From: Ignavibacteriales bacterium
GTDB taxonomy: Bacteria > Bacteroidota > Ignavibacteria > UBA10030 > SZUA-254
Direction: 5' to 3'
Assembly (NCBI GenBank): GCA_037441745.1
Contig: JBBIRP010000001.1
Coordinates: 1 to 37,719, forward strand
Length of the DNA: 37,719 nt
The position numbers and the translations under genes are program-made. Each line of letters opens with the position of its first letter. The stretch's first letter is position 1. The notes beneath the pieces are model-generated. The model did not search any database and was not told the DNA's origin. It saw nothing but the letters and a program-made list of their open reading frames with translations. Positions 1-37,719 of the stretch are shown here, one piece after another.

Positions 1-1226
1 TATGCACTGATTGCCACGGTGAACATAATATTTTACCACACGATGATCCATTATCCCGTATTGCACCCATAAATATATCGGGCCAGATCTGTACTCCATG
101 TCATAGTTCTGTAAAGTTGTCGGAGAAGTATGGAATTGCAAGCAATCGCATCGAAACATTTTCCGACAGCTACCACGGACTTGCCAACAAAGCTGGTTCA
201 ATTGAAGTAGCTAACTGCGCTAGCTGTCATGGTGTACATAATATTAAACCATCCAGTGATTCAACATCAACTATTAGCAAGCAGAATCTCGTTAAAACAT
301 GTGGCAAATGCCACCCGGGTGCAAATGAACGCTTTACAATAGGTTCAGTTCATAGCACGACTAAATCAAAACAAGAACCTTTACTCTATTGGATTGCTAC
401 GACCTATATTATTTTGATAATCGTTACCATTGGGGGAATGTTCATACACAATCTATTTGATTTTGTAAAAAAGTCGAAACGGAAGTTAATGATCCGACGT
501 GGTCTAATATCTGACAAGCATTACAGCATACAAATGTATCTCCGTATGTCATTAAATGAACGAATCCAGCATGGGGCATTATTTACAAGTTTTATAACAT
601 TAGTATTAACGGGTTTTGCATTAAAATTTCCTGATGCTTGGTGGGTTGTTCCAATTCGAAATGTAAGTCCACTAATATTTGAAATTCGTGGTATAGTACA
701 CCGCGTCGCTGCGGTTGTAATGGTACTTGCAAGTTTATACCATCTCTATTATATTCTTTTCGTTCCTCGAGGAAAACAGCTGATCAAAGATTTATTACCT
801 ACAACGAAAGACATTAACGACTTTATAAACGCATTGATGTATAACTTTGGAGCAAACCAATTCAAACCAAAATTTGGTAGATTTAGTTACATCGAGAAGG
901 CTGAATATTGGGCCTTAGTTTGGGGTACTATCGTTATGACAGTCACTGGAACCATTCTTTGGTTTGATAACACCTTCATGGGACTTCTTACAAAATTAGG
1001 ATGGGACGCAGCTCGAACTATTCATTATTACGAAGCCTGGCTTGCAACATTAGCAATAATAGTTTGGCATTTTTATTTTGTAATATTCAACCCCGATGTT
1101 TATCCAATAAATCTCGCATTTTGGAAGGGAACTCTTACCGAAGAAGAGATGATGGAAGAACATCCACTTGAGCTTGAACAGATCAAACGAGAAGAATTTA
1201 AAAAGTCTACTGATGCTGAAATCTAA
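1..1226 (+). CDS. Multihaem c-type cytochrome fused to a C-terminal FdnI/HydC-type cytochrome b membrane domain (CbcL-like inner-membrane quinol oxidoreductase). The 5' end lies upstream of the window.
   Basis: The frame of ORF 117-1226 is open from nt 3 (translation CTDCHGEHNILPHDDP...). Four CxxCH motifs are in the window: CTDCH, CTPCH, CASCH, CGKCH. A TM helix follows (LLYWIATTYIILIIVTIGGMFI), then four helices with conserved His (ERIQHG; IVHRVAAVVMVLASLYHLYY; RTIHYYEAW...VWHFYF). It is clearly paralogous to ORF 3233-4084. Confidence 0.8.
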   Translation, partial: CTDCHGEHNILPHDDPLSRIAPINISGQICTPCHSSVKLSEKYGIASNRIETFSDSYHGLANKAGSIEVANCASCHGVHNIKPSSDSTSTISKQNLVKTCGKCHPGANERFTIGSVHSTTKSKQEPLLYWIATTYIILIIVTIGGMFIHNLFDFVKKSKRKLMIRRGLISDKHYSIQMYLRMSLNERIQHGALFTSFITLVLTGFALKFPDAWWVVPIRNVSPLIFEIRGIVHRVAAVVMVLASLYHLYYILFVPRGKQLIKDLLPTTKDINDFINALMYNFGANQFKPKFGRFSYIEKAEYWALVWGTIVMTVTGTILWFDNTFMGLLTKLGWDAARTIHYYEAWLATLAIIVWHFYFVIFNPDVYPINLAFWKGTLTEEEMMEEHPLELEQIKREEFKKSTDAEI

Positions 1227-3252
1227 TTTTACGCTTCTACATGTGAAAAAATCATTCCTTTTTAGTTTTTCACTCACGCTTTTAATTTTTTGCACAAATC
1301 TAAAAAGTTCTTCACAAGAAAATAGTGTGTGTTTTTCTTGCCACAATGATAAATCATTGAAGGGTACACGCAAAGGGAAAACGTTTTCAGTTTTTATTGA
1401 TGAGAAAAAATTCTCCAATTCAGTACATGGTTCATTGACTTGTATCTCTTGTCATGTTGATTTAGAAGGAAAGGAACTTCCACATGATGAAGATTTAGCA
1501 CCTGTCAATTGTGGTAATTGTCATACATCGGAGTACGAACAGCATGAGAGCTCACTCCATGGAAAAGCTTTGTTAAAAGGTGATCAACTTGCCCCACATT
1601 GTTATGATTGCCACGGTAAGCACGATATACTATCAGCAAAAGACCCTAATTCACCGATAACACCATTAAAAATTCCGTTTCTTTGTGGCAAGTGTCATCA
1701 AGAGGGGGCGCCAGTACAACAACAGCGAATTATCCACCAAGATCACATCATTGAAAACTTTTCCGAAAGTATTCACGGCGAAGGATTGCTAAGAAAGGGA
1801 CTAATCGTAGCTCCGAGTTGCGTATCATGCCACACAGCCCATTCGATTTTACCTCATACCGAACCTTCTTCTTCAATATCCAGAAAAAATATTGCTTCAA
1901 CATGCAGTAAGTGCCATGCAGAAATAGAAATTGTCCACCGCAAAGTGATAAAAGGAGAATTGTGGGAAAAGCAAGCGCATGTTTTACCCGCCTGCGTAGA
2001 TTGCCATCAACCACATAAAATCAGAAAAATATTTTACGATCAAGGAATGGCTGACCGTGATTGTATGACGTGCCACGAAAAACTCGATATCAAGTCTTCC
2101 AAAGATGGGCGTTCACTTTATGTCAAGTACACAACGTTGAAACTTTCGCGACACTTGAATATTGCATGTAGCCAATGTCATTCAGAAGTAAATGCTTCCC
2201 ACTCACGTCCTTGCGATGCAATTACCAAGCAAGTCGATTGCTCTGCATGTCATGCTGAAATTGGAAATCAATATTTAAAAAGTATTCATGGACAGTATTT
2301 CACTAAGAACGACCTAAACGCACCATCGTGTAAAGAATGTCACGGAACTCATAGTGTTCTGGGAAAAACAGACCCAAAATCACCAACATTCCCAACAACC
2401 GTACCTAAGTTATGTGCTCGGTGCCATCGCGAAGGTCAAAAAGCCGCAGTCCGATATTCAGGCGATGAACACCAGATCATTGAACATTACACTGAGAGCA
2501 TCCACGGTAAAGGTTTAATAAAAAGTGGATTAACAGTAACTGCTATGTGCACAAATTGCCATACTGCACACAATGTGTTACCACATACTGACACTGCTTC
2601 GAGCATTAATCCTAAAAATCTTCCAACAACTTGCGGTAAATGTCACCATGGAATCGAAGAACAGTTCAGACAAAGCATTCATTCTAAACTTGTTGGAAAA
2701 ACTGATAAAGAATTACCTGTATGCGCTGATTGTCATAGTGCGCACACAATACGTAGAGCAGATGAAACTGGTTTTAAACTTGACATTATGCAAAAATGCG
2801 GAAGATGCCATGAAGATATAGCAAAAACTTATTTCGATACTTATCATGGTAAAGTTTCTCAGCTTGGATATACAAAAACTGCTAAATGCTATGATTGTCA
2901 CGGTGCACACGATATATTACCGATTTCAGATCCAAAATCACATTTAAGTCGTGAAAACGTAGTTAGAACATGCCAGAAATGTCATCCAGGAGCTACTCGC
3001 AGATTTGCCGGTTATCTAACTCACGCAACACACCACGACCCGAAGAAATATCCGTTTCTTTTTTGGACATTCTGGGGTATGACTGCACTCTTGATTGGAA
3101 CATTCATACTTGGGGGAATACACACACTCCTGTGGCTACCACGCGCTTTAAAAATGCAACGAAAGTTAAAAGAATTATCTAAGAATACGGTAAAAAATAA
3201 AAATCAAGAAATCTCGGAAGTAAAGAAAGACGATGGAAAAAACAATGAATAA
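1213..3252 (+). CDS. 19-haem c-type cytochrome built of doubled-CXXCH modules, with an N-terminal signal peptide and a C-terminal TM anchor
   Basis: I counted 19 exact CxxCH motifs in the translation. I prefer the ATG at 1213 (MLKSNFTLLHVKKSFLFSFSLTLLIF...SSQ, signal-like) over the track start at 1168; it overlaps the upstream stop by 14 nt. The C-terminus has a hydrophobic helix, FLFWTFWGMTALLIGTFILGGIHTLLWL, followed by a basic tail. Confidence 0.9.
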   Translation: MLKSNFTLLHVKKSFLFSFSLTLLIFCTNLKSSSQENSVCFSCHNDKSLKGTRKGKTFSVFIDEKKFSNSVHGSLTCISCHVDLEGKELPHDEDLAPVNCGNCHTSEYEQHESSLHGKALLKGDQLAPHCYDCHGKHDILSAKDPNSPITPLKIPFLCGKCHQEGAPVQQQRIIHQDHIIENFSESIHGEGLLRKGLIVAPSCVSCHTAHSILPHTEPSSSISRKNIASTCSKCHAEIEIVHRKVIKGELWEKQAHVLPACVDCHQPHKIRKIFYDQGMADRDCMTCHEKLDIKSSKDGRSLYVKYTTLKLSRHLNIACSQCHSEVNASHSRPCDAITKQVDCSACHAEIGNQYLKSIHGQYFTKNDLNAPSCKECHGTHSVLGKTDPKSPTFPTTVPKLCARCHREGQKAAVRYSGDEHQIIEHYTESIHGKGLIKSGLTVTAMCTNCHTAHNVLPHTDTASSINPKNLPTTCGKCHHGIEEQFRQSIHSKLVGKTDKELPVCADCHSAHTIRRADETGFKLDIMQKCGRCHEDIAKTYFDTYHGKVSQLGYTKTAKCYDCHGAHDILPISDPKSHLSRENVVRTCQKCHPGATRRFAGYLTHATHHDPKKYPFLFWTFWGMTALLIGTFILGGIHTLLWLPRALKMQRKLKELSKNTVKNKNQEISEVKKDDGKNNE

Positions 3253-4084
3253 ATCAACTGAAAAAGAATATCTTCGTTTTTCAAGATTGAATAGAATTCT
3301 TCACGTCTGCATGATTGTAAGTTTTCTAAGTTTAGCACTCACAGGTATGACATTAAAATTTTCATATACAAATTGGGCCGTTGTTTTATCGCACTTCTTT
3401 GGTGGTTTCGAAACCGCCGGATTCATACACCGATTTGCTGCTATAATAATGTTCGGAGTTTTTTTTAGTCATCTTTACGACCTCAGACGTAGAAAACGTA
3501 CTGAATTCGGTACATGGAGAAAAATGCTATTTGGTAATGACACAATGCTGTTTAATAAAAAGGATATAAAAGATCTTATCGGCAATTTTAAGTGGTTTCT
3601 TGGATTAGGACCGCGCCCAAAATTCGGACGATGGACATATTGGGAAAAGTTTGATTATTTTGCAGTTTTTTGGGGAATAACTGTAATTGGTTCCACAGGC
3701 TTAACTCTTTGGTTCCCCGAATTCTTCACACTTTTTTTACCTGGTTGGTTTATTAATGTCGCTACGATCATACATAGCGATGAGGCACTTCTAGCGACTG
3801 GTTTTATTTTTACTGTACACTTTTTCAATACACACCTTCGTCCAGAAAAATTCCCAATGGATATAGTTATCTTTACTGGAAGAATGCCGTTAGAAGAGTT
3901 TAAACGAGATAAGCCAGGCGAATTTGAGGAACTCCTAAAAAAAGGCGAACTTGAAAATTATCTCGTTGATTCATATCCGCCAATAGTTATTCGTACCATT
4001 CGCATATTTGGATGGATTGCATTAACGATCGGGTTTAGTATTATAATCTGGATTGTATATGCAATGATATTTGTTTACCGTTAA
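3233..4084 (+). CDS. Membrane cytochrome b subunit (FdnI/HydC, Ni_hydr_CYTB-like), partner of the 19-haem cytochrome
   Basis: Four hydrophobic helices carry conserved His: RILHVCM; FIHRFAAIIMFGVFFSHLY; ATIIHSDEALLATGFIFTVHFFNTH. It aligns by eye with the C-terminal half of ORF 1-1226 (LTG..LKF, IHR.AA, PKFGR.[ST]Y.EK, TG..LWF, IH..EA.LAT). An alternative start at ATG 3245 forms an ATGAATAA start/stop overlap with the upstream gene. Confidence 0.8.
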   Translation: MEKTMNKSTEKEYLRFSRLNRILHVCMIVSFLSLALTGMTLKFSYTNWAVVLSHFFGGFETAGFIHRFAAIIMFGVFFSHLYDLRRRKRTEFGTWRKMLFGNDTMLFNKKDIKDLIGNFKWFLGLGPRPKFGRWTYWEKFDYFAVFWGITVIGSTGLTLWFPEFFTLFLPGWFINVATIIHSDEALLATGFIFTVHFFNTHLRPEKFPMDIVIFTGRMPLEEFKRDKPGEFEELLKKGELENYLVDSYPPIVIRTIRIFGWIALTIGFSIIIWIVYAMIFVYR

Positions 4085-4176
4085 TCAAAAAAATTTATTA
4101 TATTCATACTTAATATTTTCATAAATTTCTATATCAATCTAAAATTTTGATTATTCAGATACTATAATATTTCTCC

Positions 4177-5667
4177 ATGAAACGGATTTTTCCACCTTCA
4201 TTCTACAATCTTACAACACTTGTAGGTGCATCAATTGCATCGGTTAGTTTGGGACTAATCGTTTTTCTGACGATCATTGAATTATTTTCAACCGAACAAA
4301 AACCGTACATGGGAATAATAGCATTTGTAATTTTACCTGCCTTCCTTTTATTGGGTATTCTTCTAATTTTTCTTGGTATAATCAGAGAACATCGGCTTGA
4401 ACGCAAAGGTAAACCTCATGGTCTTCATTTTCCGCAAATCGATTTAAATAACCCTCGACACCGAACTGCTTTCACGTTCTTTTCGATCGGAGGAATTTTG
4501 TTATTAATGTTCTCAGCTTTTGGTAGTTTTAAAGCATACGAATATACCGACTCAGACAATTTTTGCGGTGAAACTTGTCATAAGGTGATGTATCCCGAGT
4601 TTACGGCATATCAATATTCTCCTCACGCTCGTGTTGGGTGCGTCCAATGCCATATCGGTCCAGGCGCAACTTGGTTTGTGCGTTCAAAACTCTCAGGCGC
4701 ATATCAGGTCTATGCGACTATATTCAATAAATATCCACGTCCAATTCCAACACCAATTCAAAATCTACGACCAGCGCAAGAAACCTGTGAACAATGTCAT
4801 TGGCCCAAGCATTTCTTCAGTGAAAAACAACATGTAAATACATATTATTTGAGCGACGAAAATAATACAAAATGGACGCTGAATCTGCTAATGAAAATTG
4901 GAGGAGGTAACATCGAAGCTGGCCCAACATCAGGAATTCATTGGCACATGAATATCGCACACGAAGTTACCTATGCTGCGATAGATTCTCAACGTATGAT
5001 TATCCCTTGGGTAAAAGTTAAAGACCCTGACGGCAAAGAAAGAATTTATCGAAGTACGGAAATAGAGATAACAGAAGATAGTTTAGCAAAAGTCGAAAAG
5101 CGTAGAATGGACTGTATTGATTGCCACAATCGACCTAGCCACATTTATCATCCACCTGCAAGATCTGTAAATCACTTAATGTCGCTTGGGTGGATCGATC
5201 CAGAATTACCTTCCATTAAGAGCATTAGCGTTAAAGTTTTAGAATATCCATATACTACAAACCAGACAGCTTTGGATAGTATAAAATCGGAAATCGAAGA
5301 ATATTACAAATCAAATTATCCAGAAGTATACAAAAATAACGCCATCGAAAAAACGATAACTGAATTGCAGAAAGTTTATAGTCGAAATTACTTCCCAGAA
5401 ATGAAAATTAACTGGAAAAGGTACCCAGAGCATATCGGTCATCTTTATGCACCTGGATGTTTTAGATGTCACGATGGAAAACACATTAATAATGATGGTA
5501 AGGTTCTTTCTAAAGATTGTAATCAGTGCCATACGATTCTCGCTCAACATTTTGAAAAACAAAAAGAGCGTATTTCATTGAGTGGTGTAGAATATGTTCA
5601 TCCTGTTGATATAGGTGATGCATGGAAAGAGACAAACTGTAGTGAGTGTCATGCCGGCGAACAGTGA
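4177..5667 (+). CDS. Inner-membrane NapC/NirT-type multihaem cytochrome with three N-terminal TM helices and 7 haem motifs (ImcH-like)
   Basis: Three hydrophobic helices lie in the first ~115 aa. The NapC/NirT-like signature follows: FCGETCHKVMYPEFTAYQYSPHARVGCVQCH. There are six CxxCH motifs (CVQCH, CEQCH, CIDCH, CFRCH, CNQCH, CSECH) plus one CxxxCH (CGETCH). This architecture matches published descriptions of Geobacter ImcH. Confidence 0.78.
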   Translation: MKRIFPPSFYNLTTLVGASIASVSLGLIVFLTIIELFSTEQKPYMGIIAFVILPAFLLLGILLIFLGIIREHRLERKGKPHGLHFPQIDLNNPRHRTAFTFFSIGGILLLMFSAFGSFKAYEYTDSDNFCGETCHKVMYPEFTAYQYSPHARVGCVQCHIGPGATWFVRSKLSGAYQVYATIFNKYPRPIPTPIQNLRPAQETCEQCHWPKHFFSEKQHVNTYYLSDENNTKWTLNLLMKIGGGNIEAGPTSGIHWHMNIAHEVTYAAIDSQRMIIPWVKVKDPDGKERIYRSTEIEITEDSLAKVEKRRMDCIDCHNRPSHIYHPPARSVNHLMSLGWIDPELPSIKSISVKVLEYPYTTNQTALDSIKSEIEEYYKSNYPEVYKNNAIEKTITELQKVYSRNYFPEMKINWKRYPEHIGHLYAPGCFRCHDGKHINNDGKVLSKDCNQCHTILAQHFEKQKERISLSGVEYVHPVDIGDAWKETNCSECHAGEQ

Positions 5668-5707
5668 AAATATTTAATTAGAAAAATAGATTAGGAAAGG
5701 AAAATTG

Positions 5708-6448
5708 ATGCAAAAATTTTTCTCAAAATTCCCAGATGCATTTATAAGAATCGGTCTTCTTTTTGCAGGATTGGTAGCATTAATTATTATAATACGTGGT
5801 TTGTTACCACCTGAAATTAAAAAAACAGAGATACATAAAAAATCTACAGTCGATAGGGAAATTGCAAAACCAATAAATTATGCTGGTTCAAATGTTTGCG
5901 GCAATTGTCATGAAGAATCAAACATAAAAAGTACAGGTTATCATAGAAATTTATCTTGCGAGACTTGCCATGGGGCAGCAAAAGAACATTCCGAAAACCC
6001 ATCTGATGTGAAACCGCAAATACCAAGACAACGTGAATTCTGCACACATTGTCATAATTATGATATGTCGAGACCGACTGGTTTTCCACAAATTAATCCA
6101 ATTGCGCACAATCCATTGAAACCTTGTGTAACTTGCCACAATCCACATGATCCTAAACCACCAACCACACCTCAGGAATGTCAAGCATGTCATGCAGAAA
6201 TAGCAAGGACAAAAGCAATATCATATCATGTTATGGTAGAGTGTACGACTTGCCATAGAGTAAAAGTTGAACATAAGTTGGCACCACAAATCATAAAAGC
6301 AACTATACCATCTGATAAGATATTTTGTGCGAGATGTCACTCAAAAGAATTGTCTACAAAAGGGATATCAAATATAGATTTTACCTCACATTATGAGAAA
6401 TATATGTGTTGGCAATGTCATGATCCACATAATCCGGAGATTGAATAA
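5708..6448 (+). CDS. Octahaem c-type cytochrome with an N-terminal membrane anchor
   Basis: Eight CxxCH motifs: CGNCH, CETCH, CTHCH, CVTCH, CQACH, CTTCH, CARCH, CWQCH. The N-terminal helix is IRIGLLFAGLVALIIIIRGLL. I prefer the ATG at 5708 over the TTG at 5705; a purine-rich aggaaaggaaaa lies upstream. Confidence 0.85.
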   Translation: MQKFFSKFPDAFIRIGLLFAGLVALIIIIRGLLPPEIKKTEIHKKSTVDREIAKPINYAGSNVCGNCHEESNIKSTGYHRNLSCETCHGAAKEHSENPSDVKPQIPRQREFCTHCHNYDMSRPTGFPQINPIAHNPLKPCVTCHNPHDPKPPTTPQECQACHAEIARTKAISYHVMVECTTCHRVKVEHKLAPQIIKATIPSDKIFCARCHSKELSTKGISNIDFTSHYEKYMCWQCHDPHNPEIE

Positions 6449-6450
6449 AT

Positions 6451-7191
6451 ATGAATAGAAGAAATTTCATAAACAAATTTATGAAGCAACTTGCATCCAT
6501 AAGCATTATAAATGGTTTTACAAAGAAAGCACACGCAACCCCAAATAGTTACGATGCCTCGAAACATTATTATGAAATGGGAATACAGGTTGATAAATGT
6601 ATCGGGTGTGGTACTTGCATGGATGCCTGTAAAATAGAAAATGATGTCCCAAAAGAACCGTTTTTCTTTAGGACGTGGGTGGAACGCTATATTATAAAAA
6701 AAGATCGTAGTGTTCAGGTCCAAAATATCAAAGGATGGACTGGTGAATTAACCGAAAAAACCACCGAGGCAGACGTTCTAAGAAGCTTTTTTGTTCCAAA
6801 GTTATGCAATCAATGCGATAACCCTCCCTGTGTCCAAGTTTGCCCGGTTGGTGCAACTTTCAAAACGGAGGATGGAGTAATTTTAGTCGATGATACACGT
6901 TGCATAGGTTGCAGGTATTGTATTCAAGCTTGTCCTTATGGTGCTCGATTTTTACATCCAGAAAAGAGTACCGCTGAAAAATGCACATTTTGTTATCATC
7001 GAATTACAAAAGATTTGTTACCTGCTTGCGTTGAAGTTTGCCCAACGCAAGCAAGAATATTCGGAGACCAAAAAAGTCCTGCAAGCCCTCTTAATAGGTT
7101 CAAGCATAGAAGCAAAATTCATGTTTTAAAACCAGCATTAAATACTGAACCCAAAGTATATTATTCAAATCTTGACGGAGAAGTTCGATGA
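6451..7191 (+). CDS. Tat-exported NrfC/HmcB-type ferredoxin subunit with four [4Fe-4S] motifs
   Basis: Twin-arginine motif MNRRNFINKF. The four Cys clusters are CIGCGTCMDAC, CNQCDNPPCVQVCP, CIGCRYCIQACP and CTFCYHR...ACVEVCP. The gene starts 2 nt after the upstream stop. Confidence 0.9.
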   Translation: MNRRNFINKFMKQLASISIINGFTKKAHATPNSYDASKHYYEMGIQVDKCIGCGTCMDACKIENDVPKEPFFFRTWVERYIIKKDRSVQVQNIKGWTGELTEKTTEADVLRSFFVPKLCNQCDNPPCVQVCPVGATFKTEDGVILVDDTRCIGCRYCIQACPYGARFLHPEKSTAEKCTFCYHRITKDLLPACVEVCPTQARIFGDQKSPASPLNRFKHRSKIHVLKPALNTEPKVYYSNLDGEVR

Positions 7192-8402
7192 CCCCAATTA
7201 TTGAACATTTAACTGAGTTAGCAAAACAAGTTTCTGGGTATATCTATCCGAATGAAATTGAAATCCATTGGTCAATACTGATTGTCGTTTATCCATATGT
7301 GACTGGCTTAGTTGCTGGGGCTTTTATCCTCGCATCACTTGTAAAAATATTCAATGTTAAAGAGGTTCAATCTGTTTATCGTCTCTCGCTATTGACAGCA
7401 TTAGCATTTTTATTAGTAGCACCACTACCTTTATTGCTTCATCTCGGCCACCCAGAACGTTCATACGAAATTTTCTTAAACCCAAATCTAAGTTCAGCAA
7501 TGGCAATGTTTGGATTCGTGTATACTTGGTACCTTATGGTCGTCTTACTACTTGAGATTTGGTTCACTTATAGGAAAGATTTGGTTCTCTTATCTCAAGA
7601 AGAAAAATTCCCAATGAACTGGATACACAAAATTGTCGTTTTATTTTCAAGAGATACAAGTGAGAGAGGAACTAATTTTGATAAAAAGGTTCTGAAGATA
7701 ATAACCATCATTGGTATTCCATCTGCATTTTTACTTCATGGTTATGTTGGGTTCATCTTTGGCTCAATCAAAGCAAATCCATGGTGGAGTAGCGTGTTAA
7801 TTCCTATAGTCTTTTTATTCTCTGCGATTGTCTCCGGCATAGCACTTGTGATTTTTTTATATATGATAATAACAACCTACCGAGGTGAACAAATTGATAT
7901 GGGCTGTCTTGATAAAATGGCTTCATACCTTTTTTATGCTGTTATTGTAGATTTTTCACTTGAGATGCTCGATTTTATACATCGTTTATACGAGAGCGAA
8001 GAGTCTATTCATATTTTATCTGAGCTAGTAATGAACAAACTTTTTATCAGCCTCGGTATCATTCAAGTTTTATTGGGTATGATTATACCATTGGGGATAA
8101 TGATTTCTATAAAATTGTTGAAAGTTGAAGCCGAACTTAGAAAATTATTATATTTTGTTTCAATAATACTTATTCAGATTGGAATTTTCGCCACAAGATG
8201 GAATGTTGTGATTGGAGGCCAGATGTTCTCAAAAAGTTTTAGAGGGTTAACCGCATATAAAATGGAACTTGGTGGTATTGAAGGCTTACTTGTTGCTCTG
8301 GGTGTGCTTGTACTGCCGTTCATTATACTCACGATCTTATTCAAAATATTCCCACCCTGGGAGTATAGAAAGAAGAACATCGTTGTTGAAACAGCAAACT
8401 AA
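7188..8402 (+). CDS. NrfD/PsrC-family polytopic membrane quinone-interacting subunit
   Basis: 404 aa, highly hydrophobic with 8-10 predicted helices. ATGA overlap with the upstream FeS gene. Its position after an NrfC-like gene is the classic NrfCD arrangement. Confidence 0.85.
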   Translation: MTPIIEHLTELAKQVSGYIYPNEIEIHWSILIVVYPYVTGLVAGAFILASLVKIFNVKEVQSVYRLSLLTALAFLLVAPLPLLLHLGHPERSYEIFLNPNLSSAMAMFGFVYTWYLMVVLLLEIWFTYRKDLVLLSQEEKFPMNWIHKIVVLFSRDTSERGTNFDKKVLKIITIIGIPSAFLLHGYVGFIFGSIKANPWWSSVLIPIVFLFSAIVSGIALVIFLYMIITTYRGEQIDMGCLDKMASYLFYAVIVDFSLEMLDFIHRLYESEESIHILSELVMNKLFISLGIIQVLLGMIIPLGIMISIKLLKVEAELRKLLYFVSIILIQIGIFATRWNVVIGGQMFSKSFRGLTAYKMELGGIEGLLVALGVLVLPFIILTILFKIFPPWEYRKKNIVVETAN

Positions 8403-8426
8403 CTTTTTTTAATTAGGAAATATATT

Positions 8427-8888
8427 ATGAATATAAACAACGCACAAATGACATCTGTACATGAAAGTAAACGTAATTTTTTAAAATACATCTTCTCGGG
8501 TAGTATAGTTGCGTTATTTGGTTCAATTCTATATCCAATACTCGCATATCTAATACCACCTAAACAAAGAGAGGTTATTGTATCTAATGTTAAGGCTGGG
8601 AAATTAATCGACATTGAGAAGGATAGTGGTCGAATTATAAAATTTGGGAGAAAGCCTGTAATTCTCATTCGAACAAGCAAAGGTGATTTAAAAGCGTTTT
8701 CTGCAACTTGTACACATTTAGATTGTACAGTCCAATATCGAAAAGATATGGGGATGATATGGTGTGCTTGTCATAATGGTAAATATGATTTGAATGGCAG
8801 AAATGTTTCAGGTCCACCACCGCGCCCATTAGATGAATTTAAAGTGATTGTTCAAGGAGAGGAGGTATTCATCACGAAAAAATCATGA
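8427..8888 (+). CDS. Rieske [2Fe-2S] protein
   Basis: Both Rieske boxes are present: CTHLDCTV and CACHNGKY. An N-terminal TM helix ([22 protein letters not shown]) is preceded by SKRNFLKY, a KR variant of the Tat motif. Confidence 0.9.
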
Positions 8889-9964
8889 AGACATTTTGGA
8901 AAAAATACTACGATTGGATAAACGAGCGAGTTATGCTTGACGATTTGGTCGAGTTTATGGGTAAGAAATATGTACCCGTCCATAGGCATTCAATATGGTA
9001 TTACTTTGGAGGTGTTTCACTCTTTCTCTTTATCGTTCAAGTAATAACTGGTATACTTCTTCTTCTATATTATAAAAGCGGTGAAGAAACAGCTTTCGAG
9101 AGCGTTCAATACCTAATGTCCAAAGTTAATTTTGGGTGGCTTATTCGCTCAGTTCATAGTTGGACTGCAAATCTGTTTATACTCACTGCGATGATTCATA
9201 TGTTTAGTGTATTCTTTGAAAAAGCCTATCGGAAACCAAGAGAAATCACATGGCTTACTGGAATACTTATGTTTTTCTTAGCACTTGGTTTTGGTTTTAG
9301 CGGATATTTACTACCATGGAATGAGCTTGCCTTTTTTGCAACAAAAGTCGGAACCGAGATTGCTGGTGCAGTTCCACTCATTGGGAAACCGATACTGATA
9401 TTTTTGCGGGGTGGAGAGGAAGTCACTGGTGCTACGCTTTCAAGATTTTTCGGTTTCCACGTTGCGGTTTTACCCGGAATTTTTACTGTATTATTAGGAA
9501 TCCACTTAATACTGGTACAACGTCAAGGAATGAGCGAACCACTCGGAATCGTTTCCGAGCAAGGAAAAGAACTGAAGACTATGCCTTTCTTCCCTAATTT
9601 TCTCCTTAGGGACTTACTTTTATGGCTGATTGTTTTAAATATCATAGCAATATTAGCTGTATTTTTCCCATGGGAATTAGGGAAAAAGGCAGATGCTTTT
9701 GCGTCTGCACCAGCCGGTATTAAACCAGAGTGGTATTTTCTGTTTATGTTTCAAACATTAAAATATATTCCCGCCAAACTATGGATTGTTGACGGTGAAG
9801 TTTTTGGCATCATTATGTTTGCTATAACTGGTTTATTGTGGACGTTAGTACCATTTTGGGATAGAAAAAGTTCACGAGGGGAAAGAAATAGACTTATCAA
9901 TTATATCGGTTTGCTGATTGTCATCTACATAATCATTCTAACAATTATTGGCTGGACATCATGA
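8885..9964 (+). CDS. Cytochrome b of a Rieske/cyt b complex (b6-like N-terminal part fused to a subunit-IV-like C-terminal part)
   Basis: Helix B has H-x13-H ([16 protein letters not shown]). Helix D has H-x14-H ([17 protein letters not shown]), which is b6-like spacing. The Qo-site PEWY motif is present ([15 protein letters not shown]). ATGA overlap with the Rieske gene. Confidence 0.92.
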
Positions 9965-11421
9965 AGACAAATTTGCTAATATTTCTTTTTAATGTATTTA
10001 CACAAATTACTTTTTCACAATTAAAAGTTAATTATTGCTTTGAATGTCATGAAAACATCGGTGATAAGGTCGCTGAGTCGTTTAAAAAGGATGTGCATAA
10101 AGAAAAAGGAATAACATGTGCAGGTTGCCATGGTGGCGATGCTGCATCAGAAGTCTTGGAACAGGCAATGTCTAAAGAAAAAGGTTTTATCGGTGTACCA
10201 AAGGGAGATGATATTTCTAAAACATGTGCAAAATGCCATTCAAATGCAAAGATAATGGTGAAAGATTTTAATTCTATTCTCCCAAGAAATCAATACGAAA
10301 GTTTAGTAACAAGTGTACACGGACAACTTTCGAACACGGGAAAAGAACGTATTGTACAATGTACAACATGTCATCAATCACATGGAATCGTATCAGTAAA
10401 AAATCCAACTTCACCAGTTTATCCAATCAATGTTGTAAAAACTTGTGCAAGATGCCACTCGAATGCTACCTATATACGCGCGTATAATCCATCGTTACCA
10501 ATAGATCAATTGGATAAGTATAGAACAAGTGTTCATGGAATTAAAAATTCTCAAGGAGACGTAAAAGTAGCCGCGTGTTCAGATTGTCATGGCAGTCATG
10601 ATATACTTTCAGCCAAAGATACTAAATCAAAAGTGTATGCAATTAATATTCCGAATACATGTGGCGAATGTCATTCTAATTCACAATATATGAAAGAGTA
10701 TCACATTCCTTCGGATCAAGTTAAAAAATTCTCTAAAAGCGTGCATGGAGTTGCGCTTCTTGAGAAGCATGACCTAGGTGCACCAGCGTGTAATGATTGC
10801 CATGGTAATCATGGTGCAGTACCTCCAAATGTAGAATCAATATCAAGTGTATGCGGAATTTGTCATGCAATTAATGCTTCATTATTTTCATCAAGTCCAC
10901 ATAAAAAAGCATTTGACAAAAATAAATTCCCTGAATGTGAAACATGTCATGGTTATCATGAGATTGTTGCTGCTAACGATGAACTTCTCGGAGTATCACC
11001 AGAGGCAGTTTGCAGTAGGTGTCATAAGGAAAATGAAAATCCAAAAGGATATATAGCCGCACAAGAAATGAGACAATTAATTGATAGCTTAGAAAATTAT
11101 GAAAAGTATGCAGATTCGATAGTTACTGAAGCAGAGCAAAAAGGAATGGAAGTTTCGGATATAAAATTTAAACTCCGCGATGTACATCAGTCAAAATTAC
11201 AATCACGAACAACGGTTCACGCATTCGATGTCGTAAAATTTAAAGAAACGGTTGGAAAAGGAATTGAAATAGCTTCAGTTTCGGCAGCTGAGGGTAAAAA
11301 ATCCATCGATGAGTACTATTTCCGCAGGTGGGGTTTAGGAATCGCCACAATAATTATTACAATCGTCGTTATCGCCCTATATCTAACTATACGTCGTATT
11401 GAGCAAAATCAATCTAAATAA
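9961..11421 (+). CDS. 11-haem c-type cytochrome with a signal peptide, a C-terminal helical non-haem region and a TM anchor (c-subunit of the Rieske/cyt b module)
   Basis: I counted 11 exact CxxCH motifs. Signal peptide [20 protein letters not shown]. The last ~110 aa carry no haem motif and end in the helix [25 protein letters not shown] overlap with the cytochrome b gene. Confidence 0.88.
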
Positions 11422-11521
11422 ACAAATTTAAGAAAATATTACGTCGAAAAAAATCAAAAACTAAGAAATATTAATCATCGTTTGTTGCTTTTTTGATTTT
11501 ATTTTACGAAATTAAAAGTTA

Positions 11522-11791
11522 ATGGTAGTTAAGAATCAAACAAAACGAACACAAGATAAAGTAATATTTTTTATTCAGATCATTAGTATATCAATGATTT
11601 GGATTTTTGTTTTCGGAATCACCGTTTGGATTATAAACTTGATATCATTATCAGTCAGACTTAAAGACGTTCCTGGCATATCATTAGGTATAAGCATTAT
11701 AGCGATTCCAATTTTTATCACTCTTGCAAGTATATTGACATATGTTTTCGTGGGACTACATAAAAATGAAAATTCCATTGAGAAAAAATAA
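11522..11791 (+). CDS. Hypothetical small membrane protein (two predicted TM helices)
   Basis: An ORF of 89 aa with two hydrophobic stretches, on the same strand as the operon. I recognise no motif, and coding status is uncertain. Confidence 0.35.
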   Translation: MVVKNQTKRTQDKVIFFIQIISISMIWIFVFGITVWIINLISLSVRLKDVPGISLGISIIAIPIFITLASILTYVFVGLHKNENSIEKK

Positions 11792-11802
11792 GGAGTAACA
11801 AT

Positions 11803-12963
11803 ATGCTATTCAGTAAATGGAACATATTTCTATTACTTATAACACCTATTTATCTTTATTCACAAGAAATTAAGCTACCACAAAATCCCCTCAAAGGGCA
11901 AATCATATTTGAGGAAAAAGGATGCATTGAATGCCATGCTATAGGTGGATATGGAGGAACTGAGGGGCCTGATTTAAATCAAGAATTATATTTTGGTAGT
12001 GTACTTGAGTTAGCATCTATAATTTGGAACCATACACCTCAAATGAATCGAAAGTTTCGTCAACTTCGTATGGAACGTCCCTTGCTTTCAGAAGAGGAGA
12101 TGTTAGATTTATTTGGATTTCTTTATTATCTAAGATATTTAGGAGAACCGGGTAGTGTCGCAAAGGGTAAAAAAACATTAGAATCAAAAGGATGTACGGG
12201 ATGCCATAAAGTAGCTGGTAAGGGGGGCAACATCGGTCCTGATTTAGAAAATATTCAGCATTTTGCATCTCCATTATATATAGTACAAGCAATGTGGAAT
12301 CATGGTCCAAAAATGCAAGAACAAATTAAAAAATTAGGAATAAACTTCCCAATCTTAACAGGTCAAGATATCAATAATATAACAACATACATACGCCAAG
12401 CGACAATGGGAAACGTGGAAGTTAGAATGTCGCCCGGTGATCCTGTAAAAGGTAAAGAACTATTTAAAACTAAAGGTTGCAATAACTGTCATATGGTCGA
12501 AGGGAAGGCTAAAAGAATAGGTCCAAATCTCTCAAAAATTGAATTAAAAAAAGGTGTCACCGAAGTAGCAAGCTTAATGTGGAATCACGGACCTATAATG
12601 ATGTCTGCAATGAAAAAAGAATCCATGGATTGGCCTCAATTTAAGGATAATGAAATGGCAGATCTGATTGCTTATTTATATTTCTTGGGTTTCGAAGATA
12701 AACAAGGGGATCCTGTCAGAGGTGAAAAGGTTTTTCAGTCCAATGGATGTATTGATTGCCATAAAAAATCAATTGACAGTAAAGCTCCCGACCTATCAAC
12801 TGTTAAACAATTTCAATCACCAATTCAAATGATACAACTTATGTGGAACCATGCAACAAATATGGAAGATCTTTTTATTATTAATAACAAAGAGTGGCCT
12901 CAATTAGAAACTGAAGATATGCGAGATATTTATGCATACCTTAGGAAAATTACTCAAAAATAA
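11803..12963 (+). CDS. Periplasmic c-type cytochrome made of four tandem class-I monohaem domains
   Basis: Signal peptide. The four CxxCH motifs (CIECH, CTGCH, CNNCH, CIDCH) are spaced ~95 aa apart. Each is followed by GPDL/GPNL/APDL and a conserved [IM]WNHxxxM box. RBS aaggag lies 8 nt upstream. Confidence 0.85.
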   Translation: MLFSKWNIFLLLITPIYLYSQEIKLPQNPLKGQIIFEEKGCIECHAIGGYGGTEGPDLNQELYFGSVLELASIIWNHTPQMNRKFRQLRMERPLLSEEEMLDLFGFLYYLRYLGEPGSVAKGKKTLESKGCTGCHKVAGKGGNIGPDLENIQHFASPLYIVQAMWNHGPKMQEQIKKLGINFPILTGQDINNITTYIRQATMGNVEVRMSPGDPVKGKELFKTKGCNNCHMVEGKAKRIGPNLSKIELKKGVTEVASLMWNHGPIMMSAMKKESMDWPQFKDNEMADLIAYLYFLGFEDKQGDPVRGEKVFQSNGCIDCHKKSIDSKAPDLSTVKQFQSPIQMIQLMWNHATNMEDLFIINNKEWPQLETEDMRDIYAYLRKITQK

Positions 12964-12977
12964 ATAAGAACTAGCAA

Positions 12978-13484
12978 ATGAGAAAATACATTAAATTTAT
13001 AATAAGTATAATTCTAATCTTATTATTCACCTTCATGGCAATCCCATTTGCAGAAGATAAAATTGTTCAACCAATCAATTTCAATCATAAAGTTCATCTT
13101 GAAAACGCGGGATTAAATTGTACTGACTGCCATGTAAATGTAGAAAAAAATGCCCGTGCAATAATACCTTCAATTGAGATTTGTAAAAATTGCCATAGCG
13201 AAAACCCAATATCAAATTCACCAAATGAAAAAGATTTGATTAAATATATTGTTGAGAATAAAGAAATACCTTGGAATCAAATATATAGGGTACCAGATCA
13301 TGTATATTTCTCCCATCGCCGGCATGTAGCAATCGGCGAGCAAAATTGTTCAAAGTGTCACGGCGATATGGCTGATAAAACAACGCCGGTTACGCACCAG
13401 GAAATTCCTATAACAATGAATAACTGTTTAGATTGCCATAGGCAACAAAAAGTGACTAATGATTGTCTTGCATGCCACCGTTGA
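12978..13484 (+). CDS. Membrane-anchored pentahaem c-type cytochrome (ActA/QrcA-like)
   Basis: N-terminal helix IKFIISIILILLFTFMAIPFA. Five CxxCH motifs: CTDCH, CKNCH, CSKCH, CLDCH, CLACH; the last is at the extreme C-terminus. It sits directly upstream of the MopB/FeS/NrfD genes. Confidence 0.8.
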   Translation: MRKYIKFIISIILILLFTFMAIPFAEDKIVQPINFNHKVHLENAGLNCTDCHVNVEKNARAIIPSIEICKNCHSENPISNSPNEKDLIKYIVENKEIPWNQIYRVPDHVYFSHRRHVAIGEQNCSKCHGDMADKTTPVTHQEIPITMNNCLDCHRQQKVTNDCLACHR

Positions 13485-13497
13485 CTTAAAATAATTT

Positions 13498-15954
13498 ATG
13501 GAAATAACACGACGGGATTTCATTAAATTGTTGGGGGGTATTTCGAGTACAATTGCTCTTAATGGTTGTACCTTAGATGATGTTTTTGAGATACCCGAAA
13601 AATTTATCAATAGAATTAAATCTGGACCTGGCATTGAGAAATGGAAAAACACCATATGCGGATTATGCCCGGGCGGATGTGGTATACGCGTTCGTTTAAT
13701 AGATGATATTCCGGTATATGTTAAAGGAAACCCGACCTATCCTGTAAACCAAGGAGGAATGTGCCCGCTGGGTCTTAATGCTTTACATCATCTCTACCAT
13801 CCCGATCGTATAAAAGGTCCAATTAAAAGAATCGGTAACCCGGGTAGCAACAAATGGGAAGCAATTAGTTGGGATGAAACATTAAAATTTATTGCAGACA
13901 ACCTAGTTAAGCTTCGCAATGAAGGTAAATCTCATCAGGTTGCATTCCTCGGTTACGAAGAACGCGGTTTAATGCATCAACATATAAAAAGATTCTTGCG
14001 ATCATATGGCTCACCAAACTATTTTCAATTCTCTCCAAACCAAAATGATACTATTCCATATTTACTTGTACAAGGAAATTCTAAAGTTCCTTCGTATGAT
14101 TTTCTAAACGCAAAACTTATATTAAGTTTTGGATATAATTTTTTAGAGGGAGGTTATTCTCCCATCTATTACACAAAACTTTACAGTCATCATAGAGAAA
14201 CCCAAACGATTTACATTCAAATTGAACCAAGAATGAGTCTCACTGGATCTAATGCAAATAAATGGATACCCATACGGCCAGGAACTTATGGAGCATTGGC
14301 GCTAGGAATTGCTTATGTCTTAATTAGAGAGGAACTCTATAATAAAGAATTTGTAAAAAAATACACATTCGGTTTCGATGATTGGACCGACTTTAATGGT
14401 ATCAAACACTTAGGATTTAAGAATCTTGTACTCGGTAATTATTATCCTGAAAGAGTGACAGAGATAACTGGTATACCCAGTTCAACCATTCTAGAAATTG
14501 CCCGCGATTTTGGTAACACACAACCATCAATAGCCATCGGTGGTAATGGAGCAATTGACAATACCAACGGTACATTCAGCATGATGGCTATTCACAGCCT
14601 AAATGCACTTATTGGAAATTTTGAAAAAAATGGTGGTATATTCTCCATCGATGATCCATCATTTTCAAAACTACCAGAGATTTATGAAGATTTAATTGCG
14701 AAAAATGGTAATAAACAGGAACGAATTGACAAATCTCAAGACGAAAAATTTTTCTTATCCACTTTCTCAATTGAGAGCTTTACAAATAACATTCTTTCTG
14801 ATAAACCTTACCCGTTAAGCATGTTATTTATTTACAATGGAAATCCTCTATTTGAATCTTTAAACCACTCAGAAGTCACCAAAGCACTACAAAAAATTCC
14901 CCTTATAATAAGCTTCGATAGTATAAGAAACGAAACTAGTGAGTATGCACATCTAATTCTACCAGACCATACATTCCTCGAAACGTGGGATGAAGTTTCC
15001 AATGTCCCATCTGTAGGATTTACTCATGTTGGAATACAACAACCTGTGATTGACCCACTATATGATACTAAACAAGTTGGAGATGTGCTTATTAATTTAG
15101 CAAAAAGAATTGGCGGCATGGTTGCTGAATCTTTCCCCTTCGAAAAATATGAAGACTTTCTAAAAAATTCTTTAAAAGGAATTTACGAATCAGGTAAAGG
15201 TGCTATTACCTCTGAAGGCGTCAAAGGTTTATGGTTGGAATATCTACATCAAAGAGGTTGGCACATCGGTCGGTACAATTCATTCGAAGAATTTTGGGAT
15301 CAATTACTAGAAAATGGTGGTTGGTGGAATCCAATCAAAAAAGAAAAAACTCTTGATAAATTTTTCTCAACCACTTCAGGTAAATTTGAGTTTTATTCAA
15401 CCAGATTAAAAAATCAAATTGAAAATCTTGTTGAAAAATCTAGGGGACCTAAATTCTCTCAAAATATGGAACTAATATTAAACAAATTAAATATTACAGC
15501 AAGAGGAGACAGTATTTTTCTTCCACATCACGAACCAGTTCCTTACAATCAGGATTTACCTCTACACCTTGTTACGTTCAACGTTTTAACAAATCCCTCG
15601 GGTCGTGCAGCTCATTTACCACTAATGCAAGAAATGTTCGGTTATATGGTAAGGCAGTACTGGGATTCATGGATTGAAATCAACACCAAAACAGCAAGTG
15701 AGCTCGGAATATCTGATAATTCATGGGTCTGGGTAGAATCTTCAACATCAAGCATAAAAGTTCGTGCAAAATTAAGTCCTGCGATTTCACCAAACGTTGT
15801 TGCAATTCCTTTTGGATTGGGGCATACATCTTACGGTAGATATGCACGAAATCATGGTATTAATCCATATTCGATTATGAGAAATACATACGATTGTATA
15901 AATGGTAGGTCTGCATTAGAAGGAACAAAAGTAAAGATTTCAAAGGCTGTATAA
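13498..15954 (+). CDS. Tat-exported molybdopterin-oxidoreductase-family (MopB) subunit of Psr/ACIII/Qrc type. The FS0 Cys motif is present but no Cys is seen at the expected Mo-ligand position.
   Basis: Tat motif TRRDFIKLLGG. FS0 motif C-x2-C-x3-C-x27-C (CGLCPGGC...GGMCPLG). By hand alignment to ORF 21041-23230, SFAQCRGPR corresponds to SPNQNDTIP, so the Cys ligand is absent. Confidence 0.82.
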   Translation: MEITRRDFIKLLGGISSTIALNGCTLDDVFEIPEKFINRIKSGPGIEKWKNTICGLCPGGCGIRVRLIDDIPVYVKGNPTYPVNQGGMCPLGLNALHHLYHPDRIKGPIKRIGNPGSNKWEAISWDETLKFIADNLVKLRNEGKSHQVAFLGYEERGLMHQHIKRFLRSYGSPNYFQFSPNQNDTIPYLLVQGNSKVPSYDFLNAKLILSFGYNFLEGGYSPIYYTKLYSHHRETQTIYIQIEPRMSLTGSNANKWIPIRPGTYGALALGIAYVLIREELYNKEFVKKYTFGFDDWTDFNGIKHLGFKNLVLGNYYPERVTEITGIPSSTILEIARDFGNTQPSIAIGGNGAIDNTNGTFSMMAIHSLNALIGNFEKNGGIFSIDDPSFSKLPEIYEDLIAKNGNKQERIDKSQDEKFFLSTFSIESFTNNILSDKPYPLSMLFIYNGNPLFESLNHSEVTKALQKIPLIISFDSIRNETSEYAHLILPDHTFLETWDEVSNVPSVGFTHVGIQQPVIDPLYDTKQVGDVLINLAKRIGGMVAESFPFEKYEDFLKNSLKGIYESGKGAITSEGVKGLWLEYLHQRGWHIGRYNSFEEFWDQLLENGGWWNPIKKEKTLDKFFSTTSGKFEFYSTRLKNQIENLVEKSRGPKFSQNMELILNKLNITARGDSIFLPHHEPVPYNQDLPLHLVTFNVLTNPSGRAAHLPLMQEMFGYMVRQYWDSWIEINTKTASELGISDNSWVWVESSTSSIKVRAKLSPAISPNVVAIPFGLGHTSYGRYARNHGINPYSIMRNTYDCINGRSALEGTKVKISKAV

Positions 15955-15970
15955 GTGAAGGAGAATTAGA

Positions 15971-16654
15971 ATGCCAAAATGGGCAATGGTAATAGATCTT
16001 GATAAATGTACTGGTTGCGGTGCTTGCATAGCGGCATGCAAATTAGAAAATAATATTGCTATCGTAGCTCCCGCAGAAGCACAAAACGGACGTGTAATGT
16101 TTTGGTTAGATATAATTAGTTCATATGAAGGTGAGTATCCTGCTGTTAAGGTAAATCGGATACCAAAACCGTGTTTTCATTGCGACGATCCACCATGTAT
16201 TAAAGTATGTCCAGTCGGCGCAACGTACAAAAACGAAGAGGGTTTAGTGGGACAAATCTATCACCGATGCATTGGATGCCGATATTGCATGGCTGCCTGT
16301 CCGTATACCTCAAAAGTTTTCAATTGGGAAAAACCAAGATGGCTTGATGATACTTATTCTTGTTTTAATCCAGACGTTTCATTACGTATGGTAGGTGTTG
16401 TCGAGAAGTGTTCTTTTTGCGCCCATAGGTTGATCAAGATAAAAGAGAATGCAGCTCAGGAAAAGAGAGCAATTCGTGATGGAGAATATATCCCGGCTTG
16501 CATGGAAAACTGTCCGGCGGATGCTATTTACTTCGGAGACATAGATAATAAAGAAAGTGTTGTTCATAACCTCGCTCATAACTTTAGGGCTTACAGAATT
16601 ATGGAAGATTTAGGAGTCGAACCAAAAGTTTATTATCTTTCTAAAAAGTTTTAA
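15971..16654 (+). CDS. Four-cluster [4Fe-4S] ferredoxin subunit (PsrB/ActB2/QrcC-like)
   Basis: Cys motifs CTGCGACIAAC, CFHCDDPPCIKVCP, CIGCRYCMAACP and CSFCAHR...ACMENCP. It has no signal peptide of its own, which fits co-export with the Tat-bearing MopB partner. RBS aaggag upstream. Confidence 0.9.
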   Translation: MPKWAMVIDLDKCTGCGACIAACKLENNIAIVAPAEAQNGRVMFWLDIISSYEGEYPAVKVNRIPKPCFHCDDPPCIKVCPVGATYKNEEGLVGQIYHRCIGCRYCMAACPYTSKVFNWEKPRWLDDTYSCFNPDVSLRMVGVVEKCSFCAHRLIKIKENAAQEKRAIRDGEYIPACMENCPADAIYFGDIDNKESVVHNLAHNFRAYRIMEDLGVEPKVYYLSKKF

Positions 16655-16672
16655 ACAAGTAAATATTTAGAT

Positions 16673-17989
16673 ATGATAGAAAAAGACGAACAAATATTCA
16701 AACCAATATACCAAACAGGTAAAGGTTTTTACATAACATCCGTGATCTTGTTAATGATTATTGCTTGGTCGCTCAATATGTACATAAAACAAGTTTGGTA
16801 TGGACTTGGTGTTACAGGTATGAATCAACCAGTAACGTGGGGTTTCTATATTGTTAACTTTGTATTTTTTATTGGAATAAGTCATGCGGGAACATTGATT
16901 TCTGCAATATTACGGTTATCGAAAGCTGAATGGCGACGACCGATTACTAGAATGGCAGAAGTTATTACAGCAATTGTATTAGCAATTGGAGGCCTTCATC
17001 CAATTATTGATTTAGGACGACCAGATAGATTGTTAAATATTTTTCAATCTGGTAGATTACAATCACCATTATTATGGGATGTTACCAGTATTACTGCTTA
17101 TTTCACTGCAAGTACAGTGTATCTTTATATTCCAATGATTCCCGATATAGCTCGGATTCGGGATCGCGGTGGTAAGCTTAAATGGCTGTATACTTTCATG
17201 GCATGGGGATATCAAGGAACCGAACGTCATAAACGCGTGTTAAATAGAGCGATAAACATTTTAATGGTAATGGTTATACCAATAGCGGTTTCTGTACACA
17301 CTGTGATCTCTTATATTTTTTCAATGACACTTCAGCCAGGATGGCATAGCACAATCTTTGGTCCATACTTTGTAGTAGGTGCAATTTTTTCCGGAATCGC
17401 AGCCCTTTTAATAGTTATGATTGCTTTCAGAAAATTCTATCATCTTGAAAAATATCTTAGGGAAATCCACTTCCAATATTTAGGCACATTACTTTTGATT
17501 ATGTCAATTATTTGGTTCTATTTCACATTCTCCGAATATCTCACCGGAATATTTGGTGCAGAACCACACGAAGTTCAAATAATCATGTATAAATTTACAG
17601 GACCATTCGCTGTCTTTTTCTGGTCAATGGTATTATGTAATTTTATGATACCTGTAATAGTCCTAAGCTTTAAAAAATTTAAAACAATTACAGGAATTTT
17701 TATCGCCTCTTGTACTGTAGTTGTTGGAATGTGGTTGGAACGCTTGGTAATCGTAGTACCATCGTTAGCAAATCCGAGACTTGAACTTCCAATGGGAATA
17801 TATATACCTACATTAACTGAATGGTCATTATTTGCCGGAGGTATTTCAGTTTTTATTCTAGGTTACATGCTCTTCTCAAAATTTTTTCCAATTATTTCGA
17901 TATGGGAAGTCGAAGAAGGCCGTACAGAGGGGCTAAAAGAAGTTGAGGAAAGAATACACAGCTATTTACCAGCCATTTCAAATCATTGA
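16673..17989 (+). CDS. NrfD-family polytopic membrane subunit, long form (ActC/QrcD-like)
   Basis: 438 aa with about 10 hydrophobic helices. It follows the MopB and FeS genes, which is the CISM/ACIII gene order. Confidence 0.85.
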   Translation: MIEKDEQIFKPIYQTGKGFYITSVILLMIIAWSLNMYIKQVWYGLGVTGMNQPVTWGFYIVNFVFFIGISHAGTLISAILRLSKAEWRRPITRMAEVITAIVLAIGGLHPIIDLGRPDRLLNIFQSGRLQSPLLWDVTSITAYFTASTVYLYIPMIPDIARIRDRGGKLKWLYTFMAWGYQGTERHKRVLNRAINILMVMVIPIAVSVHTVISYIFSMTLQPGWHSTIFGPYFVVGAIFSGIAALLIVMIAFRKFYHLEKYLREIHFQYLGTLLLIMSIIWFYFTFSEYLTGIFGAEPHEVQIIMYKFTGPFAVFFWSMVLCNFMIPVIVLSFKKFKTITGIFIASCTVVVGMWLERLVIVVPSLANPRLELPMGIYIPTLTEWSLFAGGISVFILGYMLFSKFFPIISIWEVEEGRTEGLKEVEERIHSYLPAISNH

Positions 17990-18060
17990 AAATTTTTCTA
18001 CTCTGACACGAAATCTTTAATAATTTAAAAAATAAACATCATAAATAGAAAATTAATAAT

Positions 18061-20295
18061 ATGAATTTAGGTCAAATAAGTATTTTAATTGCTTTTACTG
18101 CATCGCTTGGTGCAGTGATTACTTTCATTAGAAACGAACGATTGATAAACAATCAAAAACAAATTGGCAAAACAAAAATTCATTTTCAGTTTTACTATCT
18201 ATCTGTACTCTTTGGTTTAATAGCTTCAGTTATATTATTCTATTCGATACTTAATCATCAGTTCCAATACTCTTATGTTGTAAAATATAGTTCAAGAGAT
18301 TTACCTTTGATCTACTTAATCTCTGCGTTTTGGGCTGGACAAGAGGGAACATTTTTACTCTGGGCTGTATGGGTAAGTTTTATGGGAATAGTTTTTATTA
18401 AGAAATCAAACGGTACTGATAACTATGCGATAGCAGTTGTAAGCGCTTTTATTGCATTCCTTTATCTTATACTTTTAGTTAAAAGTCCATTCGAAATAAT
18501 TACACCAATTCCTCCAGACGGGCAGGGTCTAAATCCATTATTACAAGATCCGTGGATGGCAATTCATCCACCCATTCTTTTCCTTGGATATGCAGCTACA
18601 ACTTTCCCATTTGCCCTCATAATCTCCGGATTAGCAAGAGGAAATTACTCGAACTGGTACCAATTTGGTTTTTCCTGGTCACTCTTTGCCTCTTTGGCAC
18701 TCGGTGCTGGCATAACGATCGGCGGCTTTTGGGCTTATGAAGTTCTTGGTTGGGGAGGTTACTGGGGATGGGATCCCGTTGAAAATTCCTCACTTGTTCC
18801 CTGGATATCAACACTTGTTTTAATTCACGGATTCGTTGTGTTTAGAGCAAAAGGTTCTCTGCAAAGAACAAACATGTTCATGGCAATTATTGGTTTCATC
18901 CTAGTCTTATACGCCACATTCCTAACTCGCAGCGGAATTCTAGCTGATTTCTCAGTTCACTCATTTGTCGACCTGGGCATCAATAATTATCTAATTGGTA
19001 TTATGATTGTGAGTATTGTGGTTGGCCTTGGTTTATTTGTAAAAAGATTTAGAGAAATTAAATCACCTAAGATAGATACTTCGAGTTTCAATAGAGAATT
19101 ATTACTGTTATTGAGTATGTATGTTCTAGGTGCTGCTGCTTTGTTTACGTTTGTTGGTATGTCGTCTCCAATTATTACAGGATTTATAGGAAAAGCTTCT
19201 CAAGTTGACGTTTCGTTTTACAATAAAGTGAATCTGCCAGTAGCAATCATAATGGCGATCCTTCTTGGAATTACACCACTTCTCGGTTGGATAGAAGATA
19301 GAAAGATTACAATTCTGAAAAGATATTCATTATCTTTAATACTTACTGTATTGTCTTGCGTAATTGCATACGTTGCAGGTGTAACGTCACCAGTTTTACT
19401 TTTATTTGTTGGAGCTGCTGTATTTGCATTGATTTCAAATGTTATCATAATTTTCAGACAGTATCGTGTTGGGTGGTTGCATATAGGTGGCCCACTATCA
19501 CATATCGGTATCGCACTATTGTTAATTGGGATTATTGGTTCAGGCAGTTACGACGAATCCAAACAACTCATACTTAAGCAGAACGAGACTCAATCAATCT
19601 ATGGATATAATTTTACATTTAAAGGTATATCCAACCCACAAGCACTTAAACCTATAATGAACATTGAGGTTTCTGACGGTAAAAATTCATTCCTTGCGCA
19701 ACCAAAACTTTATTTCAGCCAATATAACCAAGCCATGATGAGAGAACCAGATATAAAAGTATTACCACTTAAAGATTTATATATTTCACCTCTTGAGTTA
19801 CAACAATTGGGCTTACCGGGCAATCACAATCCAATGATAGAAATTGCAAAAGGTGAAACAAAAGAAATATTGGGATATAAAATAACTTTTATAAAATTCG
19901 ATGTCGGCCAGCATGCAGAAACTGGTGCAATGTCTGTCGGGGCTGTATTGAATGTCGAATCAGAAAACATTAACAACAGTGTTGTACCTTTACTTACTTT
20001 CGACGAAAAAGGGAATCGAAAACCTATTCCTGCCGAATTACCAATCTTATCTAGTTTTTCCAATCAAGGGCTCAAACCACACGTAACTTTAGATGCTTTA
20101 AGCGTAGAAGAAAAGAAGATTTTATTAGAGTTTCATGGTTTTACTTCGCCTCATCAGGGGATAGAACAAACACAAGCATTAGTTGTTGATGTAAGCATTA
20201 AACCATTGATGATGGTAGTTTGGACTGGAGTAATATTAATAATACTTGGAACACTGATAGCCTGGCGAAGAAGAATGCTTCGAAAAATGGAATGA
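18061..20295 (+). CDS. ccmF: CcmF/NrfE-family cytochrome c haem lyase (System I type)
   Basis: Signature motifs: WAGQEGTFLLW; HPPILFLGY (conserved His); and the Trp-rich WWD motif GGFWAYEVLGWGGYWGWDPVENSSLVPW. 744 aa and polytopic, with a large soluble domain before the last TM helix. Confidence 0.85.
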   Translation: MNLGQISILIAFTASLGAVITFIRNERLINNQKQIGKTKIHFQFYYLSVLFGLIASVILFYSILNHQFQYSYVVKYSSRDLPLIYLISAFWAGQEGTFLLWAVWVSFMGIVFIKKSNGTDNYAIAVVSAFIAFLYLILLVKSPFEIITPIPPDGQGLNPLLQDPWMAIHPPILFLGYAATTFPFALIISGLARGNYSNWYQFGFSWSLFASLALGAGITIGGFWAYEVLGWGGYWGWDPVENSSLVPWISTLVLIHGFVVFRAKGSLQRTNMFMAIIGFILVLYATFLTRSGILADFSVHSFVDLGINNYLIGIMIVSIVVGLGLFVKRFREIKSPKIDTSSFNRELLLLLSMYVLGAAALFTFVGMSSPIITGFIGKASQVDVSFYNKVNLPVAIIMAILLGITPLLGWIEDRKITILKRYSLSLILTVLSCVIAYVAGVTSPVLLLFVGAAVFALISNVIIIFRQYRVGWLHIGGPLSHIGIALLLIGIIGSGSYDESKQLILKQNETQSIYGYNFTFKGISNPQALKPIMNIEVSDGKNSFLAQPKLYFSQYNQAMMREPDIKVLPLKDLYISPLELQQLGLPGNHNPMIEIAKGETKEILGYKITFIKFDVGQHAETGAMSVGAVLNVESENINNSVVPLLTFDEKGNRKPIPAELPILSSFSNQGLKPHVTLDALSVEEKKILLEFHGFTSPHQGIEQTQALVVDVSIKPLMMVVWTGVILIILGTLIAWRRRMLRKME

Positions 20296-20340
20296 GAATC
20301 ATTAACGAGTCTCAATCTGCTTATTAGAATTAGAATGAAC

Positions 20341-20369
20341 CCCCTATCAATTATAGATAGGGGTTTTTT
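20341..20369 (+). terminator. Rho-independent terminator closing the respiratory island
   Basis: The stem is cccctatc / gatagggg (8 bp) with a 7-nt loop, followed by tttttt. It lies 46 nt after the ccmF-like stop. Confidence 0.6.
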
Positions 20370-20561
20370 ATTTAATCTTTTAATGATTAGTTAAATTGTA
20401 CAATCTATAAGTGAAGCAACAAATTACAGGTCAACAAATCGTATAATAAATCATTTTTGAGATTAAAACCCATTCCAAATTTTCTCTTTTGAAAATCAAG
20501 TCTTAATATCTCACTCAAATTAATATTATTCGACTTAAATACAATATCTATAGTAGGCATA

Positions 20562-20589
20562 ATAATTGATATTTATAAATATCAATTAT
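20562..20589. promoter_or_regulatory. 28-bp perfect palindrome (candidate operator or leader hairpin) ending 2 nt before the MerR-family start codon
   Basis: ATAATTGATATTTA|TAAATATCAATTAT equals its own reverse complement. A sigma70-like TTAAAT(20535)-N17-CATAAT(20558) lies upstream, and its -10 hexamer overlaps the left arm. Confidence 0.5.
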
Positions 20590-20591
20590 AT

Positions 20592-21044
20592 ATGAGATCA
20601 GAAATTATTCAAAATCCAGATACACCTATTTATCCAATACGAACCGCTGCAAAGATGCTTGGAATTTCGGTTTATACATTAAGAATGTATGAACGCGCAG
20701 GACTGATTTTACCTTTTCAAAAAGAATCGAGCCATCGACTTTACTCAGATACAGACATAGAACGATTGAAATGCATCCGTCGCGCAATCAATGAAGAGAA
20801 AATTAGTATTGCTGGGATACAAAGAATTCAAGCTTTGATTCCATGCTGGGAAATTGTACAATGCTCTCAACGAGATAGAAACCAATGTGAGGCATTTAGA
20901 AATCATACACAAGCATGTTGGACATTTAATCATTTGAAGAATAAATGTAAGAAACGCAACTGCAGGTCTTGTCCCGTTTACAAAGAATTTATCGACTGTT
21001 CTAAAATTAAAAACAAGATTATTGAGTTAACAGAGAAAATATGA
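20592..21044 (+). CDS. MerR-family transcriptional regulator with a Cys-rich C-terminal domain containing two CW pairs
   Basis: The N-terminus is a MerR HTH (IRTAAKMLGISVYTLRMYERAGLILP...RLYSDTDIERLKCIRR). The C-terminus has 8 Cys in ~55 aa: CWEIVQCSQRDRNQCEAFRNHTQACWTFNHLKNKCKKRNCRSCP...DC. ATGA overlap with the downstream molybdoenzyme gene. Confidence 0.85.
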   Translation: MRSEIIQNPDTPIYPIRTAAKMLGISVYTLRMYERAGLILPFQKESSHRLYSDTDIERLKCIRRAINEEKISIAGIQRIQALIPCWEIVQCSQRDRNQCEAFRNHTQACWTFNHLKNKCKKRNCRSCPVYKEFIDCSKIKNKIIELTEKI

Positions 21045-23230
21045 ATTCGATTTCAAGAAGAAAATTTTTAAAAATATCTGGTGCTACTATTTCAACAGCA
21101 GTTGTGATTAATAAAGTCTCGAAAGCATTAGAAAAAACTGATGCAGCAAATCAGAAAGGTATTAAAAAAATTCCGACTTTTTGCGATTTATGTTTCTGGA
21201 AATGTGGTGCAATTGCTTACGTACGTGATGGTAAATTGTGGAAGATCGAAGGTAACCCGATTGATCCTCTTAGCGGGGGACGGTTATGTCCGCGTGGAAC
21301 AGGTGGAATCGGCGCACATTACGATCCAGATAGATTACGCTCGCCATTGATTCGCACACAAGAACGCGGAAAAGAAATGTGGAAGGAGGTAACATGGGAT
21401 GAAGCTCTAGATTTTATCGTGGAAAAAATGCAGATTATCAAAGCAAAATATGGTCCAGAATCTATGGCAATGTTTAGTCATGGTATTGGTGGAAATTTTT
21501 TAAAGCATACACTGAAAGCATTTGGCGTAATAAATTTTGCCGCGCCCTCATTTGCACAATGCCGCGGACCAAGGGATGTCGGTTTCAAGTTAACCTTTGG
21601 CGAAGACGTCAGTTCCCCGGAACGAACAGATATTAGAAACGCTCAATGTCTCGTGCTTATCGGCAGCCATCTTGGTGAGAATATGCACAACACACAAGTA
21701 CAAGAGTTTGCAGAGGCGATTGATAATGGTGCATCGATCATAGTAGTTGACCCGAGGTTCTCCATCGCTGCAAGTAAAGCAAAATTTTATCTACCAATAA
21801 AACCCGGAACCGATCTCGCGCTTTTGCTTGCATGGATGAATGTCATCGTTACTGAAAATCTCTATGATAAGGAATATGTCGAGAAATATGGATTCGGCTT
21901 TGAACAATTCAAGGCGGAGATTTCGTCTTACACTCCTGAGTGGGCTTACCCAGAAACAGGCATTGAGCCAAAGCTTATCCTTTCAACAGCTCGCGAAATG
22001 GCTCGTTACAAACCAGCGGCTTTAATCCACCCAGGTAGGCACGTCAATTGGTATGGCGATGATGCACAACGAAGTAGAGCAATTGCTTTACTAAATGCAC
22101 TTTTAGGAAGTTGGGGAAGAAAGGGTGGATTCTATTATCCGGTAAGTATGGATGTCCGATCGTATCCATATCCAGCTTATCCAAATCCGACGAAAGAAAA
22201 AGTCGATAATCCTAATAAAAAATATCCGTTCGCAGATGAAGCGATTACAACTGGAATTCGTGAAGCAACTCTCACAGGTAATCCGTATCCTATCAAGGGA
22301 TGGTTTGTTTATGCAACAAACCTGATGCAAGCGTTACCAAATGGAGAAATCACTAAACAGGCGATTCAGAATTTAGATTTGATGGTTGTTGTCGATGTAA
22401 TCCCAAGCGAGATTGCAGGTTGGGCAGATGTAGTATTACCAGAATCGGTTTATCTTGAGAGATATGATGATTTAAATGTTGAGTGGTTTCGTGAACCTTT
22501 CATTGCTTTGAGACAACCAGTCGTTGAATCACCAAATGATCAAAAACCGAATTGGTGGATTGCAAAAAAACTTGCTGAAAAATTAGGACTCGGAAATTAT
22601 TTCCCTTGGAAAGATATTGAGGAATATTTCAATTATCGACTGACTGCGGCTGGATTAAGTTTTGACGAGTTGAGGAAGAACGGTATCATACTCGGGGCTA
22701 AACAGCCAATCTATTTTGATGAAGGCGTACCAGCAGAATTTCCAACTCCATCGGGGAAGATTGAATTCTACTCCCCTCAACTTCAACAAGCGGGATTTGA
22801 TCCTGTGCCGAAATATAAACGTCCTTCAAATGGACCTGTTGGGTCGTTCAGATTGTTATATGGCAGGGCATCCGTACATTCATTTAGTCGAACTCAATCT
22901 AACAGAATTTTATCCGATATGATGTCTGAAAACGAAGTTTGGATTAATACAATTATTGCAGAACGTTACGGGATAAAAAACGGTGACTATATAAAATTAA
23001 AAAATCAGGATGGCGTGATGAGCAATAAAGTAAAAGTCAAAGTAACAGAAAGAATAAGGCCCGATTGTGTTTTCATGGTACACGGTTTTGGCCATACCGC
23101 AAAAGGATTGAAACATGTATACTTAAAAGGTGCAAGCGATGCACAATTGCTTACCCGATACGAAATTGATCCATTAATGGGTGCAACTAGCATGAATATG
23201 AATTTTGTAACAATTGAGATTGGGGATTAA
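21041..23230 (+). CDS. Tat-exported molybdopterin oxidoreductase catalytic subunit, polysulfide/thiosulfate reductase (PsrA/PhsA) family
   Basis: Tat motif SRRKFLKISG. FS0 motif CDLCFWKC-x27-CPRG. A candidate Mo-ligand Cys sits in SFAQCRGPR. The gene is followed by FeS and NrfD genes and by sulfur-transfer genes. Confidence 0.85.
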   Translation: MNSISRRKFLKISGATISTAVVINKVSKALEKTDAANQKGIKKIPTFCDLCFWKCGAIAYVRDGKLWKIEGNPIDPLSGGRLCPRGTGGIGAHYDPDRLRSPLIRTQERGKEMWKEVTWDEALDFIVEKMQIIKAKYGPESMAMFSHGIGGNFLKHTLKAFGVINFAAPSFAQCRGPRDVGFKLTFGEDVSSPERTDIRNAQCLVLIGSHLGENMHNTQVQEFAEAIDNGASIIVVDPRFSIAASKAKFYLPIKPGTDLALLLAWMNVIVTENLYDKEYVEKYGFGFEQFKAEISSYTPEWAYPETGIEPKLILSTAREMARYKPAALIHPGRHVNWYGDDAQRSRAIALLNALLGSWGRKGGFYYPVSMDVRSYPYPAYPNPTKEKVDNPNKKYPFADEAITTGIREATLTGNPYPIKGWFVYATNLMQALPNGEITKQAIQNLDLMVVVDVIPSEIAGWADVVLPESVYLERYDDLNVEWFREPFIALRQPVVESPNDQKPNWWIAKKLAEKLGLGNYFPWKDIEEYFNYRLTAAGLSFDELRKNGIILGAKQPIYFDEGVPAEFPTPSGKIEFYSPQLQQAGFDPVPKYKRPSNGPVGSFRLLYGRASVHSFSRTQSNRILSDMMSENEVWINTIIAERYGIKNGDYIKLKNQDGVMSNKVKVKVTERIRPDCVFMVHGFGHTAKGLKHVYLKGASDAQLLTRYEIDPLMGATSMNMNFVTIEIGD

Positions 23231-23232
23231 TC

Positions 23233-23772
23233 ATGGCACGATTTGGAATGGTGATTGACACGAAAAAATGTGTCGGCTGCATGGATTGTGTTGTCGCTTG
23301 CAAAACTGAAAACGATGTACCCGAAGCATTCAATCGTGATTGGATTGTGCAGGATGTGCGTGGTAAAAATCCCAATCTCCATATGGAAATCAGAACCGAG
23401 CGATGCAATCATTGTGATCATCCTCCGTGTGTTTACTGTTGTCCAACTGGCGCAAGCCATGTACACGATCTCGGTGGTATCGTACTTGTGACTCACGATT
23501 TATGTATCGGTTGCAAGGCATGTCTCGCGTCATGCCCGTATGATGCACGATTTATTCATCCCGAGGGCTATGCAGATAAATGTACATTTTGTGTTCACCG
23601 GGTTGAAAAGGGGTTGGATCCAGCATGTGTTTCTGTCTGTCCGACTCATTGCATGTACTTCGGAGATTTTGATGATCCTAACAGTCAAGTAAGCAAGCTT
23701 CTTGCATCAAGGGAAAATCATTCATTGATTCCCGAAACTGGGACAAGACCACAAATATTTTATTTAGTGTGA
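23233..23772 (+). CDS. Four-cluster [4Fe-4S] electron-transfer subunit (PsrB/PhsB-like)
   Basis: Cys motifs CVGCMDCVVAC, CNHCDHPPCVYCCP, CIGCKACLASCP and CTFCVHR...ACVSVCP. Confidence 0.9.
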   Translation: MARFGMVIDTKKCVGCMDCVVACKTENDVPEAFNRDWIVQDVRGKNPNLHMEIRTERCNHCDHPPCVYCCPTGASHVHDLGGIVLVTHDLCIGCKACLASCPYDARFIHPEGYADKCTFCVHRVEKGLDPACVSVCPTHCMYFGDFDDPNSQVSKLLASRENHSLIPETGTRPQIFYLV

Positions 23773-23778
23773 GATAAT

Positions 23779-24726
23779 ATGCATGAATACACAATAACAC
23801 GACATAATGAAATGATTGATCCATCTCTGCATATCTGGGGATGGGAAATTTCAGTCTATCTTTTTATAGGCGGTTTGGTTGCAGGTATTATGATAATAAC
23901 TGGATATTTTATTTTTAAAGGTAAATATCTGGATAAGAATTGTGTCTGCAGAGTTTTACCATTGTTGGGGATGATCTTATTGAGCTTGGGTATGTTTGCG
24001 TTGTTTTTAGACCTTGAGCATAAATTATATACCTGGCGATTATACTTAACGTTCAAGATCGCTTCCCCAATGTCTTGGGGTGCATGGATCTTGGTCGTTG
24101 TATATCCTGCAAAGATTACAAGTTTCTTCGTTAATGTTTCTGAATATTTTTCAAAAAGATTTCAATGGATGAACAGAATGTCCGAAAAGTTACAAGAACA
24201 TAAATATTTAATCAAGACTATCGGAGTTGTTAATATGTTGCTGGGTGGATTTCTTGGTATTTACACTGGTGTTTTATTAAGCGCGTTAGGTGCTCGACCA
24301 TTATGGAATAGTTCTATGTTATGGATGTTGTTTGTAATTTCTGGTTTATCTTCAGCAGCAGCATTTGTTCATCTGGTGGCAAAGAATATTGATGAAAGAG
24401 AATTACTTGCTAAAGCTGATAATGGCTTTTTAATAATTGAAATTTTTGTGATAAGCTTATACTTGATTGGAATGATTACATCCACAAAAGTTCATATACA
24501 ATCGGCAATGTTATTGTTAAATGGAATATTCTCACCAGCATTTTGGGTATTCGTGATTGGACTTGGAATCGTTATTCCATTGACTATCCAATTATTAGCA
24601 GTAAATCATAAAATCAAACATACACCAATTGCACCAATTCTTGTGATAACAGGTGGATTGATTTTACGATTTATAATTGTCGAAGCAGGACAATATTCAC
24701 GCTGGATAGACGCAGCATTTAAATGA
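23779..24726 (+). CDS. NrfD-family membrane anchor, short 8-helix form (PsrC/PhsC-like)
   Basis: 315 aa with about 8 hydrophobic helices. It is the third gene of an A-B-C molybdoenzyme operon. Confidence 0.85.
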   Translation: MHEYTITRHNEMIDPSLHIWGWEISVYLFIGGLVAGIMIITGYFIFKGKYLDKNCVCRVLPLLGMILLSLGMFALFLDLEHKLYTWRLYLTFKIASPMSWGAWILVVVYPAKITSFFVNVSEYFSKRFQWMNRMSEKLQEHKYLIKTIGVVNMLLGGFLGIYTGVLLSALGARPLWNSSMLWMLFVISGLSSAAAFVHLVAKNIDERELLAKADNGFLIIEIFVISLYLIGMITSTKVHIQSAMLLLNGIFSPAFWVFVIGLGIVIPLTIQLLAVNHKIKHTPIAPILVITGGLILRFIIVEAGQYSRWIDAAFK

Positions 24727-24817
24727 TTAGCTTTGTAGCTTTCATGGTTTAATACATAACCATAAGGTACGCTGGAAATGTAAAAAGAGTAAAAAAATAA
24801 AATAGAAGGATTTAATT

Positions 24818-25360
24818 ATGTCATCAAAACAAAATGAAATTCAACACTTTCAAAAGCCGTACTGGAATCCATATTTATCAGGCATAGGTTTGGGTTTTGT
24901 GCTTCTTTTATCTTACGTCATAATGGGTCGTGGACTTGGTGCATCGGGTGCATTCTCAACACTTGTGGCAACAAGTATCAATGCGATTACTCCAGAGCAT
25001 GCAAGAACAAACGAATTCTACTCTGAATATATATCAGATACAAGTAAAAGTCCGCTGAAGGATTGGTTGGTATTCGAAGTTCTCGGAGTTTTTACTGGCG
25101 GGTTTATTTCCGGTGCGCTCGCAAACAGAATCAAGAAAACAATTGAAAAAGGGCCAAATATATCCATACGCAGCCGATTAATTTACGCTTTCATCGGTGG
25201 TTCGATAATGGGTATCGGTGCAAAACTTGCACGTGGCTGCACAAGCGGTCAGGCATTAACGGGTGGCGCCGTACTTAACGTTGGTAGTTGGGCGTTTATG
25301 CTAGCCGTTTTCGGTGGAGCTTACATGATTGCATATTTTTTTAGGAGACAATGGAAATGA
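24818..25360 (+). CDS. YeeE/YedE-family sulfur-compound transporter, half-size subunit 1
   Basis: A polytopic 180-aa protein with the family-typical conserved Cys loop, LARGCTSGQALTGG. Confidence 0.8.
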   Translation: MSSKQNEIQHFQKPYWNPYLSGIGLGFVLLLSYVIMGRGLGASGAFSTLVATSINAITPEHARTNEFYSEYISDTSKSPLKDWLVFEVLGVFTGGFISGALANRIKKTIEKGPNISIRSRLIYAFIGGSIMGIGAKLARGCTSGQALTGGAVLNVGSWAFMLAVFGGAYMIAYFFRRQWK

Positions 25361-25956
25361 ATATTCCTTTTTATAAATATGGATTATTTGGCGATGATGT
25401 TAGTTTAGTCGTTGCATTTGTCATCGGCATTGGTTTTGGATTCTTCTTGGAACGTGCCGGATTTGGGAATGCTCGTAAACTTGCTGCTCAATTTTATTTT
25501 AACGACATGACTGTATTCAAAGTAATGTTCACTGCAATTATTACAGCAATGATCGGTATTTATTATTTATCTGTACTTGGTTGGATGGATTTGTCGTTAG
25601 TCTACTTAAATCCGACCTATATTGTTCCACAAACCATCGGCGGTTTAATACTTGGTATCGGATTCGTAATTGGTGGATATTGCCCTGGAACTTCATGCGT
25701 TTCAGCGGTTACCGGAAAAATTGATGGAATGATCTATCTACTCGGTATCATTTTTGGAATATTCATTTTCGGTGAAATATTCCCACTAATTAGTAACTTC
25801 TATAACTCCACACCTATGGGGCAGATTACACTCCCACAGTTACTCAACATTACATATGGTGTCTTAGTGTTTGCCGTTGTGATGATGGCGATTGGTGGAT
25901 TTGCTGTTGCTGAATGGGTAGAAAAAAAACTTGGTAATAAAATAATGGAGCCATGA
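25351..25956 (+). CDS. YeeE/YedE-family sulfur-compound transporter, half-size subunit 2
   Basis: A polytopic 201-aa protein with the conserved loop GGYCPGTSCVS. It overlaps the upstream gene. The alternative start ATG 25357 has better spacing from aggag (25343-25347). Confidence 0.8.
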   Translation: MEMNIPFYKYGLFGDDVSLVVAFVIGIGFGFFLERAGFGNARKLAAQFYFNDMTVFKVMFTAIITAMIGIYYLSVLGWMDLSLVYLNPTYIVPQTIGGLILGIGFVIGGYCPGTSCVSAVTGKIDGMIYLLGIIFGIFIFGEIFPLISNFYNSTPMGQITLPQLLNITYGVLVFAVVMMAIGGFAVAEWVEKKLGNKIMEP

Positions 25957-25957
25957 A

Positions 25958-26608
25958 ATGAAAAACTTTTTTCAAAATTTATCATTGAATAAAAAACTTG
26001 CATGGATTGCATTCATACTTGGATTAGCGGCAATATTTGCTGGTAATCCATACAAAGGCAATTCATTTTCTCTTGATGCAAAAGAATTGGCACTGATCGT
26101 TGAAAAAGAAGTTGACCACATTGATGTAGAAGAATTAGCAGATTGGATAATACAGGGCAAAGCAGATTATCGTCTAATTGATTTGAGATCGGAGAAAGAA
26201 TTCAACGAATATCACATTCCAACAGCAGAGAACGTTCAACTATCGGGGATAAACAATTACCCTATGCTTAGAAATGAAAAAATTATTCTTTACTCCCAGG
26301 GTGGTATACATTCTGCGCAAGCATGGATGCTTTTAAAAGCTATAGGGTACAAAGCAGTTTATATTCTTCGCGGAGGATTAGAAGAATGGACCGATAAAAT
26401 ACTTTTTCCAATACTTCCTCAGAATCCAAAACCTGAAGAAATTGCTTCATTTAAAAAGTTAATAGATGTCAGCAAATTTTTCGGTGGCTCTCCGCAAACT
26501 AGCGGTAAAGAAGAATTACTTGCAAAGAAACCCATGCCAAAACCTGAGATGCCAAGCACCACATCTGCGCCAGCCATAGCAAAGAAGAAGAAGAAAGAGG
26601 GGTGTTAA
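25958..26608 (+). CDS. Membrane-anchored rhodanese-homology-domain protein lacking the active-site Cys, with a Pro/Lys-rich tail ending in Cys
   Basis: Rhodanese fold motifs: LIDLRSEKEFNEYHIPTAENV ... IILYSQGGIHSAQAWMLLKAIGY ... LRGGLEEW. The catalytic-loop position is Ser (YSQGGIHS). The only Cys in the protein is the last residue (...KKKKKEGC). N-terminal helix LAWIAFILGLAAIFAG. Confidence 0.8.
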   Translation: MKNFFQNLSLNKKLAWIAFILGLAAIFAGNPYKGNSFSLDAKELALIVEKEVDHIDVEELADWIIQGKADYRLIDLRSEKEFNEYHIPTAENVQLSGINNYPMLRNEKIILYSQGGIHSAQAWMLLKAIGYKAVYILRGGLEEWTDKILFPILPQNPKPEEIASFKKLIDVSKFFGGSPQTSGKEELLAKKPMPKPEMPSTTSAPAIAKKKKKEGC

Positions 26609-27076
26609 TTATTTATTCACACAAGAACTCAAAACCTCTTGAATAAGCACCTTACAGGTTAGGATACTCTTTTCTGTAATGATCGTACAGATAATCAAGC
26701 CGATTAAGGATTAGAATGCAGATACAAAATCTGAAGCAAATTGACCGTACTTATTTTTTAAATTATATGTGTATTCCCCAATCAATCTGATGTTTCTTCT
26801 TAAAAGATAACCTAAACTCAAAGCTCCAGTTTGTTAATCATAATCATCCGAATCATAATCAATCCAATTATAAAGAGCATCCCCATACCATTTACTTTCA
26901 TCATCTTTTTGAAAATAAATTAAATTACCAAATCAACCATTGGTTTTTCTTTCGTTGATATCCAATAAATCTTTATCATCCTTTCTCGTTCAATATTGAA
27001 AATTTTATTCAAGTTAAACTACTTATTTAAAATATTCAATTTTCATCATTTGCACTTCACCATACTATTGTTTATA

Positions 27077-27091
27077 TTTTCATTATGAAAA
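27077..27091. promoter_or_regulatory. Perfect 7-1-7 inverted repeat TTTTCAT-T-ATGAAAA (candidate Fur/Zur-family operator) spanning the start codon of the small ORF
   Basis: The arms are exact reverse complements. The geometry matches the 7-1-7 Fur-family box, and it lies at the head of a metal-uptake gene set. AT-rich DNA makes a chance occurrence possible. Confidence 0.3.
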
Positions 27092-27360
27092 TGATGCTTA
27101 CATTTATAATCGTTATATCACTTATAATTCTAGTAAGTACGCTTTTCTTTCATTTCCATTTTGGTAATCAACAACATGATGAAATCAGTTGTCCACTCTG
27201 TGTTTTAATAAGAATCTTCCATGGTATCTTATTTTTTCAACCAATATATATATTGGTTTTACAAGTTTTACTCGTTTTAATTTGGACAACTCTCACTATA
27301 TACATTTCGCCATTCATTGTTAAAAAACACGTACGAGCACCTCCAATACGAATCCAATAA
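27085..27360 (+). CDS. Hypothetical small membrane protein with a His-rich/CxxC segment
   Basis: 91 aa with three hydrophobic stretches. The segment HFHFGNQQHDEISCPLCVLIRIFHG suggests metal binding. Coding status is uncertain. Confidence 0.3.
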   Translation: MKMMLTFIIVISLIILVSTLFFHFHFGNQQHDEISCPLCVLIRIFHGILFFQPIYILVLQVLLVLIWTTLTIYISPFIVKKHVRAPPIRIQ

Positions 27361-27459
27361 ATAGGTTTTAACCAACATTTTTTTAAAAACCGTCAAACAT
27401 GCATTGTCTTAGATTTAATTAACAATGTATGTGTTATATACTTTATAGGAGTTCCTAAT

Positions 27460-28731
27460 ATGAATAGGTTTAATCTTTTTGCACTTATTTTATTTTTTAT
27501 TCCAGGCATGGTTATGTTTGGACAAACATCTTCGGATAATCCATTTTCACAATCAAAGTTTATCCCGGATATATCATTCATTTTAGACGTTTCTTATTTA
27601 CACCGCAATCTCGACAACGATGAAATTAAACTGGTTGAAACCCCCGGTTTAATCCTATCTTCAAGCAAAGAAACTACCCATGGGCAAGCGAACACAGACA
27701 TGAATTCTCTGTCGGGCTTTAATTTTAATTATGCAGAATTATCTGTCTCATCAACTGTTGATCCATATTTCGATTTAATTGGAATATTCCATCTCTCCGC
27801 CGAGGGTTTTGACGTTGAAGAAGGATATTTTATGACGCGTAATCTACCGCTCGGTTTTCAAATTAAGGGTGGAAAGTTTCTAAGCGGTATTGGAAGGATT
27901 AACGAACAGCATGCACATTATTGGGATTTTGCAAATATGCCGCTTGTTTATAAAACTTTCTTTGGTCCAGAAGGTCTGAATGAGGTTGGTGCTCAGATTA
28001 ATTGGATAACACCGACCGATTTCTATTTACTAATAGGTGGTGAAGTACTTAAAGGTGATAATGAAAATAGTTTTGGTACCGATGGGTATCAAGATGCTGC
28101 GCGTAATATTAAAATCAAAAGCAGTAAAGCCCCAAATCTTTACACAGGCTTTATTCGTACTTCCATCGATGTTGGAAATGTTACAACACTTGCTGGTGTT
28201 TCGGGAGCTTTTGGTAAAAGTCGTCTGAATAATGAATTCGATAGCAATAACCCAGATGGTCATGCCATTTATGCTAATACAAGAATATGGAATGCAAATT
28301 TAACAATGAAGTTCATTTTCGAATCATACCGAGATGTAACTTTGCAGTTTGAGTATTTGAATAGAATAACTGATGGAGATCTTTATATTAAAGATTCAAC
28401 TCTAAATTCTCAAAAAGAAAAAATAAAAAAAGATCAGTCCGGATTATATGCTCAGATCGTTTATAAGTTCAATAAAAACTGGAGAACCGGTTTGCGATAC
28501 GACCTTTTATCAAATAATGATATCACAAGGGACGACAATATATTAAACTTGTCAAATGGATTACCTCAGTTTTCAAGTATGATTGAATATAATCCTACTG
28601 AATTTTCTCGCATACGATTAGAATATTCATACGATCGAACAAAGTATCTTGAAGAAGAAAGAAAAGTTAATAACGAAATTTTACTTCAGGTGAATTTAAC
28701 AATTGGTGCTCACGGGGCACATTCTTTTTAA
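27460..28731 (+). CDS. Putative outer-membrane beta-barrel (porin-like) protein linked to the metal-uptake genes
   Basis: Signal peptide MNRFNLFALILFFIPGMVMFGQ. The sequence has alternating amphipathic strands and is rich in Y, G and N. The C-terminal residue is Phe (...GAHGAHSF), typical of OM barrels. At 423 aa with no plug domain recognised, it is too small for a TonB-dependent receptor. Confidence 0.6.
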   Translation: MNRFNLFALILFFIPGMVMFGQTSSDNPFSQSKFIPDISFILDVSYLHRNLDNDEIKLVETPGLILSSSKETTHGQANTDMNSLSGFNFNYAELSVSSTVDPYFDLIGIFHLSAEGFDVEEGYFMTRNLPLGFQIKGGKFLSGIGRINEQHAHYWDFANMPLVYKTFFGPEGLNEVGAQINWITPTDFYLLIGGEVLKGDNENSFGTDGYQDAARNIKIKSSKAPNLYTGFIRTSIDVGNVTTLAGVSGAFGKSRLNNEFDSNNPDGHAIYANTRIWNANLTMKFIFESYRDVTLQFEYLNRITDGDLYIKDSTLNSQKEKIKKDQSGLYAQIVYKFNKNWRTGLRYDLLSNNDITRDDNILNLSNGLPQFSSMIEYNPTEFSRIRLEYSYDRTKYLEEERKVNNEILLQVNLTIGAHGAHSF

Positions 28732-28748
28732 TTAGAAAGGAAATTAAT

Positions 28749-29639
28749 ATGAAAAAAATATTCTTAATATTACTTGTCATTTTACTGGATTCAGTTCATG
28801 CTAAAGAATTAAACGTTGTTGTAACCTATCCTTATATAAAAAGTATCGTAGCAGAAATCGGTGGAGATAAGGCTAGCGTTTTCTCTTTAGCTAACGGAGA
28901 ATTTGATCCACACACAATCATACCTAAACCATCGTTTATTGCCAAACTGCGAAATGCTGATTTGCTAATCATCAACGGCGCACAACTTGAGATTGGTTGG
29001 CTACCACAATTGCTAAAGCAAGCCAACAATCCCAAAATACAAGTTGGTAGCGGTGGATTGCTCGACTTATCCAAACACGTAGACTTGATAGATGTTCCAA
29101 GCAGTGTCTCGCGTGCGCAGGGCGACATCCATCCGGATGGAAACCCACATTTTTATCTTGATTTCAACAACATACCTAAAATTGCAGAAGCTGTTTCTAA
29201 AAAATTGTCTGAAATTGATCCTCAAAATAAATCATTTTTCGAAAAAAATGGTTTAGACTTTCTTGATAAATACAATCATAAATTGAAAGAATGGACTGAA
29301 AGATTGAAACCGCTCAAAGGAGTGAGAATAATAGAGTATCATAGACTTTATGACTATATGATTAAGAGAATCGGTATTGAATTAGTATCCACTATAGAAC
29401 CGTTGCCAGGCATTCCACCGACATCTAAACACATTGAGTCGTTAGAAAAAATATTGGCTTCAAGCGAAGTGAAGATGATATGGCAAGATGTATATCATTC
29501 AAAAGATGCTGCGGAGTTCCTTTCGAAAAAATATTATATTAGAATGATAATATTACCTCATGATGTCGAAGCTGTAAAAGGAGTTAACGATATATTCTCA
29601 CTATTCGACGAGATTGTAGGGAGATTGACAAATGATTGA
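28749..29639 (+). CDS. Metal (Zn/Mn-type) ABC transporter substrate-binding protein, ZnuA/TroA family
   Basis: Signal peptide. Family-like segments are DPHTIIPKPSFIAKLRNADLLIINGAQLEIGW and GDIHPDGNPHFYLD. Its size (296 aa) fits the family, and a ZnuB-like permease follows. Confidence 0.78.
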   Translation: MKKIFLILLVILLDSVHAKELNVVVTYPYIKSIVAEIGGDKASVFSLANGEFDPHTIIPKPSFIAKLRNADLLIINGAQLEIGWLPQLLKQANNPKIQVGSGGLLDLSKHVDLIDVPSSVSRAQGDIHPDGNPHFYLDFNNIPKIAEAVSKKLSEIDPQNKSFFEKNGLDFLDKYNHKLKEWTERLKPLKGVRIIEYHRLYDYMIKRIGIELVSTIEPLPGIPPTSKHIESLEKILASSEVKMIWQDVYHSKDAAEFLSKKYYIRMIILPHDVEAVKGVNDIFSLFDEIVGRLTND

Positions 29640-30393
29640 CGTACTATTGTATGCGTTTCTCCTTTCTGTAATTTTGGTAGGGATACATTCTTACTTTGGA
29701 CTTGAGATAATCCGCCGCGGAATAATTTTTACAGACCTTGCCATCGGGCAGATGTCGGCAGTGGGGGCTGCCTTTTCAATTTTCCTCCTCGATGGAGAAT
29801 ATATCTACCCAATTTCATTAGCGTTTGCATTAATCGGCGGGTACTTCATTGCATATGCAGCAAAAAAAACAACTAACGTTGAAGCATTTATAGGATTGTT
29901 ATATGCATTTGGTGTTTCTATTGTGTTTATCGTTTTATCTAAAACTCAACACGGAATGGAGGAATTTCAGAAATTAATGGCGGCAGATATTTTATTTACA
30001 CCCTTAAGAGATATAGTTCAGGTTGCAATAATATACTCATTACTTGGCGGAATTATCTTATTCTTCCATTATAAAATGACTGGTTTCACCAGAGATTTAT
30101 TGTTCTTCGTAACCTTTGCTGTAACTGTTACAAGCTCAGTTAAGCTTGCCGGTGTATTAGTAGTATTTGCTATCCTTGTTTCCCCTTCGCTTATATCAAT
30201 ATCAATTGGTAAGGGAAAAAGTTTAGTAAACGCATGGATAATTGGAACGTTAATAAATTTAATTGCAATCATTTTGTCGTACAATTTCGATTTCCCAACG
30301 GGATATTCGATCGTATTTTGCAATGCATCTGTGGCTACTATAGTCGTCCTAGTATCCAAGAGGATGAGAAAGGTTGAGAAAGAGATTGCTTAA
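29632..30393 (+). CDS. Metal ABC transporter permease, ZnuB/ABC-3 family
   Basis: 253 aa with 7-8 hydrophobic helices. It overlaps the binding-protein gene by 8 nt. Confidence 0.78.
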   Translation: MIDVLLYAFLLSVILVGIHSYFGLEIIRRGIIFTDLAIGQMSAVGAAFSIFLLDGEYIYPISLAFALIGGYFIAYAAKKTTNVEAFIGLLYAFGVSIVFIVLSKTQHGMEEFQKLMAADILFTPLRDIVQVAIIYSLLGGIILFFHYKMTGFTRDLLFFVTFAVTVTSSVKLAGVLVVFAILVSPSLISISIGKGKSLVNAWIIGTLINLIAIILSYNFDFPTGYSIVFCNASVATIVVLVSKRMRKVEKEIA

Positions 30394-30405
30394 ATTTACT
30401 TATAA

Positions 30406-30438
30406 AAAAATCCCGCTCTCTTTCGAGGCGGGATTTTT
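30406..30438. terminator. Bidirectional rho-independent terminator between convergent genes
   Basis: The arms are aaaaatcccgc / gcgggattttt with an 11-nt loop. The GC core is flanked by an A-run and a T-run. It sits between the permease stop (30393) and the csp stop (30457). Confidence 0.65.
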
Positions 30439-30456
30439 AATTTGGTTAAATAGATG

Positions 30457-30657
30457 TTATATCTTCGAAACGTTTGCAGCTTGAAGTCCTTTTGGGCCAC
30501 GCTCTATTTCGAACTCAACCTTATCACCTTCATTCAATGATTTATAACCATCGCCAGAGATGGCTTTGAAATGCACAAAAACATCTTCTCCATCTTGACG
30601 TGAAATAAACCCATAACCTTTTGCTCCGTTGAACCATTTGACTGTTCCTTTTTCCAT
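30457..30657 (-). CDS. Cold-shock protein (CspA family, S1-like cold-shock domain)
   Basis: [33 protein letters not shown]... carries the RNP1-like motif KGYGFI and the RNP2-like motif VFVHF. The true start is the internal Met at 30657, giving 66 aa. The 33-aa N-terminal extension in the track has no support. Confidence 0.92.
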
Positions 30658-30954
30658 GGAATTATCCTTTCTATTATATGTTTGCCTCGATGCTCTGAGG
30701 TCAGAGGTACGCCTTAACTGTATGCTCTTAAAATGAAAAATCGCATTAAATGGCATTCATTTTCACCATTTGCTGCGATTTTGAATCCTGGCGTACCACT
30801 CAAATTAAATGATTCGAACGGTTTACTGCCAAATCTCTTAAAAGCAAAACAACGGTGTACTGTTGATTGCGATTTTAATATAGGTATTAATTTAATCAAA
30901 TGCAACTAACACATATTCTTTTGAATTTTCTAAAAAGAAATTATATTTGATGAT

Positions 30955-31740
30955 ATGAAAATTGCAATCGTTCAAACAAGTCCAATATTTGGAGAAACAA
31001 AAGAAAATGTATACTCCGCAATTAGTGTGATGGAGAATGTAAACGCTGAGCTTTATATTCTTCCCGAACTATTCAACACCGGATATAATTTCATAGAACA
31101 GAAAGAATTATTAAAACTTGCTGAATCACAAAATGGTTTCACAATTCAAACGCTTCAGCATTTTACCAAACAAAAACATTGCTACATTGTGTGTGGATTT
31201 GCTGAGAAAGACGAAGAGTATTTTTATAACTCTTCCGCACTCATCGGGCCAGAAAAAGTGATTGGAATTTACAGAAAGGTTCATCTATTCTATAGAGAGA
31301 ATCTATTTTTTACACCCGGTAATTTAGGTTTTCCCGTCTTTGACCTGCCGTTTGGTAAAATTGGGATGATGATTTGCTTCGATTGGATATACCCAGAGGT
31401 AGCTAGAACTTTAGCACTTAAAGGAATTCAGCTAATCGCACATCCATCGAATCTTGTATTGCCTTACTGCCCCGATGCAATGATCACCCGTTGTGTAGAG
31501 AACCGAATCTTTGCAGCAACCGTTAATCGTGTTGGCGAAGAAATGCGTGGCGAAATAAATTTAACCTTCATCGGAAACAGTGAAATCGTTACACCGAAGG
31601 GGCAAGTATTAGTCCGGCTCGGACATTCAGAGCCAAACATTCACGTCGAAGAAATTGATTTAGCAGAAGCAAACGATAAGTTTGTAACTGAATATAACCA
31701 TTTATTTAAAAATCGAAGACCTGATCAATACAAATGTTAA
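30955..31740 (+). CDS. Carbon-nitrogen hydrolase family protein (nitrilase/amidase superfamily)
   Basis: The Glu-Lys-Cys triad contexts are present: LPELFNTGY, YRKVHLF and MMICFDWIYPE. Confidence 0.85.
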   Translation: MKIAIVQTSPIFGETKENVYSAISVMENVNAELYILPELFNTGYNFIEQKELLKLAESQNGFTIQTLQHFTKQKHCYIVCGFAEKDEEYFYNSSALIGPEKVIGIYRKVHLFYRENLFFTPGNLGFPVFDLPFGKIGMMICFDWIYPEVARTLALKGIQLIAHPSNLVLPYCPDAMITRCVENRIFAATVNRVGEEMRGEINLTFIGNSEIVTPKGQVLVRLGHSEPNIHVEEIDLAEANDKFVTEYNHLFKNRRPDQYKC

Positions 31741-31822
31741 TTTGATTTTTGAATATTACTTATGTAATATATAATATAAATCTAAATAATAAATCGAAAT
31801 TCAAACAATTTTGGAGGGTTTT

Positions 31823-32254
31823 ATGAATAAAAAAGTGTGGTTCGGCTTTATTGTGGTTTTTATTGCGATGGCTGTCTTAAATTTTATTATCCATGGTTTG
31901 ATACTATCCTCAACATACCAGACAGAAGAAGTAAGTAAATTCATGAGATCAAAAGCCGACATGGATAGACTGATGTGGGTTTACTACCTCGTTTATTTAA
32001 TTCAATCTTTCTTCTTCTCTTTTATATTTTCCAAAGGGTACGAAGGCAAAGGAATTACCGAAGGAATTCGATACGGGCTATACATGGGACTCCTATTATC
32101 AACCCCGATGGCATACGCTTCTTATGCGACGTACCCAATGCCTTATTCACTTGCTTTTCAGTGGTTTATTTATGGAATAATTTATTACATAATACTTGGA
32201 ATTTTACTTGCAGTAATATTCGGCAAGAAGGTAAAGGAAGATCAACAAATTTAA
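31823..32254 (+). CDS. Small integral membrane protein of unknown function
   Basis: Four hydrophobic helices. I prefer the ATG at 31823, which has ggagg 6 nt upstream, over the TTG at 31811. Confidence 0.5.
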   Translation: MNKKVWFGFIVVFIAMAVLNFIIHGLILSSTYQTEEVSKFMRSKADMDRLMWVYYLVYLIQSFFFSFIFSKGYEGKGITEGIRYGLYMGLLLSTPMAYASYATYPMPYSLAFQWFIYGIIYYIILGILLAVIFGKKVKEDQQI

Positions 32255-32420
32255 TAGAAATTTTAATAAGTGGCTGTTTGATGTGATGAAAACCCAATAA
32301 CAGAATTTATCTGACAACTTTTTTCAATTTTTGCTATTTTGTTTATTGATGCGTATTTCAATTGTGAATCTTTATTTGATTACAGGGAAGATTTTTTAAA
32401 TTTGCAAACATTCGTATCAA

Positions 32421-32798
32421 ATGAAATACAATAAATTAACCTCCGCAGAAGAGAAAATAATTCTTCAAAAGCAAACAGAATTACCACATACAGGTAAATT
32501 TGTAAATTTCAAAGACGAAGGCACTTATATTTGCAAACGCTGCGATGCACCATTGTACCGCTCTAATGATAAATTCGAATCGGGCTGCGGTTGGCCAAGT
32601 TTCGATGATGAAATCCATGGAGCTGTTAAACGTATTCCGGACAGAGATGGCATTAGGACAGAAATTGTTTGTGCTAAATGCGGTGCCCATCTCGGACATA
32701 TTTTTATCGGTGAAGGTATGACACCAAAAAATGTTCGCCATTGTGTAAATTCCACCTCTCTAAAGTTTATACCAAAAGAACAGAAAAATATTTCATGA
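32421..32798 (+). CDS. msrB: Peptide-methionine (R)-S-oxide reductase MsrB
   Basis: The two Zn CxxC pairs are CKRCDAPLY and CAKCGAHLGH. GCGWPSF and the catalytic RHCVNS are also present. Confidence 0.92.
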   Translation: MKYNKLTSAEEKIILQKQTELPHTGKFVNFKDEGTYICKRCDAPLYRSNDKFESGCGWPSFDDEIHGAVKRIPDRDGIRTEIVCAKCGAHLGHIFIGEGMTPKNVRHCVNSTSLKFIPKEQKNIS

Positions 32799-32849
32799 AA
32801 GGCTGAAATGTTTATGACTAAAACAACTAAACGTTTTAAAGAATTTATA

Positions 32850-33359
32850 ATGAAACGAACGATCTATTTTTTAACAACCCTTTTATTTGTATATGGTTGT
32901 TCATCAACCAAAAAAATTTTATCTGTCAAACCAAATGAGCATATTGAAGTAGGATGGACGCCGCGGTCTGTATTTCAATCACCAACTTACGCTGCTTGGT
33001 TTGATACAGCTTATAATAATTACAAACCGCACCAAGAAACAATCGAGCGTTTGAAGAGAATGAAAGACAGCGTTGAATATTTTATTGTCTATGGTATGTG
33101 GTGTAGCGATAGCAGGCGTGAGCTTCCAAGGTTTTTTAAAATTATGGATATGATAGATTTCCCATCCGATAAAATTATCTTGGTAGCTGAAGATAGAACA
33201 ATGCAGATACCCGCAGAAGTTGCTAAAGAAAATAATATTACAAACGTTCCAACTTTCATTGTTAAGTACCGTGGTATTGAGGTCGGCCGTATTGTTGAAT
33301 CTCCAAAAACAACTATTGAAAACGATTTGCTGGAATATCTGATCCAATTGTTTCCTTAG
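32850..33359 (+). CDS. Thioredoxin-fold lipoprotein (atypical single-Cys WCSDS site)
   Basis: Lipoprotein-type signal MKRTIYFLTTLLFVYGCSS. Thioredoxin-like segments are FIVYGMWCSDSRRELPRF and VPTFIV. The start is moved to Met 32850. Confidence 0.6.
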   Translation: MKRTIYFLTTLLFVYGCSSTKKILSVKPNEHIEVGWTPRSVFQSPTYAAWFDTAYNNYKPHQETIERLKRMKDSVEYFIVYGMWCSDSRRELPRFFKIMDMIDFPSDKIILVAEDRTMQIPAEVAKENNITNVPTFIVKYRGIEVGRIVESPKTTIENDLLEYLIQLFP

Positions 33360-33384
33360 CGCAGCTAAGATTGGCAATTTGCTT

Positions 33385-34356
33385 TCATTCAAACAACTCA
33401 ATATTTCCACCCGTATGAATAAATAATACTTTTTCGCTTGAGGTAATCAACCTTTTGTTGGCATAATCTAATAGTCCAGCCGCAGCTTTACCTGTATAAA
33501 CATGATCCAATAGAATCCCTTCTTTCTTACCAAAGTAGTTTATTGCGTTTTCCGCACCCTCGGTCCTTTCACCATAACCTTCACCCATATATGAGTTATC
33601 TACAATAACATCATTCTCTTTTATATTTACATCAAATAATTTTCCAGTCTCGATAGCCAATTTGTAAATTTCATTTTTTAATTGTTCATTACTTTTCGCG
33701 ACTCCCATACCGATTATTTTACCTTTCCAACTGGACAATGTTTTACCGACGATTAAACCAGCCTGTGTACCGCCGGAAGAAGATGCGTGTATAATTGAGT
33801 CAAACTCGATATTCATTCGCTTACAATCGTTTAAAATCTCAAAAAATGCATTAACATAACCTAATGCACCAAGGGGGGTCGAACCACCGACTGGAAGTAT
33901 ATAGGCATGTTTACCTTGAGTTTTCAAATCATCACCAAGTTGACGGCTGACTCTTTCCCAGTCGTTCCAATCTTTAGAGACAATATGATGTATCTTACTA
34001 CCAAATATTTGAGCTAACAAGTAATTGGCTGTAGGTCTCTGTGGCTTTATCCCTCCGAGAATAAGATATATATCTATACCAACATTCTTCGCTGCTGCAG
34101 CTGCAATTCTACAAAAATTTGATTGTACGGCTCCAACGGCAATGATCGCATTAAATTTCTTACTTATTACATCAGCTATTAAAAAATCCAGTTTCCTTGT
34201 TTTATTCCCACCAAAAGCAAATCCTGTTAAATCGTCGCGTTTACAATAAATATTACAAGACAAATCCCTTGAAATATTTTCAAGTTTATGAAGCGGTGTC
34301 GGTAATAGTGAGAATTTGCATCTCGGGAAACTCGACAATATATTCATAGCTTCCAT
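33385..34356 (-). CDS. PLP-dependent D-cysteine desulfhydrase / ACC deaminase family protein
   Basis: The PLP-Lys motif is FAFGGNKTRKLDFL. Tryptophan-synthase-beta-like fold segments are also present (GAVQSNFCR, SSGGTQAGL). Confidence 0.85.
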   Translation of the reverse strand: MEAMNILSSFPRCKFSLLPTPLHKLENISRDLSCNIYCKRDDLTGFAFGGNKTRKLDFLIADVISKKFNAIIAVGAVQSNFCRIAAAAAKNVGIDIYLILGGIKPQRPTANYLLAQIFGSKIHHIVSKDWNDWERVSRQLGDDLKTQGKHAYILPVGGSTPLGALGYVNAFFEILNDCKRMNIEFDSIIHASSSGGTQAGLIVGKTLSSWKGKIIGMGVAKSNEQLKNEIYKLAIETGKLFDVNIKENDVIVDNSYMGEGYGERTEGAENAINYFGKKEGILLDHVYTGKAAAGLLDYANKRLITSSEKVLFIHTGGNIELFE

Positions 34357-34359
34357 TGG

Positions 34360-34845
34360 TTATTCTTCTCCCTTCACTTCAAGCAAGATTATTTTATACG
34401 ACCTATATATTTCCAAAGAGTAAAAAATAATACCAACGAATAAACCAGTCATCCCAATCATAAAAATTACTAATGGAATTGCACGCAAGATCTTTGTTGT
34501 TATAAATAGATTAATAGCTATGGCAACAGACGAAAGTACAAACATTCCAATCGCCGTCTGCATAGAAAGAATAGCATTTCTTATGTATCTGCTGCGAAGC
34601 AACAGTTCTGTGATCTGCTTAGTTATACTCATAAATCTAACATTATCCGGATAAGCTAATTCTTTGTTTTCTCCAATGTGATGAAAAAATTTTCTTTTCT
34701 CGTCGTTCAATAAACGAATACGATTTATGATTGTTGAATATCGATTACTCAAACTCAAAAGGAGAAGTCCCACCGCAGAAATACCCAATGCTGGAGCAAG
34801 TATTGCTTGGATAGCTTGAATTGCGGTCATTTCTGATTCTGACAT
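34360..34845 (-). CDS. Membrane protein, DUF2721-like
   Basis: Three TM helices. The N-terminal pattern AILAPALGISAVGLLLLSLSNRYSTIINRIR resembles DUF2721. The gene ends 3 nt before the downstream start, so the two are co-transcribed. Confidence 0.55.
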   Translation of the reverse strand: MSESEMTAIQAIQAILAPALGISAVGLLLLSLSNRYSTIINRIRLLNDEKRKFFHHIGENKELAYPDNVRFMSITKQITELLLRSRYIRNAILSMQTAIGMFVLSSVAIAINLFITTKILRAIPLVIFMIGMTGLFVGIIFYSLEIYRSYKIILLEVKGEE

Positions 34846-35043
34846 CGTGTTGACCTTTCTACTATTATAATTTAATCATTTCGAACATCATTCAAGAATC
34901 AAAATTTCCCAATCTATGATTATAAAAACATTAAATTTAACCATCACAAAATCATTTGAATATAAAAAATGATATCAATATATTTAAAAAGTTTTTAATT
35001 GGAGTAAAAATTGATAATCATTCTTTATTTTTTAAGGGGTAGC

Positions 35044-37719
35044 ATGAGATGCCTTGCCATTTTCTTTCTTTCATCGATTACTGCTTTCTCACAATTATCT
35101 AAATATTCGGTTACAATGACGGCGAATGATTATCAACTACTTTTTACGCGTGATATATTTAGTGATTCGTTGATTCCTGCGACGTTTGAATATAAAGGCA
35201 ACTATTGGAATGATGCGCAAATTCGTTTCAAGGGTCACTCGACTAGATACTATCCGAAAAAATCTTATCGCTTAAAATTCTCAAAAACAAATTTATTTGA
35301 AAACATGCAGAGCGTGAACTTCAATGCTATGTACACCGATAAATCTTTCCTACGCGAAAAGCTTGCATGGGATATTTTCGGAAGTCTCGGTGCTCTTGCT
35401 CCTTGGGCTCATCTTTCAATTTTCTCTATTAACGGCAAAGAAGGATTGTATCTTTTCATAGAAAAGGTAGATAAGTATTTTCTACAAAACAGAAATCGAA
35501 AAATAGCTCCTTTATACGAGGCAAATGATACTTACGTCAATGCTGATCTTACATTGCAACCCGATAGTTTACTCAAACTTTACTACGACAAAGAAATCGG
35601 CAACACAAATGATTATTCCGATCTTGCAGAACTTATCAATGCAATCAATTCTGCATCCGATAATGCCTTCCGTGATACATTGAATAAATACTTCGATATA
35701 CAAAGTGTTTTCAACTGGTTCACTGGAAACATTCTCATGATGATGGGAGACTGTTACAATAAAAACTATCTTCTTTATCGAGATACTTCAAAAGTAAATC
35801 AACAATGGTCAATAATTCCGTGGGATTATGATTTGTCCTTTGGTCGAGATGGAGATCCTTCTATTCCTTATCCTGCTACCCTTCTCAACGAGGGTTTTGC
35901 ATACACATTTCCACCGCTGTCTGGTCCTTCAAATGTTTTGAAAGATAGATTTATGGCAGACCCTGTTCTCTGGAATGAATTAAAACTCCATTTAGATACA
36001 GTACTAAATACAGTTTTTACAGAAGAATATTTATTCCCTAAGATAGATAGTTTAGTATCAGTTATTAACGATTATGTTAATCTTGATGATCAGAGGTGGG
36101 GCACATTGCAAGATTTCTACGATCATGCAGAGGCTTTAAAGTATTTCATTACAGCAAGAAAAAATTATCTGAAAAAAACTTTTATCAATTCACCAAGCGG
36201 TGAATATAATCAAGCAATTCTTCCCGTGTCTCAAGTGGGGGTTCCTTACCATTTTATTACATACGATGGTAGACAGATTGCAACGCTTTGGTTTAAAGAA
36301 TTTCAAGATTTAGATAGTATTCTTATTCGAGTTCATCCCGATTCTGTTCCACCAGGTATAATAAATCCGGATGCTGAAAATTATGTTAGACGTTGGGTGG
36401 AAGTAGTACCCTACCCATCGACTGCACAATTCGTTGCAAAATTTCAATGGATGTATGATGATCTATATACCTACTACAAAGAGGTTGGGAATGGCGTTCA
36501 AGATGAACGTCTGTTAAGATGTTATGTTTACGATGGAAGTTCTTGGATAAATCTTCCATCAAGTGTAAATTATTTCGGAAATTTTGTAACAATTGATTCA
36601 ATAACAGAAAACAAATGCGGGATCGGAAAACATTTTACACTTATTACACCAGAAACTTATACACGGAAATGGTTCAGGCAATCTCTAAATTACTGGCAGA
36701 GATGGTATGACATAAAGTTTGTTGATAGTTTAATTGGATTTGTCGTCGGAGAACACGGAACAATTTTAAAAACCGTCGATGGTGGAAAAACTTGGCAGGA
36801 AATTTATGTTGGCTCGGCACTTCCATTAAGATCAATATGTTATTTATCACCTGAAAACATGCTTACGGCCGGTGATAATGGATTTGTTTATCAAAGTACA
36901 AATTTAGGAGAGAACTGGGTAAGAATCAATATTGGAACGACACAAAATATCAGCGGAATACGTTTTCGTACAGAAACAGATGGTTGGATTTATGGTGAAA
37001 GTGGATTGTTGTCACATACCACGGACGGGGGAAAAAGCTGGACAACATCAAATTTGGATAGCCTTTCCAACATATCTGGTATCAGCATACAATCCCCATT
37101 AGGGAATCAATTAATTGTATATTTCGAAAACGGAAGATATCTCAACACAACTGATGAGGGTATGACCTGGACGACCGGAACACTTAGAACAACGCATAAA
37201 ATAAACTCGGTCATTGAAAAAGGTTTTTATCACTGGATTGTAGGTGACAGCGGTACAGTTATATTTTACAGATCACCCAACGAATGGATTAATGTTGATG
37301 TACCTTTACCCATAGCAGTTCATGACATTTACGCAAAAAACGAAACGACCTTTTACGCGGTTGGAGAAAATGGAAAGATATTCTACACCACTAATGGGGG
37401 AATAAATTGGTTTTCTCAATATACTGCCGATTCTCATGATCTATTTAACATAGAGTTTATAAACAATACACTCGGTTTTGCTGTTGGTAGTGGAGGTACA
37501 ATTTTAAAAACCTATTCTTCAGGTACAGTAACGGATACAAAACATAATGAATTTACAATTCCGGCACAATTTAAAGTTTATCCAAACTATCCAAACCCTT
37601 TCAATCCCACAACAACAATTTCATACGATTTACCTTGCAGAGCAAAAGTTAAAATAGATGTTTATAATATTCTTGGCCAAATGATAGCAACGATTACAGA
37701 TGATATGCAGGAAACAGGT
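35044..37719 (+). CDS. Secreted CotH-kinase-family domain protein with Ycf48/BNR-like beta-propeller repeats and a T9SS C-terminal sorting domain. The 3' end lies beyond the window.
   Basis: This ORF is not in the track because it has no stop. I translated it by hand and found it open for 892 codons. Signal peptide MRCLAIFFLSSITAFSQ. CotH-like segments are RFKGHSTRYYPKKSYRLKF, INGKEGLYLFIEKVDKYFL and NYLLYRD...WSIIPWDYDLSFG. Repeated motifs are DGGKTW, NLGENW, DGGKSW, DEGMTW and NGGINW. The T9SS CTD is FKVYPNYPNPFNPTTTISYDLP...VKIDVYNILGQ. Confidence 0.82.
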   Translation, partial: MRCLAIFFLSSITAFSQLSKYSVTMTANDYQLLFTRDIFSDSLIPATFEYKGNYWNDAQIRFKGHSTRYYPKKSYRLKFSKTNLFENMQSVNFNAMYTDKSFLREKLAWDIFGSLGALAPWAHLSIFSINGKEGLYLFIEKVDKYFLQNRNRKIAPLYEANDTYVNADLTLQPDSLLKLYYDKEIGNTNDYSDLAELINAINSASDNAFRDTLNKYFDIQSVFNWFTGNILMMMGDCYNKNYLLYRDTSKVNQQWSIIPWDYDLSFGRDGDPSIPYPATLLNEGFAYTFPPLSGPSNVLKDRFMADPVLWNELKLHLDTVLNTVFTEEYLFPKIDSLVSVINDYVNLDDQRWGTLQDFYDHAEALKYFITARKNYLKKTFINSPSGEYNQAILPVSQVGVPYHFITYDGRQIATLWFKEFQDLDSILIRVHPDSVPPGIINPDAENYVRRWVEVVPYPSTAQFVAKFQWMYDDLYTYYKEVGNGVQDERLLRCYVYDGSSWINLPSSVNYFGNFVTIDSITENKCGIGKHFTLITPETYTRKWFRQSLNYWQRWYDIKFVDSLIGFVVGEHGTILKTVDGGKTWQEIYVGSALPLRSICYLSPENMLTAGDNGFVYQSTNLGENWVRINIGTTQNISGIRFRTETDGWIYGESGLLSHTTDGGKSWTTSNLDSLSNISGISIQSPLGNQLIVYFENGRYLNTTDEGMTWTTGTLRTTHKINSVIEKGFYHWIVGDSGTVIFYRSPNEWINVDVPLPIAVHDIYAKNETTFYAVGENGKIFYTTNGGINWFSQYTADSHDLFNIEFINNTLGFAVGSGGTILKTYSSGTVTDTKHNEFTIPAQFKVYPNYPNPFNPTTTISYDLPCRAKVKIDVYNILGQMIATITDDMQETG

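Follow-up and report, generated by a model that had tools for sequence, protein, structure and literature searches.

The first 20 kb of a contig from an Ignavibacteriales bacterium (JBBIRP010000001.1; the 37,719 nucleotides analysed are called the window here) raise the question of what a locus so rich in c-type haem would be for, and where its electrons would go. A sequence-only reading had described one strand with 58 haem sites in seven cytochromes and six different quinone-pool modules, taken to be menaquinol-oxidising electron exits in a non-proteobacterial lineage. Counting motifs in the window's open reading frames gave 57 CXXCH and one CX3CH, all on the + strand and in seven c-type cytochromes, with at least 4, 19, 7, 8, 11, 4 and 5 motifs in gene order, as had been counted (the first gene is truncated at the window start). 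Shuffling the residues of the same seven cytochromes gave a mean of 0.36 motifs (maximum 3), and the remaining open reading frames (4653 aa) contained none. Domain searches upheld the count of six modules and recovered the NapC/NirT-type anchor, the two NrfD subunits and the Rieske/cytochrome b pair; the lineage also proved Ignavibacteria-like, with 35% GC, a T9SS tail and proteins 69-87% identical in Ignavibacteriales MAGs, among them matches to the ImcH-like cytochrome described below. Four genes were absent from the earlier list, encoding the 4Fe-4S subunits at 6451-7191 and 15971-16654 and the proteins at 11522-11791 and 13498-15954.

The island comprises 17 genes over ~20 kb, none of its intergenic gaps exceeding 100 nt, and its end was as previously read:

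18061..20295, + strand: CcmF/NrfE-family haem lyase, last gene of the operon (PF01578 108 bits, PF16327 92 bits)
20341..20363, + strand: terminator-like hairpin, 8 bp, 5 GC, then TTTTTTATTT

The hairpin lies 46 nt past the CcmF stop, and the other matches of the terminator scan in the window were inside genes and at chance level. A related locus, L004, is colinear with the window through position 20374, past the hairpin. The short gaps, overlapping junctions and single terminator argue for co-expression, and on gap and terminator evidence the island is a predicted single transcription unit of an Ignavibacteria-type bacterium. The lyase scored 293 bits against TIGR00353 (under the cut-off of 569), and its orthologues (56-76% identity) close the cluster in L001, L004, L006, L008, L009, L014, L025 and L051; as a dedicated CcmF-type enzyme it probably matures the haem load of the island. 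A Psr/Phs-like reductase operon begins 296 nt downstream of the island, beyond the terminator, with its own MerR regulator at the head and its own NrfD quinol oxidase.

The island opens with two CbcL-/CbcBA-like units, one fused and one split:

3..1226, + strand: gene A, CbcL-like fusion truncated at the window start, its 3' part having at least 4 CXXCH and a HydC/FdnI-type dihaem cytochrome b domain
1168..3252, + strand: gene B, 19-haem cytochrome c, CbcA-like subunit, with 19 CXXCH and one C-terminal TM helix (~630-658)
3233..4084, + strand: gene C, dihaem cytochrome b, CbcB-like, with a 20-nt overlap with the 19-haem gene

Both of the FdnI/HydC-type domains that had been read here were found, with Ni_hydr_CYTB (PF01292) at 48.2 bits in gene A (cut-off 30.1) and at 27.1 bits, under that cut-off, in gene C (E 4e-6; TIGR01583 E 2.5e-9). 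His190/233/247/341/356 of gene A were invariant in 45 orthologues, as were membrane His24/66/80/181/196 of gene C in 37, and full-length orthologues of gene A (L004/L060) are 722-725 aa long with 13 CXXCH. The 19 motif positions of gene B agree with those of a fused 952-aa Ignavibacteria protein, OGU58019.1, a CbcL/MtoC/MtrH homologue in Table S2 of PMC6295460, and genes B and C were fused in 6/36 loci and split in 30/36; judged by sequence, the pair is a split form of these published homologues. The two units have in common with CbcL (GSU0274), MtoC and MtrH the pairing of a multi-haem c domain in the periplasm with a HydC/FdnI-type dihaem b membrane domain, and the B and C pair resembles Geobacter CbcBA in that its b subunit is separate and its haem subunit carries one helix, at the C-terminus, an architecture consistent with the CbcL-/Cbc-type assignment made earlier. 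They differ in haem number (13 and 19, against 9 in CbcL and 7 in CbcA), and, unlike CbcL and CbcBA, fused and split units adjoin in one operon and the two forms interconvert among relatives.

The next gene had been proposed as an ImcH-type entry point:

4177..5667, + strand: gene D, ImcH-like inner-membrane cytochrome (Cytochrom_NNT) with 3 TM helices, a CX3CH and then 6 CXXCH

By ImcH criteria taken from PMC6295460 and bioRxiv 10.1101/2023.05.03.539133, the proposal held: gene D shares with ImcH (GSU3259) a length of ~496 aa, three N-terminal TM helices, a NapC/NirT-like region, a CX3CH first site beside the membrane domain, six CXXCH and a Lys/Gln/Tyr haem-1 pocket. Its motif positions (130/155/204/313/428/448/488) closely follow those of PIP78050.1, a listed Ignavibacteria ImcH homologue (129/153/202/311/428/448/488), and the pocket residues of G. 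sulfurreducens ImcH (H137, K173, Q179, Y188) recur at equal spacing as H135, K171, Q177 and Y186. Among 56 homologues K171, Q177 and Y179 were invariant and Y186 was 88% conserved. By published criteria and motif spacing, gene D can be assigned to the ImcH family. In Geobacter imcH is monocistronic (PMC4251993), whereas here it is embedded in the 17-gene operon.

Between gene D and the Rieske gene lies an octahaem/FeS/NrfD module:

5705..6448, + strand: gene E, octahaem cytochrome c with an N-terminal anchor, 8 CXXCH and a TM helix at 12-30
6451..7191, + strand: gene F, 4x[4Fe-4S]-type subunit of the periplasm bearing a twin-arginine signal (Fer4_11 94.8 bits)
7188..8402, + strand: gene G, NrfD-family quinone-binding membrane subunit (PF03916 141.9 bits)

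Gene E falls within a block (5653-8465) that is an insertion relative to L004. The product of gene F begins MNRRNFINKF and scored 187 bits against DsrO and 220 bits against TtrB, both under cut-off; none of the curated families reached its cut-off across 5705-8402, the closest being DsrO (187 against 200), and a PDB sequence search with gene G gave no match. A multi-haem (here octahaem) cytochrome, a TAT-exported 4Fe-4S protein and an NrfD subunit are common to this module and NhcABCD/NrfBCD, and it may also resemble the Cbc4-type multi-haem-FeS-NrfD complex of Geobacter.

The Rieske/cytochrome b complex follows directly:

8427..8888, + strand: gene H, Rieske 2Fe-2S protein (PF00355 48.4 bits; motifs CTHLDC and CACHNGKY)
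8885..9964, + strand: gene I, cytochrome b with b6-like and subunit-IV-like parts fused and a PEWY motif (PF00033 174 bits, PF00032 45.8 bits)
9961..11421, + strand: gene J, 11-haem cytochrome c in the cytochrome c1/f position, 11 CXXCH, C-terminal TM helix at 459-477

Rieske/cytochrome b complexes normally oxidise quinol. A relative of the cytochrome b is encoded by at least 588 species genomes, and the 11-haem gene came after cytochrome b in 82/83 related loci, the exception (L066) stopping at a contig edge. With known complexes of a Rieske/cytochrome b pair and a multi-haem c subunit, the trio shares the Rieske 2Fe-2S motifs, the PEWY Qo motif and the replacement of c1/f, a replacement discussed for early anaerobic bc complexes and for Caldithrix (PMC5317091). 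It differs from them in the 11-haem, C-terminally anchored subunit and in being the core of an accreting Ignavibacteria gene cluster.

The sixth module occupies the block ahead of the lyase:

11522..11791, + strand: gene K, first of the block, 89-aa protein with two TM helices by topology prediction
11803..12963, + strand: cytochrome c with a signal peptide and four tandem class I (monohaem) domains (PF00034 110 bits, 4 stretches; 4 CXXCH)
12978..13484, + strand: ActA/QrcA-like pentahaem cytochrome, anchored at its N-terminus, with 5 CXXCH
13498..15954, + strand: molybdopterin-family subunit, 818 aa, with a TAT signal and FS0 cysteines (PF00384, PF04879, PF01568)
15971..16654, + strand: 4Fe-4S subunit like the ActB C-terminal domain and QrcC (R. 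marinus ActB 797-1024, 196 bits, E 7e-57)
16673..17989, + strand: gene P, ActC-like NrfD-family membrane subunit (NrfD; ACIII ActC chains)

The 89-aa protein, for which a Pfam search found no family, is kept at 52-71% identity in L031, L041, L045, L047 and L060. The pentahaem protein matched ActA of ACIII (8k9e_A, 88 bits, E 4e-24), and the membrane subunit matched ActC chains over nearly its full length (8k9e_C, 6f0k_C and 6btm_C, 236-247 bits, E down to 4e-72). Every Qrc model stayed under cut-off, including QrcA (118 bits against 180), QrcC (277 against 400) and QrcD (32.5 bits only); QrcD has been reported from Deltaproteobacteria only (PMC8076601). When the 818-aa protein was compared with ArrA (6cz7, 279 bits) the ligand Cys lay opposite a gap, and in the family alignment (A1) N, Q, L or I stood under the PhsA Cys while C54/C57/C61/C89 were invariant, so that the protein is predicted to be without a conserved Mo-ligand residue. 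Pentahaem, Mo-ligand-less molybdopterin-fold, 4Fe-4S and NrfD subunits are common to ACIII (ActABCDEF), QrcABCD and the block, which also has a class I cytochrome c, as ACIII has in ActE. Here, as in Qrc but unlike in ACIII, B1 and B2 form two proteins, and ActF is missing; B1 is much nearer to ArrA (279 bits) and PsrA (180 bits) than to ActB, against which it scored 68 bits, with FS0 cysteines and TAT signal retained, and the cytochrome c is four-domain. These comparisons make the sixth module a putative ACIII/Qrc-type complex whose class I cytochrome c has four domains.

Comparison with 83 related loci, 45 of them species loci with ~10 kb of flank on either side, revealed a cluster conserved across Ignavibacteria MAGs. 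The Rieske/cytochrome b/11-haem core was constant (45/45 full-flank loci), followed by the ImcH-like gene D (36/45), the CbcL-like gene A (34/45) and the B and C pair (23-24/45); genes E-F-G (4/45) and K-P (2/45) were rare insertions. Directly downstream, behind either the core or the K-P block, an Ignavibacterium-type porin-cytochrome conduit was encoded in 15/45 full-flank loci and 26/83 overall, a third of species having it directly behind the core, a further difference from the known Rieske/cytochrome b complexes. In these conduits the genes for a tetrahaem cytochrome like c554 and for a 437-aa protein come first; a 14-haem cytochrome gene mostly comes next, and often an 11-haem one as well. 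For a homologue 93% identical to the 437-aa protein, structure prediction gave a 24-strand beta-barrel (pLDDT 75.5), and in the PDB this model matched outer-membrane barrels only (E ~1e-10). The Pcc type of Ignavibacterium album (IALB_1838) consists of a porin and a 14-haem, 400-aa periplasmic cytochrome (PMC4245776), and the related loci agree with it in having a 14-haem cytochrome of ~400 aa after the porin-like barrel. Such a conduit is absent from the window, as had been stated, a homologue search there finding none. CcmF occurred only beside extended clusters, and the association of conduit and CcmF stood at 15/37 against 0/8 (p = 0.038, with kinship of the loci uncorrected).

On these observations of gene content, architecture, family resemblance, modularity and conduit linkage in relatives, we lean, with modest confidence, towards the island being one unit of menaquinol-oxidising modules that forms the inner-membrane half of extracellular electron transfer. 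Around the Rieske/cytochrome b/11-haem core, CbcL-, CbcBA-, ImcH-, octahaem/FeS/NrfD- and ACIII/Qrc-type modules would have accreted, and the whole would connect the menaquinone pool with multi-haem cytochromes that face the periplasm. Most probably these complexes oxidise menaquinol and pass its electrons to haem wires in the periplasm, which would feed a porin-cytochrome conduit of the outer membrane whose genes would lie elsewhere in the genome; with such a conduit, the island would supply the pathway's inner-membrane half. The direction of flow and the final acceptor are what we infer from this arrangement, and the "potential-tuned battery" of the sequence-only reading may, by analogy, describe a division of labour by redox potential among the modules. 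Since conduits lie behind 15/45 loci and none lies in the window, the support for electron export is one of association. The earlier electron-exit claim thus stands in part, favoured by the conduits in relatives, and the sixth module and a core that can stand alone weigh against it.

The core stood alone in L050 and seven other full-flank loci, in some species amid housekeeping genes, so it is not specific to electron export, and we give a minority likelihood to a general periplasmic hub, in which the core would be the lineage's complex III and accessory quinol dehydrogenases would use multi-haem and class I cytochromes to feed soluble-acceptor reductases (for nitrite, N2O, arsenate, polysulfide/thiosulfate, or O2 via cbb3/caa3), with extracellular electron transfer at most a side use. 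ACIII/Qrc-type complexes serve soluble high-potential chains or quinone reduction, and a part in electron export is not obvious for them. The resemblance of the ACIII-like module and its four class I domains to aerobic and denitrifying chains points to soluble high-potential partners and counts against export, as does a carrier of the cluster, CHB1 (L018), described as a nitrate- and N2O-respiring peptide degrader of anammox granules (PMC5460018). Caldithrix abyssi has a c1-less Rieske/cytochrome b pair in its Nap locus, proposed to feed multi-haem carriers (PMC5317091). A flanking soluble-substrate reductase, which the sequence-only reading had named as evidence against itself, is present in the Psr/Phs-like operon and fits a hub; lying past the terminator with its own regulator and quinol oxidase, it is a separate unit that does not overturn export by itself. 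The island operon itself has no soluble-substrate reductase, no cytochrome gene was found downstream of the core in six conduit-free loci and no reductase in L050, the sole conduit-free locus scanned with Pfam; the conduit continues from the cluster in a third of related loci, and ImcH and CbcL have to date been implicated solely in extracellular electron transfer (PMC4251993, PMC6295460), all of which argue against a hub.

Inward flow, with the complexes taking electrons from donors outside the cell or in the periplasm (Fe(II), cathodes or reduced cytochromes) to reduce menaquinone, has a model in MtoC-type CbcL homologues (proposed) and in Qrc (shown). The CbcL/MtoC/MtrH family occurs in metal reducers and in metal oxidisers, Fe(II) oxidisers included, with no sequence feature that tells direction, and Qrc, to which the sixth module is related, acts as a cytochrome c3:menaquinone oxidoreductase, so these parts do not fix the direction of electrons (PMC6295460, PMC8076601). 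We nevertheless think inward flow improbable: ImcH has been implicated solely in quinol oxidation (PMC6295460), the normal role of the core is the same, the sixth-module membrane subunit is like ActC (247 bits) and not QrcD, and the Ignavibacteria in culture live as organotrophs, reducing Fe(III), arsenate and nitrite, and are no Fe(II) oxidisers. There is equally little likelihood that unrelated cytochrome complexes accreted beside a shared haem lyase and regulator through common maturation needs alone, with no common pathway, a view that draws on the separate gain and loss of modules counted above, the different position of E-F-G in L041, the clean insertion boundaries against L004 and the restriction of CcmF, and that is opposed by the evidence for co-expression and by the gene order A-B-C-D-H-I-J, constant in nearly all loci holding those genes.

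For electron export by the Ignavibacteria, the linkage of Pcc to a Rieske/cytochrome b and ImcH/CbcL cluster is one of which we found no mention in the published accounts consulted, and the ImcH, CbcL and porin-cytochrome homologues of the group have already been published. We see the island as known electron-export parts in a modular variation, not as a new kind of system.

The + strand of the window, from its start to 20295, carries 17 tightly spaced open reading frames (ORFs), in which seven proteins hold 4, 19, 6 + 1 (CX3CH), 8, 11, 4 and 5 haem sites by motif count, making 57 CXXCH and one CX3CH, against a mean of 0.36 haem motifs in residue-shuffled versions of the same seven proteins. 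No haem motif was counted in the other 4653 aa of the window ORFs or in the minus-strand frames. Genes in the island overlap or are separated by gaps of at most 100 nt, and a terminator-like hairpin with a T tract follows at 20341-20363, 46 nt 3' of the stop codon of the closing ccmF gene; the few further terminator-like matches in the island are all intragenic and no more numerous than shuffles predict. G+C content is 33-40% along the whole window, and an Rfam search of the window gave no match.

Modules of the island, with coordinates and strand
3-1226, +, module 1: C-terminal part of a c-haem/dihaem-b fusion
1168-3252 and 3233-4084, +, module 2: 19-haem subunit and separate dihaem b subunit
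4177-5667, +, module 3: ImcH-like protein with 3 membrane helices, CX3CH and six CXXCH
5705-8402, +, module 4: anchored octahaem cytochrome, TAT-exported FeS protein and NrfD subunit
8427-11421, +, module 5: Rieske protein, cytochrome b and 11-haem cytochrome
11522-17989, +, module 6: two-helix protein, four-domain class I cytochrome c, pentahaem cytochrome, 818-aa protein, FeS protein and NrfD subunit

Searches with Pfam and NCBIfam models found HydC/FdnI-type cytochrome b domains in the first ORF and, more weakly, at 3233-4084, and a NapC/NirT region at 4177-5667. They also recognised the two NrfD proteins, the Rieske protein, the cytochrome b and the CcmF-type lyase. A sequence-only reading had described a one-strand island with 58 haem sites in seven cytochromes and these membrane partners, and both the haem count and the domains were borne out. 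Its inventory of modules was likewise correct as far as it went, but the first gene is truncated by the window edge, and the reading did not include the 89-aa membrane protein, either of the two FeS subunits or the 818-aa molybdopterin-family protein.

The gene at 4177-5667 fits the published definition of ImcH, judged by its motifs and domains. Hydropathy peaks at residues 16-34, 47-65 and 98-116 mark the three N-terminal transmembrane helices expected of ImcH (PMC6295460), and a CX3CH at 130, beside the membrane domain, is followed by six CXXCH (155, 204, 313, 428, 448 and 488) where the definition asks for 5-9, in the same layout as PIP78050.1, an Ignavibacteria homologue listed in PMC6295460. 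The NapC/NirT region scores 45.2 bits with PF03264 (cut-off 24.1), and the protein matches NrfH (2j7a_C) with an E value of 1.5e-4. The haem-1 pocket of Geobacter sulfurreducens ImcH (GSU3259) has His/Gln ligation and includes H137, K173, Q179 and Y188 (bioRxiv 10.1101/2023.05.03.539133); the equivalents here, matched by spacing, are H135, K171, Q177 and Y186, with K171 and Q177 invariant and Y186 88% conserved across 56 homologues. The best 120 database matches were all Ignavibacteria-type and 69-87% identical, the named ones coming from Ignavibacteria, Ignavibacteriales or Bacteroidota MAGs. A structure search found no solved structures for ImcH-like or CbcL-like proteins.

Two further modules resemble the CbcL family, in which a periplasmic N-terminal domain with 3-23 CXXCH precedes a C-terminal dihaem cytochrome b. 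Such haem domains are present in the first gene (at least 4 CXXCH in the cut ORF 3-1226, and 13 in its full-length orthologues of 722-725 aa in the related loci L004 and L060) and in 1168-3252 (19 CXXCH). The sequence-only claim of two FdnI/HydC-type b domains was upheld for the first gene, which scores 48.2 bits with PF01292, above the cut-off of 30.1; the separate b subunit at 3233-4084 scores 27.1 bits and falls below it, though five membrane histidines are invariant in each of the two domains. The 19-haem subunit has a single C-terminal helix, and its haem positions (55, 92, 115, 145, 173, 218 and onwards) are near-identical to those of OGU58019.1 and OGV21847.1, fused Ignavibacteria proteins of 944-952 aa that appear among the CbcL/MtoC/MtrH homologues tabulated by Zhong and Shi (Table S2 of PMC6295460), the comparison being one of motif positions. 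The type of the first gene is absent from that Table S2, and the accessions of the matched protein clusters did not coincide with those in PMC6295460.

Of 36 related loci, 6 (L013, L015, L035, L036, L046 and L048) have the 19-haem and b genes fused into a single ORF, and the other 30 have two ORFs, often overlapping, with varying frame offsets and gaps. A programmed frameshift between 1168-3252 and 3233-4084 is ruled out by this distribution, which identifies the split as natural gene fission. The split pair has the same architecture as CbcBA (bioRxiv 10.1101/2023.05.03.539133), and as fused and split loci coexist within one orthologous group, CbcL-type and CbcBA-type architectures interconvert.

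The Rieske and cytochrome b genes of module 5 scored above cut-off with PF00355, PF00033 and PF00032, and the Rieske-protein motifs and the PEWY of cytochrome b could be read directly, as expected of the two core subunits of a bc1/b6f complex. The b6 and subunit IV parts are fused, and the cytochrome b6 model gave 243 bits, under its cut-off of 325. The complex differs from bc1/b6f in that there is no monohaem c1 or f, the third gene instead encoding an 11-haem cytochrome with a C-terminal anchor; Rieske/cytochrome b units with multi-haem partners have been discussed previously (PMC5317091). In a genome scan, at least 588 species genomes encoded a relative of this cytochrome b, and the 80 best matches all came from Ignavibacteria-, Ignavibacteriales- or Bacteroidota-type MAGs at 69-83% identity. 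The I. album genome paper scores that strain as being without a Rieske/cytochrome b complex (PMC3362086). The octahaem/FeS/NrfD module (5705-8402) reached the cut-off of no curated family. In L041, a MAG labelled Ignavibacterium album, it lies upstream of the CbcL-like gene and not between the ImcH-like and Rieske genes, so that it has moved as a unit.

The sixth module (11522-17989) belongs, by its subunit composition, to neither ACIII nor Qrc as these are defined. The NCBIfam families nearest to its subunits are QrcA, QrcB and QrcC. Filing it as Qrc was ruled out, as the four NCBIfam models fell below their cut-offs (QrcA 118 of 180 bits, QrcB 301 of 440, QrcC 277 of 400 and QrcD 32.5 of 570) and the membrane subunit is ActC-like. 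Against PDB sequences, this membrane subunit (16673-17989) matched ACIII ActC with 247 bits (E 4e-72), the FeS protein matched the C-terminal, B2-like domain of ActB with 196 bits and the pentahaem protein matched ActA with 88 bits; the 818-aa protein, in the B1 position, matched ActB with just 68 bits. The block thus has ActA-, B2- and ActC-like parts, but unlike ACIII its B1 and B2 are separate genes and no second NrfD gene (ActF) was found by Pfam, which is the subunit layout of Qrc; its cytochrome c is ActE-like yet has four domains. The 818-aa protein (13498-15954) has a twin-arginine signal and four FS0 cysteines, and aligns end to end with ArrA at 279 bits, the ArrA segment SSVCAEA, which holds the Mo-ligand Cys, falling opposite a gap. 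When ten family members were aligned with the PhsA-like protein of the window, the position of the PhsA Cys was occupied by N, Q, L or I within an unconserved segment, and C54, C57, C61 and C89 were invariant. The absence of a conserved Mo ligand rules out a reductase of arsenate, thiosulfate or polysulfide, so the 818-aa protein is not a catalytic Arr/Psr/Phs enzyme. A 100%-identical protein is on record (P0121). The block is probably a quinol:cytochrome c oxidoreductase or works in reverse, and it could be an extant intermediate form linking Psr/Arr-type molybdoenzymes with ACIII/Qrc; a Mo-less ArrA-like subunit with an ActC-like partner offers a data point on the origin of ACIII/Qrc from molybdoenzymes.

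Window proteins were compared by tblastn with 83 related loci, and modules were counted in the 45 species loci flanked on each side by about 10 kb. The common gene order is CbcL-like gene, 19-haem gene, b gene, ImcH-like gene, (octahaem/FeS/NrfD), Rieske/cytochrome b/11-haem core, (ACIII-like block) and CcmF gene, with the bracketed modules optional.

Occurrence of modules in related loci
Rieske/cytochrome b/11-haem core: 45/45 loci
ImcH-like gene: 36/45 loci
CbcL-like gene: 34/45 loci
19-haem/b pair: 23-24/45 loci
Octahaem/FeS/NrfD module: 4/45 loci
ACIII-like block: 2/45 loci
Any CcmF gene: 15/45 loci

The full window architecture recurs in L060, and in L050 the three-gene core stands alone, its neighbours being housekeeping genes such as those for tryptophan synthesis. 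L004, the nearest relative, has CcmF, the terminator and the MerR-Psr neighbourhood in common with the window and is without both rare modules, which blastn placed as insertions at 5653-8465 and 11432-18033 relative to L004. Genes for a sigma-54-type response regulator, a universal stress protein and a c554-like tetrahaem cytochrome lie 5' of the cluster in relatives, joined in L003 by a PAS histidine kinase. The strict sigma-54 promoter TGGCAC-N5-TTGCW is missing in nearly all loci. A conserved element, GGCATATCTTTTGTGA (GGCAT-N5-TTGT), which resembles a weak sigma-54-like -24/-12 site, occurs 5' of usp in L001 (~3570) and L004 (~1500), where it adjoins the sigma-54-type response regulator gene. 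L004 also has a strong hairpin with a T tract at 2697-2799, after the c554-like gene and immediately 5' of the CbcL-like gene.

The CcmF protein (18061-20295) scored above cut-off with PF01578 (Cytochrom_C_asm, WWD; 108 bits) and PF16327 (CcmF C-terminal domain; 92 bits), as expected of the CcmF/NrfE family, and is divergent, since the NCBIfam subfamily model gave 293 bits against 569. A second paralogue, 33-37% identical to that of the window, is found in L011 (17354-19654; 35%) and about 15 other loci. This second type closes clusters containing a porin-cytochrome conduit (Pcc), and the window type closes conduit-free ones. CcmF was seen only beside clusters with ImcH/CbcL genes (15/37 versus 0/8 without them), and one possibility is that this lyase is devoted to the CX3CH site or to the very large cytochromes.

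The 11-haem gene of L011 precedes genes for a c554-like cytochrome, a 437-aa protein of no known family, 14-haem and 11-haem cytochromes and the second-type CcmF. Twenty-six of the 83 loci, including 15 of the 45 fully flanked ones, encode homologues of the 437-aa protein; these lie 3' of the core or the ACIII-like block everywhere but in L025, which has them upstream. A 93%-identical homologue is predicted to form a 24-strand beta-barrel (mean pLDDT 75.5), and the best 50 PDB matches of this predicted barrel were all outer-membrane barrels, at E values of about 1e-10. The arrangement recalls the I. album Pcc type, in which a porin is paired with a periplasmic cytochrome of 400 aa and 14 haems (PMC4245776), and Pcc porins have been reported in Ignavibacteriales MAGs and M. 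roseus (PMC6137239, PMC7399161). Within the window, tblastn found no homologue of the L011 barrel or its two cytochromes, in agreement with the sequence-only statement that the window lacks an outer-membrane conduit. The downstream ORFs of six conduit-free loci carried no haem motifs, and in L050, a seventh such locus, Pfam recognised no reductase. The window ORF at 27460-28731 was ruled out as a missing conduit porin, having no similarity to the Pcc barrel and no cytochrome neighbours. Its 423-aa product has a signal peptide, a pattern resembling strands and Phe as its last residue, matches no family and has the look of an outer-membrane protein; the ORF precedes ZnuA-like and ABC-3 permease genes (27460-30393), with which it probably forms a metal-uptake set.

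Beyond the terminator, 20592-26608 encodes a MerR-family regulator, a PhsA/PsrA-like molybdoenzyme, an FeS protein, an NrfD subunit, two half-size YeeE/YedE sulfur-transport proteins and a rhodanese. The molybdoenzyme scores 530 bits with the PhsA model, below its cut-off, and has the Cys ligand. The unit adjoins the cluster only in the window and L004, and a locus of the same layout in M. roseus, a MerR-like gene heading a Psr/Phs-type operon, is arsenate-induced (PMC5492636). With its own MerR gene, its own NrfD subunit and its position past the terminator, the operon is a neighbour and not part of the island, and it does not refute a role of the island in electron export. A large secreted protein with a CotH kinase-like domain, BNR/Sortilin-type repeats and a T9SS C-terminal sorting domain is encoded from 35008 to 37719 and on past the window end.

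Quinol oxidation for electron export is the best-supported reading of the island, and one to which we give slightly better than even chances, on the strength of its architecture, its family resemblances and the recurrent physical linkage to the conduit. It is weakened in that the core is not specific to such clusters, and in that CHB1 (L018), which carries the cluster, respires nitrate in anammox granules (PMC5460018). The ACIII-like block and the class I cytochrome point to soluble high-potential chains, and CbcL-family and Qrc-type enzymes can run inward, both of which also count against export. The description of the island as a 'potential-tuned' battery is an analogy, by likeness to Geobacter.

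A more specific scheme, which we regard as a doubtful but conceivable one, is that Ignavibacteria use a proton-motive, Q-cycle-coupled Rieske/cytochrome b complex as their primary electron exit towards the cell surface. The 11-haem subunit would pass electrons via a c554-like carrier directly to the porin-cytochrome conduit, and the ImcH-, CbcL- and CbcBA-type enzymes of the operon would be lower-yield bypasses for lower-potential acceptors. We know of no bc complex in the established extracellular electron-transfer routes of Geobacter and Shewanella, and Q-cycle-coupled export, if it occurs, would differ from these. Among the quinol oxidases of those organisms, the literature consulted classes only ImcH as electroneutral (bioRxiv 10.1101/2023.05.03.539133).

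Ignavibacteria homologues of ImcH and CbcL (PMC4251993, PMC6295460) and Ignavibacteria Pcc clusters (PMC4245776) are already known. In the literature searched, gene-level mentions were found and no description of the cluster as a whole, nor of one modular operon bundling all these families around a Rieske/cytochrome b/11-haem core, its frequent run-on into Pcc, paired dedicated CcmF paralogues or a Mo-less ArrA-like/ActC-like complex. Sediments, aquifers, anode biofilms and wastewater reactors commonly harbour Ignavibacteria, which are suspected metal reducers but for which, to our knowledge, no inner-membrane path to the cell surface has yet been described. The window locus and its 83 relatives bundle three Geobacter-type quinol oxidase families with a Rieske/cytochrome b complex in one modular operon, which often continues into an outer-membrane conduit. 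This provides a defined set of genes, open to testing, with which electron export outside the Proteobacteria can be predicted and dissected, and raises the question of whether a Q-cycle enzyme may be coupled to extracellular acceptors.

What the first reader, a model, noticed from the sequence alone, without database searches (positions are those of the whole stretch)
5708..11421. One translationally coupled operon joins an 8-haem-c/NrfC/NrfD module to a Rieske/cytochrome b/11-haem-c module
Seen: six genes are packed with a 2-nt gap (6448/6451), three ATGA overlaps (7188, 8885, 9961) and one 24-nt spacer. They encode an anchored octahaem c, a Tat-exported 4x[4Fe-4S] protein, an NrfD-type subunit, a Rieske protein, cytochrome b and an anchored 11-haem c. 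Established: NrfD-family subunits (ACIII, Hmc/Nhc, Psr) and Rieske/cyt b complexes each carry their own quinone site. They are normally separate complexes and are often treated as alternatives to each other. Inference: two quinone-reactive membrane modules with 19 c-haems and four FeS clusters are made stoichiometrically, possibly as one supercomplex. That could allow a quinone loop, or a bifurcation-type split of the two quinol electrons between a high-potential haem chain and the FeS/NrfD branch. This parallels proposals for the decorated Rieske/cyt b complexes of anammox bacteria. I do not know of a described complex with this composition.
Basis: partly seen in the sequence, partly recalled or inferred. 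Interest (0 to 1): 0.82.

Follow-up and report, generated by a model that had tools for sequence, protein, structure and literature searches.

The report
Two separable quinol-oxidising modules, adjacent
Six tightly packed genes in an Ignavibacteria-type genome encode two self-contained membrane complexes that pass electrons from quinol to multi-haem cytochromes, and relatives show these are independent cassettes that sit side by side here, not a new fused supercomplex.

Summary
Six co-directional genes encode an N-anchored 8-haem c, a Tat-exported 4x[4Fe-4S] NrfC-like protein, an NrfD-family subunit, a Rieske protein, a fused cytochrome b and a C-anchored 11-haem c. The junctions are as described.

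The supercomplex or bifurcation reading largely fails its own refutation test.
- The first trio is an autonomous, very conserved cassette. Its NrfD is 59-82% identical in at least 569 species of more than 12 phyla, and its cytochrome always has 8 haems. In about 70% of informative genomes it has no Rieske/cyt b nearby.
- The second trio (Rieske/cyt b/9- or 11-haem c) is also widespread on its own. Only 1 of 35 informative metagenome loci carries the NrfD orthologue.
- Inside the window's own clade, loci with and without the first trio interleave on a cytochrome b tree. Without it, an ImcH-like gene abuts Rieske directly.
- Only the module boundary has a loose, variable spacer (12-160 nt).

The window is a respiratory island with about seven quinone-reactive modules.

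Best reading: two independent menaquinol:cytochrome c oxidoreductases, probably co-expressed for periplasmic or extracellular electron transfer. The adjacency recurs in several phyla, which suggests a shared pathway rather than an obligate complex.

The parts
5708..6448 (+). c8: membrane-anchored octahaem cytochrome c (246 aa from the ATG; a TTG lies one codon upstream at 5705). First gene of module C.
   Evidence: It has 8 CXXCH motifs and one N-terminal TM helix. Pfam gives Cytochrome_C7, c3_2 and Paired_CXXCH. Orthologues carry 8 CXXCH in 67/67 loci. Databases name it only 'hypothetical' or 'cytochrome c3 family'.
6451..7191 (+). NrfC-like periplasmic ferredoxin with four [4Fe-4S] clusters and a Tat signal. 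Module C.
   Evidence: Pfam Fer4_11 at E 3.9e-27. It has 16 Cys in four cluster motifs and an N-terminal MNRRNFI. The best solved relative is Thermus PsrB 2vpw_B at 7e-48. In NCBIfam it is nearest TtrB and DsrO, below the cut-offs.
7188..8402 (+). NrfD-family integral membrane subunit, ActC-like, with about 10 helices. Presumed menaquinol site of module C.
   Evidence: Pfam NrfD at E 4.6e-41. No PDB match by sequence. The AF2 model (pLDDT 72, pTM 0.76) best matches ACIII ActC chains 8k9e_C and 6btm_C at TM 0.75-0.77. It is 59-82% identical in at least 569 species.
8403..8426 (+). 24-nt spacer: the boundary between module C and module D.
   Evidence: It is the only junction of the six genes that is neither overlapping nor near-abutting. 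The same junction measures 12-160 nt in 11 related loci, whereas intra-module junctions are -4 to +8 nt. No promoter or terminator was called here.
8427..8888 (+). Rieske [2Fe-2S] protein with an N-terminal TM anchor. Module D.
   Evidence: Pfam Rieske and TM_PetC. Boxes CTHLDC and CACHNG, a KR-type Tat-like N-terminus, and one TM helix.
8885..9964 (+). Cytochrome b: b6-like N-part fused to a subunit-IV-like C-part, 359 aa. Module D.
   Evidence: Pfam Cytochrome_B and Cytochrom_B_C. The best PDB matches are cytochrome b6 at 1e-60 and bacterial cytochrome b. The four haem-ligand His and the PEWY motif are invariant in alignment A2. No N-terminal Cys for haem ci is visible in the sequence.
9961..11421 (+). 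c11: undecahaem cytochrome c with a signal peptide and a C-terminal TM anchor. It takes the place of cytochrome c1/f in module D.
   Evidence: It has 11 CXXCH and a C-terminal TM helix at 459-477. Orthologues follow cytochrome b in 64/80 metagenome loci. They carry 11 haems in the Ignavibacteria-type clade and 9 elsewhere.
4177..5667 (+). Context: ImcH-like inner-membrane cytochrome with 3 TM helices and 6 CXXCH + 1 CX3CH. It is the more constant neighbour of module D.
   Evidence: Pfam Cytochrom_NNT and motif counts. It lies directly upstream of Rieske in relatives that lack module C.
1168..4084 (+). Context: a 19-haem cytochrome c plus a b561/FdnI-like cytochrome b, a split CbcL-like module. 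Window positions 3-1226 hold the C-terminal part of a second, fused CbcL-like protein.
   Evidence: 19 CXXCH. Ni_hydr_CYTB hits. The open frame runs off the left end of the window. Full-length fusions are seen in L001 and L168.
11803..17989 (+). Context: a protein of four monohaem c domains, then pentahaem c, a molybdopterin-family subunit, a 4Fe-4S protein and a second NrfD paralogue (Qrc/ACIII-core-like).
   Evidence: Pfam hits. The second NrfD is only 20% identical to the first. The same genes occur in a different order in L041 and L149.

Best explanation
The six genes encode two independent, self-sufficient menaquinol:multihaem-cytochrome c oxidoreductases. In this lineage they are concatenated, and probably co-transcribed, inside a larger respiratory gene island.

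Module C (c8-NrfC-NrfD) is a minimal ACIII/Cbc4/Nhc-type complex. Inferred mechanism: quinol is oxidised at the ActC-like NrfD subunit, electrons pass through four [4Fe-4S] clusters in the Tat-exported NrfC-like protein, and they leave through the anchored octahaem cytochrome.

Module D (Rieske-cyt b-c11) is a Rieske/cytochrome b complex with an intact Qo motif and both b-haem sites. It presumably runs a Q cycle and delivers the high-potential-branch electron to an anchored undecahaem cytochrome instead of cytochrome c1/f.

Both modules feed periplasmic multihaem carriers. They sit alongside an ImcH-like module, CbcL-like modules and a Qrc/ACIII-like module. This looks like a battery of parallel quinol oxidases, as in the Geobacter ImcH/CbcL/CbcBA paradigm.

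Shown here: gene content, motifs, fold, modular distribution and junction pattern. Inferred: direction of electron flow, menaquinone as substrate, co-transcription and a role in extracellular or periplasmic electron transfer.
For: Each trio has every part of a stand-alone complex: a membrane quinone subunit, an FeS protein and an anchored multihaem c.

Module C is autonomous.
- The same three genes, always together, occur in at least 569 GTDB species of more than 12 phyla.
- They form an isolated three-gene operon in Zixibacteria RBG-1 and an Acidobacteriia MAG.
- 43/60 informative loci have no Rieske/cyt b within reach.
- The octahaem count is invariant, 67/67.

Module D is autonomous.
- 598 metagenome stretches encode a relative of the cytochrome b. 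Of the best 80, 64 have the c11-like gene, and the NrfD orthologue appears in only 2 loci (1 of the 35 with at least 3 kb upstream).
- It stands wholly alone in L171, which encodes the cyt b (P0079) that NCBI names from Ignavibacteria bacterium GWB2_35_12.

Within the window's own clade, C-D and ImcH-D arrangements interleave on a cytochrome b NJ tree. In L170 and L172, ImcH abuts Rieske with 3-9 nt.

Intra-module junctions are -4 to +8 nt in all 11 fused loci. The C/D boundary is 12-160 nt.

NrfD from fused and stand-alone loci aligns almost without indels at 75-83% identity. Cytochrome b is 359 aa in loci with and without module C. No interface-specific elaboration is therefore visible.

The window carries about seven quinone-reactive modules in one direction.

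Precedents:
- Geobacter Cbc4: 4-haem c + 4x[4Fe-4S] + membrane subunit (10.1101/2025.04.14.648717).
- Geobacter Rieske/cyt b cluster with 10- and 12-haem cytochromes (PMC2825233, PMC5877670).
- The NrfCD pair of Melioribacter roseus, proposed as a quinol:cytochrome c reductase for Fe(III) reduction (PMC3534657).
- Potential-specific parallel quinol oxidases in Geobacter (PMC5322298 abstract).
Against: - Adjacency of C and D recurs more often than chance would give. Of 60 informative NrfD-centred loci, 10 are fused and 7 have D nearby in other orders or orientations, including Krumholzibacteriia, Eisenbacteria, Acidobacteriota and Vicinamibacteria. Some functional coupling beyond mere co-regulation is therefore possible.
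- No transcript, protein or activity data exist for any of these genes.
- Physical association could not be tested because no multimer prediction was available.
- A Rieske centre (menaquinol type, expected above +100 mV) feeding a bis-His multihaem chain is energetically awkward for the forward Q cycle (general knowledge). Module D may therefore run differently from what is assumed here.
- The NJ tree has no support values, and the two locus samples were collected with different biases.
Confidence: 0.7

Rival explanations
1. One reading: the six proteins assemble into one supercomplex with two quinone sites, 19 c-haems and four FeS clusters. This would allow an internal quinone loop or a bifurcating split of the quinol electrons.
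For: - The genes are tightly packed on one strand with a spacer of only 24 nt and no called terminator.
- The same six-gene order is kept in several Ignavibacteria-type MAGs.
- C-D adjacency also occurs in a second clade (L024/L036/L041) and in L030.
Against: - Both trios occur alone in most relatives, including close ones.
- Gain or loss of module C is interleaved within the clade.
- The C/D junction is the only uncoupled one, and its length varies.
- No fused-specific insertions are seen in NrfD or cytochrome b.
- By the same packing logic, ImcH would be part of the complex in L170 and L172, where the gap is 3-9 nt.
- The Q cycle already disposes of both quinol electrons without an extra FeS branch (established mechanism).
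Confidence: 0.07
2. Functional rather than physical coupling through the menaquinone pool. One module reduces quinone while the other oxidises quinol. For example, module D could run a pmf-driven reverse Q cycle fed from c11, as proposed for the Geobacter metallireducens p-cresol bc1-like complex or for Fe(II) oxidisers, while module C runs downhill. Together they would form a redox loop or an uphill/downhill branch point.
For: - C and D recur near each other in several phyla in shuffled order and orientation (binomial estimate).
- Reverse operation has been proposed for a bc1-like complex clustered with p-cresol methylhydroxylase (PMC4122944, citing Johannes et al. 2008).
- CbcL/MtoC-type relatives are found in both metal reducers and metal oxidisers (PMC6295460).
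Against: - Module D is found without module C in nearly all D-centred loci, and C without D in most C-centred loci.
- The cytochrome b has PEWY, not the APWY motif linked in that paper with the proposed reverse-acting enzyme (PMC4122944).
- Nothing in the sequence sets the direction of flow.
Confidence: 0.12
3. The two trios are not co-expressed. They are alternative quinol oxidases driven by separate internal promoters and used under different acceptor potentials, so 'one operon' is only apparent.
For: - The C/D spacer reaches 160 nt and ImcH>c8 reaches 71 nt in relatives, which leaves room for promoters.
- Module D has its own upstream region in L171.
- Geobacter uses ImcH, CbcL and CbcBA at different potentials (PMC5322298; 10.1101/2021.04.15.440034).
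Against: - In this window the spacer is 24 nt with no promoter-like site. Any promoter would have to lie inside nrfD.
- The sigma-70 scan is at background level (47 found against 41 expected) and may not suit this phylum. The question is therefore open rather than answered.
Confidence: 0.2

Closest known systems
Geobacter sulfurreducens Cbc4 (CbcSTU, GSU0068-0070)
   Same: A three-gene inner-membrane quinol:cytochrome c oxidoreductase. It has an N-anchored multihaem c, a protein with four [4Fe-4S] clusters and a cofactor-less integral membrane subunit. It is proposed to feed periplasmic cytochromes (10.1101/2025.04.14.648717).
   Different: CbcS is a tetrahaem NapC/NirT-type cytochrome. Here the cytochrome has 8 haems and no NapC/NirT Pfam hit. 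Orthology of the other two subunits was not tested.
Alternative complex III (ActABCDEF; structures 6btm, 8k9e, 6lod)
   Same: The NrfD subunit's predicted fold is closest to ActC (TM 0.75-0.77). The ACIII core has an anchored multihaem ActA, an FeS domain (ActB2) and ActC. The function is quinol:cytochrome c oxidoreduction.
   Different: Module C has no molybdopterin-like ActB1 domain and no ActD/E/F. It has 8 haems rather than 5. Sequence identity to ActC is only 15-17%. A fuller ACIII/Qrc-like set lies separately at 12978-17989.
Nhc, Qrc and NrfBCD-type NrfD-family complexes (review PMC8076601); Melioribacter roseus NrfCD (PMC3534657)
   Same: Multihaem c + NrfC-like FeS + NrfD-like membrane subunit. 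M. roseus NrfCD was proposed to donate quinol electrons to periplasmic multihaem cytochromes for Fe(III) reduction.
   Different: None of the classes seen in that review is linked to a Rieske/cyt b complex (0 occurrences of 'Rieske'). Whether Mros1571-72 is the orthologue was not tested.
Geobacter Rieske/cytochrome b cluster (GSU2930-2937; ExtKLMNOPQS / CbcMNOPQR)
   Same: Rieske plus a b6-type cytochrome b encoded with 10- and 12-haem c-type cytochromes, proposed as a quinol oxidation site for metal reduction (PMC2825233, PMC5877670). The NCBIfam ExtP model hits this cytochrome b at 212 bits, below its cut-off of 290.
   Different: The Geobacter cytochrome b is split (ExtP + ExtQ). Haem numbers and gene order differ. 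No NrfCD trio is reported in that cluster.
Geobacter metallireducens PcmABCDEFG (Gmet_2117-2123)
   Same: The parts list in a published table is: membrane protein, 4Fe-4S ferredoxin, two cytochrome b proteins, a Rieske 2Fe-2S protein and two tetrahaem c (PMC10989804). It is the nearest precedent I found for [membrane + 4Fe-4S] and [Rieske/cyt b + multihaem c] genes in one named cluster.
   Different: I could not verify that PcmA is an NrfD-family protein, because the primary papers are not held. That cytochrome b clade carries APWY and is linked with p-cresol oxidation (PMC4122944). Haem counts differ.
Cytochrome b6f / bc1 and the decorated Rieske/cyt b complexes of anammox bacteria
   Same: A Rieske + dihaem cytochrome b core with a Qo motif.
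   Different: No haem ci cysteine. Cytochrome b and subunit IV are fused. The 11-haem subunit has a C-terminal anchor. No NAD(P)-binding or HAO-like partners are encoded here.

Membership tests
NrfD/PsrC family membrane subunit (gene 7188-8402) | Sequence match to the family model | tested here: met
   Pfam PF03916 at E 4.6e-41, 141.9 bits against a cut-off of 25.8, covering 8-311 of 313 profile positions. All NCBIfam equivalogs (NrfD, DsrP, HybB, TtrC, HmcC) score far below their cut-offs, so it belongs to none of those named subfamilies.
NrfD/PsrC family membrane subunit (gene 7188-8402) | Polytopic helical fold of 8-10 TM helices resembling solved family members | tested here: met
   AF2 model with pLDDT 72 and pTM 0.76. 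Foldseek top hits are ACIII ActC chains at TM 0.65-0.77, then ActF. PsrC is weaker.
NrfD/PsrC family membrane subunit (gene 7188-8402) | Adjacent Tat-exported NrfC-type four-cluster ferredoxin partner | tested here: met
   Gene 6451-7191 has 16 Cys, an RR motif and a Fer4_11 hit, and overlaps nrfD by 4 nt. The pairing is kept wherever the contig reaches far enough upstream; NrfC was detected in 79 of the 80 species loci.
NrfD/PsrC family membrane subunit (gene 7188-8402) | Quinone/quinol binding and ion translocation | not testable with these tools
   This needs biochemistry or a ligand-bound structure.
Rieske/cytochrome b complex (genes 8427-9964) | Rieske cluster-binding boxes CxH...CxxH with the disulfide cysteines | tested here: met
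   CTHLDC at residue 95 and CACHNG at residue 113. Pfam Rieske at E 9e-13.
Rieske/cytochrome b complex (genes 8427-9964) | Four conserved His ligands for haems bL and bH | tested here: met
   H91, H105, H192 and H207 are invariant in 11 diverse orthologues.
Rieske/cytochrome b complex (genes 8427-9964) | Qo-site motif (PEWY or a variant) | tested here: met
   PEWY at residue 281. P281, E282 and W283 are invariant and Y284 nearly invariant in alignment A2 (one PEWF).
Rieske/cytochrome b complex (genes 8427-9964) | Q-cycle activity and its direction | not testable with these tools
   This needs enzymology.
Alternative complex III (as a home for module C) | Molybdopterin-like ActB1 domain, plus ActD/E and a second NrfD-like ActF | tested here: not met
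   The trio has only three genes and no Molybdopterin hit. Those domains occur in a separate gene set at 12978-17989.
Geobacter Cbc4 (CbcSTU) | Tetrahaem NapC/NirT-type anchored cytochrome CbcS | tested here: not met
   8 CXXCH and no Cytochrom_NNT hit. The AF2 model of c8 was too poor to compare folds (pLDDT 50).
Geobacter Cbc4 (CbcSTU) | Protein with four [4Fe-4S] clusters plus a cofactor-less membrane subunit | tested here: met
   Composition as described in 10.1101/2025.04.14.648717. Orthology was not tested.
   - Of 60 informative NrfD-centred species loci, 10 are fused, 7 have D nearby and 43 lack it.
- 1 of 35 informative cytochrome-b-centred loci carries NrfD.
- 0 of 3 further close relatives carry it.
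- The arrangements interleave on the tree.
   No multimer prediction was available. There are no fused-specific indels in NrfD or cytochrome b, which is only weak negative evidence.
ImcH family (upstream gene 4177-5667) | Up to three N-terminal TM helices, about seven haem motifs and a NapC/NirT-like region | tested here: met
   6 CXXCH + 1 CX3CH. Three hydrophobic N-terminal segments are visible in the translation. Pfam Cytochrom_NNT at E 1e-11. Family description from PMC6295460 and 10.1101/2023.05.03.539133. Orthology to GSU ImcH was not tested.

The most novel reading that the evidence does not exclude
In the lineages that keep c8-NrfCD wedged between ImcH and Rieske, the two modules may work as a pair. 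They could form a supercomplex, or they could be coupled through a local menaquinone pool. One would oxidise quinol while the other re-reduces quinone (a reverse or short-circuited Q cycle). This would give a redox loop or an uphill/downhill branch point for electrons exchanged with extracellular donors or acceptors. The recurrent, independently arisen adjacency in Ignavibacteria, Melioribacteraceae-like bacteria, Krumholzibacteriia, Eisenbacteria and Acidobacteriota would then reflect selection for that pairing.
Probability: 0.08. Interest if true: 0.8.

Novelty: new variant of a known kind. Interest (0 to 1): 0.4.

Why it matters
If the supercomplex idea were true, it would be a new type of respiratory machine. 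The comparative evidence argues against that.

Three things remain useful.
- There is a sharply defined octahaem-NrfC-NrfD complex. It is extraordinarily conserved (NrfD 59-82% identical across more than 12 phyla, at least 569 species) and unnamed. Public annotations call its cytochrome 'hypothetical' or even 'DnaJ-class chaperone'.
- There is an equally widespread Rieske/cyt b complex that uses a 9- or 11-haem cytochrome. It is frequently coupled to an ImcH-like gene.
- In Ignavibacteria these modules, together with CbcL-like and Qrc/ACIII-like modules, are shuffled like cassettes within one island.

This is a natural experiment. It could show which quinol oxidases are interchangeable in periplasmic or extracellular electron transfer outside Geobacter and Shewanella. 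It also shows that tight gene packing in such islands does not imply one complex.

Tried and rejected
- Sequence search of NrfD against the PDB found nothing, both with the single sequence and with a 12-sequence profile. Only the fold search placed it, next to ActC.
- The AF2 model of the octahaem cytochrome from a 31-sequence alignment was unusable (pLDDT 50, pTM 0.23). Its relation to ActA, NrfB or c3-type folds is therefore unresolved and no fold search was run.
- PDB sequence searches for c8 and c11 gave only marginal haem-motif hits.
- The promoter/terminator scan was at background level (47 against 41 expected; 10 against 5.7). It says nothing firm about transcript boundaries. Folding around 8402 and after 11421 showed no convincing terminator.
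- Literature: ten full-text searches found no paper describing an NrfCD trio joined to Rieske/cyt b. The two primary papers on the G. metallireducens Pcm cluster are not held, so PcmA's family is unverified.
- The exact NrfD protein of the window was not on record for a contig look-up. The 100%-identical cytochrome b is on record only on a 2.7-kb Logan contig, so the source record was not identified. The taxonomic placement as Ignavibacteria/Bacteroidota rests on the names of close homologues.
- I considered and rejected filing module C as ACIII or as Cbc4, because defining subunits are missing or different. I also considered haem ci (b6f-type) for cytochrome b and found no N-terminal cysteine.
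- Not used: the representative-protein search. The orthologues are too similar to each other for counts of 50%-identity clusters to be informative.

Full report
**1. What is there.**

- c8 (5708-6448, ATG one codon after a TTG at 5705) has 8 CXXCH motifs and one N-terminal TM helix.
- The next protein (6451-7191) has the twin-arginine motif MNRRNFI and 16 cysteines in four ferredoxin-type motifs. It hits Fer4_11 (E 3.9e-27). Its closest solved relative is Thermus PsrB.
- 7188-8402 is an NrfD-family protein (PF03916, E 4.6e-41).
- 8427-8888 is a Rieske protein with one TM helix and the boxes CTHLDC / CACHNG.
- 8885-9964 is a 359-aa cytochrome b that fuses the b6-like and subunit-IV-like parts. 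It has His91/105/192/207 and a PEWY Qo motif.
- 9961-11421 has a signal peptide, 11 CXXCH motifs and a C-terminal TM anchor.

These points rest. The junctions are a 2-nt gap, three ATGA overlaps and one 24-nt spacer. No promoter-like or terminator-like site falls in the spacer. Folding of 8330-8430 gives nothing resembling a proper intrinsic terminator.

**2. The neighbourhood changes the picture.**

The six genes are not an isolated unit. Everything from position 1 to about 20295 is on the + strand and closely spaced.
- The C-terminal part of a CbcL-like multihaem-c/cytochrome-b561 fusion runs off the left end of the window.
- A 19-haem cytochrome with a separate b561-like cytochrome b follows (1168-4084).
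- An ImcH-like protein follows (4177-5667). It has three N-terminal hydrophobic segments, 6 CXXCH + 1 CX3CH and a NapC/NirT region. It ends 37 nt before c8.
- Then come the six genes.
- After them lie a four-domain monohaem cytochrome c and a pentahaem-c / molybdopterin / 4Fe-4S / second-NrfD set resembling the Qrc or ACIII core (12978-17989).
- CcmF follows.
- Further on, a MerR regulator precedes a Psr-like molybdopterin/FeS/third-NrfD operon with sulfur-transport and rhodanese genes.

The window therefore holds about seven quinone-reactive modules. The second NrfD is only 20% identical to the first. Homologues of cytochrome b and NrfD at 80-100% identity are named Ignavibacteriales, Ignavibacteria or Bacteroidota MAGs.

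**3. The first trio is an autonomous, highly conserved cassette.**

The NrfD subunit has relatives at 76-84% identity among the top 120 database clusters. Their names include Zixibacteria and Acidobacteriia.
- In Zixibacteria RBG-1 and in an Acidobacteriia MAG, c8-NrfC-NrfD is an isolated three-gene operon among unrelated genes.
- A scan of one genome per GTDB species found at least 569 stretches encoding a relative. The best 80 are 59-82% identical. They span Ignavibacteria/Bacteroidota, Acidobacteriota, Binatia, Methylomirabilota/Rokubacteria, Desulfobacterota-type 'Deltaproteobacteria', Gemmatimonadota, Planctomycetota, Calditrichota, Eisenbacteria, Krumholzibacteriia, Zixibacteria, Gammaproteobacteria and others.
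- tblastn with the window's proteins shows the three genes together wherever the contig reaches far enough upstream.
- The cytochrome has 8 CXXCH in 67 of 67 complete orthologues, at 238-262 aa.

Of 60 loci with enough flanking sequence:
- 10 have Rieske-cyt b directly downstream;
- 7 have it nearby in another order or on the other strand;
- 43 have none.

NrfD has no PDB match by sequence. Its AF2 model (pLDDT 72, pTM 0.76) superposes best on the quinol-binding ActC subunit of alternative complex III (TM 0.75-0.77).

**4. The second trio is autonomous too.**

A metagenome scan with a cytochrome b alignment (A2; haem ligands and PEW invariant across 11 diverse orthologues) found 598 related stretches. 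In the best 80, at 55-81% identity:
- Rieske precedes cytochrome b throughout;
- a c11-like gene is present in 64 loci;
- the NrfD orthologue appears in only two loci, one a partial hit upstream and one 9 kb away on the other strand;
- of 35 loci with at least 3 kb upstream, one has it.

The c-type subunit has 11 haems in the Ignavibacteria-type clade and 9 elsewhere.

I looked up five close relatives chosen purely by cytochrome b similarity.
- Two carry the six-gene arrangement. The 94% relative keeps the whole island, and so does the 83% MAG GCA_016214905.1 for the six genes plus the upstream modules.
- Two have ImcH abutting Rieske by 3-9 nt with no NrfCD trio (L170, L172).
- One has Rieske-cyt b-c11 completely alone. 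This is L171, which encodes P0079, the cyt b that NCBI names from Ignavibacteria bacterium GWB2_35_12.

**5. Gain and loss within the clade.**

On a neighbour-joining tree of cytochrome b, loci with the trio directly upstream (C-D) interleave with loci where ImcH is directly upstream (ImcH-D), inside the window's own clade. L009 pairs with L088. L013 groups with L089 and L093. L010 groups with L087, L090 and L091. In an Ignavibacterium album MAG, the trio lies 6 kb away, upstream of the 19-haem gene.

C-D adjacency also appears in a second clade (L024/L036/L041, Melioribacteraceae-like) and in L030. In the Melioribacteraceae-type loci the Qrc/ACIII-like genes sit between cytochrome b and the c11-like gene. 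The tree has no support values. The overall pattern, the same modules in many orders, does not depend on it.

**6. Junction pattern.**

In 11 loci with the fused arrangement, every intra-module junction is -4 to +8 nt. The NrfD>Rieske junction is 12-160 nt and ImcH>c8 is 25-71 nt. Translational coupling therefore marks the modules, and the loose joints mark their boundaries. NrfD from fused and stand-alone loci aligns with almost no indels at 75-83% identity. Cytochrome b is 359 aa with or without the neighbouring trio. Nothing suggests an added interface.

**7. Interpretation.**

The best-supported reading (about 0.7) is two independent menaquinol:multihaem-cytochrome c oxidoreductases.
- One is a minimal ACIII/Cbc4/Nhc-like NrfCD complex.
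- The other is a Rieske/cytochrome b complex with an undecahaem in place of c1/f.
- In this lineage they are concatenated in a respiratory island and are probably co-expressed.

The electron path within each module, the use of menaquinone and a role in periplasmic or extracellular electron transfer are all inferred. The inference rests on family knowledge and on these precedents:
- Geobacter Cbc4 (10.1101/2025.04.14.648717).
- The Geobacter Rieske/cyt b cluster with 10- and 12-haem cytochromes (PMC2825233, PMC5877670).
- The NrfCD pair of Melioribacter roseus, proposed to feed Fe(III) reduction (PMC3534657).
- Potential-specific parallel quinol oxidases (PMC5322298).
- ImcH/CbcL homologues reported in Ignavibacteriae (PMC6295460).

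I give it about 0.07.

A looser functional coupling cannot be excluded (about 0.12). Adjacency of the two modules recurs in unrelated phyla well above a 1-5% chance expectation. For example, 7 of about 50 non-fused informative loci have it (p between 7e-7 and 0.012, depending on the assumed background). That test ignores relatedness.

**8. Comparison with what is known, and novelty.**

Each module is of a known kind, but neither is a member of a named, characterised subfamily.
- Module C fails the ACIII definition: it has no ActB1, ActD, ActE or ActF.
- It also fails the Cbc4 definition: its cytochrome is octahaem rather than NapC-type tetrahaem.
- All NCBIfam equivalogs for its subunits score below their cut-offs.

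The NrfD-family review contains no Rieske-linked class. The I. album genome paper states that the organism has ACIII rather than a cytochrome b-Rieske complex. The M. roseus paper reports no bc1 genes.

The nearest precedent for the combined parts list is the G. metallireducens 'PcmABCDEFG' cluster, as annotated in a table: membrane protein, 4Fe-4S ferredoxin, two cytochromes b, Rieske and two tetrahaem c. I could not verify that PcmA is NrfD-like.

I rate the six-gene arrangement a new variant of a known kind, with interest 0.4. The supercomplex claim is weak. The two conserved uncharacterised modules, their cassette-like shuffling and the frequent ImcH-Rieske/cyt b coupling are worthwhile leads.

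Noticed in passing
window 4177-5667; loci L087-L091, L093, L096, L170, L172: The ImcH-like gene is a more constant neighbour of Rieske-cyt b-c11 than the NrfCD trio. It lies directly upstream of Rieske (3-9 nt in L170 and L172). An ImcH-like gene is present in 17 of 35 informative cytochrome-b-centred loci from diverse lineages. An ImcH + Rieske/cyt b partnership does not seem to be discussed in the papers I could read.
   Followed up: partly
window 5708-8402; L004-L086: The octahaem-NrfC-NrfD trio is unusually conserved for a membrane complex. NrfD is 59-82% identical across more than 12 phyla and at least 569 species, which suggests strong constraint and/or horizontal spread. Its cytochrome is annotated 'hypothetical', 'cytochrome c3 family', 'DnaJ-class molecular chaperone' or 'ribosomal protein S27AE' in public sources.
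   Followed up: partly
window 1-1226: The reading frame from position 3 to 1226 is open. It encodes the C-terminal part of a CbcL-like fusion (multihaem c + cytochrome b561-like domain) that runs off the left end of the window. Full-length versions of 676-740 aa occur in L001, L168 and L169. It overlaps the start of the 19-haem gene by 59 nt if that gene starts at the TTG at 1168.
   Followed up: partly
window 12978-17989: A second NrfD-family complex with Qrc/ACIII-core composition: pentahaem c, a Tat-signal molybdopterin-family subunit, a 4Fe-4S protein and a 438-aa NrfD paralogue only 20% identical to the first. A protein of four monohaem c domains precedes it (11803-12963). In Melioribacteraceae-like loci (L041, L149) this set is inserted between cytochrome b and the c11-like gene.
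   Followed up: partly
window 20592-26608: A MerR-family regulator is followed by a Psr/Phs-like molybdopterin/FeS/NrfD operon (the third NrfD paralogue, 315 aa), two half-size sulfur-transport (YeeE/YedE-like) proteins and a rhodanese. This looks like a sulfur-compound respiration unit next to the cytochrome island.
   Followed up: no
L169 9640-10004 and 12890-13991: In one of the two contigs carrying the 94%-identical cytochrome b, the Rieske gene is called as two short ORFs (77 + 44 aa). The four-domain cytochrome c is also split (155 + 216 aa). These are frameshifts or assembly errors. The sister contig L168 has both genes intact.
   Followed up: no
window 11522-11791: A small ORF (89 aa, two predicted TM helices, no Pfam hit) lies between c11 and the four-domain cytochrome c. 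A similar 84-aa gene is called at the same place in L168 and L169.
   Followed up: no
L171 (Ga0208373_1000986): In L171, which encodes the cyt b (P0079) that NCBI names from Ignavibacteria bacterium GWB2_35_12, the Rieske-cyt b-c11 trio stands alone downstream of a PAS histidine kinase/response regulator pair. A gap of about 740 nt separates them. This hints at dedicated two-component regulation of that module in some lineages.
   Followed up: no

Follow-up and report, generated by a model that had tools for sequence, protein, structure and literature searches.

A Qrc/ACIII-like gene cluster of an Ignavibacteriales bacterium encodes a MopB subunit that keeps its FS0 motif and is predicted to be non-catalytic

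Introduction

In two described membrane complexes, ACIII and Qrc, the MopB relative is regarded as cofactor-less, as a preliminary description of the DNA analysed here stated and as the literature bears out. The B1 domain of ACIII contains no prosthetic groups, and the haem wire of that complex departs from the FeS cluster nearest the membrane (PMC5928083). QrcB is likewise described as cofactor-less (PMC13059093) in Qrc of the Desulfobacterota, an electrogenic menaquinone reductase (PMC6303296). ACIII-like clusters with split actB1 and actB2 occur in iron oxidisers, whose ActB1 is known to carry a CX2CX3CX27C motif (PMC4643136), and an arrangement given as "ActABCD plus four-haem ActE-like" has been reported for the candidate phylum MBNT15 (PMC9386147). 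Phylogenetically, ActB has been placed sister to ArrA/ArxA, and loss of Mo-bisPGD has been noted in Nqo3 (PMC10100899). Here we compare with these systems a locus in a 37,719-nucleotide stretch of an Ignavibacteriales genome, the whole of which is referred to as the window.

Results

The four core genes (12978-17989), spaced 13-18 nt apart, follow the Qrc order of cytochrome, MopB-like, FeS and NrfD subunit (Table 1). This gene set and its motifs were all found where the preliminary description had placed them, yet the unit is larger than proposed and its start belongs at 11522. As a six-gene unit it recurs across phyla, in loci L002, L005, L008 and L010. Homologues of the 89-aa protein adjoin the same complex in L002 (59% identity), L005 (48%) and L010 (Tectomicrobia; 43%, E 5e-14). 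This protein matched no Pfam model, ActD (PF11821) included, and is probably an extra membrane subunit that is ActD-like in position only. The 386-aa cytochrome (Pfam Cytochrom_C, 110 bits in three stretches) has homologues, each with four CxxCH, beside the complex in L002 (70%), L005 (49%), L008 (44%) and L010 (37%), and is a candidate to accept or donate electrons, in the manner of ActE but with four haem domains in place of one. The clusters of L002 (65%) and L005 (36%, downstream) also encode homologues of the 486-aa cytochrome. The complex adjoins Rieske/cytochrome b genes in the window, and positions 117-8402 hold further cytochrome-FeS-NrfD modules and cytochrome b plus multihaem clusters. 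No oxidase adjoins the four-gene locus.

Table 1. Genes and motifs of the locus, in window coordinates
Feature	Position	Strand	Details
11-CxxCH cytochrome c, likely periplasmic partner, weaker association	9961..11421	+	486 aa
Candidate small membrane subunit	11522..11791	+	89 aa, two TM helices
Periplasmic cytochrome c, four class-I CxxCH domains	11803..12963	+	386 aa
Pentahaem cytochrome c, ActA/QrcA-like, N-terminal membrane anchor	12978..13484	+	168 aa, 5 CxxCH, 1 TM
MopB-fold subunit, Tat-exported, ActB1/QrcB-like, predicted non-catalytic	13498..15954	+	818 aa
Twin-arginine motif RRDFIK, MopB residues 5-10	13510..13527	+	read from sequence
FS0 [4Fe-4S] motif Cys54-x2-Cys57-x3-Cys61-x27-Cys89	13657..13764	+	MopB
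Former Mo-ligand loop, MopB residues 176-188	14023..14061	+	FQFSPNQNDTIPY; no Cys/Sec/Ser/Asp ligand
FeS subunit, four-cluster, ActB2/QrcC-like	15971..16654	+	227 aa, four complete Cys groups
NrfD membrane subunit, ActC-type	16673..17989	+	438 aa, Pfam PF03916, ~10 hydrophobic segments/TM helices

The FeS subunit has all 16 ligand Cys, so that four [4Fe-4S] clusters are predicted; as it bears no signal peptide of its own, it is presumably co-exported with the Tat-bearing MopB. Its best PDB score was to the B2 domain of ActB (6f0k_B, 196 bits; ArrB 136, PsrB 117), and it reached 277 bits on the NCBIfam QrcC model (cut-off 400). The group-III motif reads CIGCRYC, an all-Cys CxGCRYC type common to this subunit and QrcC of a true Qrc locus (L006), whereas the ACIII counterpart reads CIGTRYC or CVGTKYC. 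Among the ACIII structures compared (6F0K, 6BTM, 6LOD, 8K9E), every ActC matched the NrfD subunit over its full length (8k9e_C and 6f0k_C 247 bits, 6lod_C 243, 6btm_C 236), and no PsrC match was detected in the PDB search. Seven of ten pocket residues of R. marinus ActC are identical, and within the ActC triad His139 is changed to Asp and Asp253 to Ile. To QrcD of the true Qrc locus identity is 23%, with 32 bits on the QrcD model (cut-off 570). The pentahaem subunit matched ActA of ACIII best among structures (8k9e_A 88 bits, 6lod_A and 6f0k_A 80 bits) and scored 118 bits on QrcA (cut-off 180).

These matches bear out the Qrc/ACIII-like identity first proposed, with QrcA, QrcB and QrcC as top or near-top NCBIfam models and ActA, the B2 domain of ActB and ActC as best structures. 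Compared with Qrc, however, none of the four subunits reaches its NCBIfam equivalog cut-off, the membrane subunit is not of the QrcD type, two conserved partners (a two-helix protein and a four-haem cytochrome c) are added, and the host does not reduce sulfate. With ACIII the locus shares a pentahaem ActA with N-terminal anchor, a MopB-like domain without Mo ligand, a four-cluster FeS module, and a ten-helix ActC-type quinone subunit. It differs in that the ActB counterpart is split into two proteins, B1 retains the FS0 Cys, B2 has a [4Fe-4S] motif where the Thr variant of ACIII gives [3Fe-4S], two ActC triad residues are changed, ActF and Pfam ActD are missing, a four-haem cytochrome takes the place of monohaem ActE, and no oxidase lies alongside. 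By published description, the clusters of iron oxidisers and MBNT15 are alike in the split B1 with CX2CX3CX27C, the four-haem ActE-like cytochrome and the neighbouring modules and multihaem clusters, but the actDEF genes of the iron oxidisers are missing in the window.

The MopB subunit contains the Pfam domains Molybdop_Fe4S4, Molybdopterin (134 bits) and Molydop_binding (52 bits). Its NCBIfam scores for PhsA (309 bits), ArrA (305) and QrcB (301) are all under cut-off. Among named families QrcB is the nearest, and MopB is 39% identical (491 bits) to P0176, which passes the QrcB cut-off. The closest solved structure in the PDB sequence search was ArrA (6cz7, 279 bits), whose FS0 spacing is identical, and the AF2 model (pLDDT 90, and ~90 across residues 50-100, the FS0 region) superposed on ArrA with a Foldseek TM of 0.79. 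The preliminary description had raised the possibility that the FS0 cysteines are not conserved in orthologues; among 115 full-length orthologues (42-79% identity), each of them (54, 57, 61, 89) is kept in 115/115, while column conservation averages 68%. The Tat motif RRx[FLIVM] is present in 113/115. A lipobox-like Cys does follow the Tat signal, as noted previously, but with Cys in only 47/115 orthologues lipidation is weakly indicated.

Alignment with phmmer placed Asn183 opposite the ligand Cys of T. thermophilus PsrA, reproducing an earlier hand alignment to a Psr-type enzyme, and against ArrA a 3-residue deletion falls exactly on S-V-C, the Cys193 loop. Across the 115 orthologues this stretch has Asn183 in 89 and Asp184 in 58, and no conserved Cys, Ser or Asp; since the ORF is uninterrupted there is no in-frame TGA and thus no Sec. 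The claimed absence of Cys, Sec or a conserved substitute ligand is thereby upheld, whereas the suggestion that the Asp of QND acts as an unusual ligand is not, as both Asp184 and Asn183 vary in the wider family.

Other active-site residues are changed as well. Catalytic relatives have Lys/Arg after the fourth FS0 Cys (CP[KR]G; the Arg of CPR in ArrA), and the window MopB has Leu (L72/S20/M11/K3 of 115 orthologues). Moreover, at 15 positions where at least 7 of 8 catalytic relatives share a polar or charged residue, the window MopB has a different one, often hydrophobic or aromatic; examples are Arg154, His178, Cys182, Tyr197, Lys252, Asp264 of PGTD, Arg350, Asp411, Glu701 and Arg703. Within the clade most of these positions vary. 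Compared with ArrA, the arsenate-site motif RGRY reads GYEE, and His189 and Lys198 are replaced. Motifs of the nucleotide fold are retained (E/D-P-R, P-G-T, G-N-P, D-x-x-x-E-T...L-P). A Cys-bearing sister (P0185) is encoded alongside MoeA, MobB and a TorD/NarJ-type chaperone, with no cytochrome, while the window holds no TorD/NarJ-type chaperone gene and has the ActA-like cytochrome instead. Over the same genome pairs MopB is the least conserved of three core subunits (37-38% identity to L010, against 53% for FeS and 63% for the ActC-like subunit). From these alignments we infer that MopB has probably lost its Mo/W-bisPGD active site.

In a wider set of 132 related 50%-identity cluster representatives having the N-terminal region, the FS0 motif is intact in 120, and 113 have both an intact FS0 and a ligand column that lacks Cys. 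Many proteins that pass the QrcB cut-off also keep FS0, and 9/10 tested FS0-intact proteins of that kind showed the same combination. As this is the majority state, the suggestion that the window MopB is a special intermediate is not supported. Its clade lacks Lys252, Arg350 and Asp411, which FS0-less QrcB proteins retain, but retains the FS0 that they lack, and by these residues is a mosaic rather than a halfway form. The tree was built by neighbour joining and carries no support values.

Discussion

What stands of the earlier interpretation is the Qrc/ACIII-like, ligand-less complex, without the Asp ligand and the special intermediate. The locus probably encodes an ACIII/Qrc-type menaquinol:cytochrome c oxidoreductase with a non-catalytic MopB scaffold. 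We infer its electron path, direction and FS0 role from the comparisons above. The ActC-type subunit would bind menaquinol/menaquinone close to the periplasmic face, the four-[4Fe-4S] subunit would accept electrons from the quinone site, and the anchored pentahaem cytochrome would hand them to the four-haem class-I cytochrome c and then to other multihaem cytochromes, with the two-helix small protein as a probable additional membrane subunit. The all-[4Fe-4S] FeS subunit and altered ActC triad, unlike those of quinol-oxidising ACIII, argue against the menaquinol-oxidising direction.

The same parts might run in reverse as in Qrc, from periplasmic cytochromes to menaquinone with electrogenic energy conservation, fed for example by oxidation of H2, formate, Fe(II) or reduced sulfur. 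This direction, which we consider possible though rather unlikely, is favoured by the QrcA, QrcB and QrcC profile matches, by the all-Cys motif shared with L006 QrcC, by Rieske/cytochrome b genes adjoining the complex in both L006 and the window, and by the electrogenic menaquinone reduction of Qrc itself (PMC6303296). However, the membrane subunit is ActC-type and remote from QrcD, the class-I partner cytochrome is of a type that would usually be of high potential, and no hydrogenase or formate dehydrogenase genes were found in the window.

Arsenite oxidase binds Mo-bisPGD without any protein ligand, so a missing ligand alone is no proof of a missing cofactor. MopB might still be a Mo/W-bisPGD enzyme, with no protein ligand or with Asn183/Asp184, in a five-cluster wire between the quinone pool and a periplasmic substrate. 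The kept fold motifs and Pfam Molybdopterin and Molydop_binding scores count against cofactor loss, the superposition on ArrA is consistent with a working enzyme, and it is easier to see why the whole family conserves FS0 so strictly if electrons travel beyond it. Furthermore, some relatives within the radiation (P0132, L010) retain a Cys close to the ligand column, the Lys and Asp264/Arg350/Arg703 in the same ActA-B1-B2-C context. Nevertheless, the variation of Asn183 and Asp184, Leu at the FS0-to-pterin Lys/Arg position, the 15 replaced and mostly variable positions, the lack of the chaperone that accompanies MoeA and MobB in the catalytic sister locus, and the faster evolution of MopB than of its FeS and membrane partners make an active enzyme doubtful. 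That the gene is a decaying relic with no part in the complex, as its degenerate active-site residues might suggest, is hardly credible given the intact 818-codon ORF, the conservation of the Tat motif, FS0 and the columns at large, the presence of MopB in every related locus examined, and an FeS subunit that needs a Tat-bearing partner for want of its own signal peptide.

With a non-catalytic scaffold as the preferred reading, MopB would have descended from Arr-like molybdoenzymes, since lost its Mo/W-bisPGD site, and now serve the FeS subunit mainly as scaffold and as carrier through the Tat route. FS0 would lie at the distal end of the FeS chain, outside the main quinone-to-haem route, and is most likely retained either to stabilise the fold and the interface or as a side branch that holds electrons. 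In complex I, the MopB-derived domain of NuoG/Nqo3 has lost Mo-bisPGD and keeps the FS0-equivalent [4Fe-4S] cluster N7, although it is cytoplasmic and of another, formate dehydrogenase-like MopB lineage; the role of FS0 would resemble that of N7. Electrons would flow ACIII-like from menaquinol to cytochrome c, into a periplasmic network of cytochromes working under anaerobic or microaerobic conditions. Within a large protein radiation, most of whose members have not been studied, the aligned sequences show FS0 kept with the ligand lost as the norm and not as a rarity.

Subunit composition of the complex

The preliminary description had assigned the locus in general terms to the Qrc/ACIII group. 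This assignment is upheld by matches to ActA, the ActB B2 domain and ActC among solved structures, and by the NCBIfam models QrcA, QrcB and QrcC, which ranked at or near the top for their subunits. The NrfD protein matched ActC, the 10-helix quinone-binding subunit of ACIII, over its full length (8k9e_C and 6f0k_C, 247 bits each; 6lod_C, 243 bits; 6btm_C, 236 bits), and the same solved-structure search returned no match to PsrC. For the FeS protein the best match was the B2 domain of ActB (6f0k_B, 196 bits), above ArrB (136 bits) and PsrB (117 bits), and for the pentahaem protein the ActA chains (75-88 bits), whose N-terminal membrane anchor it shares. The MopB protein was closest to ArrA (279 bits; Foldseek TM 0.79 for an AF2 model with pLDDT 90), compared to just 26-68 bits for ACIII B1, which fits the published placement of ActB beside ArrA/ArxA (PMC10100899).

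Gene order is that of QrcABCD, i.e. multihaem cytochrome c, MopB-like protein lacking the Mo ligand, FeS protein and NrfD, with intergenic gaps of 13-18 nt. Scores nevertheless fell below the family cut-offs: 118 against 180 bits for QrcA and 277 against 400 bits for QrcC, both top-scoring models, 301 against 440 bits for QrcB (NF041783, model positions 1-517 of 695 covered; true QrcB members reached 444-542 bits), and 32.5 against 570 bits for QrcD. With QrcD of L006, a true Qrc locus, the membrane subunit shared 23% identity, and with its counterparts in related loci of other phyla 59-63%. Taken subunit by subunit, these matches point to a complex that is of ACIII type in its A, B2 and C subunits and combines them with a B1 that resembles QrcB and ArrA more than it does canonical ACIII B1.

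Features of the window grouped by position
Feature	Position (nt)	Size (aa)	Remarks
19-haem region	117-5667		694-aa cytochrome with 19 CxxCH, flanked on both sides by cytochrome b561-like membrane proteins
Cytochrome-FeS-NrfD module	5705-8402		8-haem cytochrome c, Tat-type four-cluster FeS protein (246 aa), NrfD (404 aa; 7188-8402)
Rieske/cytochrome b region	8427-11421		Rieske protein, cytochrome b, 11-haem cytochrome c; directly 5' of the complex
11-haem cytochrome	9961-11421		travels with the unit in related loci L002 and L005
Two-helix protein	11522-11791	89	immediately upstream of the complex
Four-haem cytochrome	11803-12963	386	four class-I haem domains; immediately upstream of the complex
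Pentahaem cytochrome	12978-13484	168	5 CxxCH, 1 N-terminal TM helix
MopB protein	13498-15954	818
FeS protein	15971-16654	227	all 16 ligand cysteines present
NrfD protein	16673-17989	438	about 10 hydrophobic segments
CcmF/NrfE-family haem lyase gene	18061-20295		stand-alone; starts 71 nt past the NrfD gene
Terminator-like hairpin	20341-20363		+ strand; 3' of the CcmF/NrfE-like gene
MerR/psrABC region	20592-26608		MerR-family regulator (Cys-rich C-terminal half), Cys-ligand PsrABC-type reductase, split YeeE/YedE sulfur transporter, rhodanese
Large secreted protein	35044-37719		continues beyond the window; CotH kinase domain, BNR/Sortilin-type repeats, T9SS C-terminal sorting domain

The complex also departs from ACIII in several respects. 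ActB is one protein in ACIII but is split in two here, and B1 of ACIII carries no prosthetic group (PMC5928083), whereas the B1 subunit of the window keeps an intact, invariant FS0 motif and is predicted to hold a cluster. The B2 motif CIGTRYC or CVGTKYC of ACIII (6f0k_B, 6lod_B, 8k9e_B) reads CIGCRYC here, so that the replacement of the second Cys of group III, which produces the membrane-proximal [3Fe-4S] cluster of ACIII, is not seen. Of the ten residues that form the quinol pocket in R. marinus ActC, seven are the same here (W, I, F, P, L, D, S), but His139 is changed to Asp and Asp253 to Ile, a pattern common to the window and the related loci L002, L005, L008 and L010. ActD (PF11821), monohaem ActE and ActF were not found in the window operon. 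The 89-aa two-helix protein and the four-haem cytochrome would occupy the ActD/ActE roles in the unit; homology of the former to ActD was set aside, as it had no Pfam match. No second NrfD gene corresponding to ActF adjoins the complex, the other NrfD gene being part of the separate cytochrome-FeS module.

The FS0 site is invariant and the ligand position is lost

The MopB protein has a Tat motif (RRDFIK) and an FS0 motif, Cys54-x2-Cys57-x3-Cys61-x27-Cys89, with the C-x2-C-x3-C-x27-C spacing of the catalytic Arr/Psr Mo/W-bisPGD enzymes, but not their Cys, Sec, Ser or Asp metal ligand. A full-length phmmer alignment to ArrA (6cz7, 279 bits) showed three residues deleted precisely at the S-V-Cys ligand, and alignment to T. 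thermophilus PsrA put Asn183 opposite the ligand Cys, reproducing an earlier hand alignment; both alignments concur on the ligand position. The MopB ORF contains no in-frame TGA and hence no Sec. The four FS0 cysteines were invariant in all 115 full-length orthologues (42-79% identity), and the ligand loop of the same proteins had no conserved Cys, Ser or Asp, with Asn183 present in 89/115 and Asp184 in 58/115. Because the FS0 site is invariant and the loop unconserved across these orthologues, retention of FS0 with loss of the ligand is a family trait and not a sequencing accident. The preliminary description, which had noted an intact FS0 motif and no Cys at the ligand position, was thus right on this point.

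Its suggestion of an unusual ligand, Asp in the QND triplet, was not borne out by the residue counts in the loop, and we rejected both Asp and Asn as metal ligand on conservation in the orthologues. Conservation likewise led us to reject a pseudogene. Identity as an arsenate reductase was dismissed because the protein lacks the Cys loop, RGRY, His189 and Lys198.

The FS0-kept, ligand-lost state is the norm of a large radiation

When 1.84 billion cluster representatives were searched exhaustively with HMMER, 1529 proteins were returned at E < 1e-30. The best 150 of these scored 370-750 bits, all above ArrA; 137 were long enough to align, and the N-terminal region was present in 132. Among these 132, drawn from the best 150 of 1529, FS0 was intact in 120 and was combined with a ligand column devoid of Cys in 113, while only 10 had Cys in that column. 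NCBIfam scans were run on two sets of 10 related proteins from a 139-sequence alignment. Three tested proteins passing the QrcB cut-off, from Deltaproteobacteria or Desulfobacterales MAGs, had lost FS0 (CGVS, SGIS, -CCT). FS0 is kept by the proteins closest to these three in a neighbour-joining tree, 9/10 of which likewise pass the QrcB cut-off. Moreover, a CX2CX3CX27C motif was reported in 2015 for ActB1 of iron-oxidising bacteria (PMC4643136). The FS0-kept, ligand-lost state is therefore the norm of a large radiation, occurring also within the QrcB family and among ACIII-like clusters already published, and the notion of a rare intermediate has been overtaken by these counts.

Since the window clade lacks Lys252, Arg350 and Asp411, which the FS0-less QrcB proteins retain, yet keeps the FS0 that those proteins lost, it is a mosaic rather than a linear intermediate. 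The related locus L009 of an Acidobacteria MAG (5451-11067; MopB P0171) combines a split, FS0-bearing B1 with a Pfam ActD, the B2 motif CIGTRFC of the [3Fe-4S] type and the canonical ActC His/Asp/Asp triad. Given these features beside those of the window, the radiation covers both canonical-like and variant forms. The L009 cluster adjoins a NarG-type nitrate reductase gene, not an oxidase gene.

In locus L010 of a Tectomicrobia MAG (5386-12074) the operon is of the same type as in the window and runs ActA-like, B1, B2, ActC-like, an 82-aa protein and a four-haem cytochrome c. Its B1 protein P0132, like the related MopB proteins P0159 and P0232, has a Cys near the ligand column (IRLNCLQT) and keeps the CPKG Lys, Asp264, Arg350 and Arg703. 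Judged by these residues, proteins of this type could belong to ACIII-like complexes still binding molybdenum.

Evidence for and against loss of the cofactor

Several features suggest, indirectly, that the window MopB has lost its cofactor. Besides the missing ligand residue, Leu91 stands in place of the Lys/Arg that ArrA, PsrA and every Cys-bearing relative have in the CP[KR]G motif past the fourth FS0 Cys, and almost all orthologues have a hydrophobic residue or Ser at this position (Lys in 3/115). At 15 positions where at least 7/8 catalytic relatives share a polar residue, the window protein has a different one, frequently aromatic or aliphatic, and most of these positions vary within the window clade. 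The ArrA substrate motif RGRY reads GYEE. The genes next to the Cys-bearing sister P0185 encode MoeA, MobB and a TorD/NarJ-type chaperone but no cytochrome; no TorD/NarJ-type chaperone was found in the window. Across genome pairs, MopB was also less conserved than either of the other two core subunits. On the other hand, general nucleotide-fold motifs survive and Pfam domain scores are still substantial. Furthermore, arsenite oxidase binds its cofactor without a protein ligand, so that a missing ligand is no proof of a missing cofactor.

A conserved unit larger than four genes

The 89-aa protein and the four-haem cytochrome adjoin the same four genes in the same order in the related loci L002/L003 (MopB 63% identical), and recur downstream of the NrfD gene in L005 (MopB 42% identical). 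Both types also recur in L010; L008 has the four-haem cytochrome (44% identity), whereas the 89-aa protein is matched there only marginally (24% identity, E 0.001). The conserved unit is thus larger than four genes. From genomes of the candidate phylum MBNT15, a cluster of 'ActABCD plus ActE-like protein with four haems' has been described beside cytochrome-FeS-NrfD modules, with a proposed role in Fe(III) reduction (PMC9386147); compared by description only, it fits the window architecture.

The window carries a long series of respiratory genes, all on one strand. Qrc acts as a cytochrome c3:menaquinone oxidoreductase in sulfate respiration; no dsr, hydrogenase or formate dehydrogenase genes were found within the window. 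Only one convincing terminator-like hairpin was detected on the + strand. A promoter scan gave 54 sites against 53.9 expected, with models that do not cover Bacteroidota promoters. The order Rieske, cytochrome b and 11-haem cytochrome is kept in L002/L003, and in L006, from a deltaproteobacterial MAG, Rieske and cytochrome b genes lie immediately 3' of qrcD. For these reasons Rieske/cytochrome b and ACIII/Qrc-type quinone-reactive complexes may be recurrently paired. More multihaem cytochromes and proteins of unknown family surround the unit in L002/L003. The cytochrome-FeS-NrfD module is kept in L002 and resembles the NrfCD-type quinol dehydrogenases without catalytic subunit proposed in Melioribacter and MBNT15 (PMC3534657, PMC9386147).

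Within 117-5667, the 19-haem cytochrome and its two flanking membrane proteins are followed by a NapC/NirT-type cytochrome of 496 aa that has 6 CxxCH and one CxxxCH. The TTG start listed for the 19-haem ORF lies about 60 nt inside the preceding gene and may not be the true one. No CcmF/NrfE-type gene occupies the corresponding position in L002, L005, L008 or L010; the stand-alone lyase may act at an unusual haem-attachment site of some neighbouring cytochrome. The MerR and psrABC arrangement matches Mros1773-1776 of Melioribacter roseus, in which induction of psrA by arsenate has been reported (PMC3534657, PMC5492636). GC content is about 35%, the nearest protein relatives of the window are from Ignavibacteria/Bacteroidota MAGs, and the protein bearing a T9SS sorting domain at the 3' end supports a Bacteroidota/Ignavibacteria origin of the contig.

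Proposed electron transfer and implications

By analogy with the ACIII structure, menaquinol would be oxidised at the ActC-type site, and electrons would pass via the membrane-proximal [4Fe-4S] cluster and the ActA-like haems to the four-haem cytochrome c and neighbouring multihaem cytochromes. The neighbouring genes (the Rieske/cytochrome b pair, the cytochrome-FeS-NrfD module, the NapC/NirT-type cytochrome and the 19-haem cytochrome with a cytochrome b-like protein on either side) would suit a network for electron transfer in the periplasm or outside the cell. Flow in the reverse, Qrc-like direction is a serious rival to this scheme. In ACIII the haem wire branches at the proximal FeS cluster, and no role is known for the other three clusters (PMC5928083). 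Here FS0 would prolong this side branch into the MopB subunit, where its role is most likely structural or electron-holding.

A bolder proposal, which we consider improbable, is that the invariant FS0 is no relic and forms with the four B2 clusters a working five-cluster branch into MopB, ending at a retained pterin cofactor or at a second redox partner or substrate site. If true, this would make the complex a quinone:cytochrome c / X oxidoreductase with a branched pathway, a function would be at hand for the 'elusive' FeS2-4 clusters of ACIII, which form a dead end, and relatives like P0132 of L010 would be true molybdenum-containing ACIII-like complexes.

FS0 retention with ligand loss is common in the group and already noted in the literature; what novelty is left concerns the function of an invariant FS0 in a MopB subunit without the ligand. 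A molybdoenzyme subunit turned into a cofactor-less scaffold in a quinone-cytochrome complex has been characterised in two cases, ACIII and Qrc, and the window locus is part of a very large and phylogenetically broad group of such proteins, spread over Ignavibacteria/Bacteroidota, Calditrichia, Acidobacteriota, Tectomicrobia and Deltaproteobacteria MAGs. The group offers a graded natural series for cofactor loss: Cys, Lys and FS0 present; FS0 and Lys kept with Cys lost; FS0 only; and none. Its members are annotated merely as 'molybdopterin-dependent oxidoreductase' or 'selenocysteine-containing dehydrogenase', and recognising them as ACIII/Qrc-type modules would keep metabolic reconstructions from taking them for reductases of arsenate, thiosulfate or tetrathionate.

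Follow-up and report, generated by a model that had tools for sequence, protein, structure and literature searches.

A MerR-type regulator with a divergent two-CW cysteine-rich domain heads a predicted polysulfide/thiosulfate reductase operon in an Ignavibacteriales bacterium

To our knowledge, little has been established about how bacteria outside the Proteobacteria control the expression of respiration with polysulfide, thiosulfate, or tetrathionate. The psrABC genes of Melioribacter and "Ca. Thermonerobacter" are preceded by a gene that has been mentioned merely as a "MerR-like regulator" (PMC3534657, PMC5492636, PMC6338057). The window analyzed here, a stretch of 37,719 nucleotides from an Ignavibacteriales bacterium, contains a MerR-type gene directly ahead of a psrABC-like cluster, which raises the question of what kind of regulator it encodes, how it would act on the operon, and to which signal it would respond. 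The gene was read from the sequence as an open frame from ATG to TGA with a product of 150 amino acids. As the initial annotation had noted, its stop codon (TGA, 21042-21044) overlaps the start codon of the psrA-like gene (ATG, 21041-21043) in a 4-nt ATGA, and the same stop/start overlap is present in related Psr-type loci (e.g., L009, L039, L049, and L051). The coding features of the locus and its upstream boundary are as follows.

20341..20363, + strand: intrinsic-terminator-like hairpin and T-run, 3' of the upstream ccmF-like gene; 8-pair stem with 5 G-C pairs, followed by TTTTTTATTT
20592..21044, + strand: regulator gene (150 aa); minimal MerR-type (GlnR/TnrA/HspR-like) DNA-binding head and two-CW Cys-rich domain
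20631..20831, + strand: winged helix-turn-helix of the regulator, residues 14-80 (Pfam MerR_1, E 9e-17)
20841..21002, + strand: divergent two-CW domain of the regulator, residues 84-137, with 8 Cys and followed by the terminal helix 136-148
21041..23230, + strand: PsrA/PhsA-like Tat-exported molybdopterin catalytic subunit (Pfam Molybdopterin, Molydop_binding, and Molybdop_Fe4S4), with its start within the regulator's stop
23233..23772, + strand: PsrB-like 4Fe-4S electron-transfer subunit (Pfam and NCBIfam profiles)
23779..24726, + strand: PsrC/NrfD-type membrane anchor (Pfam)
24818..25956, + strand: two overlapping half-size YeeE/YedE (Sulf_transp) genes, 24818-25360 and 25351-25956 (Pfam and NCBIfam profiles)
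25958..26608, + strand: rhodanese-domain protein, the final gene of the operon (Pfam)

The psrA-like frame begins with a Tat-type SRRKFLK motif, and its product reached 530 bits with the NCBIfam PhsA model, under the cut-off of 694. As predicted from gene order, the regulator is the first cistron of a polysulfide/thiosulfate reductase operon that comprises the regulator, psrABC-like genes, a split YeeE/YedE, and a rhodanese, and the terminator-like hairpin marks the predicted 5' boundary of this transcription unit.

We surveyed the gene neighborhoods of 80 related loci, of which 79 were informative. Among the 80 loci, the regulator headed Psr-type operons in 12 cases, Phs-type operons in 12, octaheme cytochrome/cytochrome b/YeeE operons in 20, multiheme cytochrome operons in 11, and flavoprotein/DsrC/DsrE operons in 9, whereas fifteen loci had other neighbors. 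A respiratory or sulfur operon was located directly downstream on the same strand in 64 of the 79 informative loci. The initial annotation had made its reading dependent on linkage to psr-like operons, and this linkage was indeed found, with 24 of the 79 informative loci being of the Psr/Phs type and 53 having sulfur-handling genes directly downstream. Given the multiheme cytochrome and other contexts, the signal does not have to be one of sulfur alone. In a distant clade, the regulator heads DsrMK-like pairs (4/4 cases); since the family thus heads multiheme cytochrome and DsrMK-like operons as well, the signal need not be polysulfide itself. Melioribacteraceae harbor paralogues, one per operon, and close sister regulators are found on different operon types (Psr-type at L001, flavoprotein/DsrC type at L003), which suggests a shared signal.

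The N-terminal part of the protein was matched by Pfam PF13411 (MerR_1) over residues 14-80 with 61.4 bits (cut-off 21.6) and by PF00376 (MerR) with 34.9 bits (cut-off 28.2). The protein is thus a member of the MerR superfamily, and the N-terminal MerR helix-turn-helix proposed earlier holds. A MerR dimerization helix had been proposed as well, but the AlphaFold2 model (pLDDT 93.4) contains only a helix of 8 residues (73-80) ahead of the Cys-rich domain, and its other helices are short, the longest having 13 residues (136-148). The long antiparallel coiled-coil helix of canonical MerR activators (MerR, CueR, ZntR, and SoxR) is absent from this model. In a sequence search of the PDB, the nearest solved structures were those of GlnR/TnrA (4r4e and 7tec; E values of 7.7e-14 to 8.5e-14). 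GlnR/TnrA were also the best Foldseek matches of the full-length model in the PDB, with TM scores of 0.72-0.85 on the target and matches via the DNA-binding head only. The likeness is confined to the head, as the NCBIfam TnrA model gave 22.9 bits against a cut-off of 140. Taken together, sequence and model place the DNA-binding head in a minimal GlnR/TnrA/HspR-like branch that is predicted to be devoid of the MerR coiled coil. Curated cut-offs ruled out membership of the HspR, SoxR, MerR, CueR, and ZntR families. HspR (NF047375) was the best NCBIfam match with 64.1 bits, under the equivalog cut-off of 105; the MerR model gave 39 bits (cut-off 150.85) and SoxR (TIGR01950) 20 bits (cut-off 116.9), and the CX2CXCX5C motif of the SoxR [2Fe-2S] cluster is missing from the sequence.

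The remainder of the protein contains eight Cys in the pattern P84-C85-W86-x4-C91-x7-C99-x9-C109-W110-x8-C119-x4-C124-x2-C127-x8-C136, and a ninth Cys (C61) lies inside the DNA-binding domain. The initial annotation had read this string in the same manner except for the second CW spacing, which is x8 (CW-x8-C) and not x9. The eight tail Cys, both Trp, P84, Y130, and K140 are invariant or near-invariant among 30 and among 47 homologues, and six Cys (85, 91, 99, 109, 124, and 127) are present in 122-123 of 123 sequences, distant members included. According to these alignments, the domain is composed of six universally conserved Cys and two or three clade-specific Cys.

The earlier suggestion that the tail resembles a two-CW domain was supported by profile comparison, though the score is under the curated cut-off. 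NCBIfam NF045718 matched residues 88-137 with 11.7 bits and an E value of 0.25 (cut-off 35), and matches over the cut-off were found in 0 of 21 related genomes. However, an hhalign comparison of the tail with NF045718 resulted in a probability of 98.5% and an E value of 3.8e-15, with 7 of 7 core Cys aligned. Furthermore, the profile of the clade retrieved the proteins P0202, P0228, P0248, and P0205, which score 93, 91, 61, and 39 bits, respectively, on NF045718. By profile homology, the tail is therefore a divergent two-CW domain related to the NF045718 members. Elsewhere, the same domain is located at the C terminus of a histidine kinase and of chemoreceptors, the latter carrying it in tandem, and it also forms stand-alone small proteins.

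The proposal that this is an uncharacterized effector domain agrees with all searches made. No Pfam family matched the tail alone at E values up to 10, and none matched bona fide two-CW proteins, for which DUF2769 was sub-threshold only. Neither the tail profile, when searched against PDB sequences, nor a Foldseek search of the PDB with a tail-only model (pLDDT 89.3) returned a match at E values up to 10, and across Pfam, PDB sequences, and Foldseek the tail matched no known Fe-S motif, family, or fold. A literature search on the two-CW domain retrieved no paper, and searches on Cys-rich or Fe-S chemoreceptor domains and on Fe-S MerR regulators retrieved nothing relevant. The 6-8 invariant Cys suggest a metal or cluster site, and the tail would hold a metal or Fe-S center at which a sulfur or redox signal is probably sensed. 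The initial annotation had proposed an Fe-S- or (poly)sulfide-reactive sensor, and this may apply.

The region between the hairpin and the regulator gene contains three further elements.

20480..20500, + strand: upstream element TTTTCTCTTTTGAAAATCAAG (TTTTC-N6-GAAAA), 55-75 nt 5' of the -24-like element
20555..20569, + strand: sigma-54-type -24/-12 promoter-like element, AGGCA-N6-TTGA here and TGGCA-N6-TTGA in the consensus of the relatives; predicted start near 20581
20562..20589, no strand assigned: perfect 28-bp palindrome, proposed operator; conserved core formed by the 20-bp dyad TTGATA-N8-TATCAA (20566-20585, about -15 to +5)

The composite site TGGCA-N6-TTGATA-N8-TATCAA was found upstream of 74 of the 80 regulator genes, with TGGCA and TTG invariant and the spacing exact. 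In comparison with the sigma-54 consensus TGGCAC-N5-TTGCW (GG at -24 and GC at -12), these 74 loci have an exact TGGCA-N6-TTG, but A instead of C at -12, and the window has AGGCA. In its own genome, GGCA-N6-TTGA was the only combination of spacing and letters enriched upstream of genes, with 9 sites as compared to 0-2 for the other combinations except GGCA-N6-TTGT (5); the TTGC form was found twice. Genes behind sites of this type include those for glutamate dehydrogenase, alanine dehydrogenase, and Hsp20, and the genome encodes rpoN and about 8 enhancer-binding (AAA+) proteins. A linked enhancer-binding-protein gene was observed at only 3 of the 80 loci, each 8-10 kb away. In 73 related promoters, TGAAAA (27), TTTCTT (27), and AAAGAA (25) each occurred in one fixed 10-nt bin 5' of TGGCA, and the element at 20480..20500 is a candidate enhancer-binding-protein or IHF-type site.

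No sigma-70-type match was found on the + strand upstream of 20592. A classic MerR promoter, with the dyad centered in a 19-20-bp sigma-70 spacer, was rejected because the 74 aligned promoters have no conserved -10 element at the required distance, nor do the conserved positions around the dyad fit a -33/-7 promoter of the Bacteroidetes type. We read the composite site as a putative sigma-54-type -24/-12 promoter overlapped by the putative operator of the regulator. The left dyad arm, which coincides with the -12 element, is more strongly conserved than the right one; conservation of the palindrome may therefore be due in part to the promoter and not to an operator. The dyad half-site resembles the HspR operator (HAIR), CTTGAGT-N7-ACTCAAG, a TTGA-type inverted repeat. 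Of the initial overall reading, the two-CW homology, the uncharacterized effector, and the operon linkage stand, whereas the canonical MerR coiled coil does not.

No further copies of the composite site were found in the genome of the window. In related loci, it also heads operons that lack the regulator gene, namely, Moco biosynthesis operons (CMD+MoaA-MoaC-MOSC-MoeA-MobA) and Rieske/cytochrome b-multiheme operons. Judged by this distribution, the shared DNA site marks a small predicted respiration regulon that includes operons without a regulator gene. The TGGCA-N6-TTGATA site was not found in the distant Calditrichota-type clade, and the promoter architecture is therefore specific to the Ignavibacteria clade.

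We consider it rather likely that the protein is a dedicated, self-regulated transcription regulator of its own operon, probably a repressor that would be released via its two-CW center. Self-regulation is proposed because the dyad lies at the promoter of the regulator's own operon. The sequences show the identity of the domains, their conservation, the linkage to operons, and the DNA site that other operons of the regulon share; what binds this site, repression over activation, the cofactor, and the signal we infer from these features. A dimer of the regulator would bind the 20-bp dyad TTGATA-N8-TATCAA, which overlaps the -12 element and the start site of the putative TGGCA-N6-TTGA promoter, so that the bound protein would block the promoter. 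The two-CW domain would hold a metal-thiolate or Fe-S center, the state of which would respond to reduced sulfur species, to sulfane sulfur, or to the redox state of the cell, and the protein would then leave the DNA. Activation would be supplied by an enhancer-binding protein at the conserved upstream elements.

If the two-CW domain were only a structural Zn-thiolate dimerization module, switching would be due to a protein partner and not to a small molecule or redox chemistry at the Cys. GlnR and TnrA are controlled by glutamine synthetase, and HspR by DnaK; the nearest relatives of the head are thus partner-controlled and have no ligand pocket. In addition, the domain replaces the MerR dimerization helix in the model and would at least have to give dimer contacts, and 6-8 invariant Cys in a small domain are typical of structural metal sites. 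We nevertheless consider this rather unlikely, since the occurrence of the domain on chemoreceptors (in tandem), on a histidine kinase, and as stand-alone proteins is the distribution of a sensor input and not of a dimerization device, and because the surveyed loci, compared across operon types, have no partner gene that is conserved next to the regulator. That the protein is an ordinary HspR heat-shock repressor, as the database names of many homologues imply (the name "heat shock protein HspR" is used in several source annotations), is scarcely credible. HspR is the best NCBIfam match, but 64.1 bits are far under the cut-off of 105, HspR itself has no Cys-rich domain, no chaperone genes adjoin the regulator in the 80 loci, and the gene is accessory, being present in 48 of 151 genomes of the class (32%) with 1-2 copies each.

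The protein could also be an FNR-like sensor of O2, NO, or general redox state, the two-CW domain carrying an O2-labile Fe-S cluster that would turn on anaerobic respiration operons when oxygen is absent, whatever the substrate. In agreement with this, all of the linked operons encode quinone-linked modules of anaerobic electron transport, multiheme cytochromes with no obvious sulfur link among them, sister regulators switch between operon types, and NF045718 matches were found in 0 of 14 model genomes. Data on Melioribacter roseus make it unlikely, in a comparison that identifies MROS_1773 by its MerR-like description: there, psrA is located behind the MerR-like gene, and its transcript was strongly induced in arsenate-respiring cells but negligible in cells grown aerobically, microaerobically, or by anaerobic fermentation, the last at an Eh of -130 mV (PMC5492636). 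Anoxia alone is thus insufficient in this strain. The authors of that study proposed the psr/phs product as the main arsenate reductase (PMC5492636), and the arsenate induction could point to As(III) as the signal instead. The protein would then be a metalloid or soft-metal sensor that binds As(III), thioarsenate, or another thiophilic ion on its Cys, in the manner of ArsR or MerR, and the true role of the Psr-like enzyme would be that of an arsenate reductase. Clustered Cys do bind As(III) avidly, but in media reduced with sulfide, arsenate can itself give rise to sulfur(0) or polysulfide, so that the induction is ambiguous. Furthermore, ars genes are absent from most contexts, which contain YeeE/YedE sulfur transporters, rhodaneses, DsrC/DsrE, or DsrK-like proteins, and a commoner signal is favored by the fact that many anaerobes carry this domain on their chemoreceptors and kinases. 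We hence regard a metalloid signal as very unlikely.

We return to the reading of the protein as a self-regulated repressor with a two-CW center. Judged from sequence, the protein probably represents a sulfur or redox sensor that has not been described before. What is new here is that a MerR-like regulator ahead of psrABC carries a conserved and structurally unmatched Cys-rich module that is also plugged into chemoreceptors and kinases, and that the regulator genes share a well-defined DNA site marking a small respiration regulon. As the domain scores under the NF045718 cut-off, current annotation misses it. If sulfur or redox sensing by a new metal center applied, the protein would represent a new sensor class and a usable biosensor part, and it would provide a handle to predict sulfur-cycle gene expression in uncultured members of the Ignavibacteria and Calditrichota, both of which abound in groundwater and sediments. 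We know of no MerR-type protein that acts at a sigma-54 promoter; should the sigma-54 link hold, it would also add a new kind of regulatory architecture to the MerR superfamily. In its boldest form, which we hold to be possible but doubtful, the two-CW domain would be an unrecognized metal/Fe-S cytoplasmic sensor of sulfane sulfur, or of sulfur derived from thiosulfate, that recurs on transcription factors, chemoreceptors, and histidine kinases. Its MerR-fused form in Ignavibacteria would be a repressor on the -12/+1 region of sigma-54 promoters. It would be the first known MerR-superfamily gate of sigma-54 transcription and would act as the master switch for a regulon comprising Psr/Phs, octaheme cytochrome, DsrC/DsrE, Moco, and Rieske/cytochrome b operons.

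Among known systems, GlnR/TnrA (Bacillus, Staphylococcus, and Listeria; PDB 4r4e, 7tea, 7tec, and 4r22) and HspR have a similar winged helix-turn-helix and likewise no long coiled coil. However, these proteins possess their own C-terminal partner-binding tail in the place of the Cys-rich two-CW domain, their targets are nitrogen or chaperone genes and not respiratory and sulfur operons, and the sigma-54-type appearance of the regulator's promoter is unlike their systems. SoxR, which senses redox signals by an Fe-S cluster, and the metal-sensing MerR, CueR, ZntR, and CadR also combine a MerR-superfamily head with a Cys-based C-terminal sensor, whereas the regulator has neither CX2CXCX5C, nor the coiled-coil dimer helix, nor a sigma-70 promoter with a 19-20-bp spacer and central dyad.

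Cys-based regulation beside operons for sulfide and sulfane sulfur (SQR-like flavoproteins, rhodaneses, and DsrE/TusA-type carriers) is also known for CstR (CsoR family), SqrR/BigR (ArsR family), and FisR, a sigma-54 enhancer-binding protein that acts at sigma-54 promoters. Their folds and families are unrelated to that of the regulator, and they sense by 2-3 reactive thiols without a metal, whereas the two-CW domain has 6-8 invariant Cys and its link to sulfane sulfur is deduced from the neighboring genes. By analogy only, a Cys-ligated cluster that governs dimerization and DNA binding, as in FNR, could apply to the regulator. FNR differs in its CRP-family fold, its Cys motif, and its site (TTGAT-N4-ATCAA as compared to TTGATA-N8-TATCAA), and the M. 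roseus data speak against a simple version of FNR-style anoxia sensing (PMC5492636). The closest relatives of the tail are the NF045718 two-CW proteins, with which it shares the two C-W dipeptides and seven aligned Cys. It differs from them in a deletion of about 10 residues between the fifth and sixth Cys, in an extra eighth Cys (C136), and in two His that are near-invariant within the clade, and it is joined to a DNA-binding domain, whereas other two-CW proteins are chemoreceptors or kinases.

The open reading frame at 20592..21044 on the forward strand was confirmed as real. Its product of 150 residues consists of a MerR_1 winged helix-turn-helix (residues 14-80; Pfam, 61.4 bits, cut-off 21.6) and a tail with the pattern P84-C85-W86-x4-C91-x7-C99-x9-C109-W110-x8-C119-x4-C124-x2-C127-x8-C136. 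The spacings of the Cys string in the initial annotation agree with the sequence, except that the CW-x8-C segment had been counted as x9; the overlap of the regulator's stop codon TGA (21042-21044) with the next start codon was described correctly. The features of the region are as follows.

20341-20363: terminator-like hairpin between the regulator-headed unit and the upstream ccmF-like gene
20562-20589: perfect palindrome of 28 bp, with the 20-bp dyad TTGATA-N8-TATCAA as its core
20592..21044, forward strand: regulator gene
ATG at 21041-21043, forward strand: molybdopterin subunit with Tat signal, 729 aa, its start overlapping the regulator stop
3' of the molybdopterin subunit, same strand: genes for a PsrB-like protein, an NrfD-type PsrC-like protein, two half-size YeeE/YedE proteins and a rhodanese

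The nearest NCBIfam family of the molybdopterin subunit is PhsA, at 530 bits and thus under the cut-off of 694.

The tail had no Pfam match even at an E value of 10, and its only NCBIfam match was NF045718 'two_CW_domain', at 11.7 bits versus a cut-off of 35. The tails were compared with seven bona fide two-CW segments; this profile-profile alignment gave a probability of 98.5% (E 3.8e-15) and matched up all seven core Cys, 10 residues being deleted between the fifth and the sixth. The resemblance to a two-CW domain noted in the initial annotation was thus right in substance, and we consider the tail, on profile evidence, to be a divergent, remote two-CW domain that the curated model misses. 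Searched against 1.84 billion representative proteins, a profile of 47 tails retrieved 287 matches, mainly MerR fusions; the others comprised chemoreceptors with tandem C-terminal copies, a histidine kinase, an OmpR-type/MerR fusion and stand-alone proteins of 60-90 aa. Four of the matches exceed the NF045718 cut-off (93, 91, 61 and 39 bits). The curated model itself detects no protein above threshold in any of 21 related or 14 model genomes. The description of an uncharacterised effector domain also held, since the tail profile found no relative among PDB sequences, Foldseek returned no match for a tail-only model (pLDDT 89.3), and the phrase 'two-CW domain' did not occur in the literature searched.

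A word-indexed search identified 163 homologous clusters, which all measure about 140-170 aa and come for the most part from metagenome bins of Ignavibacteria type, and a scan of species-representative genomes identified 353 matching stretches. The gene is accessory: 48 of 151 genomes of the class (28 of 84 genera) carry one or two copies, and the window's genome carries one. Two alignments, one of 30 and one of 47 homologues, showed little or no variation at any of the eight Cys of the tail, at the two Trp, or at P84, Y130 and K140. When distant members were included (123 sequences), C85, C91, C99, C109, C124 and C127 were kept in 122-123, C119, C136 and C61 in approximately 80-83%, and H105 and H114 in 58-67%, which indicates a core Cys6 motif with clade-specific additions. 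C61 (20772-20774; LKCIRR) lies within the DNA-binding domain, is invariant in the Ignavibacteria clade (30/30) and is retained by 80% of the broader family; its thiol might be reactive or might provide a ninth ligand.

In relatives, TGGCA always stands at a fixed distance ahead of the dyad, and 74 of 80 regulator genes have the composite site TGGCA-N6-TTGATA-N8-TATCAA in front of them. TGGCA and TTG are invariant, whereas the right arm of the dyad varies (in 45/74 its central base is C), so the left arm has a second job. The TGGCA-N6-TTG spacing is exactly that of sigma-54 -24/-12 elements, with A in place of the consensus C; the window's own -24-like element reads AGGCA. The genome encodes rpoN together with some eight enhancer-binding proteins of the AAA+ class. 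Counting its intergenic, correctly oriented sites at most 250 nt from a gene start, we found nine for GGCA-N6-TTGA, versus 0-1 for TTGA at spacings of 4, 5, 7 and 8, and two for GGCA-N6-TTGC; nearly all canonical TTGC sites lie within genes. TTGA sites precede genes for glutamate dehydrogenase, alanine dehydrogenase, Hsp20, hemerythrin and citrate synthase, and another precedes a lipoprotein gene just downstream of an enhancer-binding-protein gene. Several of these genes are typical sigma-54 targets. TTGA sites were recorded on contigs of this genome at C184:625-642, C52:5178-5195, C148:3371-3388, C2:12277-12294, C44:7233-7250 and C269:1044-1061. Sigma-54-type promoters in this genome thus seem to read TGGCA-N6-TTGA, with A rather than the canonical C at -12. 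No sigma-70-type promoter was found on the forward strand upstream of the regulator gene. Based on the spacing, the presence of rpoN, the TTGA enrichment and this negative result, the site is read as a predicted sigma-54-type promoter, from which transcription would begin near 20581 and leave a leader of 11 nt.

Further upstream, each of the elements TGAAAA, TTTCTT and AAAGAA recurs in a single 10-nt bin of fixed position (25-27 of 73 promoters), in the region where one would expect an activator site; no enhancer-binding-protein gene is linked to the regulator loci. Ahead of the glutamate dehydrogenase promoter, about 60-110 nt upstream of C184:625, there is a tandem direct repeat of TTATCATTAATGAAAT (two copies) that looks like a candidate enhancer-binding-protein site. 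At C44:7233-7270, a different palindrome (TGACTCT-N5-AGAGTCA) overlaps the -12 element of another sigma-54-like promoter, and this genome may use dyads over the -12 region repeatedly.

To define the gene neighbourhoods, the top 80 loci among species-representative genomes were analyzed, and the same-strand genes directly downstream were classed by BLAST against reference proteins with Pfam checks.

Operons downstream of the regulator at the 80 best loci
PsrABC (NrfD anchor), split YeeE/YedE and rhodanese, the window's type: 12 loci
Phs-like Mo subunit, FeS protein, cytochrome b561, YeeE/YedE and rhodanese: 12 loci
Octahaem 'Cytochrome_cB' protein, cytochrome b561, YeeE and YeeE-rhodanese fusion: 20 loci
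Pyr_redox_2 flavoprotein, DUF1641, DsrC-like and DsrE-like proteins: 9 loci
Multihaem c, cytochrome b561, multihaem c: 11 loci
Other neighbours: 15 loci
Downstream sequence missing: 1 locus

The linkage to psr-like operons proposed initially is borne out by the first two types. Sulfur-handling genes were found downstream in 53 of the 79 informative loci and a respiratory module in 64. A distant clade, which includes proteins assigned to Calditrichota by source records, heads a pair of approximately 310-aa and 542-aa Fer4/CCG (DsrK/HdrD-like) proteins in 4/4 cases. Melioribacteraceae loci contain two paralogous regulators, each heading one of two adjacent operons: psrABC-YeeE-rhodanese and flavoprotein/DUF1641/DsrC/DsrE. 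This arrangement was seen in L060 (3778-4185 and 10001-10411) and likewise in L070, L074 and L077. On a maximum-likelihood tree, operon type was clustered (23 changes versus 50.3 in shuffles; 0/200), with repeated switches nonetheless. The window's regulator belongs to a clade (support 100/99) with two Psr-type and one flavoprotein/DsrC-type regulators, and this mixture argues for one signal common to the operon types rather than operon-specific ligands.

Several loci showed additional features. At L051:5561-9580, an octahaem/cytochrome b/YeeE operon with a degenerate composite site but no regulator of its own directly precedes the regulator-psr operon. The Mo-subunit gene is broken into two or three ORFs at L018:10441-12250 and L045:10472-13320, for which a frameshift, a misassembly or a pseudogene could be responsible. 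Within or beside the operons, genes for FadL/TodX-type outer-membrane channels appear repeatedly (L015:10383-11882, L058, L060:14432-15676), and a FadL-like gene in the window's genome (C5 near 7489) also has a sigma-54-like TTGA promoter; such channels may be an uptake route for hydrophobic sulfur species.

In the window's genome, the composite site occurs once, and none of the other sigma-54-like promoters contains the dyad. The related loci contain 17 further copies, some of which head second paralogues. Others head operons in which the regulator is not the first gene, namely, CMD plus MoaA-MoaC-MOSC-MoeA-MobA (7 loci) and Rieske plus cytochrome b-multihaem (5 loci); Pfam confirmed the Moco and Rieske genes on L057. 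The site thus goes beyond autoregulation and marks a small regulon. In Phs-type loci (L021, L028, L041, L045, L053, L057, L066), TGGCA-N6-TTGATATTTATAAATATCAA also occurs upstream of the regulator, at distances of roughly 4.5 kb and 8 kb, so that three operons (regulator, CMD/Moco, Rieske/cytochrome b) have one common site; the Rieske operon includes a 926-aa cytochrome b-multihaem fusion.

As to the signal, we tentatively favor reduced or sulfane sulfur, at somewhat below an even chance, because of the YeeE/YedE, rhodanese, DsrC/DsrE, DsrK-like and Psr/Phs contexts. The second most likely signal is general redox state, O2 or NO. In Melioribacter roseus, psrA is situated behind a MerR-like gene (MROS_1773, a putative relative of the two-CW regulators). 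The psrA transcript was negligible under aerobic and microaerobic conditions and during strictly anaerobic fermentation; in arsenate-respiring cells it increased sharply (PMC5492636). Silence in fermenting cells argues against a plain anoxia switch. The arsenate induction is compatible with an arsenic or a sulfur signal and does not separate them; next to the favored sulfur signal, a thiophilic metalloid is considered much less likely. Previous articles refer to the gene before psrABC only as 'a MerR family regulator' (PMC3534657, PMC5492636, PMC6338057).

The analysis establishes the domain architecture, its conservation, the linkage to operons and the common DNA site. In the mechanism that we propose, a regulator dimer would bind the dyad, which would span about -15 to +5 of the predicted promoter; because the -12 element and the start are covered, the bound form should repress. 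The half-site resembles the HspR operator, and HspR is the named family nearest to the regulator. The two-CW domain, which keeps 6-8 Cys in 55 residues, takes the place of the dimer helix of other MerR proteins and in all likelihood contains a metal or Fe-S center, the state of which would control dimerization or DNA affinity. The long MerR dimerization helix assumed initially is absent from the AlphaFold2 model (pLDDT 93.4, pTM 0.84), where an 8-residue helix (73-80) is followed by short helices only. A canonical MerR-type activator was ruled out, as there is neither a coiled coil nor a long-spacer promoter. SoxR was likewise rejected; NCBIfam scores for MerR, SoxR, CueR, ZntR and TnrA were all far under the cut-offs. 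The best NCBIfam match of the head was HspR (64.1 bits versus a cut-off of 105), and the nearest solved structures were GlnR and TnrA (sequence E 7.7e-14; fold TM 0.72-0.85, normalized on the target). The head works like those of GlnR, TnrA and HspR, but the regulator lies outside every curated family of these proteins.
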